From NCBI GenBank assembly GCA_963840855.1, contig CAWJBB010000032.1, forward strand, positions 1 through 62,252: a stretch of DNA of 62,252 bases, written 5' to 3'. The notes under the pieces are model-generated. The model saw only the letters and a program-made list of their open reading frames with translations. It ran no database searches and had not been told where the DNA came from. A program made the translations under genes and the position numbers. The DNA is from an uncultured delta proteobacterium (GTDB lineage Bacteria; Desulfobacterota; Binatia; UBA9968). Shown here in pieces: positions 1 to 62,252 of the stretch (position 1 is the first letter of the stretch; each line of letters opens with the position of its first letter).

Positions 1-52
1 GTCATTTGCTGAAGCTTGTTTAGGAGTAAGATAAAGTGAACTATTCAATGCG

Positions 53-77
53 GTAGGGGCGACCGGCTGGTCGCCCT
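53..77 (+). repeat. GTAG-family REP-like palindrome
   Basis: GTAG followed by GGGCGACC-GGCT-GGTCGCCC inverted repeat, intergenic. Confidence 0.6.
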
Positions 78-101
78 TTCGGAAAGTGAGGAGTCACAGC
101 C

Positions 102-1016
102 ATGCGTGTACTAATTACCGGAGCTGGAATGATCGGCTGTTACACGGCGCGGGAATTGATCGCGGTTGGCGATGGAGTGACGTTTTTCGATCTTGCGCCG
201 CACCTGGACTATGTGCACCACGTAGCTCAAAGGGTTTTACCTATCGTGCGGGGCGACATCCGCGAATTGCCGGCGCTGGTTGAAGCCATACAGAATACCC
301 GGCCGGATTGCGTCATTCACACCGCCGGTCTACAAGGCTCGCGCGCTCCTTACTTTGGTTTCCAAGTCAATCTTGTTGGAACACTGAATGTCGCTGAAGC
401 CGTCCGCTTGTGTGGGGTGAAGCGGCTGATCCACGCCAGCAGTCAAGGAGTATACGATCTTTCGAATCCACCGGAAAAAATCGACGAAGAATGGCGCAGC
501 AACGGTGCCGGTCGCGTCTATCAGGCTTCAAAGGTGGCGTGTGACGAGGTTCTGACCGCCTATGCGGCGTATTACGATTTCGAACTGGCCTTGCCGCGCT
601 TCGCGTCGGTTTACGGTTATGGCCCTTACACCGGAGGGGGTAACGTAGGCATCGACATGCATGCCATGCTCACGGCGGCGCTGGAAGGGCGCCTCGCGCC
701 GATGGGTCCCGGCATCGCTGACCGCAACGATTTCGTTTACGTGAAGGATATCGCACAGGGCTTAAGATCCATCACCCATGCGCCGCGCCTGGAGCATCAG
801 GTTTACAATCTGGGAACGGGGGTTTGCGCCAGTATCCACGATATCCAATTGGCTCTGCGGCGCATTCTCGGGGACGTGCAATTCAGCCGCGATGTCTCGA
901 CGCGGCCGCGGCCCGCGTTGGATATCTCACGCGCGAGAAAGGAACTGGGTTACGAGCCTCATTTCGACATAGAATCCGGTTTGCGCGATTTTATAGCGGA
1001 GAGGCAACGAAAGTGA
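102..1016 (+). CDS. NAD-dependent epimerase/dehydratase (extended SDR)
   Basis: N-terminal TGAGMIG Rossmann motif, YQASK catalytic motif, GAGGAG RBS. Confidence 0.9.
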   Translation: MRVLITGAGMIGCYTARELIAVGDGVTFFDLAPHLDYVHHVAQRVLPIVRGDIRELPALVEAIQNTRPDCVIHTAGLQGSRAPYFGFQVNLVGTLNVAEAVRLCGVKRLIHASSQGVYDLSNPPEKIDEEWRSNGAGRVYQASKVACDEVLTAYAAYYDFELALPRFASVYGYGPYTGGGNVGIDMHAMLTAALEGRLAPMGPGIADRNDFVYVKDIAQGLRSITHAPRLEHQVYNLGTGVCASIHDIQLALRRILGDVQFSRDVSTRPRPALDISRARKELGYEPHFDIESGLRDFIAERQRK

Positions 1017-1087
1017 TCGTTCAAAATGTTCAAGCCAAGTTCGTGCTCGTGTTCGTAACGGATTACGAGCGGGAGCGTCGAAGACAA

Positions 1088-1606
1088 TTACAGTGATTGA
1101 GGCGTTGGCATGATTTCGCCGCACTTTTTGCACGTCCGATAGTCTTCGTTGTCGAAAAATCTCTTATAGGCATTCGATACCGGATCGTCCGCGTAGTCGC
1201 GTACGACGAACGTTTCTTCGTGGAGCAGAGCGTCACACTTGGGGCAGTACCAGTGAAAGCGGTCAACTTCGCCGTCGCGCCGTTTGCGCTCTGAAATCAG
1301 CGCAAAAGCATCGGGCGGAAAGCGCGGCGAATGGGGCGTGCCCGCCGGCGTGTAAATAATAGAACCTTGCGGGATGAGGTCGATCTGCTCTTTGCCTTCG
1401 GCAGTTCGCGAATGAAGCCGCATTTCACCCTTGATCATATACATGGTCTCGTCGCCGGGGTTGATATGAAACTCGCTGCGGTATTCGCGGCCGCGGGCGA
1501 CGAAGCAAAGTGAATCCGGACTCTGCCACAGGACGGAGACTCGCATACCGGTCTCGGCGAGCTTGCGGCCTCGTTCCAGAAGATCAACGATTGGCATCGA
1601 CAACAT
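1088..1606 (-). CDS. nbaC: 3-hydroxyanthranilate 3,4-dioxygenase family cupin
   Basis: RxEFHINPxDE and PHSPR cupin motifs; C-terminal CPKC...CKKC rubredoxin-like site of bacterial 3-HAO. Confidence 0.85.
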   Translation of the reverse strand: MLSMPIVDLLERGRKLAETGMRVSVLWQSPDSLCFVARGREYRSEFHINPGDETMYMIKGEMRLHSRTAEGKEQIDLIPQGSIIYTPAGTPHSPRFPPDAFALISERKRRDGEVDRFHWYCPKCDALLHEETFVVRDYADDPVSNAYKRFFDNEDYRTCKKCGEIMPTPQSL

Positions 1607-1644
1607 AGGAAAACTCCTTTATTCACTACTCCGATTTTGTTCCT

Positions 1645-2886
1645 CTAGTCCGGCAGCGCCTGGCCTTTGGTCTCGCGCGCAAAGATGAGCACTACGAGAC
1701 CGACAAGATAGATAAGCCCGACGGTGGTTATGGCCTTGGCAAAAGAGCCATGGAAGGCCACGAGAGCACCCGCGACGAAGGGAGCCGCGGCGGAAAAGAA
1801 ACGGGCAAAGTTGTAACAAAACCCTTGGGCCGTGGCCCGGATGGGCGTGGGGAAAAGCTCAGGAAGATAAACCGCGAAGCCAGTGAAAACTCCGGCACCA
1901 AAGAATCCGACGAGCGGTGAAACCAGAACCGCCAAGGTAAAATCTTCGACCAACGAAAAGGTCATCGGTATCGCGACGGCCGCTCCCATGAAATAGGTTG
2001 TCAGCGCGGCCTTGCGGCCCCATCGGTCGGCGATCAGAGGAAAACAGAGACAGCCGACGATGCCTCCGCCGTTTAGAACGCTTGTGACCAGACTCACCTG
2101 AGGTATAACGGTTTTCGGCCCTTGCGCCTGAAGTAAATCGCTGACCCAGCTGGGAACCCATTGAATGGCGCCCTGGTACCCGAAGGTCGCGACAACGGCC
2201 ATGCCGGTGCCTACGAGAATGTCGCGCCGCACCGGTTTTATAAACAAGGAGGGAAGCGGGTTTCTGGTTGCCTTGGCTTGGACCCAGCGTTCGGGTTCTT
2301 TTAAAGTTCGGCGAATATAGAATGCTACGATTGCCGGCAATATTCCCAAAGCGAAGACCCAACGCCAACCATAGGGTCCGATGAATAAATAGAGCAACGA
2401 AGCGAGGAAGAAGCCGATGCCGCCGGAAGCTTGCATGATGCCGGCCGCTTTGGCGCGCGACCGAGCCGGCCAGGTTTCGGCGATCAACGCGGCCCCCGCG
2501 GACCATTCTCCGCCGATGCCCAGGCCTGTCATGAAACGATAGAGCGCGAGTTCTTGCCAACTGCCGGCAGTGGCGCACAAGCCGGTGAATCCCGCGTAGA
2601 TAAGAATCGTGAGCGCCATGGTTTTTGATCGGCCGTAGCGGTCCGCGACGGGTCCGAAGATGAGCCCGCCCAGGGCCCAGCCGACCATGAAGATGCTCAG
2701 GACGATTCCGCCGTACCAACCGATAACCGAGCTTTCCGTCGTACCCAGCAAATCACTCATCGCGGGAAACAAGATGATAGCGTAGAGATAGCCATCCATG
2801 ATGTCCAGCGCCCAACCCAGGCAGGCGCAAATGAGCACGCGCCACTGGTAGGCGGTAAGGTCCTGGTACCATTTGGCTTCAGGCAT
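1645..2886 (-). CDS. MFS transporter
   Basis: about 12 hydrophobic segments, GPVADRYGR and ADRWGRK loop motifs, GIGGEW. Confidence 0.92.
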   Translation of the reverse strand: MPEAKWYQDLTAYQWRVLICACLGWALDIMDGYLYAIILFPAMSDLLGTTESSVIGWYGGIVLSIFMVGWALGGLIFGPVADRYGRSKTMALTILIYAGFTGLCATAGSWQELALYRFMTGLGIGGEWSAGAALIAETWPARSRAKAAGIMQASGGIGFFLASLLYLFIGPYGWRWVFALGILPAIVAFYIRRTLKEPERWVQAKATRNPLPSLFIKPVRRDILVGTGMAVVATFGYQGAIQWVPSWVSDLLQAQGPKTVIPQVSLVTSVLNGGGIVGCLCFPLIADRWGRKAALTTYFMGAAVAIPMTFSLVEDFTLAVLVSPLVGFFGAGVFTGFAVYLPELFPTPIRATAQGFCYNFARFFSAAAPFVAGALVAFHGSFAKAITTVGLIYLVGLVVLIFARETKGQALPD

Positions 2887-3007
2887 AGTCAGGATCTAGT
2901 GTCCCGGGTCTCGAGTTAAAGAAAAAGATGCTGGCGAAGATCCTACGGGCCGGCGGAACGATACCATCGCGAGATTTCTCGGACATTACTGATTTTTGGG
3001 AAAGTGG

Positions 3008-3403
3008 TCAATTCTCTTTCGCGAAGGATAGCTCCCAACGGTTGCCGTCCGGGTCAAAGACGTTGATCGAATAGTTGTCGGTGCCGCGATGGGGACGGAT
3101 TTTTTCAATCCTCGCGTCGACGCCTTGTAGTGCTTTGAGCGCTTTGTCTTGCGCTTGCCAGGGAATGTTCAGCGTATGGTGCGGGTCGGCGGCGCGCGGC
3201 CCTTTCGATGCGTCAAAGATGTGGACTTCGAAGTTGCCGAGCCGTACGTCAATTTCTCTGACTTGGCCGGCTCTCAGCTGTTCCTCTGTGGGCTCAACTT
3301 TCTTTACGATCTGGCCGCCCAGGGTCTTCGTGTAAAACTCCGCCGACTTCTCCAGGTCCTTCGCGCTCATGGCGAAGGTTCTGATTCCTTTTGTCTCGAA
3401 CAT
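3008..3403 (-). CDS. VOC/glyoxalase family protein
   Basis: DLEKSAEFY and FDPDGNRWEL motifs; ATG 3403 preceded by GGAGG. Confidence 0.85.
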   Translation of the reverse strand: MFETKGIRTFAMSAKDLEKSAEFYTKTLGGQIVKKVEPTEEQLRAGQVREIDVRLGNFEVHIFDASKGPRAADPHHTLNIPWQAQDKALKALQGVDARIEKIRPHRGTDNYSINVFDPDGNRWELSFAKEN

Positions 3404-3532
3404 AGAAGCCTCCTTAAACGACAATGAAAAGTGTTTTCGTGAACGAGTTCTCGCCGCAGTGCGTCGATTGTCAAGCCTGGAAACATGCGACGCGTTCGTG
3501 AGCTTACCGAGCCGAGCGTATGGGGGTTTACT

Positions 3533-3934
3533 CTATCTCCTGGACAGTTCAAGTTTCCCTTTTTTATAATCCATCGAAATAAGAAAATTCCCAAGAAAGG
3601 ATGCTCCGAGTAGCCCTTCGGCTGGGAGAGCTTCGGGAAGAGAAATTGCGATCACGCTAACGTTTTCAGCAGAGCAACGCCCTCCGACTGTCACTTTTTC
3701 TATTTGACCGAAAGGCACTTCTGTTCGTTCGGAAGCGGTGACAAGAGGGGCATTCCGAATGAGAGCAATGTCTAATTGATAAAAGACATCTGGACGCACC
3801 GTGAGATAGCTAGCTGCGGTGTCAACGATCATTGGTGTGTAGAGCGATCTTCCCCGGTTATCAATTAGCACAGAGACGACAAAGAGCCTGAAGTCTCTAA
3901 ATACCGTTTGATTAAATGGGATCGAGAATTTCAC
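3533..3934 (-). CDS. retropepsin-like (clan AA) aspartic protease
   Basis: IVDTAAS (DTG-like) and GLLGASFL motifs. Confidence 0.8.
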   Translation of the reverse strand: MKFSIPFNQTVFRDFRLFVVSVLIDNRGRSLYTPMIVDTAASYLTVRPDVFYQLDIALIRNAPLVTASERTEVPFGQIEKVTVGGRCSAENVSVIAISLPEALPAEGLLGASFLGNFLISMDYKKGKLELSRR

Positions 3935-3945
3935 TTAGGGGGAAT

Positions 3946-4170
3946 TTAGAGCGCAAAAGCTGTATCGGGCGATGCAGCAATTCCGTTAAAGAAAAAAAAC
4001 AGTCTCTTCCCGCGGTGTCTACCGATTTCCCCGACGACCTCTTGCCGTTTGTCGCCAACGTTGAGCAAAATCCCCTTAAAGGGCGCACCGGCTTTCGTGT
4101 CGGTGACCTCTATCAGGAGCCATTTGTTAGGGAAATCTCGCTGGATCGCTTTAATCGTCAGGGGCTTCAT
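3946..4170 (-). CDS. small hypothetical protein paired with aspartic protease
   Basis: 74 aa with FPNKWLLIEV; directly upstream of and co-oriented with the protease. Confidence 0.7.
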   Translation of the reverse strand: MKPLTIKAIQRDFPNKWLLIEVTDTKAGAPFKGILLNVGDKRQEVVGEIGRHRGKRLFFFFNGIAASPDTAFAL

Positions 4171-4395
4171 AAATTCCCGCGCTTACGTCGTGCAAGTTAC
4201 ACCCAAGGAAGGTTGTGGTCAAACGTTTCACGATTGTACGCATATATAGCGTCGGTCGTGGCGCATATCTAAGTGCTGGCAAGCGATTTGTTGGGCGAAT
4301 GTAGAAGGTTTGTCAAAGGTCAAATATTCAAATGACTCGGGGTATCGAAGTGCCTCTTTTGGTGGAGCTCTGTTCGTGCGTTGCGAGCCAACGAC

Positions 4396-5421
4396 CTACT
4401 GGTCCATGAGTATTTTCACGCGCGCGACGACTTCAGGCGTCTGCGCTATAACTTGTTTGGCTAACGCCTCTAGTTCTTCGCCGCTGGAGGGCGTGATGTC
4501 GAGGTTTTTTCGTTTTGCTTCCGCTAGCAGTTCGGGATCGCTCATGGTCTTGAGGAACGCCTCGCGCAGGATTTTGGTCTTGTCCGGCGGCACCCCTGGC
4601 GGCGCGATAACGGGCCGGCCGAAGTCACTGGAGGCAAACACGAGCGGCAGCAAGCGGCGTTCGGATTCTGGAGTTTTGTACTCGTTCATCAGCTCATAAA
4701 TCGTCGGCGCGTCAGCAATGCGCGGATCACGGGTTTTCCCGGTCTGTATGAGGATCCGGGCGAAACCGGTCTTGCGCCAGGTATGGTAGGGCTCGCGAGT
4801 ATGGTACGCCTGAATGGTTAGGGCCCGGCACTGAAGCTCGCCCCGCTCCACCGCCAAATCGATTTCCCCACCCCCCTTGTAGCCGGCGACGATCATAAAT
4901 TTTGTCCCGAGTGTTTCCTCAAAGAGTTTTGGCAAATAACTGCCGGAGGTGCCGGCGCCGGTGGAACCGCATTTGGGCGGCTCCTTCGCCCGACGCACGT
5001 CGGCGAGACTTTTATATGGAAGGTCGGCGCGCATATATAAGAGGTGATCCGATTTGTCGGAACTGCCGAGCCAGGTAAACCTACTCCAATCGTATTTGAC
5101 TTCCGGTTGTTTGACCAGTTGATTGAAGTAGATCGACGGTTGGATCGCGCCGATAACCAGGCCATCGGATTTGGCAACGCCATAGATGTAGTTGGCGCCG
5201 ATAATCGATCCGGCCCCTGGCATGTTCTGCACTATGAAATTGGGATGGCCCGGAATATGTTTGCCCATGAATTGCGCCACGATCCGGGCGTAGAGATCAT
5301 AGGCACTCCCGGCGCTGGAGGCGGCGATTACCGTGATGGTTTTACCCTGGTAAAACGGACTTTGCGCCCATAGGTTCGATGGCGCCGCCAGGAATGTGAG
5401 AAAGAACAATAACGTGACCAT
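4396..5421 (-). CDS. Bug/TctC-like tripartite tricarboxylate transporter substrate-binding protein
   Basis: signal peptide, YQGKTITVI, NMPGAG, GYKGGGEIDLAVERGE. Confidence 0.9.
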   Translation of the reverse strand: MVTLLFFLTFLAAPSNLWAQSPFYQGKTITVIAASSAGSAYDLYARIVAQFMGKHIPGHPNFIVQNMPGAGSIIGANYIYGVAKSDGLVIGAIQPSIYFNQLVKQPEVKYDWSRFTWLGSSDKSDHLLYMRADLPYKSLADVRRAKEPPKCGSTGAGTSGSYLPKLFEETLGTKFMIVAGYKGGGEIDLAVERGELQCRALTIQAYHTREPYHTWRKTGFARILIQTGKTRDPRIADAPTIYELMNEYKTPESERRLLPLVFASSDFGRPVIAPPGVPPDKTKILREAFLKTMSDPELLAEAKRKNLDITPSSGEELEALAKQVIAQTPEVVARVKILMDQ

Positions 5422-5652
5422 ATATCCTCCGGTCTCTGCAATGGCTGCGACCTTATCGATTAGAAACTATCGGGGATCGATGATGTTGGTCAAGTGGAAT
5501 TCCGCATGAATACTTTCGTTTTACAGTTTCGGCCCTGGCCGCGCGTTTCGCGCGCGCTCTTCTGTAAATTGGCCATTGACAGGCGGCGCTGACACGGAAT
5601 AGGAATACGAGAGATTAGGCATTTTAAATTCTATAGCCAAGGAGAAAATCCT

Positions 5653-7311
5653 ATGATGATGGGCGGGCATGCAGTGGCGCAGTGCCTTCGCAACGAAGGT
5701 ATAAAACATGTCTTCAGCGTTCCGGGCGAAAGCTACATTGCCGTCGTCGACGGACTCTGGAATATCCCCGAGATCAAGCTCATCACCAACCGCCAGGAGG
5801 GCTGTGCCGCATTCATGGCGGAAGGGTACGCCAAATCAACACGCACCGTCGGAGTATGCATCGTCACTCGCGGCCCAGGGGCCACCAACGCGAGCATCGC
5901 CATTCACAGCGCCAAGTATGATTCAGTGCCGATGGTGCTTCTGGTTGGCCAGGTTGGGCGTGGCGCGCGCGGCCGAGAGGCAGGCCAGGAGATGGATTAC
6001 ACCCATTTTTTCGGCAGCATCGCCAAGTGGGTCGTGGAGATCAACGATCCCAAGCATATTCCACGGGTGATGACCCGGGCGTTTCATATCGCTCGCACCG
6101 GCAGACCAGGACCCGTCGTCGTGTCGCTGCCGCGGGATGTGATCGAAGACAAAGCCGATATCGCGATGATCGATCCATATCCGACGGCGCAACCGAGTCC
6201 CGATCCCAAATTGATCGAGGAGACTATCGGACGGATCAACGCCGCCAAGAAGCCGATCGTTCTGGTTGGTTCAGGAACGCAGTACGCCGGAGCTTGGCAA
6301 GAGCTGATCGATTTCTCAGAAAGATTTCACATTCCGGTGCTGACATCTTACAAACGGCAGGATGCGTTTCCCAACAGCCATCCTAATTACGTCGGCAATC
6401 TATCGAACGCCAACAAGGCAGCGCGCGACTTGGCCGCCAATGCGGCGGACCTGATCATCGTGCTCGGTTGCCGGTTGAACCAGCAGACCACGGGTGCTTT
6501 TTCATTCCCGCGCACCGGGCAGCCGTTCATTCAGATCGACGCCGACGAGCAAAACATCGGGCAAAACGCGCGGCCCGAAATAGGCATCGTCGCCGACGCC
6601 AGGCAGGCTCTCTTAGAAGCGCTGAAACATCCCGGCCCGCGACCCAATGAAAGCCGCGCTTCTTGGATCGCGGAACAGCATGCGGGGCAGAAGCGATACT
6701 GCGTGCCCGGCGAACGACCCACGCGGCGCGTGTCGATGGAGCGCGTGATGGCCGATCTAAGAGCGGCGCTGCCGGCCAATGCCATCACCGCGACGGATGC
6801 CGGCAGCTTCGGCCAATGGCCGCAGCGCTATATAGAGTTCGAGCAACCCAACTCCTATATTTCCCCGACGCTTGGCTGCATGGGGCCCGGCGTACCTTCC
6901 GCGGTCGCAGCTAAACTTGCCCATCCAGATCGCCCGGTGGTCGCGCACGTCGGCGACGGCGGCTTTCTCATGACTGGGCAAGAGATTGCGACGGCAAAGC
7001 AGTATGGCGCCAAGATCATCACCATCGTCTACAACAACGGCGGCTACAATTCGATTCGGATGCATCAAGAAGCGATGTTTCCCGGCCACTCGTATGGCAT
7101 GGAGCTGGAAAATCCGGATTTGGCCGCACTCGGCGCTGCCTACGGCGCGTTGGGACTCAAGGTCACCCGCGATGAAGAATTTTTGCCGGCATTCAAGCAA
7201 GCCTTGGCCGCCGACCGGTCGGCGCTTATCGAAGTTTTGACCGATTATGAGTTCGCGACACCGACCGCGACATTATCGGAGCTTTCGGGGAAGACTTTGC
7301 AAGGGGAGTAA
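5653..7311 (+). CDS. thiamine pyrophosphate-dependent enzyme (acetolactate synthase-like)
   Basis: VPGES, RQEG, TRGPGATN and GDGG...NN TPP-binding motifs. Confidence 0.9.
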   Translation: MMMGGHAVAQCLRNEGIKHVFSVPGESYIAVVDGLWNIPEIKLITNRQEGCAAFMAEGYAKSTRTVGVCIVTRGPGATNASIAIHSAKYDSVPMVLLVGQVGRGARGREAGQEMDYTHFFGSIAKWVVEINDPKHIPRVMTRAFHIARTGRPGPVVVSLPRDVIEDKADIAMIDPYPTAQPSPDPKLIEETIGRINAAKKPIVLVGSGTQYAGAWQELIDFSERFHIPVLTSYKRQDAFPNSHPNYVGNLSNANKAARDLAANAADLIIVLGCRLNQQTTGAFSFPRTGQPFIQIDADEQNIGQNARPEIGIVADARQALLEALKHPGPRPNESRASWIAEQHAGQKRYCVPGERPTRRVSMERVMADLRAALPANAITATDAGSFGQWPQRYIEFEQPNSYISPTLGCMGPGVPSAVAAKLAHPDRPVVAHVGDGGFLMTGQEIATAKQYGAKIITIVYNNGGYNSIRMHQEAMFPGHSYGMELENPDLAALGAAYGALGLKVTRDEEFLPAFKQALAADRSALIEVLTDYEFATPTATLSELSGKTLQGE

Positions 7312-7574
7312 CGGCTGTAGTGACATAGGGATGAAGGTGACCCCGCCAAAGAGGACGGCCAATGAAGATATCTGCGATCATCATCCTGGTTCTTTTTCTT
7401 TCTCCATAGAGGGGAACTTTACCGCAGAGAACGCAAAGGACGGAAGAGAATTCACCACGAAGTGTGTCATGAGCTTACGCTCACCCACAGATCATGAAAA
7501 TGGAGGATTCCCCTTCGTAGCCCGGATGGAGCAAAGTGTAATCCGGGTTTCTTCATTCACGCACGCCGTTGCCT

Positions 7575-7898
7575 CTGCCTCGCCCGATTTCACCTATACT
7601 TTGCTTGCGGCCTCGAAGGGCGCGCCGTTGGAATGGGTGCCCCATGGAAATAGTACCGACTAACGTGGGCAGCGCGGCGGTTGCGCTCAATCCACCCCAT
7701 CCCCACGGTGCGCTGCTCATGGCGGATTTTTTATTGAGCTCCGACGGACAGGCAATCTTGGAAAAATTCTACTACGGGAGCGCCACCAAGGACCAGGGAT
7801 TCAAGAAATGGCGTCCTGAACGCGGGCTGTCAACGGATAAATACGAGAAAGACCTGCTTCGTTGGGAAAAGCTGCTCAATGACATGACGAGGAAATGA
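7575..7898 (+). pseudogene. C-terminal remnant of an ABC (Fe3+/polyamine-type) substrate-binding protein
   Basis: KGAPLEWVP and PPHPHGALLMADFLLSSDGQ; no N-terminus; +1 frameshift near 7643; preceded by REP-like fragments. Confidence 0.7.
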
Positions 7899-8016
7899 GC
7901 CGGAAGAGGGGAATTCAGAATCCGGTATCGGACGGTAAACCTACGTGGCGCGAATGGCGTGCTGAAGAGATGCCGATGACGGGCGCACTGGATTACATCG
8001 CGATAAGGAGTCGAAT

Positions 8017-9036
8017 ATGAAAACGTTTCCAATCATTGATGCCGATGGTCATGTGAGCGAATCCAACGAGAGTCTCAAGAGACATTTAAAGCGAGAATAT
8101 CGCGACCGACCGCTCATGCATTCAGAAGCCTGGGACCGAAGCTTTGGCGGGACGTTGGGCAAGCGCAACGAAGACCCGAAGGTTCAATTGACCGATATGG
8201 ACCTCGATGGCATCGACATCCAGGCGATCTTTCCGAGCCATCTCTCGCTCGCCGCCGAGAAGGAAACCGATTTGGCCCTCGACATCGCGCGGGCGTATAA
8301 CGACTGGCTCGCGGAGTTTTGCGCCACCGATGCCCGGCGCCTCAAAGGCGTGGCGATGATCGCGCTGCACGATGTTCCCGCGGCTGTGAAAGAGGCACGC
8401 CGGGCGGTGGAGGAATTGGGCTTCGTCGGCGTCATGATGCCCACCAACGTGCGCGACCAGGACATCGGCAAGCGTGAGTTCTGGCCGTTCTATGAGGAGG
8501 TCGAGCGGCTCGGCGTGGGATTGGCGCTCCACGGCGGCATCCGGGCGGCGGAACGCATGCACGGAAGATTCGATAGCTTTATCGCGGTGCACAGCGTTTC
8601 TTTCCCTTTCGAGTGCATGGCCGCCCTGACGGGGCTGATTTTTGCCGGAGTACCTGAGGTATTTCCCCAATTGCGCATGGCGGCGCTAGAAGGTTGCTGC
8701 GGCTGGGTACCGTTCTTGATGGATCGGCTCGACGAAGAGTTTGAGAAACGGGGCGCGCGCGAAGCGCCGCAGCTCAAACGCAAACCAAGTGAATATATGA
8801 CCGGCGGGCAAATCTATTACGCCTTTGAATTGGAAGAATCGACACTGCCCTACGTTATCCAGCGCATCGGCGCGGATAAGCTGCTCTATTCGTCCGACTA
8901 TCCGCATTGGGACAGCTCTTGGCCAAACACCGTCAAATTATTCATGAGCCGTGACGACGTCTCTGCAGCGGACAAGCATCAAATCGCTTGGGATAATCCA
9001 CAAGGGTTTTATGGTTTCAAGGCCGAGTTGGGCTAA
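8017..9036 (+). CDS. amidohydrolase_2 family protein
   Basis: IDADGH metal motif, AYNDWL, SSDYPH. Confidence 0.9.
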   Translation: MKTFPIIDADGHVSESNESLKRHLKREYRDRPLMHSEAWDRSFGGTLGKRNEDPKVQLTDMDLDGIDIQAIFPSHLSLAAEKETDLALDIARAYNDWLAEFCATDARRLKGVAMIALHDVPAAVKEARRAVEELGFVGVMMPTNVRDQDIGKREFWPFYEEVERLGVGLALHGGIRAAERMHGRFDSFIAVHSVSFPFECMAALTGLIFAGVPEVFPQLRMAALEGCCGWVPFLMDRLDEEFEKRGAREAPQLKRKPSEYMTGGQIYYAFELEESTLPYVIQRIGADKLLYSSDYPHWDSSWPNTVKLFMSRDDVSAADKHQIAWDNPQGFYGFKAELG

Positions 9037-9063
9037 GCGAAAACTCTGAGGAGGATCCTGGTA

Positions 9064-10152
9064 ATGGGAATCATCGATGCCGACACTCATATCGACGAAA
9101 CCGAAGCGACCTGGGAGTACATGCGCGAGTCCGATATGCAATACAAACCGACTACGGCTTTTCCGGCCAACCCTAATCCGAACTTGCCGCCGGCGCGTTA
9201 TTGGATGATCGAGGGGAAGCGCCAGGTGCGCTTTGTCCGCAGTGACAAAGATTCTGGGACCACCGTCGAGACGCGGGAGTTGCTGGATGTTAACGCCCGT
9301 CTCAAGCACATGGACGAACTGGGGACCGATATCCAGGTCATGTATCCGACGCTTTTCTTGATGGAATGGACGGAGAAACCGGAGATCAATGTGGCGCTGC
9401 GTTGCAGCTACAATCGCTGGCTAGGCGATCGTTGCTCCCAGTCGGGCGGAAGACTGCGTTGGGTTTGCATGCCGCCGCTCCAGGACATGAATGTGGCGGT
9501 TGAAGAATTGCGCTGGTCCAAGGAGCATGGCGCCTGCGGCGTGCTCAAGAAAGGCGACCGCGAAGCCGGCAAGTACCCCGCGGATCCCTATTTCGAGCCG
9601 CTCTACGCGGCGGCGGAGAAACTCGACTTGCCGATCTGTTTTCATACCGGTTCCGGCATTCCCGACTTCTCGTCGGCTCGGGAATTTTCCCACGGCCAAT
9701 TCATGCGCACGAAAGCGGCTGCCATCAATGGCGTGATGGGGCTCTTGGTGCACAAAATACCGGAAAAGTTTCCCAAGCTGCGCATCGGTTGCATCGAGGC
9801 CGGTTCGATGTGGGCGCCGTTCGTCGATTACGATCTGCGACGCCAGCAGCACCGCCAACAGGGACGCGAGACCACTGGCGTGCTCGGCATTCCCGAACTT
9901 CAACTCGCGTCGAATCTATTCAAGGACAACCGCGTTTACATTACCTGCCAGGTAGATGAGGACCTTCCTTACATTCTCAAATGCGTCGGCGAGGATAATC
10001 TGATGGTCGGTTCGGACTACACGCACCGGGACCCTTCGATGGAACTTGAGTTCAGAAAAATTCTTCAAGGGCGGGCGGACAAAGGCGAAATTCCGCAATC
10101 CGCCGTGCAAAAAATTCTCTTCGATAACCCGAAAGCTTTTTACGCTCTTTGA
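9064..10152 (+). CDS. amidohydrolase_2 family protein
   Basis: IDADTH, SYNRWL, GSDYTH. Confidence 0.9.
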   Translation: MGIIDADTHIDETEATWEYMRESDMQYKPTTAFPANPNPNLPPARYWMIEGKRQVRFVRSDKDSGTTVETRELLDVNARLKHMDELGTDIQVMYPTLFLMEWTEKPEINVALRCSYNRWLGDRCSQSGGRLRWVCMPPLQDMNVAVEELRWSKEHGACGVLKKGDREAGKYPADPYFEPLYAAAEKLDLPICFHTGSGIPDFSSAREFSHGQFMRTKAAAINGVMGLLVHKIPEKFPKLRIGCIEAGSMWAPFVDYDLRRQQHRQQGRETTGVLGIPELQLASNLFKDNRVYITCQVDEDLPYILKCVGEDNLMVGSDYTHRDPSMELEFRKILQGRADKGEIPQSAVQKILFDNPKAFYAL

Positions 10153-10173
10153 TGGCCGGCTGAAATCGCGCCG

Positions 10174-11662
10174 TTAGCTTTTTCGCGCGCGCTGAAAAAA
10201 CAGCGGGACGGTAAGGAGCAGGAGCGACACGAAGAGTATCCCTGCGGAGATAGGGTGGGTAATGAAAACGGTGGCATCGCCCTGGCTGATGGCCAGGGCG
10301 CGGCGCGCTTGCGTTTCCGCCAGCGGCCCAAGAATCAAGCCGATGACGGCGGGCGCAACCGGAATATTCCAACGGCGCATAACGAATCCGAGCAGTCCAA
10401 AAACATAGAGAATAACAAGATCCACTACGGATTGATGCAGGCTATAGGCGCCGAGGGTCGCAAAAACTAAAATCCCGGCGTAAAGCACCGGGCGCGGTAT
10501 CGCCAAAACCTTCACCCATATACCAATAAGGGGAAGATTGAGGATAAGCAGCAACACGTTGCCGACGTATAGACTCGCCAGAAGTCCCCAAACCAAGTCG
10601 CCCTGCGTTTGAAACAGCAGTGGCCCAGGTTGGATGCCGTAGTTCTGAAACGCGCTCAATAAGCACCGCCGCGGTGGCCGACGTCGGGATGCCGAGGGTT
10701 AAAAGGGGCACCAGCGCCCCGGTGACCGAAGCGTTATTCGCTGCTTCAGGCCCGGCCACGCCTTCGATGGCGCCCTTACCGAACTCGTGGGGAAATTTAG
10801 TCAATTTTTTTTCCATCGCGTAGGACAGGAACGTCGGAATCTCGGCGCCACCCGCGGGAATCGAACCGAAAGGGAAGCCAATGAACGTGGCGCGCAGCCA
10901 AGCGGGCAGGGAGCGTTTCCAGTCTTGTTTGGACATCCACAAAGAACCTTTGATCTGTTCGATTTTTTCCTCGATCCGGCTGGTGTAGGCGCCGACATAG
11001 AGCGCTTCGCCGACGGCGAAGAGGCCAACGGCAAGCACGACCACATCGATGCCGTCCAACAATTCCGGCACGCCGAAGGCGAAACGTGATCTGCCCGTCT
11101 GGCTATCGATGCCAATAACGCCAAACAGCAGCCCCAAAAACAAGCTCGTCAGGCCGCGCGCCGTGGAACTGCCGATGACCGCCGACACGGTGGTGAAAGC
11201 GAAGACCATGAGAGCGAAATATTCCGCAGGGCCAAATTTCAGTGCGACTTCGACTACTATCGGCGCCAGTAGGGTCACCAGGATTGTCGCAATCGTCCCG
11301 GCGACGAACGAGCCGATGGCGCAGGTGGCGAGTGCCGGCCCCGCGCGGCCGTTTTTCGCCATCAAATTTCCTTCCAGCGCGGTGGCGATGGACGCCGATT
11401 CCCCCGGTGTGTTGAGCAGGATCGTGGTCGTCGAACCACCGTACATGGCGCCGTAGTAAATGCCGGCAAACATAATCAATGCGCCCGTCGCATCGAGTTT
11501 GATGGTGAGGGGCATGAGCATCGCCACGGTGAGCGCCGGTCCGACGCCGGGGAGCACTCCGATGAACGTGCCCAGCGTCACACCGATGAATCCCCACAAA
11601 AGATTCAACGGCGTTAGCGCGATGTTAAAACCGTTGAGCAATGAGCTAAAGGCTTCGGTCAT
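10174..11662 (-). CDS. tctA: tripartite tricarboxylate transporter large permease, split by a +1 frameshift near 10661 (error or pseudogene)
   Basis: [28 protein letters not shown] in the first ORF; [15 protein letters not shown] continues in the second ORF. Confidence 0.88.
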
Positions 11663-11668
11663 GAGTCG

Positions 11669-12169
11669 TCAAATACCCGCGCCACCGAGAATCGGTTTTA
11701 ACCAGCCAGCCGGCAGGTTGACGTTGAGAAATTTTACGAAGAAAAGAAAAACCGCGACACCAAGAACGATTCCGAGAGCGATATCGCGAAGGACCTTCGC
11801 GCTGCCGAAACCGCGCGCGACGCAGGCGAACAGTGCGGCTTGGGCGAGCACGAAGCCCGCGCGATGGATTAAAAGAATTTGCAAGAACAACCCGATGCTG
11901 ACCCAGACGAACGCGCCGGCGTGAAAACGATGCTCGCCGCGCAGCGCCGGGTCATCGGGGACCCCGTTGCGCCAGCCCCCCGAAAGGGCTTCATAAATCA
12001 GCCACAAGCCGAGGAGGATCAGGCCGCCGGCGATAACTGCGGGTGAGACGTTGGGTCCTATCCGGGCATAACCGCCGGCGCCCGATAGCTGCGACGTTCC
12101 CACCGCCACCGCAATCCCCAGCGACAGGACCGCCAGTGAAAGGACAAGTTCCGCGGGCTTGAACTTCAT
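11669..12169 (-). CDS. tctB: tripartite tricarboxylate transporter small permease
   Basis: 4-5 TM segments, C-terminal LNVNLPAG, lies between tctC and tctA. Confidence 0.85.
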   Translation of the reverse strand: MKFKPAELVLSLAVLSLGIAVAVGTSQLSGAGGYARIGPNVSPAVIAGGLILLGLWLIYEALSGGWRNGVPDDPALRGEHRFHAGAFVWVSIGLFLQILLIHRAGFVLAQAALFACVARGFGSAKVLRDIALGIVLGVAVFLFFVKFLNVNLPAGWLKPILGGAGI

Positions 12170-12184
12170 ACTCGGGCGGGGTGG

Positions 12185-13138
12185 TTACTTGTTCTTGATC
12201 CCGAGCGAATCGATGATACCGCCTATCCGTTTAGTGTCGTCATCGATGAACTTCTTGTACTCATCGCCGGCCAAGAAAATCGGCGACCAGCCGAGTTTCT
12301 CAAGAGTTGTCTTCCAGGACGCCGACTCGGTGGCGCCGCGAGTCAGTTTTATGAGCGCGTCGCGCTGGGGAATGGCAATTCCCGGCGCGCCGAAAATACC
12401 ACGCCAATTCGCCAATTCTACGTCGAGCCCCTGTTCCTTGAGCGTGGCGACGCCGTCGATGCGCGCCGGACTGGAGACCGCCAGCCCGCGCATGCGACCG
12501 CCTTTGATTTGCTCGGCGAACTCACCGACGCCGGAGATACCGGCGGTCACATGGCCACCAATGATGGCGGCGATTGCCTCGCCACCGCCCTTGAACGGGA
12601 CATAGTTGATCTTGCTCGGTTCGACGCCCGCGGCCCGCGCGATCAATCCGGCGAGAATGTGGTCGGTGCCGCCGGCGGAGCCGCCGCCCCAGGAAACGCC
12701 GCCGGGATTGGCTTTCAGAGCTTTGACGAGGTCGGCCATCGTCTTGTGCGGCGAATTTGCCGCCACCACGATAATTTCATATTCACCGGTAAGGCGGGCG
12801 AGGGGCGTAACCATGGAGAGATTGACCGGGGAGTTTTCCAGATAGATAGCGCCGATCATGACCATGCCACCGATCATCACGGCGTTCGGATCGCCTTTCG
12901 ACGAATTTATGAACTGCGCCAGGCCGATGGTGCCGCCGGCGCCGCCCTTATTTTCGAATTGTACGGACGACACAAGCTTAGCGCTTTGCATCGCCGCCGC
13001 GAGTTGGCGCCCGGTCTGGTCCCAGCCACCCCCTGGGTTGGCGGGGATCATCATCTTGAGCGCCGGCTGCGGGTGAACCGCCGACGCGAAAAGAGTGGCG
13101 GCGAAGACCGCTACGAACCCAAAAATCCGCTTGCGCAT
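12185..13138 (-). CDS. tctC: tripartite tricarboxylate transporter substrate-binding protein
   Basis: PANPGGGWDQTGR, GAGGTIGL, GGSAGGTDH; ATG 13138 with GGAGG RBS. Confidence 0.9.
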   Translation of the reverse strand: MRKRIFGFVAVFAATLFASAVHPQPALKMMIPANPGGGWDQTGRQLAAAMQSAKLVSSVQFENKGGAGGTIGLAQFINSSKGDPNAVMIGGMVMIGAIYLENSPVNLSMVTPLARLTGEYEIIVVAANSPHKTMADLVKALKANPGGVSWGGGSAGGTDHILAGLIARAAGVEPSKINYVPFKGGGEAIAAIIGGHVTAGISGVGEFAEQIKGGRMRGLAVSSPARIDGVATLKEQGLDVELANWRGIFGAPGIAIPQRDALIKLTRGATESASWKTTLEKLGWSPIFLAGDEYKKFIDDDTKRIGGIIDSLGIKNK

Positions 13139-13218
13139 GAGTCCTCCTCCTTGTCTTGGAGCTTGTGGTTGGCAGAAACAACGCCTTGTATAGTCAACGA
13201 GCGGCGAATTCACAAGTG

Positions 13219-14076
13219 TTACGATGCCCTATTCTTATTGAACGGCCGCGGCTTCGGTCCTTTGTAGGTCCAGAGCAAGTGTCGCGGCATGGGACCTTTG
13301 TTCCGTTCGCCGGACTGGCTTTCTTCCCAGGCGTGCGCCATAACCCCCACCGAACGCGACAATACGAAGAGTCCGCGGCACAACGTCGGCGGAAACCCGA
13401 GCTCCGCGAAAACAACGCCGGTGGCGCCGTCGATGTTCATCGGAATCGTTCGGCCTTTTCGGCGCGCCAGCGATTCCTCGGTAACGCGTCCGATGGCGGC
13501 AAAAAGGCCGGTGACATGGCCGGCAGCCGCGGCTTTCTCCACCAGCTCCAAAAGGCGCGGCGCGCGCGGATCGGTGGGGTGGAAGCGATGACCGAAACCG
13601 GGAACATGTTGGATTCCCTGGTTTGCGAGTAAATTGATCTCGGCTTCGACCGCGGCATTGATCGTCCGCCGCTCCTTTGCATTAGCGCGTGTCCGGTCGA
13701 GACGCTTCGCCACTGAGTTGTAGAATGCGACGCACTGTTCGCCGGCGCCGCCATGGATATCGCCCAAAACATTGATCGCCGAGGCCATGGCGTTGTTAAT
13801 GCCAATGCCGCAGGTGATCGCCATGCGCGCCACCGCGATGGACGGCGCCTGGGGCCCGTGGTCTACAGCGGCCACGAGCGCGGCTTCGAGAAGTTTTGCT
13901 TCGGCCGGCTTTGGCAGCTCACCGCGAGTCAATAGCCATACCATTTCGGCGAAGCTCACGCGACCAATCAAATCTTCGACGGCATAGCCGCGATAGCGGA
14001 TCATGCCGGGTTTCATTTCGATGATCGAGGATGCCCACCATGCTTCGGGCGAATTTTGCTGGTTTCGTTTTGTCAT
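13219..14076 (-). CDS. citryl-CoA lyase / citrate synthase-like protein
   Basis: DHGP, HGGAGE, PGFGHRFH, NIDG catalytic motifs in a short (285 aa) chain. Confidence 0.88.
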   Translation of the reverse strand: MTKRNQQNSPEAWWASSIIEMKPGMIRYRGYAVEDLIGRVSFAEMVWLLTRGELPKPAEAKLLEAALVAAVDHGPQAPSIAVARMAITCGIGINNAMASAINVLGDIHGGAGEQCVAFYNSVAKRLDRTRANAKERRTINAAVEAEINLLANQGIQHVPGFGHRFHPTDPRAPRLLELVEKAAAAGHVTGLFAAIGRVTEESLARRKGRTIPMNIDGATGVVFAELGFPPTLCRGLFVLSRSVGVMAHAWEESQSGERNKGPMPRHLLWTYKGPKPRPFNKNRAS

Positions 14077-14135
14077 TAAAAGTTTCCAAGCGACTAAGAA
14101 ATAATAATTTTACAAATGAGTTGTCACTCGAGTTT

Positions 14136-14226
14136 CTGTCATCGCGGTGCGTCGGCTGCGCTCAGGATAAACTTCGGATCTCGGTCGAGATTCTTCACTC
14201 CGCTGCGCTATGTTCAAAATAGCAGG
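14136..14226. repeat. degenerate REP-like element (TGTCA...GCTCAGG...AGATTCTTC type)
   Basis: CTGTCATC...GCTCAGGATAAAC...GAGATTCTTCACT resembles palindromic units at 25871 and the ABC-array linkers. Confidence 0.4.
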
Positions 14227-14281
14227 ATGGAGAATTGGAAAACTTAATTTTTAACAATCCCTAAGCGCGCGCCCACCGCGA

Positions 14282-15481
14282 TTACACGGCGCCACTTTCT
14301 CGTAGTTTGTCAATCGTGTTCCGGTCGTAACCCAATTCCCTCAATATGTTCTCGGTGTCGGCGCCCAACTTGGGCGGCGGCCCGGCTGGCGCAGGGTCGC
14401 CACTGGCCAGATGGAATCCAGACCGAACCACGGCAATCTCACGATCGATGCCGGCGGTGTTTGGAAATCGCTCGACCAGCCCGCGCTCGGCGATCTGGGG
14501 CTGCTGCAGCGCCTCGGGAATCGACAAAACCTCACCCGCGGGAACTCCATGTTGATTAAATAGCAGCGCCCATTCTTTGGCGGATTTGGCCGTGAGCGCC
14601 AATTCGATCTCATCCCTTAAGTCAAAGCGCCTTTTTTTGCGGTCCTCGCGATCGCTATAACGCGGGTCGGTGGCAAGTTCTTTGCGGCCAATAATCTCGC
14701 AGAGGATTTCGAACTGTTCCTGCTTGTTGGCCGCAATGTTCAAAAGCCCTTTGCCGGTTTTGAATGTTCCCGACGGGCTGGCGGTCATATTCTCATTGCC
14801 CAACGGTTCGGGCTTGACGCCGGCGATAAGCCAATTGGACACTGCCCAGCCCATGGCTACGAGCGTGGATTCGAGCATGGAGACATCGATAAATTCCCCT
14901 TCGCCGCTGCGCTCGCGCCGGAACAGCGCGGCAGCGACGGCGAATGCCGCGGTGATGCCGCCGATGGTGTCGGCCACTGGAAAACCGACGCGGAGCGGAG
15001 CCGTCTCTCTGTCACCGGTAATGCTCATAACTCCGGACAGGCCCTGCACGATCTGGTCGTAAGCGGGATTATCTTTCAGGGCGCCGTTCTGGCCGAAGCC
15101 GGAGATGGCACAATAAACTAGATCGGGCTTGACTTTGTTGAGTTCGGGGTATCCAAAGCCGAGCCGGTCCATGACCCCGGGGCGAAAATTTTCCACGACA
15201 ACATCCGCCGTTGCCACAAGCCGGCGAAAGACCGCTTTACCCGCGCGGCTTTTTAGGTTGATGGTCAGCGAGCGTTTCCCCGCATTCTGGGCGAGAAATG
15301 ACGCGCCCATCAAGCGCCTATTCAATTCCGCATCTGCGCCAAGCTGGCGCGCCAGATCGCCGGTCGATGGAGCCTCGATCTTGATGACGTCCGCGCCAAG
15401 TTGGGCGAGCTGATAGCAACAAAACGGCCCCGCCAAGACATTGGTCAGATCGAGCACGCGCACGTTTTCGAGTAGCTTCAT
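14282..15481 (-). CDS. family III (CaiB/BaiF) CoA-transferase
   Basis: VLDLTNVLAGP, GADVIKIE, NAGKRS, ENFRPG, PAYD; probable start MKLL at 15481. Confidence 0.92.
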   Translation of the reverse strand: MKLLENVRVLDLTNVLAGPFCCYQLAQLGADVIKIEAPSTGDLARQLGADAELNRRLMGASFLAQNAGKRSLTINLKSRAGKAVFRRLVATADVVVENFRPGVMDRLGFGYPELNKVKPDLVYCAISGFGQNGALKDNPAYDQIVQGLSGVMSITGDRETAPLRVGFPVADTIGGITAAFAVAAALFRRERSGEGEFIDVSMLESTLVAMGWAVSNWLIAGVKPEPLGNENMTASPSGTFKTGKGLLNIAANKQEQFEILCEIIGRKELATDPRYSDREDRKKRRFDLRDEIELALTAKSAKEWALLFNQHGVPAGEVLSIPEALQQPQIAERGLVERFPNTAGIDREIAVVRSGFHLASGDPAPAGPPPKLGADTENILRELGYDRNTIDKLRESGAV

Positions 15482-15732
15482 CGCCGCACGCCGAATCGAC
15501 GCGATACGGCGACTATGACGAGTTCGTGCCAATTCGTCAATGCAAAATTTCCGCCAACCGATAAACGAAGCCACTTCGCGTGCGGGGTTTTGACCCCGCC
15601 CTTGACCAAAGGGGATGCTCGCCCCCTTTGGAAACCCCATAAAGTTGTGCCGCCTCAAGAGGCGGGGTTTACATAGAATAAATTGATTTGGCCGACCGGG
15701 AGTGTTAGATATGCGCTTACTCAAACCCGTGT

Positions 15733-15809
15733 CGGGGCGTAGCGCAGCCTGGTAGCGCACACGCTTGGGGTGCGTGTGGTCACCGGTTCAAATCCGGTCG
15801 CCCCGACCA
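15733..15809 (+). tRNA. tRNA-Pro (anticodon GGG)
   Basis: CGGGGCG/CGCCCCG acceptor stem, CACGC-TTGGGGT-GCGTG anticodon arm, GGTTCAAATCC T-arm, encoded CCA. Confidence 0.97.
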
Positions 15810-15945
15810 GTTCCTCTCGTTCGATACCAATAGAACGGCTTATCGCAGGAGCGAAAACCCGATGAGTCGCGATCGGGCTCGGGTTCGGAGCAAGACTATT
15901 CTCGCATCGACGGCCTGCGCGCCCAGCAATAAAACTTTTCACGAC

Positions 15946-15961
15946 TGTTCAATATTAGACA
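15946..15961 (+). promoter_or_regulatory. palindromic Crp/Fnr-type box TGTTCAATATTAGACA
   Basis: member of the 10-copy motif; followed by GCGCAGCAT at conserved spacing. Confidence 0.75.
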
Positions 15962-16035
15962 GTAATTGCTGTCAAGTCAGCGCAGCATAATAATTCAAAC
16001 CCCCTGATGGCCGAATAGAGGAAATTAGAGGAAAT

Positions 16036-16410
16036 ATGAATTTAAATAAAGGATGGAAGATTCATCAAATTATCGTGGCACAGTCAGGTTGGAAAGCCGT
16101 TCATTGCCGGGAATCGGAAAATAGACAAATAGAGATTTCCAATCGGGCCGTAGTTTGCTGGGCGCTTGTCGAAGCCATCGACGAGAACGACACTGTGCGA
16201 ACAGAAGTGCGAGGGGTCGAGCAGAATTCAAACCATCTCGTGATTGTTGGGGATTTGATCAAGACGGATAAAATTGGGGAAGAGGGCGTAGATGGTAACC
16301 AGTATTTTCTTGGATACAATGATCCGGACGCGCACCAAGAGTCTGACTATTGGATCAAGCAAGCCAACCTGCGGATTGAGAGGGAACACGAAAAAATAGC
16401 GAAGCGGTGA
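16036..16410 (+). CDS. hypothetical protein
   Basis: GAGGA RBS; directly downstream of a motif box. Confidence 0.75.
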   Translation: MNLNKGWKIHQIIVAQSGWKAVHCRESENRQIEISNRAVVCWALVEAIDENDTVRTEVRGVEQNSNHLVIVGDLIKTDKIGEEGVDGNQYFLGYNDPDAHQESDYWIKQANLRIEREHEKIAKR

Positions 16411-16620
16411 GATCGACCGCCTTGTTTCGCTTCCATAGGTAGGTCACGCTAGGTTGTTGATCCTCACCGTGTCAATCGCATTCCTTTTTTGGGTGACTCA
16501 TTCACGTCACGTAACTTCGCAGGCTTCCGCTGGCCGTTCAACTCAAGCCGCGAAGCGGCCGATTTGCCATAGTGATTTCTGTAAGGGCATGATAGCCTGC
16601 AGCACAAAGGAGAAAGAAAA

Positions 16621-16908
16621 ATGCTTGAGGTGGGTCACCGATTGTTCGTGGGAATAAAAATTTCGACAAAATTGCAAAACGATTTGGACCGCCCGGCTCC
16701 CGGAACGGAGCATTATTTTAATGCTGACAGTGCAGACTATCTTCACGTCGTTACCGTGGGGGAGCAAAAGTTGATCGGAAGGTACGTGAAGGACGGCTTT
16801 CCGGCGTCGGATATGGATAACGTCAGCCGCAACGTCTGCAGCATCGTGAAGCTGATCACACGCGGCCACCGCATAGAAGAAGGTTCTGTCCATATCTACG
16901 CTGCTTGA
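16621..16908 (+). CDS. hypothetical protein
   Basis: AGGAG RBS, globular protein-like composition. Confidence 0.7.
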   Translation: MLEVGHRLFVGIKISTKLQNDLDRPAPGTEHYFNADSADYLHVVTVGEQKLIGRYVKDGFPASDMDNVSRNVCSIVKLITRGHRIEEGSVHIYAA

Positions 16909-17254
16909 GTTTTCAACGCTGGTGACCTGACCATAGCGGTTCTTTTCCCTCGTAAAGCTCGCGACGCTTCCCTTCCCCTGACTTTCAAGTTGTCAGCCGT
17001 TTGCCGAGTTCGGACGCAAGGCCGTTAGCATCGGTTGTCCTAGGCAAATGATTGATGGGGTATCTTTATCGTCTGCATCTGGTATACTCACGAGCAATGT
17101 AACAACTGAAACCCAACGTCCAAATAAAACACACTCGGTCTAATTTTTCCGAGTATTGGAGAGGCGGTTCCCAGGGTAACCGCCTCTTTGCGTTTATGGG
17201 CCGGAAAATGACTGGGAATCGCGAGGTGCGACTGCCAGCAAGGAGATTTTCCCT

Positions 17255-19544
17255 ATGGAGCCGAGCCTCCACCATTCCCGGATCAATCGGATTGCTTTTA
17301 TCGGCAACTATTTGCCACGACAGTGCGGTATCGCCACGTTCACCACCGACTTGTGTGAGGCCATTGCTGCAGAACACCCTGATACAACTTGCATCGCAGT
17401 GCCGGTCAACGACGTCGAAGAGGGTTACGCCTATCCGACTCGTGTGCGCTTCGAACTGACCGAAAAGGATCTTCAATCCTACCGGCGGGCGGCGGACTTT
17501 CTGAATATCAATAGCGTGGACCTCGTATGCCTGCAGTTCGAATACGGCATCTTCGGAGGACGGGCGGGCAGCCACATCCTGGCCCTGCTCCGCGATCTGC
17601 GCGTGCCCATTGTTACGACCCTGCACACTGTTTTGCGCGAACCCGACGCGCATCAACGTCGAGTTTTACAAGAAGTCGCGGCTCTATCGGACCGCTTGGT
17701 TGTCATGAGCAAGCGCGGCGTGGAATTTCTCGAGCAAGTCTATCATGTGGCGCCGGAGAAAATTGATTCGATTCCCCACGGTATCCCGGATATGCCTTTT
17801 GTCGATCCGAGTTTCCATAAAGACTTGTTTGGCGTCGAAGGCAAAGTCGTACTGCTTAGTTTTGGCCTATTGTCGGCGAACAAGGGAATCGAGAATGTCA
17901 TCGCTGCTCTCCCCGCCATCTTGGCCAAGCATCCCAACGTGGTGTACTTCATTGTTGGCGCGACCCATCCGCATGTTTTGAAACAGGATGGCGAAACTTA
18001 TCGGTTGTCACTGCAGTGGCTGGCTCAAGAGAAAGGCGTCGAAGGCCAGGTGATCTTTTACAACCGATTTGTCAGCGTGGAGGAACTCGTTGAGTTCATC
18101 GGCGCCGCGGATATTTACATCACGCCTTATCTGAATCCGGCGCAGATCGTTTCGGGTACGCTCGCTTATACCGTAGGGGCGGGTAAGGCGGTGATTTCGA
18201 CACCCTATTGGCATGCTGAAGAAATGCTGGACGACGGGCGAGGAGTGCTCGTGCCCTTCCGTGATCCGGCGGCGTTAGCGGATCAGGTGACCCGATTGCT
18301 GGATGACGAAGCGACTCGCCACGGGATGCGCAAGCGCGCTTATCTCTATGGGCGCGATATGATCTGGCCGCAAGTAGCGCGACGCTATATGGCGAGCTTT
18401 CGGCGCGCGCGATCCGAACGGCGGCACTTTACTCCTCCCGGTTTTGTCGTGAAACCGCTCGATAAACGTCCGGCCGAACTGCCCCCTCTGAAACTCGATC
18501 ACTTGCGGCGCATGACGGATGATACCGGTATGTTTCAACACGCCATTTTCACCGTGCCCAACTATCATGAGGGGTACACCATCGACGACAACGCCCGCGC
18601 CCTGACGGTCAGCACCCTCCTGGAAGAGCTCGGCAGCGAAGAGAGCGCGGATCTAACGTCACGCTATTTCGCCTTCGTCTGGTACGCCTTCAATGCGAAG
18701 ACCGGACGCTTCCGAAATTTCATGAGCTATCAGCGCAACTGGCTGGAGGAGAACGGCTCCGACGACAGTCATGGCCGCGCGTTGTGGGCGCTGGGCACCG
18801 TATTGGGCCACTCCAACACGCCGGCGCTCCAGAGTATGGCCGGCTGGGTATTCGAGAAGGCGTTGCCCGCCATTCTAGACACGACCAGCCCGCGAGCGTG
18901 GGCATTCGCGCTTATGGGTATCGACGAATACCTGCAGCGTTTTGCCGGTGATCGCAGAATCACTCTGGTCCGTGAGGTGTTGGCCGGACGGTTACTCGAC
19001 TTGTATGGCCAAAACCGGACAGACGAATGGCGCTGGTATGAAGAATCGCTAACCTATTGTAACGGCGCGCTGCCGCACGCGTTACTCATATGCGGCCAAC
19101 GCATACCCGACAATGAAATGATCGAAGCCGGACTGGAATCGCTTCAATGGCTGGCAGATCTGCAACGAGCCGAAACGAACGGCGGTCATTTTGTGCCTAT
19201 CGGTTCCAACGGTTTTTATCAACGCGGCGGTCAGCGTGCGCGCTTCGATCAGCAGCCGGTGGAGGCGCAAGCCATGGTCTCGTCCTGCCTCGCGGCGCAT
19301 CGCCTTACCGGTGATCAACGGTGGCACAAGGAAGCGCGGCGCGCCTTTGACTGGTTCCTCGGTCGCAACGACCTCAACCTGCCGATCTACGATCCGACAA
19401 CAGGCGGTTGTCGAGACGGCTTGCATCCCGACCGCCCCAACGAAAACCAGGGCGCAGAGTCTTCCCTCGCATTTCTCCAGGCGGTGTCTGGAACTGCGCT
19501 TGGCCGAGACCGCACTGGTGTCCGTGGAAACAGGAGCTCGATGA
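17255..19544 (+). CDS. GT4 glycosyltransferase with C-terminal (alpha/alpha)-barrel-like domain; extra T near 19487 fuses it to the next gene
   Basis: PRQCGIATF, EYGIFGG, TPYxNxxQxxSGTL; C-domain YTIDDNAR, FDQQP, NQGAES; natural end LELRLAE...GAR* lies in the +1 frame. Confidence 0.85.
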
Positions 19545-20482
19545 CCAATCAACATCCAGAACTTTTTCGCCGTCATAAGACCAATCCAATCCTGAGTGCC
19601 GCCGATTGGCCTTATCCGATCAATAGCGTGTTTAATCCCGGAGCCATTCTGCTGCCCGATGGCACGACCCTGCTCTTGTGCCGTGTCGAAGACCGCCGGG
19701 GCCATTCGCATCTTACCGTTGCTCGTTCGGCCAATGGCAGGGACAACTGGCGGATTGAATCACAGCCCACATTGTCGCCCGACCCTGAACATTTCCCGGA
19801 AGAACTGTGGGGCATCGAAGATCCGCGCATCACCTATGTACCGGAATTGAGCAAGTATGCGGTCGTTTATACCGCGTTCACACGCGACGGCCCGGGAGTG
19901 TCTTTGGCGCTCACTACGGATTTTCATGCTTTCGAGCGCTACGGGGTGATCATGCCGCCGGAGGATAAGGATGCGGCCCTGTTTCCTCGGCGTATTGGCG
20001 GCCAATGGGCTTTGATCCATCGCCCCGTCAGTGCTCCGCGCGCACACATGTGGATATCTTACTCTCCCGACTTGCGGAACTGGGGCCACCACAAGATGAT
20101 GCTGGAGGCGCGCCGCGGCGGCTGGTGGGATGCTAACAAAATCGGCCTGTCGCCGCCGCCTATTGAAACGTCAGAGGGTTGGCTGGTGATTTACCACGGT
20201 GTGCGCCAAACGGCTGCGGGTGCAATTTACCGACTGGGACTTGCTCTGTTTGATTTGCACGCGCCGGAGCGATGCTTGACGCGCGGCGACGAGTGGATCT
20301 TTGGGCCGCAAGAAACCTACGAGCAACGTGGGGATGTAGACAACGTCGTCTTTCCTTGCGGATATACCCTTCTGCCTGACGGCGACACCATCCACCTCTA
20401 CTATGGAGCGGCGGACACGAGCATTTGCCTGGCTACGGGCAGTGTGAGCGCGATGCTGGAGTGGCTTAAACGAAACGGATAG
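19541..20482 (+). CDS. GH130-like glycoside phosphorylase/hydrolase (beta-mannoside family)
   Basis: NPIL, VFNPGA, GIEDPRIT, KDAALFP, HRP, NVVFPCG, YYGAAD; own AGGAG RBS and ATGA overlap. Confidence 0.88.
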   Translation: MTNQHPELFRRHKTNPILSAADWPYPINSVFNPGAILLPDGTTLLLCRVEDRRGHSHLTVARSANGRDNWRIESQPTLSPDPEHFPEELWGIEDPRITYVPELSKYAVVYTAFTRDGPGVSLALTTDFHAFERYGVIMPPEDKDAALFPRRIGGQWALIHRPVSAPRAHMWISYSPDLRNWGHHKMMLEARRGGWWDANKIGLSPPPIETSEGWLVIYHGVRQTAAGAIYRLGLALFDLHAPERCLTRGDEWIFGPQETYEQRGDVDNVVFPCGYTLLPDGDTIHLYYGAADTSICLATGSVSAMLEWLKRNG

Positions 20483-20520
20483 AAACCGACGACAATGATC
20501 GACGAGACAAAGGAGTGTTT

Positions 20521-20712
20521 ATGGCAAGCGAGACATTTAAAAAACGGCAGAAGGAGACGGCACGAAGGGAAAAGCAACAGAAGAAATTTGCCCGACGGTT
20601 AGAACGTAAGAACGACAAGGGAAAGACCGAGACAGAGACCGAGACTGAGTCTGGCGGGGAAAATCCTGGGATATCCGAGCAGATACCAAAACACGGTCCA
20701 ACGATTTTATAG
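20521..20712 (+). CDS. small basic hypothetical protein
   Basis: AAGGAG RBS; ETFKKRQKExARxEK charged helix. Confidence 0.75.
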   Translation: MASETFKKRQKETARREKQQKKFARRLERKNDKGKTETETETESGGENPGISEQIPKHGPTIL

Positions 20713-20867
20713 ATTTCCAACCCCGCAGCGAACTATGCCGCTCCCGCGATAGATCCGGTCGTATGGCATATTCTCATTGATTCGCTGGTTAGCAGGCGAC
20801 GCCAATCAGTGAAACGAGAGAGTTTGAGCATCGGATCGCCTGGTGTGAATCGGAAAAGGAGAATCGA

Positions 20868-21380
20868 ATGATACTGAATGCTGGGAAAACGGTTGTTTAT
20901 CCGAACCAAGGCCCCTGTCGCGTTGGCCCCGTGGTCAAAAAAGATTTTGGCGGCCGGCCGATGAACTTCTACCCGTTGGCCGTCATGGACGATAGTGGCA
21001 ATGTGTTATTCGTCCCTGTAGACAAAATTAAGACCCTGGGGATCAGGCAGCTAATGGAAAAGTCCGAAATCCCAAGGCTACTACGCCGACTCAGCCAGGG
21101 AGTCGAACCTATAATTGTACCAACCACAGGCATGAGGTGGAAGCAACGCGCCATCGACAATTCGAAGCTGTTAGCCTCCGGGTCGGCATTGGATCTCGCT
21201 CAGATCATTGGAACACTAACTGAGTTGAACGGGACAAAAGCGCTGTCGCCCCGCGACCGCCAGGTGTTGGACAGGGCAAGAAAGAACCTGATTTGCGAGA
21301 TTTCCGAAGTAATGGGCAAAACCAAAATCGCGGCGGAGGAACAGGTAGACAATGCTCTCAAGGTGCAAAAACGAGACTAA
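20868..21380 (+). CDS. carD: CarD family transcriptional regulator
   Basis: VVYPNQG N-terminal motif, VPV..GIR, WKQR, LxxEISEV. Confidence 0.88.
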   Translation: MILNAGKTVVYPNQGPCRVGPVVKKDFGGRPMNFYPLAVMDDSGNVLFVPVDKIKTLGIRQLMEKSEIPRLLRRLSQGVEPIIVPTTGMRWKQRAIDNSKLLASGSALDLAQIIGTLTELNGTKALSPRDRQVLDRARKNLICEISEVMGKTKIAAEEQVDNALKVQKRD

Positions 21381-21470
21381 GGAGACCGAACGGAACACGG
21401 CCGCACCTCGATAATTCGCGAGTCGGCGGCAGCGCCGATGTTATCCGGCGCTTCTCTCGCAAAGAGAGAA

Positions 21471-21593
21471 TCATTTGATACTAAGCGAAAATACTTTGTT
21501 CTCTCTCTTGGCCTTTTTCGCTGCCCTTTTTTCCATCAAGGTCTTGAGTGGTTTCTTTTTGTTCTGTTTCTTACTGTCATGGCCTTTAGTCAT
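21471..21593 (-). CDS. 40-aa lysine-rich small protein (not in ORF track)
   Basis: MTKGHDSKKQNKKKPLKTLMEKRAAKKAKRENKVFSLSIK with GGAG RBS. Confidence 0.7.
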   Translation of the reverse strand: MTKGHDSKKQNKKKPLKTLMEKRAAKKAKRENKVFSLSIK

Positions 21594-21861
21594 GTAACTC
21601 GCTCCTTATCCTTGGGATTGATAGGCTGAGCGCAAAAAACGCTTTGCTGTCGATCATTGCCGCCTCAAACGCCTGCCTGGACTCATCCGCGTCGCCGCAT
21701 CCAAGCGCACCGCGCTTTTCAACGCCCTCGAACGCCGGCGCTTCGAGCACAGGTCGTCGACGGGAGAATAAGCAAGAAAATTCCCGTGAGCCCGGCCCAC
21801 CCATTCTTCAAATTCAGTTGTCGTCAACCGGCAATTGACAGGCGATCGCCGCCGCGGTTTA

Positions 21862-22209
21862 TTACGCTTTCGGCGCAAGCTGCTTGGCGCACGCATCGGC
21901 AACCCTGCTGTCGGGTTTGTCCTCACCCGGCATGATTGCCCAGCTCTGCTTTTCTATATAGCGGCCTGTGTCCCAAGAATCCTTCGCCTTCATTTCATTG
22001 AGCTTCTGTCCCTTGTCGGAGTCCCGGTTAAACTGGGCGACACAAATCGATCCCAAGCGCTCGGCGACGGCATCTGCAGCGGTGGCCTGAGCCATTGAAG
22101 CTGCCGCACCGCCGGTAACCCATCCACCCCAGTTGAACCCGACGACGGCCAATAGGGCCGCGCCGCCGATGGCACTCCACGCACCTAGCTTAATTTTCTC
22201 CCAATCCAT
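21862..22209 (-). CDS. membrane-anchored hypothetical protein (GFNWGGWVT, two Cys)
   Basis: GGAGGTG RBS, N-terminal TM helix, ICVAQF and ACA. Confidence 0.8.
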   Translation of the reverse strand: MDWEKIKLGAWSAIGGAALLAVVGFNWGGWVTGGAAASMAQATAADAVAERLGSICVAQFNRDSDKGQKLNEMKAKDSWDTGRYIEKQSWAIMPGEDKPDSRVADACAKQLAPKA

Positions 22210-22223
22210 AAAACACCTCCTTT

Positions 22224-22511
22224 TTAATGCAAGTTTGGAACACGCAGGTTTAATTTTCCGCAGCAGTGACAAATCCAGTAGTCCGAGAATTGTTTAGCGA
22301 CGGAGCATTCTTCACAATCGCTGCAATGATGGTGGCGGCAGCATTCGCATTCGGTGCTGCCGGTCGCTGCCGATGAGCGGCTCGCCTTGGCCCACGCCTG
22401 TTTCGCGGAACCGGCTTCGATCAGAAATACACGCTGGTTGTCCACCCCGTTGTATTCCCGCGCTACCCGCTGGATCACTCGGTCTCGCACATCCACAGCA
22501 TAGAAAGCCAT
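22224..22511 (-). CDS. Cys/His-rich small protein, putative metal-binding
   Basis: CECCRHHHCSDCEEC and CHCCG; GGAAGG RBS; motif box upstream. Confidence 0.7.
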   Translation of the reverse strand: MAFYAVDVRDRVIQRVAREYNGVDNQRVFLIEAGSAKQAWAKASRSSAATGSTECECCRHHHCSDCEECSVAKQFSDYWICHCCGKLNLRVPNLH

Positions 22512-22602
22512 GTTACCTTCCTGTTTTCGGGCGAGCTTTACGCCGCGTTGGGATATTCATTTCTTTTTCGGTCCCATGCTGCGCCGATCCAACAGGAGTT
22601 GC

Positions 22603-22618
22603 TGTCTAATATTGAACA
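22603..22618 (-). promoter_or_regulatory. Crp/Fnr-type box (TGTTCAATATTAGACA on minus strand)
   Basis: identical to the 15946 box, with GCGCAGCAT at the same spacing. Confidence 0.75.
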
Positions 22619-22928
22619 ATAATGAAAAGAATTATCGCCGGGTCAGCCGGCCGGTAGATCCGGGGATGGTCCGGCTCCGATGTAAGGTTACAAAGTCGGG
22701 ATGTGGACTTCAGGCGCTCGGGGTCGCTCGTGAACGAAATTGTCGGGGCGGCGATCGAGAAGGCGGGTTAGAGTAAAGGGGGCAAAGGTTTGGACCCTAG
22801 GCGAGTGTCTCTTAAATTGAGCGACCTATTTACATGTCATTCTGGCCAACCCCCGCGCCGATCTCGCTTTGCGGAAGACTGGGAGGCATTGTATTAGTCC
22901 TCGAAATTCTGAGCCACTACGCTAACGA

Positions 22929-23225
22929 TTATGTTTCATCGTATTTCGAATCCGCGGTTGGACCTTCAAGACCGGTGCCAGGGCTACCAATCTGCGCTCC
23001 GGGTTCAAAGCGAAACACCGTAATACCTGCTTTAGTCAGTTCGTCGGTATCGAATCCCGGGCATTTCTGAAATGCAATGGTTTTTTCCGCAAAATTGCCG
23101 CCGCTTGTGCTGTTCACTAGCGCTTGAACCTGCTCGACTGATGGCTGCTCGTTGTATTCGGCAAAGAAACTTTTTCTCGTTTTCGAGCTGGCATGTTTTT
23201 TTCTGTAGCTGACTACAAAAAGCAT
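22929..23225 (-). CDS. hypothetical protein
   Basis: GAGGAGG RBS before ATG 23225; sigma54 promoter upstream. Confidence 0.7.
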   Translation of the reverse strand: MLFVVSYRKKHASSKTRKSFFAEYNEQPSVEQVQALVNSTSGGNFAEKTIAFQKCPGFDTDELTKAGITVFRFEPGAQIGSPGTGLEGPTADSKYDET

Positions 23226-23292
23226 GCAGATAACCTCCTCGTGGTAGCGGTAGGGGCATCGGTCATAGTTTTGTGTATGCGGACGATTTCGG

Positions 23293-23308
23293 AGCAAAGG
23301 CAATGCCA
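23293..23308 (-). promoter_or_regulatory. sigma54 -24/-12 promoter TGGCATTGCCTTTGCT
   Basis: GG-N10-GC, near-consensus TGGCA-N6-TTGC. Confidence 0.7.
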
Positions 23309-23606
23309 GGGTGCGCGCTATGACAAATTAGGAAATCGAGATTAAATCGATGACAGCTTTTCCAACTATAACCTCGAGGCTGGTTTGGTTTTGTCCAACG
23401 GGATGTTCAACAGAAGGAAAATGTGCTAGCTGGGTCTGAGATGTGCAGAAGGTTAAAAACGGCTAGATGAAGGGTGAATCTCTCTGATTGCGAAGCTCCT
23501 TCCCTTTCGCAGCGGCCATCCTTGACTACAAGATCCAATCCGAAGTAGTCTCGCTTCGGCTCAATTCGAATAGAGCTGACACAGACGATTTATTCCGGAG
23601 AGAAGA

Positions 23607-23843
23607 ATGACGGTGTTATTGGTTGACTATCTGAAAGCTTTTGGCTGGGGATTAGTCGGTGCCATTACGATGGCTATTTCCCTCTGGATCTTGTTGAGGG
23701 TTTTCACTTGGCTTACCCCTGTGGACGAGTGGGAGGAGCTGAAAAAGGGAAACCTCGGGATTGCCATCATCATGGCTGCTGTGATTATTGGGTTTGCGAT
23801 TGTGGTCGGGTCGATGGTGGCCCCTCCTCCTATCGCTCCCTAG
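23607..23843 (+). CDS. DUF350-like small membrane protein
   Basis: two TM helices flanking LTPVDEWEELKKGNLGIAI. Confidence 0.8.
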   Translation: MTVLLVDYLKAFGWGLVGAITMAISLWILLRVFTWLTPVDEWEELKKGNLGIAIIMAAVIIGFAIVVGSMVAPPPIAP

Positions 23844-24066
23844 CCTGTCAATCCTGATCCGAATAAAAGGGCGTGTTTCCGGCGAGGTTGGTTCGCCGTT
23901 TCCCCCATCAACCCGGCTTCCCCACCAAGTGGTTTTTATATTTCCGCGATTGCGAGAACGTAAACAAACGGGCTTCGCGCTATTTCTATTCAATATCGTC
24001 TATACTATACAGCGAACCCATTTCGAGGCAGCCTATTATTAGCTGATCGGACACGGAGGGGGAGCA

Positions 24067-25752
24067 TTGTTTCTCAATTACACGCCTGTTTCGTTGGCCT
24101 TTGGCACCAGCGGTTTGCGCGGCTTGGTCAAAGACATCACCGACCTGGAGGCTTATATCAATGTCAAAGCGGCGCTTCGCTATTTTCTGAGCATCGGCGA
24201 TATGCGCGCGAGCAGTGGAGTGGTCATCGCCGGCGACCTCCGGCCGAGCACCGACCGCATCATGCGCGCGTGCGCCCAAGCGATTGTTGACTCAGGCTAC
24301 CAGGTGGAGAACTCGGGTAAGATCCCTACGCCCGCATTGATCTCTCACGCCATCTCCACCGGACGCGCCGGCGTTATGGTGAGCGGCAGTCATATTCCTT
24401 TCGATCGTAACGGCATCAAGCTCAACAAGAGTATCGGCGAGGTCCTGAAGTCGGACGAACCAGGCATCACGCGCGAAGTCGAGCGGGTACGCGCGGAGGA
24501 GTACAGCCGCACGGCCGCTAACTCGCCCTTCGACGCCTCCGGAATGCTCAAGCGGCCGCTCGACCTGCCGCCGCTCGATCGCGCCGCCGAAGAAGCCTAC
24601 GTTCATCGCTACCTGCGGAGCTTCACCGGCGGCGGCCTCTCCGGCCTGCGCGTCCTCGTGCACCAGCATTCGGCGGTGGGCCGCGACATCTTGCCGCACA
24701 TCCTCGGTGAGCTCGGCGCCGAGGTGGTCACCGCCGGGCGCAGCGACACGTTCGTTTCCATCGATACGGAAAACATTACCGAGGAGCAGATGGACCGTCT
24801 GGAGGAATTCGCCGTCGCTGCCGAAGCACGCGGCGGTCCATTACACGCAATCGTGTCTACCGATGGCGATTCCGATCGGCCGCTGGTGACCGCGGTGTTG
24901 CCCGCCGCGGAGGTCCAACCAGGCGCCCGGCGCGTGCGTTTTTTGCCCGGTGATTTACTCGGCATCGTGGTCGCCGAATACTTGCAGGCGGATGCCGCCG
25001 CGGTTCCCATTAGCGCCAATGACGCCGTCGAGCAGCGCATGGCCGAGCGCGGCGTTCTGCTCGCGAAGACCAAGATCGGCTCGCCCTATGTTGTATCTGC
25101 CCTCGACGAGTTGCGCCGTGACGGCACGCGCGCGCGTATCGTCGGCTGGGAAGCTAACGGCGGATTTCTAACCGGCACCGATATCGCATTGACCTCCGGG
25201 ACACTGGCCGCTTTGCCGACGCGGGATTCGACGCTGCCCATCTTGGCAAACTTGTTCGCCGCGGCCGAAAAGCGCAGCGGATTGGCCGCACTGTGGAACC
25301 GGCTGCCGGCGCGCTTCAGTCGCGCCGGTTTGATCGACAACGTACCGGTCGCGGCTAGCCAGGCCATCCTGGCTCACCTGATTCCACCGGGCGAGGTGAT
25401 CGAGGTGGAGTTCGATGACGCGGGGCGCGCGTTCGACCGTAGTCGCCCAAACGCGCTGCCCGCGCCGCTGGCGGAACCGGCGACCGCAGACTGGCAGCAG
25501 CGCAGGGCGACGCTGAGCCGTTTCTTCACTGCGGCGCTCGGATTTGACGACATCGTGCGCATCAACGTACTCGATGGCATGCGCGTCTATTTCCGCAATG
25601 GCGACGTCGCGCACCTGCGGCCGTCGGGCAACGCGCCTCAGCTGCGCATCTATGCCAACAGCGATTCCCAAGCGCGCGCCGATCAAATCGTCGAGCTTGG
25701 GCTGCGCGAACCCGACGGGATCTTGCGTCAACTGGAACGAGCCTTCACGTGA
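24067..25752 (+). CDS. manB: phosphomannomutase/phosphoglucomutase
   Basis: FGTSGLRG, SGSHIPFDRNG phosphoserine loop, TDGDSDRP, GWEANGG, RPSGNAP. Confidence 0.9.
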   Translation: MFLNYTPVSLAFGTSGLRGLVKDITDLEAYINVKAALRYFLSIGDMRASSGVVIAGDLRPSTDRIMRACAQAIVDSGYQVENSGKIPTPALISHAISTGRAGVMVSGSHIPFDRNGIKLNKSIGEVLKSDEPGITREVERVRAEEYSRTAANSPFDASGMLKRPLDLPPLDRAAEEAYVHRYLRSFTGGGLSGLRVLVHQHSAVGRDILPHILGELGAEVVTAGRSDTFVSIDTENITEEQMDRLEEFAVAAEARGGPLHAIVSTDGDSDRPLVTAVLPAAEVQPGARRVRFLPGDLLGIVVAEYLQADAAAVPISANDAVEQRMAERGVLLAKTKIGSPYVVSALDELRRDGTRARIVGWEANGGFLTGTDIALTSGTLAALPTRDSTLPILANLFAAAEKRSGLAALWNRLPARFSRAGLIDNVPVAASQAILAHLIPPGEVIEVEFDDAGRAFDRSRPNALPAPLAEPATADWQQRRATLSRFFTAALGFDDIVRINVLDGMRVYFRNGDVAHLRPSGNAPQLRIYANSDSQARADQIVELGLREPDGILRQLERAFT

Positions 25753-25843
25753 GGTACGGCAGTGACTTCGCCAGGGGAAAACTATAATCCGTTTCACACT
25801 TGTCTAAATTAGTCGTCACGAAGACCACGAGCACCGATTATGA

Positions 25844-26103
25844 CTCGCGCAAAGGCGCAAAGACGCCCCGCTGTCATTTCGACCGAAGGGAGAAATCTTT
25901 CTTAGATCCCTCGCATTCGCCAGACTGTGTGAAAAACTCTTTAGAAGCCCTTCGACGGAGCTCAGGGCGAACGCCTAAATGTTTGATTTGTAACGTCTCA
26001 TATCCGTTCGTGGTGAGCCCAGTCGAACCATGAACGGAGTTTTCACACAGTCTGGCGCTCGGGATGACAGGCCGTGGTCCGTCACTTTGCGTCTTGGCGC
26101 GAG
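25844..26103. repeat. nested palindromic repeat/MITE cluster
   Basis: outer GCAAAG..CTTTGC arms, middle CTGTCAT..ATGACAG arms, inner TIR element. Confidence 0.7.
25921..26054. mobile_element. MITE with 15-bp TIRs CAGACTGTGTGAAAA
   Basis: CAGACTGTGTGAAAA at 25921 and TTTTCACACAGTCTG ending 26054; non-coding; inserted inside a REP. Confidence 0.7.
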
Positions 26104-26123
26104 AATAGAATTCTTTTTAAAAT

Positions 26124-26139
26124 CGTCCACTATTAGACA
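26124..26139 (+). promoter_or_regulatory. Crp/Fnr-type box CGTCCACTATTAGACA
   Basis: motif match, upstream T-tract, GCGCATTTT at conserved spacing. Confidence 0.7.
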
Positions 26140-26253
26140 TCAATTCCCGCCCAATCAGCGCATTTTTAATGCAGTTTAGGGCATGGCGCTTCACTTCCGC
26201 TTACTCTTCGTGCTAAGTCTACGAGACTAACCGGTCCAACCCAGGAGGTTGAA

Positions 26254-26577
26254 ATGTATGCGCGCAACGTCAGTTTGAAGCTCAAGGCCAATCCTTTTAG
26301 CGCCTCCGAGTTTACCGATATTTTTGATCGGGAGATCATTCCTTTACTGCGTAAACAAAAGGGCTTTCAAGAAGAGATCAGCTTCATCGCCGCCGAACGC
26401 AACGAAGCCGTAGCCATTAGTTTCTGGGATAAGAAAGACAGCGCGGATGCCTACCACCGAAAGACCTATCCTCAAGTCTTGAAGGCCCTGTCGAGAGTGG
26501 TTGAGGGTACTCCCAGAGTAGAGACTTTCGAGGTCGCGAACTCCACCGCCCACCAGATCGCTGCCAGCGCGCCCTAA
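26254..26577 (+). CDS. ABM-like dimeric alpha/beta barrel protein
   Basis: IIPLLRKQKGF, AISFW, YxxxxYP, PRVETFEV; AGGAGG RBS. Confidence 0.8.
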   Translation: MYARNVSLKLKANPFSASEFTDIFDREIIPLLRKQKGFQEEISFIAAERNEAVAISFWDKKDSADAYHRKTYPQVLKALSRVVEGTPRVETFEVANSTAHQIAASAP

Positions 26578-26777
26578 CCAGAATGGTTTTTGAGGACATA
26601 GAATTTTTATCGGCATATTCGGCGCGCTATCCGGTACAGAGAAGGTGTATCAATTTTGCTACTCACTGTAGTTAATTTGATTCACCTGTCTTGATTCATC
26701 GCCGTCGCCAAGCTTTGAATGCAAGGAATTCCTCCATGAATTCAACACTGTTGATTTTCCCAACGGAGTACGTGTTG

Positions 26778-26793
26778 TGGCATCATTAGTGCA
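26778..26793 (+). promoter_or_regulatory. possible sigma54 promoter TGGCATCATTAGTGCA
   Basis: GG-N10-GC; GAGGTG RBS and ATG at 26848 downstream. Confidence 0.5.
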
Positions 26794-26852
26794 CTTAGAG
26801 TAGAGACCGATAACCAAAAACCAGTAAACAAACGAGGTGATCGGATCATGGC

Positions 26853-27000
26853 CACGTGGACAAGATTTTGAAATGCGCCAAACCCGCTGATCTACCCATC
26901 GAGCAGCCGAAGAAGTTTGAGTTCATCATCAATCTGAAAGCAGATCGGCCTGACGATACCGCCCAATGTGCTGGCGCAGGTGGACAAAGTTATTCGATAG
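26853..27000 (+). pseudogene. C-terminal fragment of ABC_sub_bind protein
   Basis: [28 protein letters not shown], then a deletion, then [18 protein letters not shown]. Confidence 0.8.
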
Positions 27001-27047
27001 GCGTGAGTTCCTCGACATTGCTCAGGATAGGCTCCCGGCGAAAGGCT
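27001..27047 (+). repeat. ABC-array linker repeat (also ~28050-28112, ~32388-32437, ~37067-37110)
   Basis: GCGTGAGTTCCT(T)CGAC.TTGCTCAGG...GCTCCCGGCG.AAGGC follows the stop codons of paralogs and fragments. Confidence 0.75.
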
Positions 27048-27060
27048 TTAGAGAGAAAAA

Positions 27061-28047
27061 ATGAAGAAAAGCACTTTTTGTGGCGTGCTTAGCGCCATGA
27101 TCTTTGCGCTTTGCGCGACCGCCCACGCGCAGCAGCCAACGAAAATCCCCCGGATAGGATTCCTAACCGGCTCTTCCATTTCCGCCACCTCAGCCCGCAT
27201 CGCGGCATTCCGGCAGGGTCTTCGGGATCTCGGATACCTGGAGGGGAAAAACATTGTCATTGAATGGCGATCGTGGGAGGGAAAGCGCGATCGCCAGCGC
27301 GCGCTTGCAGCCGAACTGGTGCGTCTCAAGGTTGATGTTATCGTTGCGGTCGGTTCGGGAGATACAGGCGCAGCCAAAGCGGCGACCGCCACGATTCCCA
27401 TTGTGATGATTACGGGTGGCGACGCTGTCGGAAGCGGTTTCGTCGCCAGTCTGGCGCGTCCTGGCGGGAACATTACAGGATTGTCAACCCTTCGCCCGGA
27501 GTTAAGTGGAAAACGACTTGAGCTTCTGAAGGAGATCGTTCCCAGGCTTTCGCGCGTGGCCGTCTTCGCGAGTTCAAACGCCCAGGATCATGCGCAAGTG
27601 AAAAAAGAGCTCGAACTTGCTGCAGGGGCGTTCGGCGCGAAGCTTCAATATCAAGACATCCTAAGTCGCAAGGAAATTGAGACCGCATTCCAAGCCGCAG
27701 TTAAGGGACGGGCTGACGCGGTCTTTTTCCAGGTGGGCGGCCCGTTTGCTAGTTCTCAGCGACCACAGATTGCAGACCTCGCAGTAAAGAGCCGGCTCCC
27801 GGCGATATACGACAGGGCAGAATATGTGGAAGACGGCGGGCTTGTGTCCTACGGCATGAGCTTCACCGACCTTGAAGGGCGCGCCGCCATGTATGTGGAT
27901 AAGATCCTCAAGGGCGCCAAGCCCGCCGATCTCCCCGTAGAGCAACCGACGAAGTTTGAGTTCATCATCAATCTGAAAGCCGCCAAACAGATCGGCCTGA
28001 CGATACCGCCGAATGTGTTGGTGCGGGCGGATAAGGTAATTCGATAG
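27061..28047 (+). CDS. ABC transporter substrate-binding protein (ABC_sub_bind family)
   Basis: [13 protein letters not shown], [31 protein letters not shown]. Confidence 0.92.
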
Positions 28048-28177
28048 GGGTGTGAGACCCTTCGACGGAGTTTATGCTGAGCGAGTCTCAGGGCACGCTC
28101 CGGCAGAAGGCGTAAGTAGAATATTTTGGAATTTTGAAATCGGTACTAACTCAACCGTAGGAACTCTTCGAATGGAC

Positions 28178-28258
28178 TTATCTGTTTTGAAATCGCCGCG
28201 ACTTCCAATAACCAGGACGGCGTCGCCCGTGGGCCACCGCGATCACACTAACGCTTGG
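28178..28258 (-). pseudogene. C-terminal remnant of a ParE/RelE toxin
   Basis: minus strand reads VIAVAHGRRRPGYWKSRR*, a typical ParE C-terminus, directly after the antitoxin. Confidence 0.65.
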
Positions 28259-28493
28259 AGCGGCCAACGGATCGTCCGAGGATCTGGCGGCGCGCCACGG
28301 ACCAGGGAACCGTCTTTACTTTTCCCCGATCTAGATCATCGATGCGTCGCGCAATCTCCTTACTCCACGCCAATTCGACATCCTCATCGACTGAGCCATC
28401 CAAGCTTTCGAGCAGATGACCGGCCAGCGCGGCACGTGCTTCAGCAGGCAGCCGGAGGGCTTCTTCCAAGACTTTTTTGTGCATCGGTTTCAT
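28248..28493 (-). CDS. addiction-module antitoxin (TIGR02574-like)
   Basis: ALRLPAEARAALAxxLLESLD...AWxxEIxRR...VPW. Confidence 0.85.
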   Translation of the reverse strand: MKPMHKKVLEEALRLPAEARAALAGHLLESLDGSVDEDVELAWSKEIARRIDDLDRGKVKTVPWSVARRQILGRSVGRSKR

Positions 28494-28552
28494 CGGGAAG
28501 AATTTTATATCAGTCCCTCTCATGAACACAAGTTTCCGCTTCCGGAGGTGGA

Positions 28553-29533
28553 ATGGCTAGAAAACTGAGTATCTTCATTTTTGTAAATGTGATTCTTGCT
28601 CCAGTTCTCTTGGCTCACGCGCAGCAGCCGGCGAAAGTCCACCGGATAGGCTGGTTAGCGGTCAACACGGCCACGCTTTCAGAACGTTACGAAGCATTTC
28701 GACGAGGCTTGCGTGAGCTTGGATACATTGAGGGCCAGAACGTTGTTATCGAGCGCCGAGACGCCGAAGGGAATGTACAGCGCCTTCCTGATGCAGCGGC
28801 CGAGCTGGTCCGCTTAAAGGTGGATGTGATAGTGACCACGGGCACGACAGGGGCTCTTGCTGCCAAGCAGGCCACGAGCACGATGCCCATTGTCATAACG
28901 ACTGGCGGTGATCCAGTTGCCAGCGGGCTCATTGCCAGCCTTGCTCGGCCAGGAGGAAACATCACGGGGCTGACGAACATTGCATCGGACTTAGCCGGGA
29001 AACGACTCGAACTGTTAAAGGAGACCGTTCCTACGCTTACCCGCGTGGGTGTCCTCTGGAACCCAGCCGACCCAGGCGGAACCAGCAGTTTGAAAGAGAC
29101 GGAGGCTGTGGCTCCGGCGTTGGGTATGCAGGTCCAATCCCTGGGTGTGCGGAGTCCCAAAGATTTCGAGACTGCATTTAAAGCAGCGACTGGGGGACGA
29201 ACCCACGCTCTCATTATCCTGCAGACTGCCCTCATCAATGCTCAGCGAACACGAATCGTGGAACTAGCGACAAAGAATCGATTGCCAACAATGTTTGGGG
29301 AAGGAGCACACGTGGAATCCGGAGGCCTCATGTCATATGCGCCGAACTCTGCTGATTTGTTTCGCCGCGCTGCAACCTACGTGGATAAGATCTTAAAAGG
29401 CGCTAAGCCTTCAGATCTCCCAGTGGAGCAGCCCACGAAGTTTGAGCTGGTGATCAATCTGATAGCCGCCAAACAGATCGGCCTGACGATTCCGCCGAAT
29501 GTGCTGGTGCGGGCTGATAAAGTGATTCGGTAG
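28553..29533 (+). CDS. ABC transporter substrate-binding protein (ABC_sub_bind family)
   Basis: same family motifs, GGAGG RBS, signal peptide. Confidence 0.92.
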   Translation: MARKLSIFIFVNVILAPVLLAHAQQPAKVHRIGWLAVNTATLSERYEAFRRGLRELGYIEGQNVVIERRDAEGNVQRLPDAAAELVRLKVDVIVTTGTTGALAAKQATSTMPIVITTGGDPVASGLIASLARPGGNITGLTNIASDLAGKRLELLKETVPTLTRVGVLWNPADPGGTSSLKETEAVAPALGMQVQSLGVRSPKDFETAFKAATGGRTHALIILQTALINAQRTRIVELATKNRLPTMFGEGAHVESGGLMSYAPNSADLFRRAATYVDKILKGAKPSDLPVEQPTKFELVINLIAAKQIGLTIPPNVLVRADKVIR

Positions 29534-29561
29534 GCGTGAGGCGCGAGGCGAAAGGCGTGAG

Positions 29562-30548
29562 ATGAACACAGTGAGGACGAAACTTTTTTGGTTGGCGCTG
29601 ATTGCCATGCTCTTGGCTGTGTGGTTGACAGCTGACGCGCAGCAGCAGGCAAAGGTACGTAAGATTGGATGGCTCGGAACCCGTCCCACTTCAGCCGGCG
29701 GGCAAGAGACAATACCGCGCATACTTCGTGATCTCGGCTATGTTGAGGGCAAGAACATCGCTTTCGAGTATCGATTTGCTGATAACAAGCTCGACCGGCT
29801 CCCCGGCCTCGCTGATGAGCTGCTCCGTCTCAAAGTTGACGTACTGGTCACGCCCGGGATTAATGAAGCCCTAGTTGCCAAGAACGCTACCAAAACGATC
29901 CCCATCGTTTTTTTCAGCGCGGTTGATCCTGTCGCGGCTGGGCTTGTTGACAGCCTTCCGCGGCCTGGGGGAAACGTCACGGGGTTCACCGACATTGGGG
30001 CGGTGTTGGCTGGCAAGCGATTGGAACTACTCAAGGAAACCGTTCCCAAACTCTCCCGCGTTGCGGTGCTTTGGGATCCACAGAACCCAAGCTCTGCGCA
30101 ACAATGGAAAGAAAGCCAACTGGCAGCACGAGAACTGGGTCTGCAGCTTCATTCCATGGAAGTCAGTAGCGCCGACAAATACGAGAGCGCCTTCAAAGAG
30201 GCTATTAAGGCGCGTAGTGCCGCGCTCGCCTCGTCGTCGAGCGCGTTGGCTAATTCTAACCAAAAACAAATCGCGGACCTGGCGACAAAAAACCGTTTGC
30301 CGGCGATTTACCCTCGGGAAGATTGGGTCGCCGGTGGTGGCCTGATGTCGTACGGGCCCGACCGCGAAGAACTTTATAAGCGCGTCGCATCGATGGTCGA
30401 CAAGATTCTCAAAGGCGCTAAGCCCGCCGATCTCCCGGTAGAGCAGCCCAAGACGTTTGAGTTCATCATCAATCTGAAAGCAGCCAAGCAGATCGGACTC
30501 ACGATTCCACCGAACGTCTTAGCCAGAGCAGATAAAGTAATCCGATGA
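29562..30548 (+). CDS. ABC transporter substrate-binding protein (ABC_sub_bind family)
   Basis: same family motifs, signal peptide. Confidence 0.92.
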   Translation: MNTVRTKLFWLALIAMLLAVWLTADAQQQAKVRKIGWLGTRPTSAGGQETIPRILRDLGYVEGKNIAFEYRFADNKLDRLPGLADELLRLKVDVLVTPGINEALVAKNATKTIPIVFFSAVDPVAAGLVDSLPRPGGNVTGFTDIGAVLAGKRLELLKETVPKLSRVAVLWDPQNPSSAQQWKESQLAARELGLQLHSMEVSSADKYESAFKEAIKARSAALASSSSALANSNQKQIADLATKNRLPAIYPREDWVAGGGLMSYGPDREELYKRVASMVDKILKGAKPADLPVEQPKTFEFIINLKAAKQIGLTIPPNVLARADKVIR

Positions 30549-30581
30549 TTGGACAATCTAAAATCCAAAATCGAAAATCTA

Positions 30582-32328
30582 GCCAAACATATTTGAAATT
30601 TTTCTGAGGTTGATCATGAGCGATCGATCTGATCATGTTGTGGGCCTCACACGAACCAGCGAGAGGACGGCCCATGGAAACGTTTATGCGCCTGTATGGC
30701 AACCTGATCGTGTTTGTCTACCACTGTTTCGACCGTATCGTGATTAGGGGCTATCTCTCTATGCTGTCGCGTCCTGAGAACGTGGTTTACTTCTTTCACA
30801 AGGTCGTGGGTATCCCACTTATTACCAAAGAGGTTTTGGTGCAGAGGACTCACGACTACCAGCGCTGGGTAGAAGGCTTTGCCCGAAACCATAGCATTCC
30901 CATGCAATGGGCTGAGAAGGGCGTTAAAAAGGAAGAGTTTGTCGAGCCATTGTTGCGCCGCATGGAACGAGCCCAGCGCTATGGGGTCTACTTCATCTTC
31001 CAGAGCATGGAGCAGGGGGCCACCTTGCGCTCGCGAAAGCCTAAGTTCACCACCGCTGATCCGAATTACCAAATCCTGAGCAAATGCCGCAGCCGCTTTA
31101 CCCACTACTACTTCTATCTCCGTGACCCTGCCCTGGGAGCGCTGGTCATCCGAGTGGCTTCCTTCCTGCCCTTTCACACCACCTATTGGCTCAACGGTCA
31201 CAACTTCATCGAGATAGAACTGAAACGCAGCCGAGTCCAGTTCCGCAAAAATGACAACGCTTTTCTTTGCGTTTCCAACCCCAAGGCCCTTCAGGCCGCT
31301 GCCGATCGGCTTAGCCCAGAGCTGATTCGCCAGCGGCTGGACTACTGGACTTTTCTTTTGGGACCCAAATTCTCTGAGCGAGAGAGAAAGGCGATGAACC
31401 TTCATCGCTTTTACGCCATCAGCCAAATCGAGTACTGCCGTAACTTCACCTTTAAGCGCAACTTCCCGATCCGAAACCTCTTCCAGCGCTCCTGCGAGCT
31501 GGGGCTTTTGCTCCTGACGGCTGACAAAATCTCGGAGTTCTTCGGTCAGCGCATCAAAAAAAGGCTTAAGGGCAAAGTGCATACGACCCTGGAGCGAGTC
31601 GAGCACGGTCATCACATCTTGAGAGCCTACTTCAAGAACGCCTTTGTCAAACAGTACGAGAAGTTTCTCACTTTCCTCAGAGGCGAAGTGTGCAGCAACA
31701 ACCTCGCCGACTTTCATCTGAAGAAATCTCTCGATAACCTCCCCACGGTGCGTCAGGTCCTCTGTGAGGTTACTGACCGCTTCTCCGCTTTCCAAGCTCA
31801 AACCCTCAACGTGCATGTCGACTTCGCTCTGTTCCAACGCCTGGCCCGGCCTGTGGTGGCGGGCAAAAGCAACATTCCCGGAATTAAGATCCACGACATT
31901 CGCATGGTTCGGTTGATGGAAGTTCTGCTCCATAGCGGCAGACAAATGTCGGCTTGGCGCACTGCCCAAATTCATCAGCTGATAACCCGTACTTACAATC
32001 TCAAGCCCTACACCCTCACTCAGCTGCGTTATGATCTGAGAAAACTCAAAGCCCATGGCCTGCTGGAGCGCCAGGGCCGACGCTATCTTTACCGGCTTAC
32101 CGACAAGGGGTTAAAAGTCGCTGTGATGTTTGTCCTTTTCCACAAGCGTGTCTGTGGCCCGTTGGCCCACAGCCTTTTTAACCGAAAGCCAGACCCAACA
32201 CTCTCGGTAAACAGCAAACTGGAAACCGCGTATCGCAAAGCTGATGACTCCATTCAAAAAATCGTCGACCTTCTAGCGGCATGAATATGTTAGAAACAAA
32301 TTCTCAGACTGTACCGAGTAAGAATCTA
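30582..32328 (+). mobile_element. single-gene insertion element without TIRs, inserted in an AAAATC(N) heptamer repeat
   Basis: AATCTA at both junctions (30576-30581, 32323-32328); removing the element restores AATCTAA-AATCCAA-AATCGAA-AATCTAA-AATGG. Confidence 0.75.
30674..32284 (+). CDS. putative transposase with Rep_trans-like motifs and C-terminal winged helix
   Basis: HCFDRIVIRGYL N-terminus; SQIEYCRN, KQYEK, LRGE; C-terminal YDLRKLKAHGLLER..YRLT wHTH; GAGAGG RBS. Confidence 0.7.
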   Translation: METFMRLYGNLIVFVYHCFDRIVIRGYLSMLSRPENVVYFFHKVVGIPLITKEVLVQRTHDYQRWVEGFARNHSIPMQWAEKGVKKEEFVEPLLRRMERAQRYGVYFIFQSMEQGATLRSRKPKFTTADPNYQILSKCRSRFTHYYFYLRDPALGALVIRVASFLPFHTTYWLNGHNFIEIELKRSRVQFRKNDNAFLCVSNPKALQAAADRLSPELIRQRLDYWTFLLGPKFSERERKAMNLHRFYAISQIEYCRNFTFKRNFPIRNLFQRSCELGLLLLTADKISEFFGQRIKKRLKGKVHTTLERVEHGHHILRAYFKNAFVKQYEKFLTFLRGEVCSNNLADFHLKKSLDNLPTVRQVLCEVTDRFSAFQAQTLNVHVDFALFQRLARPVVAGKSNIPGIKIHDIRMVRLMEVLLHSGRQMSAWRTAQIHQLITRTYNLKPYTLTQLRYDLRKLKAHGLLERQGRRYLYRLTDKGLKVAVMFVLFHKRVCGPLAHSLFNRKPDPTLSVNSKLETAYRKADDSIQKIVDLLAA

Positions 32329-32345
32329 AAATGGTTAGGCGGTTT

Positions 32346-32385
32346 CACCGAATGTGCTGGTAAGAGCGGATAAGGTGATTCGCTG
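32346..32385 (+). pseudogene. terminal codons of an ABC_sub_bind gene
   Basis: CCGAATGTGCTGGTAAGAGCGGATAAGGTGATTCGCTGA encodes [12 protein letters not shown]. Confidence 0.7.
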
Positions 32386-32449
32386 AGGCGTGAGTTCCTT
32401 CGACTTTGCTCAGGACAGGCTCCCGGCGGAAGGCGTGAGAAGGAGAACA

Positions 32450-33445
32450 ATGAAGAAAAAGATTTTAAATATTGCTTTAGGCACTTTGCTCTTAGCTTTT
32501 AGCGTTCATGTCGAAGCACAACAGCTGGCGGGGAAGGTTCCGCGGATCGGGTTTCTCGATTCAGGTTCCGCCTCTGACCCAAGGAACACTCTCGGCGTCG
32601 AAGCATTGCGCCAGGGACTTCGTGATCTAGGCTACATCGAGGGGAAAAACATCAACATCGACTACAGGTATGACGAAGGGAAACCGGGACGGCTACAAGA
32701 GTTGGCCGAAGAGCTAGTCCGTCTGAAAGTCGATATCCTCTTGGCGATGGACACGAACGCGGCCCGAGTGGTCAAAAAATCGACTGCAACTATTCCAGTC
32801 GTCTTTACGACTGGCGGCAGTCCTATTACCAACGGGCTTGTGGCGAGTCTCGCCCGGCCAGGCGGTAATGTCACGGGGGTTACGACCAACTCCCCGGTGT
32901 TGGCTGGCAAGCGTCTCGAACTGTTGAAGGAAGCCGTTCCAAAGGTCTTGCGCTTTGCCTTTCTCGGTGATGCGGACAGCGCGAGTACTAATGCGATATT
33001 CAACGAAGCGCGGGGAGCTGCAAAGGTTTTAGGTATTGAGTTTTTATCGGTAGCGGTAAAAGGCCCAAATCCGGATATCGAGGGCGCATTCCGAACCATG
33101 ATCAAGGAGCGCCTTGGCGCCTTCGTCACGGAAGCACCACCGCTCATCAGTTTTCGGCGAGAAATGATTTTGAAGCTTGCGGCACAATACCGCATCCCCG
33201 CGATATACACGGACCAAGAATGGGTGAATGCCGGTGGGCTCATGTCTTACGGGGCGAACCGAGTTGAGCCCTATCGCCGCGTGACCGTCTACGTCGACAA
33301 GATTCTCAAAGGCGCTAAACCCGCTGACTTGCCAGTGGAGCAGCCGACGAAATTTGAGTTCGTTATAAATCTCAAAACAGCTAAAGCGCTCAACTTGACG
33401 ATCCCGCAGTCGGTGCTGTACCGGGCGGATAAAGTCATTAAATGA
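32450..33445 (+). CDS. ABC transporter substrate-binding protein (ABC_sub_bind family)
   Basis: AGGAG RBS before ATG 32450; family motifs. Confidence 0.92.
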   Translation: MKKKILNIALGTLLLAFSVHVEAQQLAGKVPRIGFLDSGSASDPRNTLGVEALRQGLRDLGYIEGKNINIDYRYDEGKPGRLQELAEELVRLKVDILLAMDTNAARVVKKSTATIPVVFTTGGSPITNGLVASLARPGGNVTGVTTNSPVLAGKRLELLKEAVPKVLRFAFLGDADSASTNAIFNEARGAAKVLGIEFLSVAVKGPNPDIEGAFRTMIKERLGAFVTEAPPLISFRREMILKLAAQYRIPAIYTDQEWVNAGGLMSYGANRVEPYRRVTVYVDKILKGAKPADLPVEQPTKFEFVINLKTAKALNLTIPQSVLYRADKVIK

Positions 33446-33549
33446 TTTTATCGATTTTCGATTGCCAATTTTAGATTTGGGAGAAAAACAAAATGCATGA
33501 GAGAACCTGGATGTGATTTTCGAATTCTTGCCCCGACAATTGCAAATCG

Positions 33550-33936
33550 CTAGAGCTTGTAGAGAGGAAAGCGAAGGGCGCGGGTTGCGTCAAGAAGCCA
33601 GCCATCGTAGACCGCGACAGAAATGCGCTGGCCCTGCTTTCGGAGAAATTCCATCGATGCCAAATGGAGGGCATCCAGGGTACGGACCGGTTTTGGGAAA
33701 GGCTCCAAGGCTCTCGCGAGCACCGGCGGGGAAAGCTCAACAAGTGCGACGCGGCCCAGCAGGGAACGCACCTCATCCGCATGCGACCCGGTGAGTTTGC
33801 GCGCATGAATCCGAGTCCAGACTTCATATTCAAGCAGGCGGCTGGAAATCAGATCCTCGTGCCAAAGCCGTTCGGGTGGCGTCCGGTCTTCCGCCAGCAG
33901 ATGAGCAAGGGCAACCGAAGTATCGAGATAGATCAA
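33550..33936 (-). CDS. vapC: PIN-domain (VapC) toxin
   Basis: IYLDTS, LLEYE, RTLDALHLA, YD acidic motifs; overlaps the antitoxin stop. Confidence 0.88.
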   Translation of the reverse strand: MIYLDTSVALAHLLAEDRTPPERLWHEDLISSRLLEYEVWTRIHARKLTGSHADEVRSLLGRVALVELSPPVLARALEPFPKPVRTLDALHLASMEFLRKQGQRISVAVYDGWLLDATRALRFPLYKL

Positions 33937-34223
33937 CGCTCGCTCCGGTCGCGCTCGAGTTCCCGCTGTAGCTCGCGTAAGGCCATGACCGGCTTGCGCG
34001 GCGGAGGCCCCGATGCTGCAAGCGCCGGAGGCGTGATCCAGCCTTGGCGGACCGCTTCGGCCAGCAAAGCATCGGCTAGCACCGGGCTTCTCGTTCTTTC
34101 AGGAGGAACGAGTTCCGCGACGACCCGATCCCGGTCGGTGACCAACACCGTCTCACCGCGCTCGGCAAGGCGAACGTATTCACTGAGCTTATTCTTCAGA
34201 ACTTTTAAGCCGACGGCTTTCAT
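33933..34223 (-). CDS. Phd/YefM-family antitoxin
   Basis: LKNKLSEYVRLAERGETVLVTDRDRVVAELVP. Confidence 0.88.
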   Translation of the reverse strand: MKAVGLKVLKNKLSEYVRLAERGETVLVTDRDRVVAELVPPERTRSPVLADALLAEAVRQGWITPPALAASGPPPRKPVMALRELQRELERDRSER

Positions 34224-34234
34224 TGAGCACTAAT

Positions 34235-34252
34235 GTAGCTTCCGGTAGCTAC
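34235..34252. promoter_or_regulatory. probable TA operator palindrome GTAGCT-N6-AGCTAC
   Basis: inverted repeat overlapping a TACATT -10 just upstream of the antitoxin ATG. Confidence 0.55.
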
Positions 34253-34287
34253 CTATGGCAAGGACCGAGGGGTGCCAGGTGATGAGT

Positions 34288-34646
34288 ATGAAAACCAAAG
34301 TTACACTTCTAATCGGTGTAGTAATTGTGTCGATATTCGTGGAGCCGGCGCTGGATCAGGCGCAGCAGCCAACAAAGTCCCTCGGATAGGAACCTAAGTG
34401 GTACCTCTCTTTCGGCTGCCTCCGCCCGCGTCGAGGCATTTAAGCATGGCCTGCGCGAGCTCGGGTACGTGGAGGGGAATAACATCGTCATTGAGTCGCG
34501 ATCGGATGAAGGAAAACTCGATCGAAATCGCGGCACGCGGCCGAGCTGGCGCGTCTCAAGGTTGACATCATCGTGGTATCAGGAGGGGGATCGGGCTAAC
34601 GATTCCGCCGGAGGTACTCGCCCGAGCGAATAGGCTGATCAAGTGA
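34288..34646 (+). pseudogene. internally deleted, frameshifted ABC_sub_bind gene
   Basis: signal peptide and AQQP, GLRELGYVEG, then jumps to IGLTIPPEVLARANRLIK*. Confidence 0.8.
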
Positions 34647-34713
34647 TTCCGGATAGTGTACCAAATGCAAGTAGTATTGTATAAAGTGTCACCATTAGCT
34701 AGATTGACATCGA

Positions 34714-35874
34714 ATGGTTCGAAGGCACTTTTGGATCAAGCAGTTAGAAGGCGCCTGGAAGCGGCGGTCCGTGGTCTGGCTATCCGGGGTTCGGCGAGCC
34801 GGCAAGACTTTCCTGACGCAGAGTCTCGGAGATGTCGAATATTTCGACTGTGAGCTTCCGCGTGTGCGCCGCATGATTGACGACCCCGAAGAATTCCTCC
34901 AGGACAATCGTGGTCGGAGGATCGTCTTAGATGAGATTCACCGGCTTGAACGGCCATCGGAGATTTTGAAAATCGCCGCGGACCATTTTCCCGATACCCG
35001 GATTCTCGCGACCGGCTCCTCGACCCTCGGGGCCTCAGCCAAATTTCGCGACACCTTGGCCGGACGTAAAGAGGAACTATGGCTCACCCCCATGACCACC
35101 GATGATCTCGAAGATTTCGGCGGGGCGGATCTTCATCATCGTCTTCTGCACGGAGGCCTGCCGCCGTTCTTTCTTGAAAAAGAGCTTCCAGAAAGAAATT
35201 TCCAGGAATGGATGGATGCTTACTGGGCGAAGGATATCCAAGAGCTTTTCCGACTCGAACGCCGCCAGTCATTTCAAAAGTTTGCCGAGCTGCTCATGGC
35301 GCAGAGCGGCGGGATCTTCGAGGCGACGAAGTTTACGCGGCCCTGCGAAGTCAGTCGAACCACGATCGCCAACTATCTGGCCGTGCTCGAGGCGACCTTT
35401 GTCGCGCATGTGATCCGCCCCTACAGCTCACATCGCCCGACGGAGATCATCTCCGCTCCGAAAGTTTACGGTTTCGACACCGGGTTTGTCTGCTACCACC
35501 GTGGCTGGCACGAACTCAGGCGCGACGATCTAGGATTGTTGTGGGAGCATCTCGTCCTCAATGAAATGCACGCACACTTGCAGTCTCGCGAGATTCGCTA
35601 CTGGCGTGACAAGCGCGGGCACGAGGTCGATTTCATTCTGGCTCGCACGAAACAATCCTCCTTGGCGATCGAATGCAAATGGTCCGCGTCCGATTTCGAC
35701 GCCGGCAACCTGCAGGCGTTCAGGCGACCCTACCCTAAGGGCGACAACCTGGTGGTTGCCAATGACGTCGAGCGTTCTTTCACCAGATCTTACGGCGGCC
35801 TGTCCGTGCGGTTTGTCAGTTTGGCGCATTTGATTGCCGAGGTAACGAAGAAACAGCAATCGCGCGCGCAATGA
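34714..35874 (+). CDS. AAA_14 ATPase with DUF4143 (PD-(D/E)XK-like) C-terminus
   Basis: GVRRAGKT Walker A, VLDEIH Walker B, TGSS, PKVYGFDTG, EVDF..IECK. Confidence 0.88.
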   Translation: MVRRHFWIKQLEGAWKRRSVVWLSGVRRAGKTFLTQSLGDVEYFDCELPRVRRMIDDPEEFLQDNRGRRIVLDEIHRLERPSEILKIAADHFPDTRILATGSSTLGASAKFRDTLAGRKEELWLTPMTTDDLEDFGGADLHHRLLHGGLPPFFLEKELPERNFQEWMDAYWAKDIQELFRLERRQSFQKFAELLMAQSGGIFEATKFTRPCEVSRTTIANYLAVLEATFVAHVIRPYSSHRPTEIISAPKVYGFDTGFVCYHRGWHELRRDDLGLLWEHLVLNEMHAHLQSREIRYWRDKRGHEVDFILARTKQSSLAIECKWSASDFDAGNLQAFRRPYPKGDNLVVANDVERSFTRSYGGLSVRFVSLAHLIAEVTKKQQSRAQ

Positions 35875-35993
35875 TTTTAGGTTTGCGATTGGGGGAAACA
35901 AATACATGAAGAAAATTTGTCGGAGTCGGTTCTTCGATTCTCACTCCGACATTCTAAAAGGGGCCCCCCCAGACGAAAATCCAAAATCGAAAA

Positions 35994-37066
35994 TTGGTGG
36001 GACTTCTCGCGCTGGTCATCGCGTGCGCGCTGATCGTGGCTGTGGCTCAGGCGCAGCAGCCAGCGAAAGTCCCCCGCATAGGGTTTCTGGATTCAAGCAC
36101 TGGTAGCGCGGGCCTCGCGGAAGCGTTCCGACAGGAGCTAAGCAGGCTTGGATGGATTGAAGGAAAAAACATCACCATCGAGTACCGGTTTTCAGAGCAA
36201 AAGTCTGAGCGCCTGCCTGAGCTTGCGGCGGAGCTGGTTCGACTTAAGGTTGATCTAATTGTGGTCGCATCGGTGTTGTCGCCGTTAGCCGCCAAGAGCG
36301 CCACGCCTACCATCCCTCTCGTGATGACGAATGCTGGGGACCCTGTGGGTGCTGGTCTGATCGCTAGTCTGGCGCGGCCGGGAGGCAATGTCGCCGGCTT
36401 CTCAAGTTTACCGCCTGAGTTAAATCCCTGCGGGGTCATATTCCCCGAAGCTTGCTTCGCTTAGAACGGTTCTCAGGTTTTTTTGGTTTTGATACCCCGC
36501 AGCTTGCTGCGGGGTAGTTCATTACCAAAAGGCTAGAGATACTCAAGGACGCAGTTCCCAAGCTCGCCCGAGTTGGACTTCTACGGCCGCCGGGAGCCAG
36601 CATACCAAGAGACATCCAACTGAAAGAGATCAGGCCTGCGGCGGTGGCACTGAAGCTAAAATTGGAGGAGATCGACATTCCAGCCGACGCCAAAGATTTA
36701 GAGAGCGCCTTTCAAACCGCAAAGCAGAAGCAGGTCAACGGGATTATGACGACCGGCGCCCGCTCTTTTTTCACCGAAAGAAAGCGGATCGTCGAGCTTT
36801 CCGGCAAGTACCGCTTGCCGGCGATTTACCCGCAGGATGAGTTTGTCGAAGCCGGCGGTCTCATGTCCTACGGAACGGACTACAATGACCTCTATCGGCG
36901 CGCGGTTGTTTACGTGGACAAGATACTCGAAGGTGCCAAACCGGCTGATTTGCCGGTGCAGCAGGCAACGAAGTTTGAATTCATCATCAATCTCAAAGCC
37001 GCCAAGCAGATCGGTCTGACGATTCCGCCGAATGTGCTGGTGAGAGCGGACGAGGTAATAAGATAG
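35994..37066 (+). pseudogene. ABC_sub_bind gene disrupted by a 98-bp insertion
   Basis: ...PPEL then ITKRLEILKD...; removing 36423-36520 restores the frame to 37066. Confidence 0.85.
36423..36520 (-). mobile_element. non-autonomous IS200/IS605-type element (PATE/MITE)
   Basis: minus-strand end GAACTACCCCGCAGCAAGCTGCGGGGTATC hairpin, second hairpin GAAGCAAGCTTC; no TIR and no clear TSD. Confidence 0.7.
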
Positions 37067-37142
37067 GCGTGAGTTCCTTCGACTTTGCTCAGGCTCCCGG
37101 CGGAAGGCCTGAGAAAAATGATTTTGGATTGAGGGGAAAGAC

Positions 37143-37295
37143 AATGGAACGAAATTGGATTGATTCTTTCGACATTAACTTTCAATCCGTACTCCACAAT
37201 CTCAAATCCGTAATTCTATTCTGCGCCATGCTCTTTGCGCTTTGCTTTTCCGCCGATGCGCAGCAGGCGAAGAAAGGTCCTGGTATAAGCTATCT
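37143..37295 (+). pseudogene. N-terminal fragment of ABC_sub_bind gene
   Basis: CAMLFALCFSADAQQAKK..ISYL, then homology ends. Confidence 0.7.
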
Positions 37296-37373
37296 GAGGG
37301 GCCACTATTGACTCCACTTGAAAATTCCCCTCCATTTTCGATTCTCGCGCCTGCCGCCAGTTCTTTTCAAACA

Positions 37374-37389
37374 CGTCCAATATTGGACA
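37374..37389 (+). promoter_or_regulatory. Crp/Fnr-type box CGTCCAATATTGGACA upstream of nfeD-floA
   Basis: 14-bp perfect palindromic core; GGGTACGTT downstream. Confidence 0.8.
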
Positions 37390-37507
37390 GCAATCCCGCG
37401 GCGATCCGGGGTACGTTTGAGTACTTGACAGAGGGTTTGGTGTTCATCTTATAAAGGCTCTCGCGGGCGATCCAAACCGGATCTTTAGCGCTGCGACAAT
37501 TGCGGCC

Positions 37508-38935
37508 GTGGCTTTTCCACTGACGTACGTAAGCAAAAAAACGTGGTTCGTGCATCGGACTTTTAACGGATGGGCGGTGCGACTCTCGATTGCCGGCCTC
37601 GGCCTTTTGGCGATTCTTATATCTAACCGGTTTGTCATCGCACAGAATGCGCCCGTGGTTTACGTTGCGCCGATCGAGGGAATCATCGACCTTGGGCTCG
37701 CACCTTACGTTCAGCGCGTTCTTAGCGAGGCGACCGATGCAGGCGCCGCGGCCGTCATTCTCGAGATCAATACCTTTGGCGGAAGGGTGGATGCGGCGGT
37801 TGTCATCCGCGACGCTTTGTTGAATGCGCGGGTCCGGACCGTGGCCTTTGTCAACAAGCGAGCTATCTCCGCCGGCGCTCTAATCAGTCTCGCTGCCGAG
37901 AAAATCGTCATGGCCGACGGCGGCACGATCGGCGCGGCAACGCCCGTGCAAATAGGGCAGCCAGGCGCGCCCGCTCAGCCGGTGGAGGAAAAGACCGTCT
38001 CCTATGTGCGCAAGGAGTTTCGCGCGACGGCTGAGATGCGCAAACGGCCGCCGCTTATCGCCGAGGCAATGGTGGACGCGGACGTGGAGATCCCCGGTCT
38101 CATTCGAAAAGGAAAGCTCTTGACGCTCACGACCGAGGAAGCGCTGAAGCATAAGGTTGCCGATTTTCGCGCCGGGACCATAGAGAGCGTGCTAGAGCAA
38201 TTGGGTCTTGCCGGATCACAGGTAAGGCGGGTATCGCCCAACTGGGCGGAGTATTTGGTTCGCTTCCTCACGAATCCCATTGTCAGTTCTCTGCTCATGA
38301 CCATCGGCATGCTCGGGATCATCCTGGAGATCCGAACACCCGGCTTCGGCGTGCCTGGAGTCCTCGGTATCGCAAGCCTGACGCTGTTCTTTTGGGGCCA
38401 CTCGCTGGTCCAGTTGGTGGGCTGGGAAGAAATTTTGCTGGTCGGGTCCGGTCTCGCGCTACTGATCTTGGAGGTTTTTGTTATTCCCGGCTTTGGCCTC
38501 GCGGGAGTGCTCGGAATCGGCGCACTGCTCGCCGGCCTGAGCCTCAGCCTGATAGGCGCCGGCGCCACATGGGAGTTCGTTTTTACAGCAGTGGGACGCG
38601 TGGTCATTGCAATCCTTTTGGCGCTCGCCGCCAGCCTGGTCATGCTACGATTTTTACCGCGCCTGCCTTTCGGGCGACGGCTGATTCTCGAGACCGGACT
38701 TCCCGCAGGCCAAGGATACGCCTCGGCGCCCGCGGGCGATAGTAACTGGCTGGGGAAAAGCGGGACAGCATTCTCGCCGCTTCGACCGGCAGGCATCGCA
38801 GAGATTGAAAGTGAGCGGGTGGATGTGGTGTCCGATGGCGAGTTTATCGACGCTGGAGCGCCGATTGTGGTGAGCCGCGTTGATGGCAACCGTATCGTGG
38901 TGCGGCGACATCCCTTATTAACAGAAAGGAGTTAA
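37508..38935 (+). CDS. nfeD: NfeD/YqeZ membrane-bound ClpP-class serine protease (start uncertain)
   Basis: [22 protein letters not shown] domain, C-terminal PLRPAG OB fold. Confidence 0.9.
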
Positions 38936-38937
38936 AC

Positions 38938-39912
38938 ATGTTTGGCTTCGAGGTAGCGGGAGGCTTTGCGTTGCTGGTATTGCTGCTGGTGGGGTTAGTT
39001 TTTGTCTTGTATCTGGTTCCCATCCCACTCTGGATTGCCGCTTGGGCGTCGGGAGCGTACGTCGGACTCTTCACCCTCATCGGCATGCGCTTGAGACGAG
39101 TGCCGCCGGGCACGGTCATCACGGCGCGGATCAGCTCGGTGAAAGCCGGGTTGGATATTCCCCTCAATGATCTGGAAGCTCACTATCTGGCGGGCGGGAA
39201 CGTTGTCAGGGTGGTGAACGCGATGATTTCGGCGGACAAGGCCAACATCGCTTTGCCCTTCAAGCGCGCCGCGGCCATCGACTTGGCGGGGCGCGATGTA
39301 TTGGAAGCAGTAAAAATGTCGGTCATCCCCAAGGTGATTGAAACGCCGAAAATCGCCGCTGTAGCTAAAGACGGAATTCAGCTCATCGCCGTCTCTCGCG
39401 TGACTGTGCGCACCAACATTGACCGGCTCGTGGGCGGCGCCGGCGAGGAGACTATCATCGCGCGGGTGGGGGAGGGCATGGTGAGCACTATTGGCTCCTC
39501 TGATTCGCACAAGAGCGTGCTCGAAAATCCGGATCACATCTCTAAGAATGTCTTGAGCAAGGGGCTTGACGCGGGGACCGCGTACGAAATTCTCTCCATC
39601 GATATAGCCGACGTGGACGTGGGCGATAACATCGGCGCCAAGTTGCAGATCGACCAGGCGAACGCTGACAAGCAAATAGCGCAGGCCAAAGCCGAGGAGC
39701 GGCGCGCGATGGCCGTGGCTTTAGAACAGGAGATGCGGGCGCGCGTGGTAGAGGCGGAGGCTGAAGTGCCGCGCGCGATGGCCGAGGCCTTTCGCCAGGG
39801 GCACCTGGGCATCATGGACTACTATCGAATGAAAAACGTGCAAGCCGATACAGCCATGCGCGATAGCATCGCCGATACCGGAAACCAGTTTGACGGAACT
39901 CCAAAAAAGTAA
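38938..39912 (+). CDS. floA: flotillin-like protein FloA (YqfA)
   Basis: [44 protein letters not shown]. Confidence 0.93.
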
Positions 39913-39923
39913 CGGAAACCAGC

Positions 39924-40271
39924 ATGAAAAATCTGAGTTTCGGACAGATCCTTCTTCTGATCGTTTTTATCCTGGTACCGCTGATCAACTTTTTGATGCA
40001 GCGAGCTAGGAGACGTCTTGAAGGTCAAACACCGCAGGACAAAGCGGTGGCGCAGATTCGCCGGCAGGCTCAAACAACCTCGGCGAGTTTACCGGCGCCT
40101 CGTCCCTCCCGCGACCGGCTCCATGGATCGGCAGAGCCAACCGTTGCCGCGCCACTGTCCAGGCGGCGGATTTCCCAGCGATCGCTTTTAGAAAACAGAC
40201 GCGATGTGCGCCGTGGAATCATTATCATGACCATCCTGGGACCTTGCCGCACATTCGATCCATTGGACTAA
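39924..40271 (+). CDS. hypothetical membrane protein (third gene of nfeD-floA operon)
   Basis: N-terminal TM helix, C-terminal RRGIIIMTILGP. Confidence 0.75.
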   Translation: MKNLSFGQILLLIVFILVPLINFLMQRARRRLEGQTPQDKAVAQIRRQAQTTSASLPAPRPSRDRLHGSAEPTVAAPLSRRRISQRSLLENRRDVRRGIIIMTILGPCRTFDPLD

Positions 40272-40307
40272 CGGTCACGCGCGGTTTGTACCAAAATTAC
40301 TTAACGG

Positions 40308-40781
40308 TTACGCGAGCCGCAACTGGTTAAGGGATGCACGGGCGGTTCCCCCGCTTATATCCGGAATTATATTCAGTTCCAGTGTGGTCACGCCGTCCAG
40401 CTCAACAGAAAAATCTTCGACTTCGCCGGTCGTGTCGGGAGGGCTGAAGTTATATTGCTGCCGCACGATCTCGCGGTAAGACTGCCCCGTGTCTGCCGAC
40501 CAGCGCAGCACAAACTGTTGGGTTCGCTCCCGCTCATTCTCCTGAAAGACTAAATTCATCCGTTTGATCCTCTGTGGCTCGTGAAATAACAGGCGGATCG
40601 TCTGCTGTCCAGGTCGTTCCGCCCGCCAGCCCGATCCGCCCCCGGGTATTAATGCCGACTCGATCGGGTGCGCGGTGTCCTCGGAGGTCACTTCGACATC
40701 GGCGAGAGCTTCCAGATTCAACCAATGTCGATCCGCGGGCAAGATATCTTGAGATGCATGATTGATGATCCGTTTACGCAT
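40308..40781 (-). CDS. galactose-binding-like (jelly-roll) domain protein, copy 1
   Basis: VTSEDxxHPIESAL, GWRA, YREIVRQQYNFSP; GGAGG RBS. Confidence 0.75.
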   Translation of the reverse strand: MRKRIINHASQDILPADRHWLNLEALADVEVTSEDTAHPIESALIPGGGSGWRAERPGQQTIRLLFHEPQRIKRMNLVFQENERERTQQFVLRWSADTGQSYREIVRQQYNFSPPDTTGEVEDFSVELDGVTTLELNIIPDISGGTARASLNQLRLA

Positions 40782-41099
40782 GAGATCTACCTCCATAGAA
40801 TATGACCCAAAGATCTATTTAAGTGTGGACTTTATCGATTTGAAATGAAAGACCATCGCTGATAACTTTGATAGCTCCTGTTGCGGCGTACCGGTAGTTT
40901 GCGCCATTAGCGAGGAGGCTAGCTCACCGCAACCGATCACCGGGCCGATCCCGAGTAGACATGCCGCAGACGACGAGGTAGTCTGTGCCAACTCTTGAAC
41001 GGCGGAGGTGTAGAAGCTCATCAACAATCAACTGACCAAGCCCCCCACACGGTTATCATACTGCTGCTTTGGTCATCGCGGGTATCCAAAGGAAATACG

Positions 41100-41783
41100 A
41101 TGACGATTCAACAGACTCCTCAAGCCGACCAGTTCAAAGTCCAATTGCGCAATTCGCTGCAGCGGGAGACCATGAATGCTCACGCCATCAAGATTGCGCG
41201 ACACGCCAGCGTCTACATTTGCGGCGATCAAGACGAGATGGTCTACTTTATCGAGAGCGGACAGATCAAACTGCTCATGCTCTCCTCCGAAGGCAAAGAG
41301 TGCCTCCTTGCCATCCATAGCGCGGGAGATATTTTCGGTGAATTGTGTTTATCCGGGTTAGGCGCACGGCTGGAAACGGCGACGGCGATGAAAGCAACGA
41401 CCGTGAAACAGATACCTTGTGGCCAGTTTTTCGAGCGTCTTAGCCGCGACTCGCTGTTCGAGGGCTTCGTGCGCTACCTGGCGGTGCGCATCGCCGATCA
41501 ACAGCAGGTCATCGCCAACCTGGTGACGGTGGACAGCGAACAGCGACTGGGAAAAACGCTATTGCAGTTGGCCCGCACAATGGGCAAGAAAGACCCGCGC
41601 AGCATTCGCATCGAGCTGAAGATTACCCACGAAGAATTGTCCGAGATGGTGGGAACGACGCGGCCGCGGATCAGCCTGTTTATGCAAAGATTTCACAACC
41701 TTGGGCTGATAGAAACGAATAGAGATCACTTCCTCGTCATCAAAGAGAACAAGCTCACCCAATACCTTGCGCAGATCGCCTAG
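41100..41783 (+). CDS. Crp/Fnr family transcriptional regulator, copy 1
   Basis: cNMP domain VYFIESGQIK..GDIFGE; HTH HEELSEMVGTTRPRIS. Confidence 0.93.
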   Translation: MTIQQTPQADQFKVQLRNSLQRETMNAHAIKIARHASVYICGDQDEMVYFIESGQIKLLMLSSEGKECLLAIHSAGDIFGELCLSGLGARLETATAMKATTVKQIPCGQFFERLSRDSLFEGFVRYLAVRIADQQQVIANLVTVDSEQRLGKTLLQLARTMGKKDPRSIRIELKITHEELSEMVGTTRPRISLFMQRFHNLGLIETNRDHFLVIKENKLTQYLAQIA

Positions 41784-41825
41784 GACTCCGCGCCGCGCCG
41801 CTAGCGCATGGTCATTTTTTAGATT

Positions 41826-41841
41826 CGTCCAATATTGGACA
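41826..41841 (+). promoter_or_regulatory. Crp/Fnr-type box CGTCCAATATTGGACA upstream of desaturase
   Basis: palindromic core; GGGTAGAGT -10 places the centre at about -41.5. Confidence 0.8.
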
Positions 41842-41999
41842 GTAATTCCAGCCACGTACGGGTAGAGTCGCGATATAATTGCGACAAGGCATAAGCACCC
41901 TGAGTTCGGAACGAACTTCTCTTCGGCATGTGGTTGAGCGTCGGAGTCAAATGGGCAGCACTTTCGCGACGATGGCGATCAATAACTAAATGATTAGGG

Positions 42000-43076
42000 A
42001 TGTCTCGGCCAGAACAGGCTCTTGACAGCAGGGGGTGCGTAGTGTTCGTCCATGAAGATTCGGCCAATTTTAAAACAACCAAACCGGCTTGGTATCTGAC
42101 CACCGCCAAGTACCGGCAAACGAATCTCCGCAAATCGCTCTGGCAACTCCTCGATACGTTTGTTCCTTATTGCGTCCTTTGGGCGGCGATGATTTATACC
42201 TTTCAACAGGGGATTCCCTATTGGATCACTCTCGCGCTGGCGGTGGTGGCGGGCGGTATACTGGTACGTATTTTCATCCTGTTCCACGATTGCTGTCATG
42301 GTTCCTTCTTTGCGTCGCGCCGGGCAAACGTGATCCTGGGCTATGTTACAGGTATTCTTACTTTTACTCCGTTTGAACACTGGAGGTCTGCCCACAGCTT
42401 GCATCATGCCGCGGCGGGAGATCTGGACCGTCGGGGAGTCGGCGCTGTCTGGACGATGACGACAGACGAGTATCTGGCAGCGCCCCGGCTAAAACGACTC
42501 AGGTATCGGTTTTATCGGAATCCCTTCGTAATGTTCGGTCCGGGTCCCGCACTTGTGTTTTTGATCTTGCACCGATTTTCCAGCAAAGGTGCGGGAAAGA
42601 GAGAGCGCTATAGCGTGGCTTTCACCAACTTCGCGCTCTCGTTCGTCGCCGGAGTAGCGACCTGGACGATCGGTTTTCAGACGTATCTATTGATTCAGTT
42701 GCCCGTCATTCTGATTGCCGGCAGTCTCGGGCTGTGGCTGTTCTATATCCAGCATCAATTTGAGGGCGTATATTGGGCACGCAGTGAATCTTGGGAGCCC
42801 CTTAGAGTAGCGCTGGAAGGCAGTTCTTATTTCAAGTTGCCGAAAATACTACAGTGGTTCAGCGGCAACATCGGCCTACATCACATTCACCACGTTCGAC
42901 CGAGTATTCCCAATTACAACTTGCAACGATGTCACGATGAAATCCCGGTTTTCCAGGCGGTCGAAGCTATCACAATCCGGACAAGTGTCAGGTCTCTGCG
43001 ACTGGGCCTGTGCGATGAAAAAAACAAGAAACTGGTTAGTTTTCGCTCTTTGACGGCTCTTGACGCGAGAAACTGA
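42000..43076 (+). CDS. membrane fatty acid desaturase, copy 1
   Basis: His boxes HDCCH, HSLHH, HHIHH; QHQFE. Confidence 0.92.
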   Translation: MSRPEQALDSRGCVVFVHEDSANFKTTKPAWYLTTAKYRQTNLRKSLWQLLDTFVPYCVLWAAMIYTFQQGIPYWITLALAVVAGGILVRIFILFHDCCHGSFFASRRANVILGYVTGILTFTPFEHWRSAHSLHHAAAGDLDRRGVGAVWTMTTDEYLAAPRLKRLRYRFYRNPFVMFGPGPALVFLILHRFSSKGAGKRERYSVAFTNFALSFVAGVATWTIGFQTYLLIQLPVILIAGSLGLWLFYIQHQFEGVYWARSESWEPLRVALEGSSYFKLPKILQWFSGNIGLHHIHHVRPSIPNYNLQRCHDEIPVFQAVEAITIRTSVRSLRLGLCDEKNKKLVSFRSLTALDARN

Positions 43077-43492
43077 TGCGTCTGTGAATGAATAGTCATC
43101 GCTCTAAGTTTAATTCCTTGCAGCATTGAAACATGGACCTATTAGGTCTATGCTTCAACTAGAAGACGATGACTCGCCGCCGGCGTTCCGGATACGAGTT
43201 CTGCAACGCCGGCAGTTTCTGCTTAAGTAACTGGATTGATCGACGCAGGTCGCAGAGACTCACAAGGGAGATCATCCCTCGGCCATCCCACGCTACCGGC
43301 CGCTACGATTTCACGTCCCAGAGAGAGCGTTAGTTAGAAGAGCGCATTCGTTTCGGGCGAACCAACGAGAGAACCTTCGCTGGTAACCCGCCCCATCCTT
43401 CAAAACGATTCGCTACCGTCGAGGCAGTGATTCTGTCCCGCAGCGGTTCCCTTACCGCGCGCTGCGTCCGTCGGAAACGAGAGGAGGCTTTT

Positions 43493-43999
43493 ATGTCGTT
43501 GATCAACCAGTTGCCGGAAACCGTGTTTACTACGAAGGTAGACGAACTGCTTAATTGGGGGCGAGCCTCTTCGCAGTGGTACATGCTCTTTGGCTTGGCC
43601 TGTTGCGCCATCGAATTGATGCAAACGGGAGGACCCCGGGCGGATATCGACCGCTTTGGCGCCGTACCCCGCGCTACCCCTCGTCAGTCCGACCTGATGA
43701 TCGTGGCGGGGACGCTGACTTATAAGATGGCCAAGCGGACCAAGCTCCTTTACGATCAAATGCCTGATCCGAAATATGTCATCTCGATGGGGAGCTGCGC
43801 CAACTGCGGGGGGCTTTTCCAGCTTGCCTACTCCGTTTGTAAAGGCGTCGACAAAATCATCCCAGTAGACGTTTACGTTCCCGGGTGTCCGCCTCGCCCG
43901 GAAGCTCTGACAGAAGGGCTTTTGCGGATCCAGGACAAGATCATGCGGGAGAAATGGCTGGTTAAGAATAGCAAACATGAACCGGTGTCTGCCGGCTAG
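43493..43999 (+). CDS. nuoB: NADH:quinone oxidoreductase subunit B, copy 1 (orphan)
   Basis: [28 protein letters not shown]; GAGGAGG RBS. Confidence 0.93.
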
Positions 44000-44017
44000 G
44001 CAAGCGGCGAATATCCA

Positions 44018-44098
44018 ATGATGGTTGGAGAAATTACCATCAGCGATCGCGCCGCGGAAAAGATCCAGGTACTGCCATTCACGACCATTGAGCCTTAA
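44018..44098 (+). pseudogene. N-terminal stub of an IscA/HesB-like protein
   Basis: MMVGEITISDRAAEKIQVL then early stop. Confidence 0.5.
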
Positions 44099-44143
44099 CG
44101 CAAATAGAATTCTCCAGGTAGAAAGAAAGAACCTGACATACTC

Positions 44144-46255
44144 ATGAAAATATCACTCAGTCGCTTTTTGAATCGACGATTTCCGCGCCTATCCACCCTG
44201 CGGATCGACAAAATACCGCCGAAAGCCGGTCCCGTCGAGCTTGTGAAGCAATTTCTTGCCAACCTACGAAGCAACTATGACGCTAAAAAGAAAACCAAGC
44301 TGCCGATGGAAAAGAATCAGCGGCGGTTCTCTATTGGGTATTTCATATTGGCTTTTTCGATCATGCTAATAGTCCAGAACTATTTCTTCAGTTCCCATGT
44401 TGAGATTATCAGCTACAGCCAATTTAAATCCCTAGTCAAAAAAAGCCTCATCACTGATCTTGCCATCGGCGAGACGACCATTCAGGGGGATATGAAGGGT
44501 GAGGGCGTTAAAGAGATTTTCCCGGCGGAGAAATTAAAGAGCATTCCTCAGGATGTAAGGGAAGGAAAAAAATCTTATCCCTTCTTAGCGGTGCGAGTGG
44601 AGGACCCTGGCCTGACTGCTGAACTTGAACAGGCAAAAGTACCTTTTAAAGGAGAGGTGACCAGTACTTGGCTGCCCACCGTCTTATCCTGGGTGGTTCC
44701 AGCGGCCTTATTTTTTCTAATCTGGAGCTATTTTACCAAGAAGATGGGATCAGGGAGCAGCGGCTTAATGCAGATCGGCAAGAGCAAGGCGAAGGTCTAT
44801 ATTGAGAAAGCAACGGGAGTAACCTTTGCCGACGTCGCGGGAATCGACGAAGCGGAGGAGGAAGTCGCCGAAGTTGTCGGGTTTCTAAAGGATCCGGATA
44901 AATATCAAAGATTGGGCGGTCATATTCCTAAAGGTGTTCTGATCATTGGGCCGCCGGGTACGGGAAAGACCCTGCTCGCGCGCGCCGTGGCTGGCGAGGC
45001 CGGCGTTCCTTTCTTCAGCTTGTCAGGTTCTGACTTCGTCGAAATGTTTGTCGGAGTGGGTGCGGCTCGGGTCAGGGATCTATTTCTCCAAGCGGTGAAG
45101 CATGCCCCCAGTATCATATTCATCGATGAGCTCGATGCCCTAGGAAAGGCTCGGGGAGTGAGCATGCTGACCGGCAACGACGAGCGGGAACAAACCCTCA
45201 ATCAACTATTGGCCGAGATGGATGGATTCGATCCGAATCAAGGGGTTATCATCATGGCCGCCACCAACCGGCCAGAAATCCTGGACGCCGCGCTCCTCCG
45301 TCCCGGCCGATTTGATCGGCAAATCCTGGTGGATCGTCCCGACATAAAGGGGCGTACCAAAATTCTCGAATTGCATGCGAAGAAGGTAAAACTCTCTCCT
45401 GATCTGGACCTCGCTGTCGTGGCAGCGAAAACTCCAGGCTTTGTTGGTGCCGATCTCGCTAACATTGTTAATGAAGCCGCCCTGTTGGCAGCGCGTCAGG
45501 ACAAAGAGTCCATCGAGATGGCGGAATTTGACGAGGCGATCGAACGGGTGGTGGCGGGGCTACAAAAGAAGAGCCACGTCATCAATCCGAAGGAGAAGAG
45601 AATCGTCGCCTATCACGAGTCCGGTCACGCGCTCGTGGCAGAGCTCGTGCCTGGGGCTGATCCCGTTTCCAAGATTTCCATTATTCCAAGGGGAATTGCC
45701 GCCCTGGGGTACACAACCCAGCTGCCGACGGAAGATCGCTATCTCATGACACGTTCCGAATTGCTCGCGCGCATCTGCGTCCTTCTGGGAGGAAGAGTCG
45801 CGGAGGAGATTGTCCTCGGCGACATAACGACCGGTGCGCAGAACGATCTCCAGCGCGCCACTGAGATTGCCCGGACCATGATTACTCAATTCGGGATGAG
45901 TGAAAAGCTCGGCCTGGCGTCTCTCGAAGGACCGCGGCGCTCCATGTACCTTATGGTGCCCACTCAGAGCCCCAAAGAGTACAGCGAGGAAACCGCTCGG
46001 TTCATCGATGAAGAGGTAAAACAATTGTTGTCAGGAGCGCATACCAAAGCCCGCGACATCCTGGTCGCGCACCGCTCGGCCCTCGAGGAATTGGCGAAGC
46101 TGCTTCTGGAAAAAGAGGTTGTCGACCGGCCCGCGCTGCAAGCGATTCTAAAAGTGCGGAGCATCGACAGCGTCAAGGAAAAAAAGAAATCCGCGAACAC
46201 ACTCGAGACTGGGAGTTACAAGAGCAGTATCGAACGCGAAATGCCGGAGGTGTAA
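44144..46255 (+). CDS. ftsH: ATP-dependent zinc metalloprotease FtsH, copy 1 (start may be 44306)
   Basis: 2 [30 protein letters not shown]. Confidence 0.95.
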
Positions 46256-46310
46256 AGGACTGATTGCGCGTCGATCGCGCATGATCGGTAGAATTTAGGA
46301 GGGAAAAACC

Positions 46311-46661
46311 ATGGAGAACGGAAAGGATCGCTTGGTAGAATCGCTGAAGTTTGACGAGCGAGCGAATGAAGACGGCTATTTTGCCGTGAAAGAACACGAA
46401 CTGATTGAGGGGCTCAAGACCGAATTTCAGAAGGATGAAGCAGACCGCCGGGAAGCGCGGATGGCGAGCTGTCCGAAGTGTTCAGGAAAGTTCGAGAAGT
46501 ACAGGTTTATGGGATTCGTTTTAGAGCGCTGTGAAAACTGCGAAGGGATCTGGCTGAAGAAAGGCGAGCTCGCCGGGATTTTGCGCCAGCAGGCGCGTGG
46601 TCCGCTGGGAGTCTTTCTGGATCGATGCTTTGCCAAAGCTGAAGTAGCCAAGAAGAGTTAG
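46311..46661 (+). CDS. zinc-ribbon (zf-TFIIB-like) protein, copy 1
   Basis: EDGYF N-terminus; CPKC...CENCEGIWL..GEL; AGGAGG RBS. Confidence 0.85.
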   Translation: MENGKDRLVESLKFDERANEDGYFAVKEHELIEGLKTEFQKDEADRREARMASCPKCSGKFEKYRFMGFVLERCENCEGIWLKKGELAGILRQQARGPLGVFLDRCFAKAEVAKKS

Positions 46662-46797
46662 ACCGAGCCGTACCGGTTACTGAATCCCGTGTAACCCCCG
46701 GAAAAATAGATAGTTAGCCCTGCTCCCGCAATACCAACCTACGCGTGTTTAGAGCGGCGGCGCCTGCGCGCAGCTGCTCAATCCTTTTTTTGGAAAT

Positions 46798-46813
46798 CGT
46801 TCAATACTGGACA
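46798..46813 (+). promoter_or_regulatory. Crp/Fnr-type box CGTTCAATACTGGACA
   Basis: motif match with upstream T-tract. Confidence 0.65.
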
Positions 46814-46939
46814 GAAATTTCCATCCGAGTCAGGTTAAGTCTGCAGATGACGAAGCCAAACCGGATCCTCGTCATCTGGACGGTCTTCCAAAAGGGGAAC
46901 TTCGGATCTTTTCTGTTTTCTTAGGTGAAGGGAGTCGAC

Positions 46940-47107
46940 ATGAAAGTAAATCGCAATGACCGCAGGATCAACTCCACCCTGGGAGAGCTGATAGCGGCTA
47001 TCAGCGAGGTAGCCTTTGAGAATGCCGCCGACACCAAAGAAGCCTACACTCTCGCTAGTTTGGTTTTGGTGGAGATTTCGAAAAAGGCATCTTTCAGAAG
47101 TGAAATC
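46940..47107 (+). pseudogene. copy 1 of small hypothetical gene, 3' end lost at the duplication junction
   Basis: matches 53777-53944, then diverges; reading frame runs antisense into the next gene. Confidence 0.7.
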
Positions 47108-47145
47108 AGCTGGAACGAGAGCTCACGATACGGGCCTCCTAACGA

Positions 47146-47619
47146 TTACGCAAGACGCAATTGCTTAAGCGATGCACGGGCAGGTCCCCCGCTTATATCC
47201 GGAATTATATTCAGTTCCAGTGTGGTCACGCCGTCCAGCTCAACAGAAAAATCTTCGACTTCGCTGGTCGTGTCGGGAGGGCTGAAGTTATATTGCTGGC
47301 GCACGATCTCGCGGTAAGACTGCCCCGTGTCTGCCGACCAGCGCAGCACAAACTGTTGGGTTCGCTCCCGGTCATTCTCCTGAAAGACTAAATTCATCCG
47401 TTTGATCCTCTGTGGCTCGTGAAATAACAGGCGGATCGTCTGCTGTCCAGGTCGTTCCGCCCGCCAGCCCGATCCGCCCGCCGGTATCAATGCCGACTCG
47501 ATCGGGTGCGCCGGGTCCTCGGAGGTCACTTCGACATCGGCGAGAGCTTCCAGATTCAACCAATGTCGATCCGCGGGCAAGATATCTTGAGATCCATGAT
47601 TGATGATCCGCTTACGCAT
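47146..47619 (-). CDS. galactose-binding-like domain protein, copy 2
   Basis: paralog of 40308-40781. Confidence 0.75.
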   Translation of the reverse strand: MRKRIINHGSQDILPADRHWLNLEALADVEVTSEDPAHPIESALIPAGGSGWRAERPGQQTIRLLFHEPQRIKRMNLVFQENDRERTQQFVLRWSADTGQSYREIVRQQYNFSPPDTTSEVEDFSVELDGVTTLELNIIPDISGGPARASLKQLRLA

Positions 47620-47936
47620 GAGATTTACCTCCATAGAATATAACCTAGAGACTGATTTAAGTGTGGACTTTATCGATTTGAAATGAAAGACCATCGCTGA
47701 TAACTTTGATAGCTCCTGTTGCGGCGTACCGGTAGTTTGCGCCATTAGCGAGGAGGCTAGCTCACCGCAACCGATCACCGGGCCGATCCTGCCTGGACAT
47801 GCCGCAGACGACGAGGTAGTCTGTTCCAACTCTTAAAAGGCGGAGGTGTAGAGGCTCATCAACAATTAACTGATCAAGCCCCCAGTGGGTTATCAGACTG
47901 CTGCTTTGATCATCGCGGGCATCCAAAGGAAACACG

Positions 47937-48620
47937 ATGACGATTCAACAGACTCCTCAAGCCGACCAGTTCAAAGTCCAATTGCGCAATTCGCTGCAGC
48001 GGGAGACCATGAATTCTCACGCCATCAAGATTGCGCGGCACGCCAACGTCTACATTTGCGGCGATCAAGACGAGATGGTCTACTTCATCGAGAGCGGACA
48101 GATCAAGCTGCTCATGCTCTCGTCCGAAGGCAAAGAGTGCCTCCTTGCCATCCATAGCGCGGGAGATATTTTCGGTGAATTGTGTTTATCCGGGTTAGGC
48201 GCACGCCTGGAAACGGCGACGGCGATGAAAGCAACGACCGTGAAACAGATACCCTGTGGCCAGTTTTTCGAGCGTCTTAGCCGCGACTCGCTGTTCGAGG
48301 GCTTCGTGCGCTACCTGGCCGTGCGCATCGCCGACCAACAGCAGGTCATCGCCAACCTGGTGACGGTGGACAGCGAACAGCGACTGGGAAAAACGCTGTT
48401 GCAGTTGGCCCGCACAATGGGCAAGAAAGACCCGCGCAGCATTCGCATCGAGCTGAAGATTACCCACGAAGAATTGTCCGAGATGGTGGGAACGACGCGG
48501 CCGCGGATCAGCCTGTTTATGCAAAGATTTCACAACCTTGGGCTGATAGAAACGAATAGAGATCGCTTCCTCGTCATCAAAGAAAACAAGCTCACCCAAT
48601 ACCTCGCGCAGATCGCCTAG
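47937..48620 (+). CDS. Crp/Fnr family transcriptional regulator, copy 2
   Basis: near-identical to 41100-41783. Confidence 0.93.
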   Translation: MTIQQTPQADQFKVQLRNSLQRETMNSHAIKIARHANVYICGDQDEMVYFIESGQIKLLMLSSEGKECLLAIHSAGDIFGELCLSGLGARLETATAMKATTVKQIPCGQFFERLSRDSLFEGFVRYLAVRIADQQQVIANLVTVDSEQRLGKTLLQLARTMGKKDPRSIRIELKITHEELSEMVGTTRPRISLFMQRFHNLGLIETNRDRFLVIKENKLTQYLAQIA

Positions 48621-48662
48621 GACTCCGCGCCGCTCCGCTAGCGCATGGTCATTTTTTAAATT

Positions 48663-48678
48663 CGTCCAATATTGGACA
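48663..48678 (+). promoter_or_regulatory. Crp/Fnr-type box CGTCCAATATTGGACA
   Basis: duplicate of the 41826 box. Confidence 0.8.
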
Positions 48679-48837
48679 GTAATTCCAGCCACGTCACGGG
48701 TAGAGTCGCGATATAATTGCGACAAGGCATAAGCACCCTGAGTTCGGAACGAACTTCTCTTCGGCATGTGGTTGAGCGTCGGAGTCAATTGGGCAGCACT
48801 TTCGCGACGATGGCGATCAATAACTAAATGATTAGGG

Positions 48838-49914
48838 ATGTCTCGGCCAGAACAGGCTCTTGACAGCAGGGGGTGCGCAGTGTTCGTTCATGAAGATTCG
48901 GCCAATTTTAAAACAACCAAACCGGCTTGGTATCTGACCACCGCCAAGTACCGGCAAACGAATCTCCGCAAATCGCTCTGGCAACTCCTCGATACGTTTG
49001 TTCCTTATTGCGTCCTTTGGGCGGCGATGATTTATACCTTTCAACAGGGGATTCCCTATTGGATCACTCTCGCGCTGGCGGTGGTGGCGGGCGGTATACT
49101 GGTACGTATTTTCATCCTGTTCCACGATTGCTGTCATGGTTCCTTCTTTGCGTCGCGCCGGGCAAACGTGATCCTGGGCTATGTTACAGGTATTCTTACT
49201 TTTACGCCGTTTGAACACTGGAGGTCTGCCCACAGCTTGCATCATGCCGCGGCGGGAGATCTGGACCGTCGGGGAGTCGGCGCTGTCTGGACGATGACGA
49301 CAGACGAGTATCTGGCAGCGCCCCGGCTAAAACGACTCAGGTATCGGATCTATCGGAATCCCTTCGTAATGTTCGGTCCGGGTCCCGCACTTGTGTTTTT
49401 GATCTTGCACCGATTTTCCAGCAAAGGCGCGGGAAAGAGAGAGCGCTATAGCGTGGCTTTCACCAACTTCGCGCTCTCGTTCGTCGCCGGAGTGGCGACC
49501 TGGACGATCGGTTTTCAGACGTATCTATTGATTCAGTTGCCCGTCATTCTGATTGCCGGCAGTCTCGGGCTGTGGCTGTTCTATATCCAGCATCAATTTG
49601 AGAGCGTATATTGGGCACGCCGCGAATCTTGGGAGCCACTTAGAGTAGCGCTGGAAGGCAGTTCTTATTTCAAGTTGCCGAAAATACTACAGTGGTTCAG
49701 CGGCAACATCGGCCTACATCACATTCACCACGTTCGACCGAGTATTCCCAATTACAACTTGCAACGATGTCACGATGAAATCCCGGTTTTCCAGGCGGTC
49801 AAAGCCATCACAATCCGGACAAGTGTCAGGTCTCTCCGACTGGGCCTGTGCGATGAAAAAAACAAGAAACTGGTTAGTTTTCGCTCTTTGACGGCTCTTG
49901 ATGCGAGAAACTGA
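48838..49914 (+). CDS. membrane fatty acid desaturase, copy 2
   Basis: three His boxes. Confidence 0.92.
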   Translation: MSRPEQALDSRGCAVFVHEDSANFKTTKPAWYLTTAKYRQTNLRKSLWQLLDTFVPYCVLWAAMIYTFQQGIPYWITLALAVVAGGILVRIFILFHDCCHGSFFASRRANVILGYVTGILTFTPFEHWRSAHSLHHAAAGDLDRRGVGAVWTMTTDEYLAAPRLKRLRYRIYRNPFVMFGPGPALVFLILHRFSSKGAGKRERYSVAFTNFALSFVAGVATWTIGFQTYLLIQLPVILIAGSLGLWLFYIQHQFESVYWARRESWEPLRVALEGSSYFKLPKILQWFSGNIGLHHIHHVRPSIPNYNLQRCHDEIPVFQAVKAITIRTSVRSLRLGLCDEKNKKLVSFRSLTALDARN

Positions 49915-50330
49915 TGCGTCTGTGAATGAATAGTCATCGCTCTAAGTTTAATTCCTTGCAGCATTGAAACATGGACCTATTAGGTCTATGCTTCAACCAG
50001 AAGACGATGACTCGCCGCCGGCGTTGCAGAGACGAGTTCTGCAAGCCGGCAGTCTCTGCTTAGGTAACTGGATCGATCGACGCAGGTCGCAGAGACTCGC
50101 AAGGGAGATCATCCCTCGGCCATCCCCACGCTACCGGCCGCTACGATTTCACGTCCCAGAGAGAGCGTTAGCTAGAAGAGCGCATTCGTTTCGGGCGAAC
50201 CAACGAGAGAACCTTCGCTGGTAACCCGCCCCATCCTTCAAAACGATTCGCTGCCGTCGAGGCAGTGATTCTGTCCCGCAGCGGTTCCCTTGCCACGCGC
50301 TGCGTCCGTCGGAAACGAGAGGAGGCTTTT

Positions 50331-50837
50331 ATGTCGTTGATCAACCAGTTGCCGGAAACCGTGTTTACTACAAAGGTAGACGAACTGCTTAATTGGGGGC
50401 GAGCCTCTTCGCAGTGGTACATGCTTTTTGGCTTGGCCTGTTGCGCCATCGAATTGATGCAAACGGGAGGACCCCGGGCGGATATCGACCGCTTTGGCGC
50501 CGTACCCCGCGCTACCCCTCGTCAGTCCGACCTGATGATCGTGGCGGGGACGCTGACTTATAAGATGGCCAAGCGGACCAAGCTCCTTTACGATCAAATG
50601 CCCGATCCGAAATATGTCATCTCGATGGGGAGCTGCGCCAACTGCGGGGGGCTTTTTCAGCTTGCCTACTCCGTTTGTAAAGGCGTCGACAAAATCATCC
50701 CGGTAGACGTTTACGTTCCCGGGTGTCCGCCCCGCCCGGAAGCTCTGACAGAAGGGCTTTTGCGGATCCAGGACAAGATCATGCGGGAGAAATGGCTGGT
50801 TAAGAATAGCAAACATGAGCCGGTGTCTGCAGGCTAG
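50331..50837 (+). CDS. nuoB: NADH:quinone oxidoreductase subunit B, copy 2 (orphan)
   Basis: same motifs as copy 1. Confidence 0.93.
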
Positions 50838-50981
50838 GCAAGCGGCGAATATCCAATGATGGTTGGAGAAATTACCATCAGCGATCGCGCCGCGGAAAAG
50901 ATCCAGGTACTGCCATTCACGACCATTGAGCCTTAACGCAAATAGAATTCTCCAGGTAGAAAGAAAGAACCTGACATACTC

Positions 50982-53093
50982 ATGAAAATATCACTCAGTC
51001 GCTTTTTGAATCGACGATTTCCGCGCCTATCCACCCTGCGGATCGACAAAATACCGCCGAAAGCCGGTCCCGTCGAGCTTGTGAAGCAATTTCTTGCCAA
51101 CCTACGAAGCAACTATGACGCTAAAAAGAAAACCAAGCTGCCGATGGAAAAGAATCAGCGGCGGTTCTCTATTGGGTATTTCATATTGGCTTTTTCAATC
51201 ATGCTAATAGTCCAGAACTATTTCTTCAGTTCCCATGTCGAGATCATCAGCTACAGCCAATTTAAATCCCTAGTCAAAAAGAGCCTCATCACTGATCTTG
51301 CAATCGGCGAGACGACCATTCAGGGGGATATGAAGGGTGAGGGAGTTAAAGAGATTTTCACGGCGGAGAAATTAAAGAGTATTCCTCAAGATGTAAGGGA
51401 AGGAAAAAAATCTTATCCCTTCTTAGCGGTGCGAGTGGAGGACCCTGGCCTGACTGCTGAACTTGAACAGGCAAAAGTATCTTTTAAAGGAGAGGTGACC
51501 AGTACTTGGCTGCCCACCGTCTTATCCTGGGTGATTCCAGCGGCCCTATTTTTTCTGATCTGGAGCTATTTTACCAAGAAGATGGGATCAGGGAGCAGCG
51601 GCTTAATGCAGATCGGCAAGAGCAAGGCGAAGGTCTATATCGAGAAAGCAACGGGAGTAACCTTTGCCGACGTCGCGGGAATCGACGAAGCGGAGGAGGA
51701 AGTCGCCGAAGTTGTCGGGTTTCTAAAGGATCCGGATAAATATCAAAGATTGGGCGGTCATATTCCTAAAGGTGTCCTGATCATTGGGCCGCCGGGTACA
51801 GGAAAGACCTTGCTCGCGCGCGCCGTGGCTGGCGAGGCCGGCGTTCCTTTCTTCAGCTTGTCAGGTTCTGACTTCGTCGAAATGTTTGTCGGAGTGGGTG
51901 CGGCTCGGGTCAGGGATCTATTTCTCCAAGCGGTGAAGCATGCCCCCAGTATCATATTCATCGATGAGCTCGATGCCTTAGGAAAGGCTCGGGGAGTGAG
52001 CATGCTGACCGGCAACGACGAGCGGGAACAAACCCTCAATCAGCTATTGGCCGAGATGGATGGATTCGATCCGAACCAAGGGGTTATCATCATGGCCGCC
52101 ACCAACCGGCCAGAAATCCTGGACGCCGCGCTCCTCCGTCCCGGCCGATTTGATCGGCAAATCCTGGTGGATCGTCCCGACATAAAGGGGCGTACCAAAA
52201 TTCTCGAATTGCATGCGAAGAAAGTAAAACTCTCTCCTGATCTGGACCTCGCTGTCGTGGCAGCGAAAACTCCAGGCTTTGTTGGTGCCGATCTCGCTAA
52301 CATTGTTAATGAAGCCGCCCTGTTGGCGGCGCGTCAAGACAAAGAGTCCATTGAGATGGCGGAATTTGACGAGGCGATCGAACGGGTGGTGGCGGGGCTA
52401 CAAAAGAAGAGCCACGTCATCAATCCGAAGGAGAAGAGAATCGTCGCCTATCACGAGTCCGGTCACGCGCTCGTGGCAGAGCTCGTGCCTGGGGCTGATC
52501 CCGTTTCCAAGATTTCCATTATTCCAAGGGGAATTGCCGCCCTGGGTTACACAACCCAGCTGCCGACGGAAGAGCGCTATCTCATGACACGTTCCGAATT
52601 GCTCGCGCGCATCTGCGTCCTTCTGGGAGGAAGAGTCGCGGAGGAGATTGTCCTCGGCGACATAACGACCGGCGCGCAGAACGATCTCCAGCGCGCCACT
52701 GAGATTGCCCGGACCATGATTACTCAATTCGGGATGAGTGAAAAGCTCGGCCTGGCGTCTCTCGAAGGACCGCGGCGCTCCATGTACCTTATGGTGCCCA
52801 CTCAGAGCCCCAAAGAGTACAGCGAGGAAACCGCTCGGTTCATCGATGAAGAGGTAAAACAATTGTTGTCAGGAGCGCATACCAAAGCCCGCGACATCCT
52901 GGTCGCGCACCGCTCGGCCCTCGAGGAATTGGCGAAGCTGCTTCTGGAAAAAGAGGTTGTCGACCGGCCCGCGCTGCAAGCGATTCTAAAAGTGCGGAGC
53001 ATCGACAGCGTCAAGGAAAAAAAGAAATCCGCGAACACACTCGAGACTGGGAGTTACAAGAGCAGTATCGAACGCGAAATGCCGGAGGTGTAA
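50982..53093 (+). CDS. ftsH: ATP-dependent zinc metalloprotease FtsH, copy 2
   Basis: same motifs as copy 1. Confidence 0.95.
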
Positions 53094-53148
53094 AGGACTG
53101 ATTGCGCGTCGATCGCGGATGATCGGTAGAATTTAGGAGGGAAAAACC

Positions 53149-53499
53149 ATGGAGAACGGAAAGGATCGCTTGGTAGAATCGCTGAAGTTTGACGAGCGAG
53201 CGAATGAAGACGGCTATTTTGCCGTGAAAGAACACGAACTGATTGAGGGGCTCAAGACCGAATTTCAGAAGGATGAAGCAGACCGCCGGGAAGCGCGGAT
53301 GGCGAGCTGTCCGAAGTGTTCAGGAAAGTTCGAGAAGTACAGGTTTATGGGATTCGTTTTAGAGCGCTGTGAAAACTGCGAAGGGATCTGGCTTAAGAAA
53401 GGCGAGCTCGCCGGGATTTTGCGCCAGCAGGCGCGTGGTCCGCTGGGAGTCTTTCTGGATCGATGCTTTGCCAAAGCTGAAGTAGCCAAGAAGAGTTAG
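53149..53499 (+). CDS. zinc-ribbon (zf-TFIIB-like) protein, copy 2
   Basis: protein identical to copy 1. Confidence 0.85.
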   Translation: MENGKDRLVESLKFDERANEDGYFAVKEHELIEGLKTEFQKDEADRREARMASCPKCSGKFEKYRFMGFVLERCENCEGIWLKKGELAGILRQQARGPLGVFLDRCFAKAEVAKKS

Positions 53500-53635
53500 A
53501 CCGAGCCGTACCGGTTACTGAATCCCGTGTAACCCCCGGAAAAATAGATAGTTAGCCCTGCTCCCGCAATACCAACCTACGCGTGTTTAGAGCGGCGGCG
53601 CCTGCGCGCAGCTGCTCAATCCTTTTTTTGGAAAT

Positions 53636-53651
53636 CGTTCAATACTAGACA
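53636..53651 (+). promoter_or_regulatory. Crp/Fnr-type box CGTTCAATACTAGACA
   Basis: duplicate of the 46798 box. Confidence 0.65.
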
Positions 53652-53776
53652 GAAATTCCATCCGAGTCAGGTTAAGTCTGCAGATGACGAAGGCAAACCG
53701 GATCCTCGTCATCTGGACGGTCTTCCAAAAGGGGAACTTCGGATCTTTTCTGTTTTCTTAGGTGAAGGGAGTCGAC

Positions 53777-53983
53777 ATGAAAGTAAATCGCAATGACCGC
53801 AGGATCAACTCCACCCTGGGAGAGCTGATAGCGGCTATCAGCGAGGTCGCCTTTGAGAATGCCGCTGACACCAAAGAAGCCTACACTCTCGCTAGTTTGG
53901 TTTTGGTGGAGATTTTGAAAAAGGCATCTTTCAGAAGTGAAATCGTTGACCGGCGCTTTTCCATGAGTAAATACCCGCATTAA
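53777..53983 (+). CDS. small hypothetical protein (TLGELIAAISEVAF)
   Basis: GGGAG RBS; intact copy. Confidence 0.75.
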   Translation: MKVNRNDRRINSTLGELIAAISEVAFENAADTKEAYTLASLVLVEILKKASFRSEIVDRRFSMSKYPH

Positions 53984-54010
53984 ACTGTTTCAACGCACCG
54001 TTCCCTCATA

Positions 54011-54045
54011 CGACCGTTTAGTCGAAACTTTCGACGCTTTCGACG
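54011..54045 (+). promoter_or_regulatory. putative bEBP enhancer (paired CGAC-N6-G(T/A)CG sites)
   Basis: CGACCGTTTAGTCG plus CGACGCTTTCGACG, 110 bp upstream of the sigma54 GG. Confidence 0.65.
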
Positions 54046-54119
54046 AGCCGCCTCCTTGTCTCACCCAGGCGGCCTCAAGAAACTAGCGGTAAACGCAGCC
54101 TTTTCTTTGCAACGAGGTG

Positions 54120-54135
54120 TGGCACAGATAGTGCT
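54120..54135 (+). promoter_or_regulatory. sigma54 promoter TGGCACAGATAGTGCT
   Basis: GG-N10-GC upstream of entericidin. Confidence 0.75.
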
Positions 54136-54182
54136 CACCTAACTGGTGTTAGAAAAAAAATCCAAAAACAGGAGATACAACT

Positions 54183-54332
54183 ATGCGCCAAATAATCTTC
54201 GCAATGCTGTTGATGTTGGTCCTCGTGGGCACCAACGTGGCTTGCAACACGATTCACGGTTTCGGGCAAGACGTTGAGCGGGCGGGCGAAAAGACTCAGG
54301 ACGCGGCGGACGCCGTGAAGAAGAAATTGTAG
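54183..54332 (+). CDS. entericidin EcnA/B family lipoprotein (not in ORF track)
   Basis: MRQIIFAMLLMLVLVGTNVAC-NTIHGFGQDVERAGE; AGGAG RBS. Confidence 0.88.
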   Translation: MRQIIFAMLLMLVLVGTNVACNTIHGFGQDVERAGEKTQDAADAVKKKL

Positions 54333-54470
54333 TGCCTATGCTGAATATGGCCAGAGATATCGGTGGAAGAGTTCCTTTCGCAGGAGTCCTGGCCTCACGA
54401 GATTTCTTTTCTGATTGGTGTTTTGTTAGGCGGTAATCTTTAACTCGTCAGCGTATCGTATGGAGAAGCT

Positions 54471-55145
54471 ATGATGTTCCTTCGGACTATAGCGATTTTA
54501 ATTCTCACCGGGTTGACAATCGGCTGCGCATTGGAGAATGCCTCGCCTCCGCGCCGCGAGCCGCAGGAGGCACGCCGCTCTTCGGCCAGCCGACCCGTGG
54601 ATGCGCAGCAGGTGGCGCGATTACAGCGGATCATGCTGCCGCTGCTTCGAGCGACGAATGACCCGCGCCGCTCAAGTGACGTACGAGTCGGCATTATCGA
54701 CGACCCAACCATCAATGCTGCCAGCGCGGGCGGCGGCGAATTTCAGGTAACCACCGGACTTCTTTCGAAAGCCAACGATGAGCACTTGAGAGGGGTACTG
54801 GCACACGAAATCGCCCACGATGATCTTGGGCATGTGGCCAGGGCGCAGACTTTGGGTACTGGCCTGAATATAGGCGTGATTCTGCTCGAGCAGCTCATAC
54901 CCGGCAGCAGCGCGGTCACGCCGATCGCCGGCGCGCTCATCGCCCGGAGTTATAGCCGGTCGGAGGAGTTGGAAGCGGACCGGCACGGTGTCGAGATCCT
55001 GCGCCGAGCGGGTTATTCCAAAGAGGTAATGATTGAAACGCTGACGTGGCTGACGCGGACCTCAGGAGATGGCGGCGGTGGGGGTTTCTTGTCCACGCAC
55101 CCGGCGACGGACGATAGAATCGCCGCTTTGCGGAGATTGGGATAG
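54471..55145 (+). CDS. M48 family metallopeptidase lipoprotein
   Basis: lipobox-like TIGC, INAAS, HEIAH, ELEAD, STHP. Confidence 0.9.
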   Translation: MMFLRTIAILILTGLTIGCALENASPPRREPQEARRSSASRPVDAQQVARLQRIMLPLLRATNDPRRSSDVRVGIIDDPTINAASAGGGEFQVTTGLLSKANDEHLRGVLAHEIAHDDLGHVARAQTLGTGLNIGVILLEQLIPGSSAVTPIAGALIARSYSRSEELEADRHGVEILRRAGYSKEVMIETLTWLTRTSGDGGGGGFLSTHPATDDRIAALRRLG

Positions 55146-55298
55146 AATGATTGTTCGCTCCTTGTTCACAAGGCCTGGCCTTCTCCAGTTTGTATTCTTG
55201 CAAAATCAGATCTTGTTAATTGTCGAAAGTGAGAATCCGAAAAAGTAAAACATTAGTAAAGTCAAACAGTTTTAATGGGGTAAATAAAGGAGGAATTT

Positions 55299-55610
55299 AT
55301 GATACGGGCATTTAAAATGTTGACGATTACGTTGGCGCTTCTGTTCTTCATGACCGGCTGCCAAGCCATGACCGGTGCGACCTTGGGAGAGAACATCGAT
55401 GACGGAAACCTCACGTCATACGTCAAGACCAAACTCGCTTCAGACAAGCTTGTCAGTCTGACACGTGTGGGAGTCGAGACCAACAATGGCGTTGTCTATC
55501 TCACCGGCGAAGTCGAGACCGCCGAGCAAAAATCCCGCAGTGGCTCTCTTGCGTTCGAGGTGAAGGGCGTCAAACAGGTAGTCAATAACCTGCAAGTCCG
55601 GAAGAACTAG
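55299..55610 (+). CDS. BON domain (OsmY-like) lipoprotein
   Basis: MTGC lipobox, IDD..VKTKL, GVVYLTG, VKGVKQVVNNL. Confidence 0.9.
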   Translation: MIRAFKMLTITLALLFFMTGCQAMTGATLGENIDDGNLTSYVKTKLASDKLVSLTRVGVETNNGVVYLTGEVETAEQKSRSGSLAFEVKGVKQVVNNLQVRKN

Positions 55611-55684
55611 GCCGAAAGGCGGGCAGAATTTAGGCGGATAGCGAATCCGGGCGGTACGTTCTATAGCCGGAAAGGAGCTAAAAA

Positions 55685-55834
55685 ATGCTTTGGACGATCT
55701 TTGTAATTCTTTTGATTATGTGGGCACTGGGATTGGTCACTTCGTACACGATGGGTGGGTTCGTCCATATCCTATTGGTCATTGCCCTGATAGTGCTAGT
55801 GGTCAATCTCGTTCAGGGACGGAGACCCTGGTAG
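55685..55834 (+). CDS. lmo0937/DUF5670-like small membrane protein (not in ORF track)
   Basis: MLWTIFVILLIMWALGLVTSYTMGGFVHILLVIA; AGGAG RBS. Confidence 0.85.
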   Translation: MLWTIFVILLIMWALGLVTSYTMGGFVHILLVIALIVLVVNLVQGRRPW

Positions 55835-55867
55835 GCATTTCGGCGTTGCGAAAAGAGAGGAACTTGT

Positions 55868-56095
55868 ATGCGTATCAATCCGATAACTCTTGTGGGTATC
55901 GCTCTCATCGTTCTTGGGATAGTGGCCTTTGCCTACCAAGGCATCACCTATACCAGCCGCGAAAAGATTATCGATATCGGCCCCATCCAAGCCACCGCCG
56001 ACACTCAGAAAACCATCCCGCTCTCACCACTGTTGGGCGGGTTGGTGCTGGCGGGCGGGATCGTGTTGGTGGTGGTCGGAGCGAAGAAGTCGTAG
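55868..56095 (+). CDS. DUF3185-like small membrane protein
   Basis: GIALIVLG, YTSREKIIDIGPIQAT, IPLSPLLGG. Confidence 0.8.
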   Translation: MRINPITLVGIALIVLGIVAFAYQGITYTSREKIIDIGPIQATADTQKTIPLSPLLGGLVLAGGIVLVVVGAKKS

Positions 56096-56290
56096 TTCGA
56101 TTTGGAGGATTGCCCACTAAGTTGGGAAAAAGGATACACGCTCCTCATGATTCAATAGGCTTCCTCGAGCTGACCCATTCAAGGAGCAATTGCGTGGGTC
56201 ATTGCAGCACGAGACGTTAAAATCTCGTACCGTCAAAATCACGAGACACGCCAACGTTCCTGCGAGACGCGCGATAATTCTTTTCGAAAT

Positions 56291-56306
56291 TGTCCAATAT
56301 TGGACA
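56291..56306 (+). promoter_or_regulatory. perfect palindrome TGTCCAATATTGGACA (Crp/Fnr-type box)
   Basis: perfect 16-bp inverted repeat; TATCGT downstream. Confidence 0.82.
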
Positions 56307-56403
56307 GCAATTTCTCCCGAGTCCATTATCGTTAAAGTTGTCTAAGGCGTGGGATTTCACTCCACGGGGTTACTTAGCAAGAGACCTAGAGAGGAGACTA
56401 AGC

Positions 56404-56490
56404 ATGAAGGACACAAACCTCTGGTTAATCTTGATTCCACCGGGTGTGATTCTATTGGTTTTCGTAATCAACAGCCTTATCGTCGGTTAG
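56404..56490 (+). CDS. 28-aa hydrophobic peptide
   Basis: GAGGAG RBS; MKDTNLWLILIPPGVILLVFVINSLIVG; downstream of a motif box. Confidence 0.55.
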   Translation: MKDTNLWLILIPPGVILLVFVINSLIVG

Positions 56491-56720
56491 AGAGCGTCAG
56501 AGTCCCCTTCAGTTTTGTGGGTACAACAGAAACATGAGAGTGTCTATGAAGGATATTACGGCGCCACTTTTGGCGATTGTTTTTGTCCTCTATATACTGA
56601 TCGCACTGATATCGGTAGAGTTCAATCCGGATAGCACGAGCTCGCCGTCGGTCAGCAACCAGGAAAGAATTTCCGACGTCGGACTCCGTTTCGCCTTCAA
56701 ACGGTAGGCGATAGCGGCAT

Positions 56721-56756
56721 CGACCTTTTGGTCGAAGGCTCTCGACGCTATTGACG
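56721..56756 (+). promoter_or_regulatory. putative bEBP enhancer
   Basis: CGACCTTTTGGTCG plus CGACGCTATTGACG, 110 bp upstream of the sigma54 GG. Confidence 0.65.
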
Positions 56757-56829
56757 AGCCTCATCTCCTTTCCGGGCTGACAGGCTAAAAAATCTAACGG
56801 AAATCCAGTGTTTTTCTTGCCCAACCCTC

Positions 56830-56845
56830 TGGCACATATCCTGCT
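56830..56845 (+). promoter_or_regulatory. sigma54 promoter TGGCACATATCCTGCT
   Basis: GG-N10-GC upstream of DUF3309 gene. Confidence 0.72.
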
Positions 56846-56890
56846 CTCAAATAATTGAGAAAAGGAAAACCCAAAGGGAGGTAACTGACT

Positions 56891-57040
56891 ATGAGCCTGT
56901 TGTTATTGATCGTCTTAGTTCTGTTCCTGTTCGGAGGTCTGCCCCGCTGGGGTTATCACTCCTATGGCTATGCTCCGTCGGGGGTTGTGGGCGTGGTGCT
57001 GCTGGTCATTGTTGCTCTGCTTCTGACCGGCCGACTCTAA
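56891..57040 (+). CDS. DUF3309-like small membrane protein (not in ORF track)
   Basis: GGLPRWGYHSYGYAPSG...LLTGRL; GGAGG RBS. Confidence 0.85.
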   Translation: MSLLLLIVLVLFLFGGLPRWGYHSYGYAPSGVVGVVLLVIVALLLTGRL

Positions 57041-57121
57041 AGGATGCCCAATGGCGCGGTGACGATCCCCACACGATCAGTTGGCAATAAACCCTATCGA
57101 AGGGGGAGGTAGGAAAATACC

Positions 57122-57346
57122 ATGATGAAACAAATCGAGATCCATGGACAGCGAGTCGAACTGTACAGTCTCGACAAAGGGCGCACTTGGTCGAGCAGCC
57201 CGCAATCGATCGTTGCTTATGGACAAAGGGAAAAGATGTTGCGTCTGGAATTACAAAAGAGGTTTGCACGCATAGACGCGATGCAGGACCCCCATCCGAA
57301 TAATATCACTGAACTTGAGATCCCAATGACCCTCGTGAGTCGGTGA
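57122..57346 (+). CDS. hypothetical protein
   Basis: GGAGG RBS; LYSLDKGRTWSSSP. Confidence 0.65.
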   Translation: MMKQIEIHGQRVELYSLDKGRTWSSSPQSIVAYGQREKMLRLELQKRFARIDAMQDPHPNNITELEIPMTLVSR

Positions 57347-57551
57347 AGACGACCTAGGGACGTATCTTGATCCGCTACACGGAGGGATAGCCGGAGCCGC
57401 CTTAGATTTAAATTCGGCTATTTCCCCGTGTCTGGAGCCAGTCGTTTCTTGAAGCCGAGTTGATCTGATGGGTGGGAGTTCCGTTTTTCAAGCGCTCGCT
57501 TATGGAACGCGAAAAGTCAGCTTCATCAACTACTTCGGTTATCTTGGCCAA

Positions 57552-57669
57552 ACACGCGGCTTGCCACACGGTTCACGGTTTCAGCCAAGACGTTGAGCGG
57601 GCCGGGGAAAAGACTCGGGACGCTGCGAACGCCGTGAAGAAAAAATTGTCGGCCGATCGAAGAAATTAA
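57552..57669 (+). pseudogene. entericidin remnant lacking its signal peptide
   Basis: ACHTVHGFSQDVERAGEKTRDAANAVKKKL, homologous to 54183-54332. Confidence 0.7.
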
Positions 57670-57748
57670 ACGCCCGAAGCCTTTAACTTGGGCCGGCTGG
57701 AGCTCTCATCGCGTGAATGCGGACCTGACGATATTTCTTTGCAAAAAA

Positions 57749-57764
57749 TGTCCAAAATTAGACG
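57749..57764 (+). promoter_or_regulatory. Crp/Fnr-type box TGTCCAAAATTAGACG
   Basis: motif match; GCGTACCGT at conserved spacing. Confidence 0.7.
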
Positions 57765-57908
57765 GAAGTTCCTGTCTCTTCAGCGTACCGTAAAGCTGTT
57801 AGGCGAGCTTGCTTTTGATGCTAGGGGTTCTTACTCGTCGCGATTTGGTTGGGAATACAGGTGATCAGGGGACGAATCTGATCGTCGGCTTCTCCGATGG
57901 GAGGAATC

Positions 57909-59123
57909 ATGAACCACGGAACCATCGCGGGAACGATTCGTCGAATCGCGATCCTCGGCAATCACTTGCCGCGCCAGTGCGGTATCGCTACTTTCACCAC
58001 CGATCTCAGCGGCGCGATCGCTGCGGAGTTCTCGAATGCCGATTGTTTCGTGGTTGCGATGAACGACGCCGGCAAACGTTATGCGTATCCACCGCGGGTC
58101 CGCTTCGAGGTGGAAGAGAGCGATATCGCGTCGTACCGAATCGCCGCGGATTTTTTGACCGCAAACAAGATCGATGTCGTGTCCGTGCAGCACGAGTACG
58201 GCATCTTCGGCGGCAAGGCCGGTGACTACCTGCTCACGCTCCTACGCAAATTGCGCATGCCGATCGTGACCACCCTTCACACCGTCCTCGGCGAGCCCGA
58301 TTCCATGCAGCGTCGAGCGATGAATGAGATCGCCCGACTCTCGGAGCGGCTCGTCGTCATGAGCGCCCACGGCGCCGCACTCCTCCGTAATGTTCACGGC
58401 GTACCCGAGCACAAAATCGATATCATCCCGCACGGGATTCCGAGCGTGCCGTTGGCCGGGCGGAGCAAGAAAGACCTCGGGATTGAAGACAAGTCGGTGA
58501 TTCTTACATTCGGCCTGTTATCGCCGGACAAAGGTATCGAGCATGTCATCGACGCGCTGCCGGCGATTCTTGCGCGCTACCCGGACACGGTTTACGTCGT
58601 GCTCGGTGCTACCCATCCACATATCAAAGAGCGATACGGCGAGAGCTACCGCGAAAGCCTGGAGCGTCAGGCTCAAAGACTAGGCGTGGAATCTAGCATG
58701 ATCTTTCACAATCGTTTCGTGAGCCGCGGCGAACTCGTCAAGTTTCTCTCCGCCGCCGACATCTATGTAACGCCGTACCTCAAGCCGGAGCAGAGCACGT
58801 CCGGGACGTTGGCCTATGCGGTAGGCTCCGGCAAAGCCGTTATCTCCACGCCTTATCTTTATGCGCGCGAACTCCTCGCCGACGGGCGCGGTATACTCGT
58901 GCCGTGGAGAGACTCCCAGACCATCGCACGCGCGGTCGTGGATCTCCTAAGCAATGACGCGAAACGACTTGCGCTCTGCGCACGCGCCGCCGCTTACGGC
59001 CGCAGCATGGTCTGGCCCGCGGTGGCGCGCCGCTACGTGCAGACCTTCGACCGCGCCTGCCGTCGAGAGCCATCTGCGCCTCGCATCAGCCAAGGATTCC
59101 CCGTTCATGCGCGCGCTCTCTGA
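57909..59123 (+). CDS. GT4 glycosyltransferase (single-module paralog of 17255)
   Basis: PRQCGIATF, HEYGIFGG, TPYxxxEQSTSGTL; GGAGG RBS. Confidence 0.9.
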   Translation: MNHGTIAGTIRRIAILGNHLPRQCGIATFTTDLSGAIAAEFSNADCFVVAMNDAGKRYAYPPRVRFEVEESDIASYRIAADFLTANKIDVVSVQHEYGIFGGKAGDYLLTLLRKLRMPIVTTLHTVLGEPDSMQRRAMNEIARLSERLVVMSAHGAALLRNVHGVPEHKIDIIPHGIPSVPLAGRSKKDLGIEDKSVILTFGLLSPDKGIEHVIDALPAILARYPDTVYVVLGATHPHIKERYGESYRESLERQAQRLGVESSMIFHNRFVSRGELVKFLSAADIYVTPYLKPEQSTSGTLAYAVGSGKAVISTPYLYARELLADGRGILVPWRDSQTIARAVVDLLSNDAKRLALCARAAAYGRSMVWPAVARRYVQTFDRACRREPSAPRISQGFPVHARAL

Positions 59124-59290
59124 ATATGGGATTTTCCCAAGCACGAGATTCAACAGGAAGCAGGCAGGCGAGAGATACGAACCGGTCATTTCGGACGAAA
59201 AGGCTCAACATGACATCTCAATTCAACGGATGTCTGAAACAGGACGCTTGAGTCGGAGCGGACTCAGAGCGGCAAAGGAGTTCTACTTTT

Positions 59291-59944
59291 ATGAACAAAC
59301 TCTCTCTCTATCAAACGGCTCATATGAAATATCCGTATACTCTACCGCCGCTCGATTATGCGTATGATGCGCTCGAGCCGCACATCGACGAACAAACGAT
59401 GCATTTGCATCATGACAAGCATCATCAGGCATATATCGATCACGCCAACGAAGCGGTCGGCAAATATCCTGAGCTGCAGAAAGCAGATCTAGTGACCCTA
59501 TTGGCTCATCTTGATGAGTTGCCCGCCGATATCAGGACGGCATTGCAAAGCAACGGCGGCGGCCACCTAAATCACGCGCTATTCTGGGAATACATGACGC
59601 CACGGGGTGCCGGTGAGCCTCAGGGCAAGCTGGCACAGGCGATTACAAAGACGTTTGGCGGATTCGCTCAATTTAAAGAAGAGTTTGATGCCGCTGCCAA
59701 AAATCGCTCGGGCAGCGGATGGGCGTGGCTTTCCGTGACGTCCACGGGTGACTTGGAGATCAGCTCAACGGCGAACCAGGATACTCCGTTATCAAACGGC
59801 CAGCTGCCAATTTTAGGTCTCGATGTTTGGGAACACGCGTATTATCTCAAGTACCATAACAAGCGACCCGAATACATTACCAATTGGTGGCACGTGGTGA
59901 ACTGGAAGAAGGTCCAGGAACAGTTCGAAAGTGTTACGCGATAA
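59291..59944 (+). CDS. sodA: superoxide dismutase, probably Mn-type
   Basis: HHDKHH, NGGGHLNH, NQD, DVWEHAYY. Confidence 0.93.
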   Translation: MNKLSLYQTAHMKYPYTLPPLDYAYDALEPHIDEQTMHLHHDKHHQAYIDHANEAVGKYPELQKADLVTLLAHLDELPADIRTALQSNGGGHLNHALFWEYMTPRGAGEPQGKLAQAITKTFGGFAQFKEEFDAAAKNRSGSGWAWLSVTSTGDLEISSTANQDTPLSNGQLPILGLDVWEHAYYLKYHNKRPEYITNWWHVVNWKKVQEQFESVTR

Positions 59945-60102
59945 AGGTTCTGCAATAAGCTTTCAACACATTCCAACTCACTGAGGATGCTGTTGAGTTT
60001 GCTCTCGTCTTTCGGATCTCCTGCAATACCTCGCCTGCTGGCACGCGCAATCGGGCGCGCTAAAGCTTGGTCAGTTTTAGCCATTATTCCCTCAGTCTGA
60101 TT

Positions 60103-60138
60103 CGACCTTTTGGTCGATCGTTTTCGACGCTTTCGCCG
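60103..60138 (+). promoter_or_regulatory. putative bEBP enhancer
   Basis: CGACCTTTTGGTCG plus CGACGCTTTCGCCG, 111 bp upstream of the sigma54 GG. Confidence 0.65.
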
Positions 60139-60212
60139 AACCGCCCCTCCGTTTGCCTCCGGCGCGTTAAATAATCTCTCGCGAAATCCGGTATCTTGCC
60201 GACCGCGAGAAC

Positions 60213-60228
60213 TGGCATGTAAAGTGCT
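60213..60228 (+). promoter_or_regulatory. sigma54 promoter TGGCATGTAAAGTGCT
   Basis: GG-N10-GC upstream of the second DUF3309 gene. Confidence 0.7.
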
Positions 60229-60274
60229 CTGTTACAGTCATTCAGAAAAGTGAATTGAAAGAAGGTAGCGGACT

Positions 60275-60424
60275 ATGGGCCTGATACTGTTGATCGTATT
60301 AGTTCTGTTTCTGGTGGGAGGTTTGCCCAACTGGGGTTATCACAAACTTGGCTTTGCGCCCTCGGGTATCGCCGGTGTGGTGCTGCTGGTCGTTGTCGTC
60401 TTGCTCTTGACCGGCCGGCTCTAG
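60275..60424 (+). CDS. DUF3309-like small membrane protein, second paralog (not in ORF track)
   Basis: GGLPNWGYHKLGFAPSG...LLTGRL. Confidence 0.85.
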   Translation: MGLILLIVLVLFLVGGLPNWGYHKLGFAPSGIAGVVLLVVVVLLLTGRL

Positions 60425-60605
60425 CGGGTTCAAACATACGCATAAGGTAAACCAATAGCAAGATTAACCAGCTGGAGGATGATTTCAAAGCGGAGAGAAT
60501 ACGACGCCCGTAAGTCGGAGTTAGAGAAAAGTTCCATCATCTATTAGGAGACATTAGAGCACCGGAGATTGGGCTCAGCGCCATAATTAGTGAGAAACGC
60601 GACCC

Positions 60606-61286
60606 ATGATTCAGCAGACTCCCGAAGCGGAACGGTTCAAACAGCAAATGCGTGATTCGTTGCGGCACGAGACGGTGAACTCTCGAGCTGTGACGATCCC
60701 GCGGCACGCGAATGTTTACACCTGCGGCGACCAGGACGAGATGGTCTATTTCATTGAGACCGGCCAGATCAAACTGCTCATGCTATCGTCCGAAGGTAAA
60801 GAATGTCTGCTGGCCATCCATGGCAGCGGAGATATTTTCGGCGAGCTGTGCTTAGCCGGGTTAGGAGCGCGTCACGAGACCGCGGCGGCAATGAGAGAAA
60901 CAATCATTAAACAAATACCCTGCGCTCAGTTCTTTGCGCGTTTAAGCCGCGACTCGCTGTCTGAGGGCTTCGTGCGCTATCTGGCCGTGCGTATCGCCGA
61001 CCAACAGCAGGTCATCGCCAATCTGGTGACGGTGGATAGCGAACAGCGGCTGGGCCAGACGCTGTTGCAGCTAGCCCGCACAATGGGCAAGAAGGATCCT
61101 CGCAGCATTCGCATCGAGCTGAAGATTTCCCATGAAGAATTGTCCGCGATGGTGGGCACGACGCGACCAAGGATCAGCTTGTTTATGCAGCGCTTCCACA
61201 ACCTCGGGCTGATCGAGACGAATAGAGATCGCTTTCTCATCATCAAAGAAAACAAGCTCAGCGATTACCTCACTCAGATTGCCTGA
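60606..61286 (+). CDS. Crp/Fnr family transcriptional regulator, third more diverged paralog
   Basis: same recognition helix VGTTRPRISLF; cNMP domain. Confidence 0.93.
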   Translation: MIQQTPEAERFKQQMRDSLRHETVNSRAVTIPRHANVYTCGDQDEMVYFIETGQIKLLMLSSEGKECLLAIHGSGDIFGELCLAGLGARHETAAAMRETIIKQIPCAQFFARLSRDSLSEGFVRYLAVRIADQQQVIANLVTVDSEQRLGQTLLQLARTMGKKDPRSIRIELKISHEELSAMVGTTRPRISLFMQRFHNLGLIETNRDRFLIIKENKLSDYLTQIA

Positions 61287-61374
61287 GGCGACGGCGCGCC
61301 GAGCGTTCTCCTCCTTTCTACTAACGGGCCAAAACAAGTATTGAAAAATCCAGCTCTTTCTTCGTGACGATGTG

Positions 61375-61390
61375 TGGCACAAGAGTTGCC
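61375..61390 (+). promoter_or_regulatory. sigma54 promoter TGGCACAAGAGTTGCC
   Basis: consensus TGGCAC-N5-TTGC. Confidence 0.78.
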
Positions 61391-61431
61391 ATAAAAAATT
61401 TAGCAAAATAGAATCTACTGGAAAAAAAGTT

Positions 61432-62252
61432 ATGAAGAGTTCGAAATTTGTAAGACCGATTATCACCGCAGCGGGCATCTTGGCGCTGTCCGGTGTAGCC
61501 ATAGCTCAAAGGGAAGGTGATGCGAGAAGTTGGATGGGTGGCATGAGCCATGAACTCGTGGCCAGCGCAAATTGTCCCCAGCTCCAGGTTGCGAAGGAGA
61601 AAATAACCGAGGACCAGGCGCGGGATTTGGCCCAACAGTATGCGGACAAAAACCTTCCAGGCTTCAAGGTAGAGAGACCGCTTATCTCATGGTTCGACGA
61701 TGAAGGTGTTCCAGCGAGCGGGACGGCTTATGGCGGCGGGTATAAGACAGTGTGCTACAAGATAGACAGCCCCACCACCGGAAAGTATCAATCCATCTAT
61801 TCGGTGGAGTATTCCATCGACGCGAAAAATTCAGCGGCTGAGACCCGCAACCTTCGCGTTGATCAGTTCGGCTACGTCACGGAGTTCAGCGGCCCCTTTG
61901 GCGTAGCGGGCGAACGCGGCCCAGCAGGATCCAGCCGGCCCCGCAGGCGCGCAAGGTACATCCGGATCGGTAGGCCCCCAGGCCCAGGCAGATGCGGCAA
62001 AGCAGTGGTCCTCGTTCAAGGACTTCCTGTTTGATACCGACAAGTCGGACATCAGGTCTAACGAGACGAGCAAGGTCTCGGAGATCTCGGCCTACATGAA
62101 AGAGAATCCGTCCGTCCAGGTCGGAATCGACGGCTTTGCGGATCCGCGCGGCACCAACCCGCACAACCAAGGCCTGAGCGAACGTCGTGTAAACGCCATT
62201 CGTGACGCGCTGGTTAAGGCTGGAGTGCCGGGTGACAAGATCAAGACGGGCG
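61432..62252 (+). CDS. secreted protein with collagen-like linker and OmpA-C peptidoglycan-binding domain (+1 frameshift near 61930; runs off the window)
   Basis: signal peptide; G-X-Y repeats; shifted frame reads FLFDTDKSDI...IDGFADPRGTNPHNQGLSERRVNAIRDAL. Confidence 0.8.

Follow-up and report, generated by a model that had tools for sequence, protein, structure and literature searches.

Very Probable Binding Sites of a Crp-Family Activator That Appears to Move with Its Promoters between Distant Bacterial Groups

Introduction

Binatia and Acidobacteriota are abundant in soil and mostly uncultured, and literature searches did not find a described general stress regulator for either group. A contig from an uncultured member of the Binatia carries a short near-palindrome that recurs between its genes, which raises the question of which protein reads these boxes and what the genes behind them do. 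A first-pass annotation of the 62,252-nt stretch of DNA analyzed here (the window) assigned the boxes to Crp paralogs encoded nearby. At class II promoters of E. coli cAMP-CRP, such as galP1, a TGTGA-N6-TCACA site is centered at −41.5. Literature searches found no description of the regulator-box system considered below.

Results

Ten Boxes in the Window

The 16-base palindrome (YGTYCAATATTRGACA type) occurs exactly ten times in the window and weaker copies are absent. Pattern and matrix scans returned every coordinate given by the first-pass annotation, including the minus-strand placement of the site at 22603. The strict pattern YGTYCAATATTRGACA finds 6 distinct sites and has 0 matches in 100 shuffles, while TGTCCAATATTGGACA with ≤3 mismatches finds 9 window sites (shuffles: mean 0.11, maximum 1). 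The tenth site, 53636, has 4 mismatches to TGTCCAATATTGGACA, yet scores 21.1 bits on the core matrix. Core-matrix scores are bimodal, with ten sites at ≥19.7 bits and the range from 8 to 19.7 bits empty. The boxes and their surroundings are as follows, with bit scores from the extended matrix described below.

15733..15809, + strand: tRNA-Pro(GGG), left edge of the box-bearing segment
15946..15961, + strand: box 1, TGTTCAATATTAGACA, 56.5 bits; −10-like CAGCAT at 15983-15988
16036-16410: first gene behind box 1, 124 aa, no family
20868-21380: CarD
22603..22618, − strand: box 2, 57.6 bits on the minus strand; −10-like CAGCAT at 22581-22576
22511-22224 (95 aa) and 22209-21862 (small membrane-like protein): box 2 genes
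26124..26139, + strand: box 3, 60.0 bits; −10-like CATTTT at 26161-26166
26254-26577: box 3 gene, 107 aa, ABM-like only below threshold
37374..37389, + strand: box 4; −10 TACGTT at 37412-37417
37508-38935 (nfeD), 38938-39912 (floA) and 39924-40271: box 4 operon
40302..53977: tandem duplication, two 6838-bp units (40302-47139 and 47140-53977, 96-99% identity) with crp, desaturase, a 192-aa unknown protein, FtsH, Zn-ribbon protein and box 6/8
41100..41783, + strand: crp1, Crp/Fnr-family regulator, 227 aa
41826..41841, + strand: box 5, 42 nt past the crp1 stop; −10 TAGAGT at 41863-41868
42000-43076: fatty-acid desaturase, box 5 gene
46311-46661: Zn-ribbon protein
46798..46813, + strand: box 6; −10 TAAGTC/TTAAGT around 46835-46841
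46940-47317: box 6 gene, 125 aa, no family
47937..48620, + strand: crp2, 99% identical to crp1, via the duplication
48663..48678, + strand: box 7, duplicate of box 5, 42 nt past the crp2 stop; desaturase at 48838-49914
53636..53651, + strand: box 8, duplicate of box 6, 54.6 bits, 4 mismatches to a perfect palindrome; downstream ORF truncated at the end of the duplication
54417..54432, + strand: degenerate-box promoter; T-tract, GTAA and GTCAGCGTATCGT kept, palindrome decayed to GGTGTTTTGTTAGGCG
54471-55145: M48 peptidase, behind the 54417 promoter
56291..56306, + strand: box 9, perfect palindrome, 61.9 bits; −10 TATCGT at 56327-56332
56404-56490 (28 aa), 56546-56707, 56891-57040 (DUF3309) and 57122-57346: tiny membrane proteins behind box 9
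57749..57764, + strand: box 10; −10 TACCGT at 57786-57791
57897-59123 (GT4 glycosyltransferase), then 59291-59944 (Fe/Mn superoxide dismutase): box 10 genes
60606..61286, + strand: crp3, 83-85% identical paralog; no box after its stop

Two pairs of boxes (41826/48663 and 46798/53636) had been attributed to duplication, and they do lie in the 96-99% identical tandem copies. The intergenic location proposed for the boxes also holds: all ten are outside Pfam-supported genes, and some are overlapped only by short ORFs without family hits. All ten have a T-tract just before the palindrome, as described, and in the core-matrix scan all ten lie after the tRNA-Pro, with none on its far (left) side, again as described. 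A −10-like hexamer beginning 36-38 nt past the first box base, claimed for most sites, was found at 10/10. Six sites carry a TAnnnT-type hexamer (the last base of TAAGTC, at 46798 and 53636, is C), two carry CAGCAT and one CATTTT.

The Box at the Core of a Predicted Directional Promoter

The promoter element is larger than the first-pass annotation saw. In a logo of 103 non-redundant sites (out of 126), the box forms the core of a predicted directional promoter of ∼60 nt, in which a T-tract comes first, then the palindrome, then CAGnAA as a partial −35 and, after a 17-nt spacer, TAnnnT. The conserved columns are a T-tract at −13 to −7, G16, A18/A19 and T37-A38-N3-T42. The palindrome, whose claimed 5-6-5 geometry is evident in the logo, is by far the most informative portion, with G1, T2, T10 and C14 invariant in 103/103 sites. 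The G16, A18-20 and upstream-T columns are inflated because the rule used to orient sites favored them; a separate pattern search with its control still recovers them.

The TAnnnT hexamer starts at offset 37 in 54/103 sites; another 13 have it one position to either side (36 or 38), with 0-4 sites at other offsets. Because the box center lies 29.5 nt before the predicted −10 in these 54 sites (±1 nt in 13 more), it falls at −41.5 if the hexamer spans −12 to −7. Measured against the predicted −10, this is the class II position, at the fixed distance that had been proposed. The spacer is itself partly conserved, with CC at 26-27 and GAGTCAGC at 28-35, a feature that the class II model does not account for.

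The position of the box also bears on the direction of regulation. The same Crp could bind as a repressor or dual regulator, a box over −49 to −34 blocking polymerase at promoters otherwise driven by the UP-like T-tract and the −10. The T-tract is strong, and T-tract, GTAA and a good TATCGT all persist in the degenerate promoter at 54417, as though flanks alone sufficed; this promoter's 24.4 bits on the extended matrix come only from the flanks. With flanks kept and palindrome ruined, such flanks may function without the regulator. However, the −35 region is only CAGnAA, and a repressor needs no one-base precision relative to the −10, whereas the exact class II distance is kept in 54/103 sites; Crp-family sites at −41.5 are activating in studied cases. 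Repression is considered unlikely.

An alternative (ECF-like) sigma factor might read the GnAAY ... CGTA elements, the palindrome being accessory or a likeness left from cassette copying. AAC/CGT-type ECF elements do look similar to GnAAY (positions 16-20) and (G)CgTA (34-38), part of the spacer is conserved, and one box-driven gene elsewhere encodes a zf-HC2 anti-sigma-type domain. This reading is nevertheless very unlikely: ECF promoters typically have a gap of 16-17 nt, longer than the 14 nt between AAY and CGT here; TAnnnT, placed 17 nt from a G..A partial −35, suits a housekeeping-type sigma factor; and the palindrome is by far the most informative portion. Spacer details differ between two lineage groups while the architecture is common to both, which argues against mere copying. 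More generally, the predicted promoters do not point to control by a dedicated alternative sigma factor, given their TAnnnT −10 and 17-nt spacer and the lack of an RpoS above the curated cut-off of 378.7 bits (best score 294.9 bits; the genome is 94% complete).

Many boxes lie shortly past a stop codon, so they could be structural or recombination elements, such as terminator hairpins after crp or repeats, with no regulatory role. A perfect 8+8 palindrome with an AT center and a T-tract before rather than after it would hardly work as an intrinsic terminator on the coding strand, however, and fixed distances to the −10 and to the downstream gene start are a promoter property. In an Rfam search only the tRNA matched. 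A purely structural or recombination role is highly improbable.

Distribution in the Genome

A genome-wide motif search, proposed in the first-pass annotation, used an extended matrix trained on 94 sites, all from other genomes. Across the 7.1-Mb genome it found 24 promoters >15 bits, of which this contig holds 11, and only 70 positions score >0 bits. Pattern matches with ≤2 mismatches have promoter flanks in 11/11 cases, and 9/35 matches with ≤3 mismatches fall in this 62-kb contig, 0.9% of the genome. The expected restriction to non-coding DNA is also seen outside the window, where 11/13 matrix matches are not covered by any ORF >106 aa. All four genome copies of this Crp type sit in two box-rich contigs.

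The Crp Regulator

The three local Crp paralogs that had been reported are present (crp1, crp2 and crp3). Each has an N-terminal cyclic-nucleotide-binding-type β-barrel (PF00027, E 4e-12 to 2e-12) and a C-terminal Crp-type helix-turn-helix (PF13545, E ∼1e-13 to 4e-14) that aligns to the GlxR HTH. By domain content, they are members of the CRP/FNR superfamily, in an unnamed Crp/Fnr subfamily.

They match neither cAMP-CRP proper nor FNR. Against the equivalog for cAMP-CRP proper (NCBIfam NF008732) the score is 63.8 bits, with a cut-off of 266. The helix here is R188-P-R-I-S-L and the box TGTCC-N6-GGACA, not the R-E-x-x-x-R of cAMP-CRP with its TGTGA-N6-TCACA. In the phosphate-binding stretch (GELcL..gaRlETA) the Arg is invariant and the next Ser/Thr position is Leu. 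FNR (NF008365) gives 54.4 bits against a cut-off of 228, and the box differs from TTGAT-N4-ATCAA. No N-terminal Cys cluster was found; Cys residues are at 41, 68, 83 and 107, with only C68 invariant.

The nearest solved structures in the PDB are GlxR and M. tuberculosis CRP (E ∼1e-20). In the GlxR alignment an Arg is retained opposite the RE of RETVNK and the Glu is replaced by Pro. All 77 distinct orthologs share the recognition helix TTRPR(I/V)SxFMQRF, an invariant helix that appears to match an invariant box.

Linkage of Regulator and Box

Genomes with an orthologous Crp were suggested as a check, and 40 related genomes were compared. Crp was found in 13, the box pattern in 14, both in 12 and neither in 25; boxes thus occur in 12/13 genomes with Crp and 2/27 without, a table that overstates the support because related genomes are not independent. 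The 12 include the unpublished genome G165, without which the count is 11/12. The reversed-pattern control gave 0 matches in all genomes of this set. One exception, G172 (Crp 76% identical, genome 100% complete), has Crp and zero pattern matches. Conversely, boxes were present and Crp was not found in three genomes: G151 (83% complete), G167 (86% complete) and G199. In a reciprocal test, 3/4 genomes picked by the box alone have Crp (60-73% identity), and in two of them the box follows the crp stop.

This placement is common. A same-strand box promoter lies ≤120 nt past the stop in 37/82 crp copies, and the same box also follows the crp stop in relatives of ∼50% identity, whose helix reads TTRPRIT. 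Upstream of crp1, crp2 and crp3 the core-matrix scan placed no box, and only 3/81 crp copies elsewhere have one there.

Another dimeric DNA-binding protein, from the cluster or the host, might bind the box, with Crp a passenger of the same island. Co-occurrence cannot separate co-travelling genes, and the cluster does hold other possible nucleic-acid binders, the Zn-ribbon protein (46311-46661) and CarD (20868-21380). We consider this quite unlikely. To our knowledge CarD is not a sequence-specific palindrome binder. A 16-bp, 5-6-5 site has the format used by Crp/Fnr proteins, its TGT always retains the GT, as CRP sites do, and the Arg identified in the alignment is conserved. In addition, the tight crp-box linkage persists down to ∼50-60% protein identity in Caldilineaceae- and Pyrinomonadaceae-labelled MAGs, with the other cluster genes not required. 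The assignment of the box to Crp is supported by comparative evidence, namely co-occurrence, the reciprocal test, linkage after the stop and the invariant helix.

Genes behind the Boxes

Genes directly behind boxes encode CsbD, BON, YtxH, YflT, DUF3309, DUF5670, SOD, FtsH, desaturase, NfeD-FloA and CarD; 50/84 downstream ORFs scanned have no Pfam family. This looks like a general-stress set. The targets named at first pass, nfeD-floA, the desaturase, GT4 and small unknown proteins, are indeed behind boxes. For the ABM protein the box 3 gene is present, but its ABM identity comes from a sub-threshold Pfam match (E 0.0066).

Probable Lateral Spread

Among sampled genomes of the phylum, this Crp was found in 0/150, as compared with 13/24 in the family and 0/16 in the rest of the order. 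The Crp-box pair recurs in Acidobacteriota and in Caldilineaceae-labelled MAGs. Between this genome and two Acidobacteriota-type genomes, Crp is 80% identical and RpoB only 55%, which points to horizontal spread. The box segment is not syntenic with the same-genus genome G152, where the DNA beyond the tRNA-Pro is unrelated. Rather than a chromosomal regulon confined to this species, it is probably a stress cluster that spreads laterally.

Discussion

Judged from comparative sequence analysis, the boxes are very probably the binding sites of an unstudied Crp-family activator that moves with its promoters between distant bacterial groups. The mechanism that we favor, and regard as probable, is class II activation of a stress-protection set from a local Crp dimer site, with regulator and promoters forming a laterally spread unit. 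Each box would be bound by a dimer of a locally encoded Crp/Fnr-family regulator (crp1/2/3) and would lie over a sigma-70-type promoter from about −49 to −34; the predicted promoter has CAGnAA as a partial −35 and, beyond a 17-nt spacer, TAnnnT. From there the regulator would contact RNA polymerase and activate rather than repress, with the α C-terminal domains presumably on the T-tract just upstream. Within the regulon, desaturase, FtsH, M48 and NfeD-FloA would act in membrane fluidity and quality control, the rest of the stress-protection set comprising tiny membrane proteins (DUF3309, unnamed peptides), BON/CsbD-type proteins, SOD, sugar-modifying enzymes and CarD. Regulator and promoters would have spread as one unit among uncultured soil and sediment lineages.

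The predicted system resembles E. coli CRP in its PF00027 + PF13545 regulator and its 16-bp 5-6-5 palindrome with invariant GT...AC. The class II likeness extends to a center 29.5 nt before the −10, a weak −35 and AT-rich DNA upstream where the α-CTD would sit. In contrast, the half-site is TGTCC rather than TGTGA, the helix R-P-R-I-S-L rather than R-E-T-V-G-R, the regulon concerns stress protection rather than carbon catabolism, and there are several paralogs per genome. C. glutamicum GlxR and M. tuberculosis CRP (4cyd, 4byy, 3d0s, 3i54) are the best PDB matches (E ∼1e-20 to 1e-18, residues 27-216) and share the domain order, with only distant similarity. Unlike the Crp here, they keep an RE..N/K helix and a TGTGA-type box, and each acts as a single global regulator in cultured Actinobacteria.

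In Thermus thermophilus, the CRP/FNR protein SdrP activates stress genes in stationary phase from class II positions, independently of an effector. It is similar as a Crp-family activator with a stress/stationary-phase regulon rather than a catabolic one, but its sequence relation is weak (2zcw, which we take to be SdrP, matched at E 7e-7 under a generic title) and its box differs. We do not know of SdrP being laterally mobile or multi-copy. The regulons of SigB (Bacillus), RpoS (Proteobacteria) and EcfG (Alphaproteobacteria) share CsbD, YtxH, YflT, BON/OsmY-type proteins, SOD and tiny membrane proteins with the present set, which is predicted to depend on an activator at sigma-70-type promoters and not on a dedicated sigma factor.

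More tentatively, and with the balance somewhat against it, Crp and the ∼60-nt module (T-tract, box, partial −35, conserved spacer, −10) might form a portable, self-contained stress/dormancy regulon. It would be mobile between phyla of uncultured bacteria from soil (Binatia-type, Acidobacteriota, Caldilineaceae), gain genes simply by placement of the module before them, and serve as a general stress response replacing a dedicated sigma factor.

The finding offers a testable regulatory code of one regulator family, one 16-bp site and one promoter geometry. It ties together about two dozen promoters per genome, many before tiny unannotated membrane proteins, and makes co-responding genes predictable from sequence alone, for example in drying/rewetting metatranscriptomes. 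Synthetic DNA opens regulation studies in organisms that cannot be grown. The contrast in identity between Crp and RpoB suggests that a regulator and its promoters can spread jointly as a unit.

Distribution of the Box in the Window and in the Genome

The 16-bp palindrome of TGTCC-N6-GGACA type (the box; copies numbered 1–10 from 15946 to 57749) was recovered by a core matrix at all ten positions reported in the first-pass annotation, and nowhere else in the window. All ten sites scored at least 19.7 bits, and the range between 8 and 19.7 bits was empty, which makes ten an exact count. The perfect palindrome TGTCCAATATTGGACA, allowed up to three mismatches, matched 9 window sites, compared with 0.11 expected; the tenth site, 53636, has four mismatches and is the duplicate of 46798. 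The stricter pattern YGTYCAATATTRGACA matched 6 distinct sites and gave no match in 100 shuffles. The annotated orientation of the site at 22603 (minus strand) was reproduced in the matrix scan, and two box pairs indeed stem from a tandem duplication of a 6838-bp unit (40302–47139 and 47140–53977, 96%–99% identity). In line with the proposed intergenic placement, no box lies inside a Pfam-supported gene of the window, and, as also proposed, none precedes the tRNA:

15733–15809, tRNA-Pro; all ten boxes lie to its right

In the whole 7.1-Mb assembly, 35 matches with up to three mismatches were found, 9 of them in the window contig; scrambled palindromes of equal composition gave 5–91 matches at this threshold. 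The promoter flanks described below accompany 11 of 11 assembly matches with up to two mismatches. A matrix trained on 94 sites, all from other genomes, yielded 24 distinct matches above 15 bits on both strands of the 7.1 Mb, with only 70 positions scoring above 0. Eleven of the 24 fall in the contig of the window (the ten boxes and the promoter at 54417), three or four in a second contig of the genome, C33, and the remainder are singletons. Outside the window, 11 of 13 matches have no covering open reading frame (ORF) longer than 106 aa, and the two exceptions rank among the five lowest scoring of the 24. The additional match in the window is either what remains of a decayed site or a form of the promoter module that does not depend on the regulator:

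54417–54470, promoter built in the same way (T-tract, GTAA, GTCAGCGTATCGT) with a degenerate palindrome, GGTGTTTTGTTAGGCG, directly before an M48 peptidase gene

The Box Is the Core of a Directional Promoter Module

To describe the flanks, 126 sites were gathered (117 from 76 loci of other genomes and 9 from the window), of which 103 are non-redundant. In these sites, the box forms the core of a directional module of ∼60 nt.

Elements of the module in the logo of 103 sites. Offset 0 is the first base of the box. Sites were oriented by a rule that relied on G16, A18–20, and upstream T content, and these columns are therefore inflated.
−13 to −7: T-tract
−6 to −4: CAA
0 to 15: palindrome; G1, T2, T10, and C14 in 103/103
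16 and 18–19: G16 and A18–A19
26–27: CC
28–35: GAGTCAGC, partially conserved
37–42: T37-A38-N3-T42

A 30-nt pattern built from those columns had no match when reversed in 41 genomes. Of the 103 sites, 54 have a TAnnnT hexamer starting at offset 37, and another 13 have one starting at 36 or 38; any other offset is used 0–4 times. A start at offset 37 puts the center of the box 29.5 nt ahead of the first base of the −10 element; the center would lie at −41.5 if the predicted −10 hexamer spans −12 to −7. The fixed class II distance claimed earlier is thereby borne out relative to the predicted −10. At positions 14–19 the module has CAGnAA, which partially matches TTGACA and is separated from the −10 by 17 nt. 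This predicted layout matches class II activator-dependent promoters used by a housekeeping-type sigma factor. Sites from loci of Binatia type (63) and of Acidobacteriota type (31) share a common architecture and differ in details of the spacer, which argues for constraint and not recent copying. Readings of the module as an ECF-type promoter or as a terminator were judged unlikely.

The Crp Regulator and Its Recognition Helix

The three local paralogs of the unnamed Crp/Fnr-subfamily regulator (Crp) are present as annotated, and the only other copy in the genome is broken:

41100–41783, crp1
47937–48620, crp2
60606–61286, crp3
C33:15072–15816, broken fourth crp in two pieces with one internal TGA; a degenerate box, TGTTCAGCATTAGGCA, comes 51 nt after it

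The local paralogs are 99% and 83%–85% identical, and all three have cNMP-binding and Crp-HTH domains. Their scores lie below the curated NCBIfam equivalog cutoffs for CRP (63.8 versus 266 bits), NtcA (58.3 versus 245), and FNR (54.4 versus 228). Judged by sequence, the regulator is a member of the CRP/FNR superfamily outside CRP, FNR, NtcA, and every other named equivalog. The family is large (4588 clusters at 90% identity with E of 1e-20 or better), and the sole label of these clusters is Crp/Fnr family.

Among solved structures, GlxR and M. tuberculosis CRP come closest (E about 1e-20), and the structure-match alignment sets TRPRISLFM opposite SRETVNKAL of GlxR. In CRP, an arginine contacts the G of TGT, and a glutamate together with a later basic residue reads the GA of TGTGA. 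Relative to GlxR, the aligned arginine is kept and both the glutamate and the later basic residue are replaced, changes that fit a predicted shift of the half-site from TGTGA to TGTCC. All 77 distinct orthologs share the helix TTRPR(I/V)SxFMQRF and Cys68, and Cys83 is nearly invariant among them. In the wider clade around the family, the helix reads TTR[PST]R[IV]..F.

Linkage between the Regulator and the Box

Among forty related genomes, Crp was found in 13, the box pattern in 14, both in 12, and neither in 25; since the genomes are kin, this table is suggestive and is not a statistical test. The 12 include one unpublished genome (G165); when it is left out, 11 of 12 genomes with Crp have the box pattern. 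One genome encodes a Crp of 76% identity with no pattern match (G172), and two, 83% and 86% complete (G151 and G167), have boxes with no Crp found.

In a collection of 185,579 species genomes, the strict 30-nt pattern matched 85 stretches. All 80 listed titles (80/80) were metagenome-assembled genomes (MAGs), labeled as Binatia, delta-/Deltaproteobacteria, Syntrophobacter(aceae), Thermodesulfobacteriota, Acidobacteriota (Blastocatellia, Pyrinomonadaceae), and Caldilineaceae. In the reciprocal test, three of four genomes picked from the pattern list irrespective of Crp encode a Crp of 60%–73% identity, and in two of these three a box follows the crp stop codon. More broadly, a box promoter on the same strand lies within 120 nt past the stop in 37 of 82 full-length crp copies with enough flank. 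Only 3 of 81 copies have one ahead of crp, so autoregulation is not the rule; none was found upstream of any of the three copies in the window. Together, the co-occurrence, the reciprocal test, and the linkage of crp and box support the earlier reading of the boxes as predicted sites of the local Crp paralogs.

In relatives of ∼50% identity with the helix TTRPRIT, TGTCCAATATTGGACA is still found after the stop. Among relatives of a clade member of 56% identity, the box is unchanged at two loci (L182 and L184), degenerate at L183, and absent at L181; no clearly different box that would pair with the helix changes was seen at these four loci. Plasmid-borne relatives were rejected as carriers of the regulon: they are at most 44% identical, belong to Streptomyces/Kitasatospora, and the one inspected lies in a polyketide cluster.

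An alignment of crp upstream regions (L001–L072) contains patchy conserved blocks near the start codon, e.g., TGACCAAGCC ... TCATCGTGGGC; crp may have its own promoter or leader here. DNA ahead of crp3 (60264–60729) occurs at >90% identity in RNA-library contigs from three studies, some of which skip 60431–60552. Contigs from four RNA libraries, at 90%–99% identity, cover 25–28 of 30 bins of 54000–62000; being assembled, they are blind to starts, strand, and level, and DNA carry-over is possible.

Genes behind the Boxes

Genes directly downstream of boxes in the window.
Proteins of 124, 95, and 107 aa with no family
nfeD-floA
Fatty-acid desaturase, twice
Protein of 125 aa without assigned family
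Row of tiny membrane proteins, among them a DUF3309 protein and one peptide of 28 aa
GT4 glycosyltransferase, then Fe/Mn superoxide dismutase

Of the box-linked genes named in the first-pass annotation, nfeD-floA, desaturase, GT4, and small unknown proteins are among these; the ABM protein, the 107-aa product, matches that family only below threshold (E 0.0066). CsbD, BON, an RRM protein, and a hydrolase are among the products encoded behind boxes elsewhere in the genome.

Several further features of the region were noted. The duplicated unit (40302–53977) carries crp, desaturase, a 192-aa unknown protein (minus strand), FtsH, and a Zn-ribbon (PF13453) protein, and its second copy truncates the ORF downstream of box 8. 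A hairpin, GATGACGA ... TCGTCATC, lies at 46850–46925, just past the predicted start after box 6 and ahead of the 125-aa ORF. A 1075-aa fusion of a GT4 glycosyltransferase and a GH130 mannoside phosphorylase (17255–20482), a phosphoglucomutase/phosphomannomutase (24067–25752), and a second GT4 (57897–59123), the only one of the three with its own box, could produce a protective sugar compound. The stretch 27061–36464 contains no box; it holds four full and one partial PF04392 (ABC_sub_bind) binding-protein genes mixed with unknown ORFs, including a 549-aa ORF (30635–32284) opposed by a 469-aa ORF on the other strand. A CarD paralog is encoded within the cluster (20868–21380), and CarD is predicted from box position to be directly box driven in three other genomes (L063, L069, and L075). 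The regulon may include this polymerase-stabilizing factor, which might be related to the conserved spacer beside the −10.

Across genomes, the downstream gene was taken, by a crude rule, as the longest ORF starting 25–400 nt past each oriented box. This gave 106 ORFs, of which 84 were scanned against Pfam (E 1e-5); those dropped were 9 window ORFs, scanned elsewhere, and 13 that were duplicates, very short, or inside crp. Families were assigned to 34 of the 84; the other 50, mostly small, have none.

Pfam families among the 34 ORFs.
HATPase kinases: 4
CarD, Crp: 3 each
Desaturase, GGDEF, DUF5670, YGGT: 2 each
FtsH, SOD, BON, CsbD, YtxH, YflT, DUF3309, PGM: 1 each
PLD, LapA, MlaE, radical SAM, E1 dehydrogenase, FecR/DUF6600, zf-HC2, Ysc84: 1 each

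The set resembles general-stress regulons under SigB, RpoS, or EcfG; in contrast to those, the control element here is a predicted activator site. In the source genome, 94% complete, no protein exceeded the curated cutoff for RpoS (best 294.9 versus 378.7 bits).

Probable Lateral Spread and Cluster Borders

Crp was found in 13 of 24 genomes in the family; the other 16 genomes of the order yielded none, nor did 150 sampled across the phylum. Two genomes with an RpoB only 55% identical to that of the source genome nevertheless carry Crp copies at 80% identity. In a closed 9.5-Mb Acidobacteriota chromosome, 8 of 10 pattern matches lie within 36 kb around the Crp genes. One MAG titled Limnocylindrales (L036/G194) has an RpoB 89% identical to that of the source genome; titles are therefore treated as labels only, and the cross-phylum claim rests on RpoB.

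A genome of the same genus (G152) retains the tRNA-Pro flank. Its 40 kb past the tRNA has nothing in common with 15826–62252 of the window and no box promoter, and its own Crp and boxes are found on a different contig. No integrase, transposase, or conjugation family was detected among the 49 + 30 + 10 window ORFs scanned, and no second copy of the tRNA-Pro 3′ end (an att-like repeat) in the assembly; both absences speak against an ordinary mobile element. Beyond the tRNA, GC content drops only slightly, and the contig ends at 62252, inside the cluster.

Relation to Known Systems

In its working mode, the system would be like cAMP-CRP at class II promoters. Closest in function are presumably the stress-responsive Crp-family activators such as SdrP of Thermus, and among described boxes, the TGTC-type half-site of CooA may be the most similar. 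In the literature listings and term-matched passages searched, neither the box nor a Crp stress regulon in these lineages was found described. Passages with matching terms in PMC8510549 and PMC3590769 lack the motif; TGTCC strings do occur in the matching passages of PMC4344238, as PpsR sites. The evidence supports the prediction that Crp and its boxes form a regulatory system of a well-known kind. Its added interest lies in the probable lateral sharing of such a predicted stress regulon among abundant uncultured soil bacteria.
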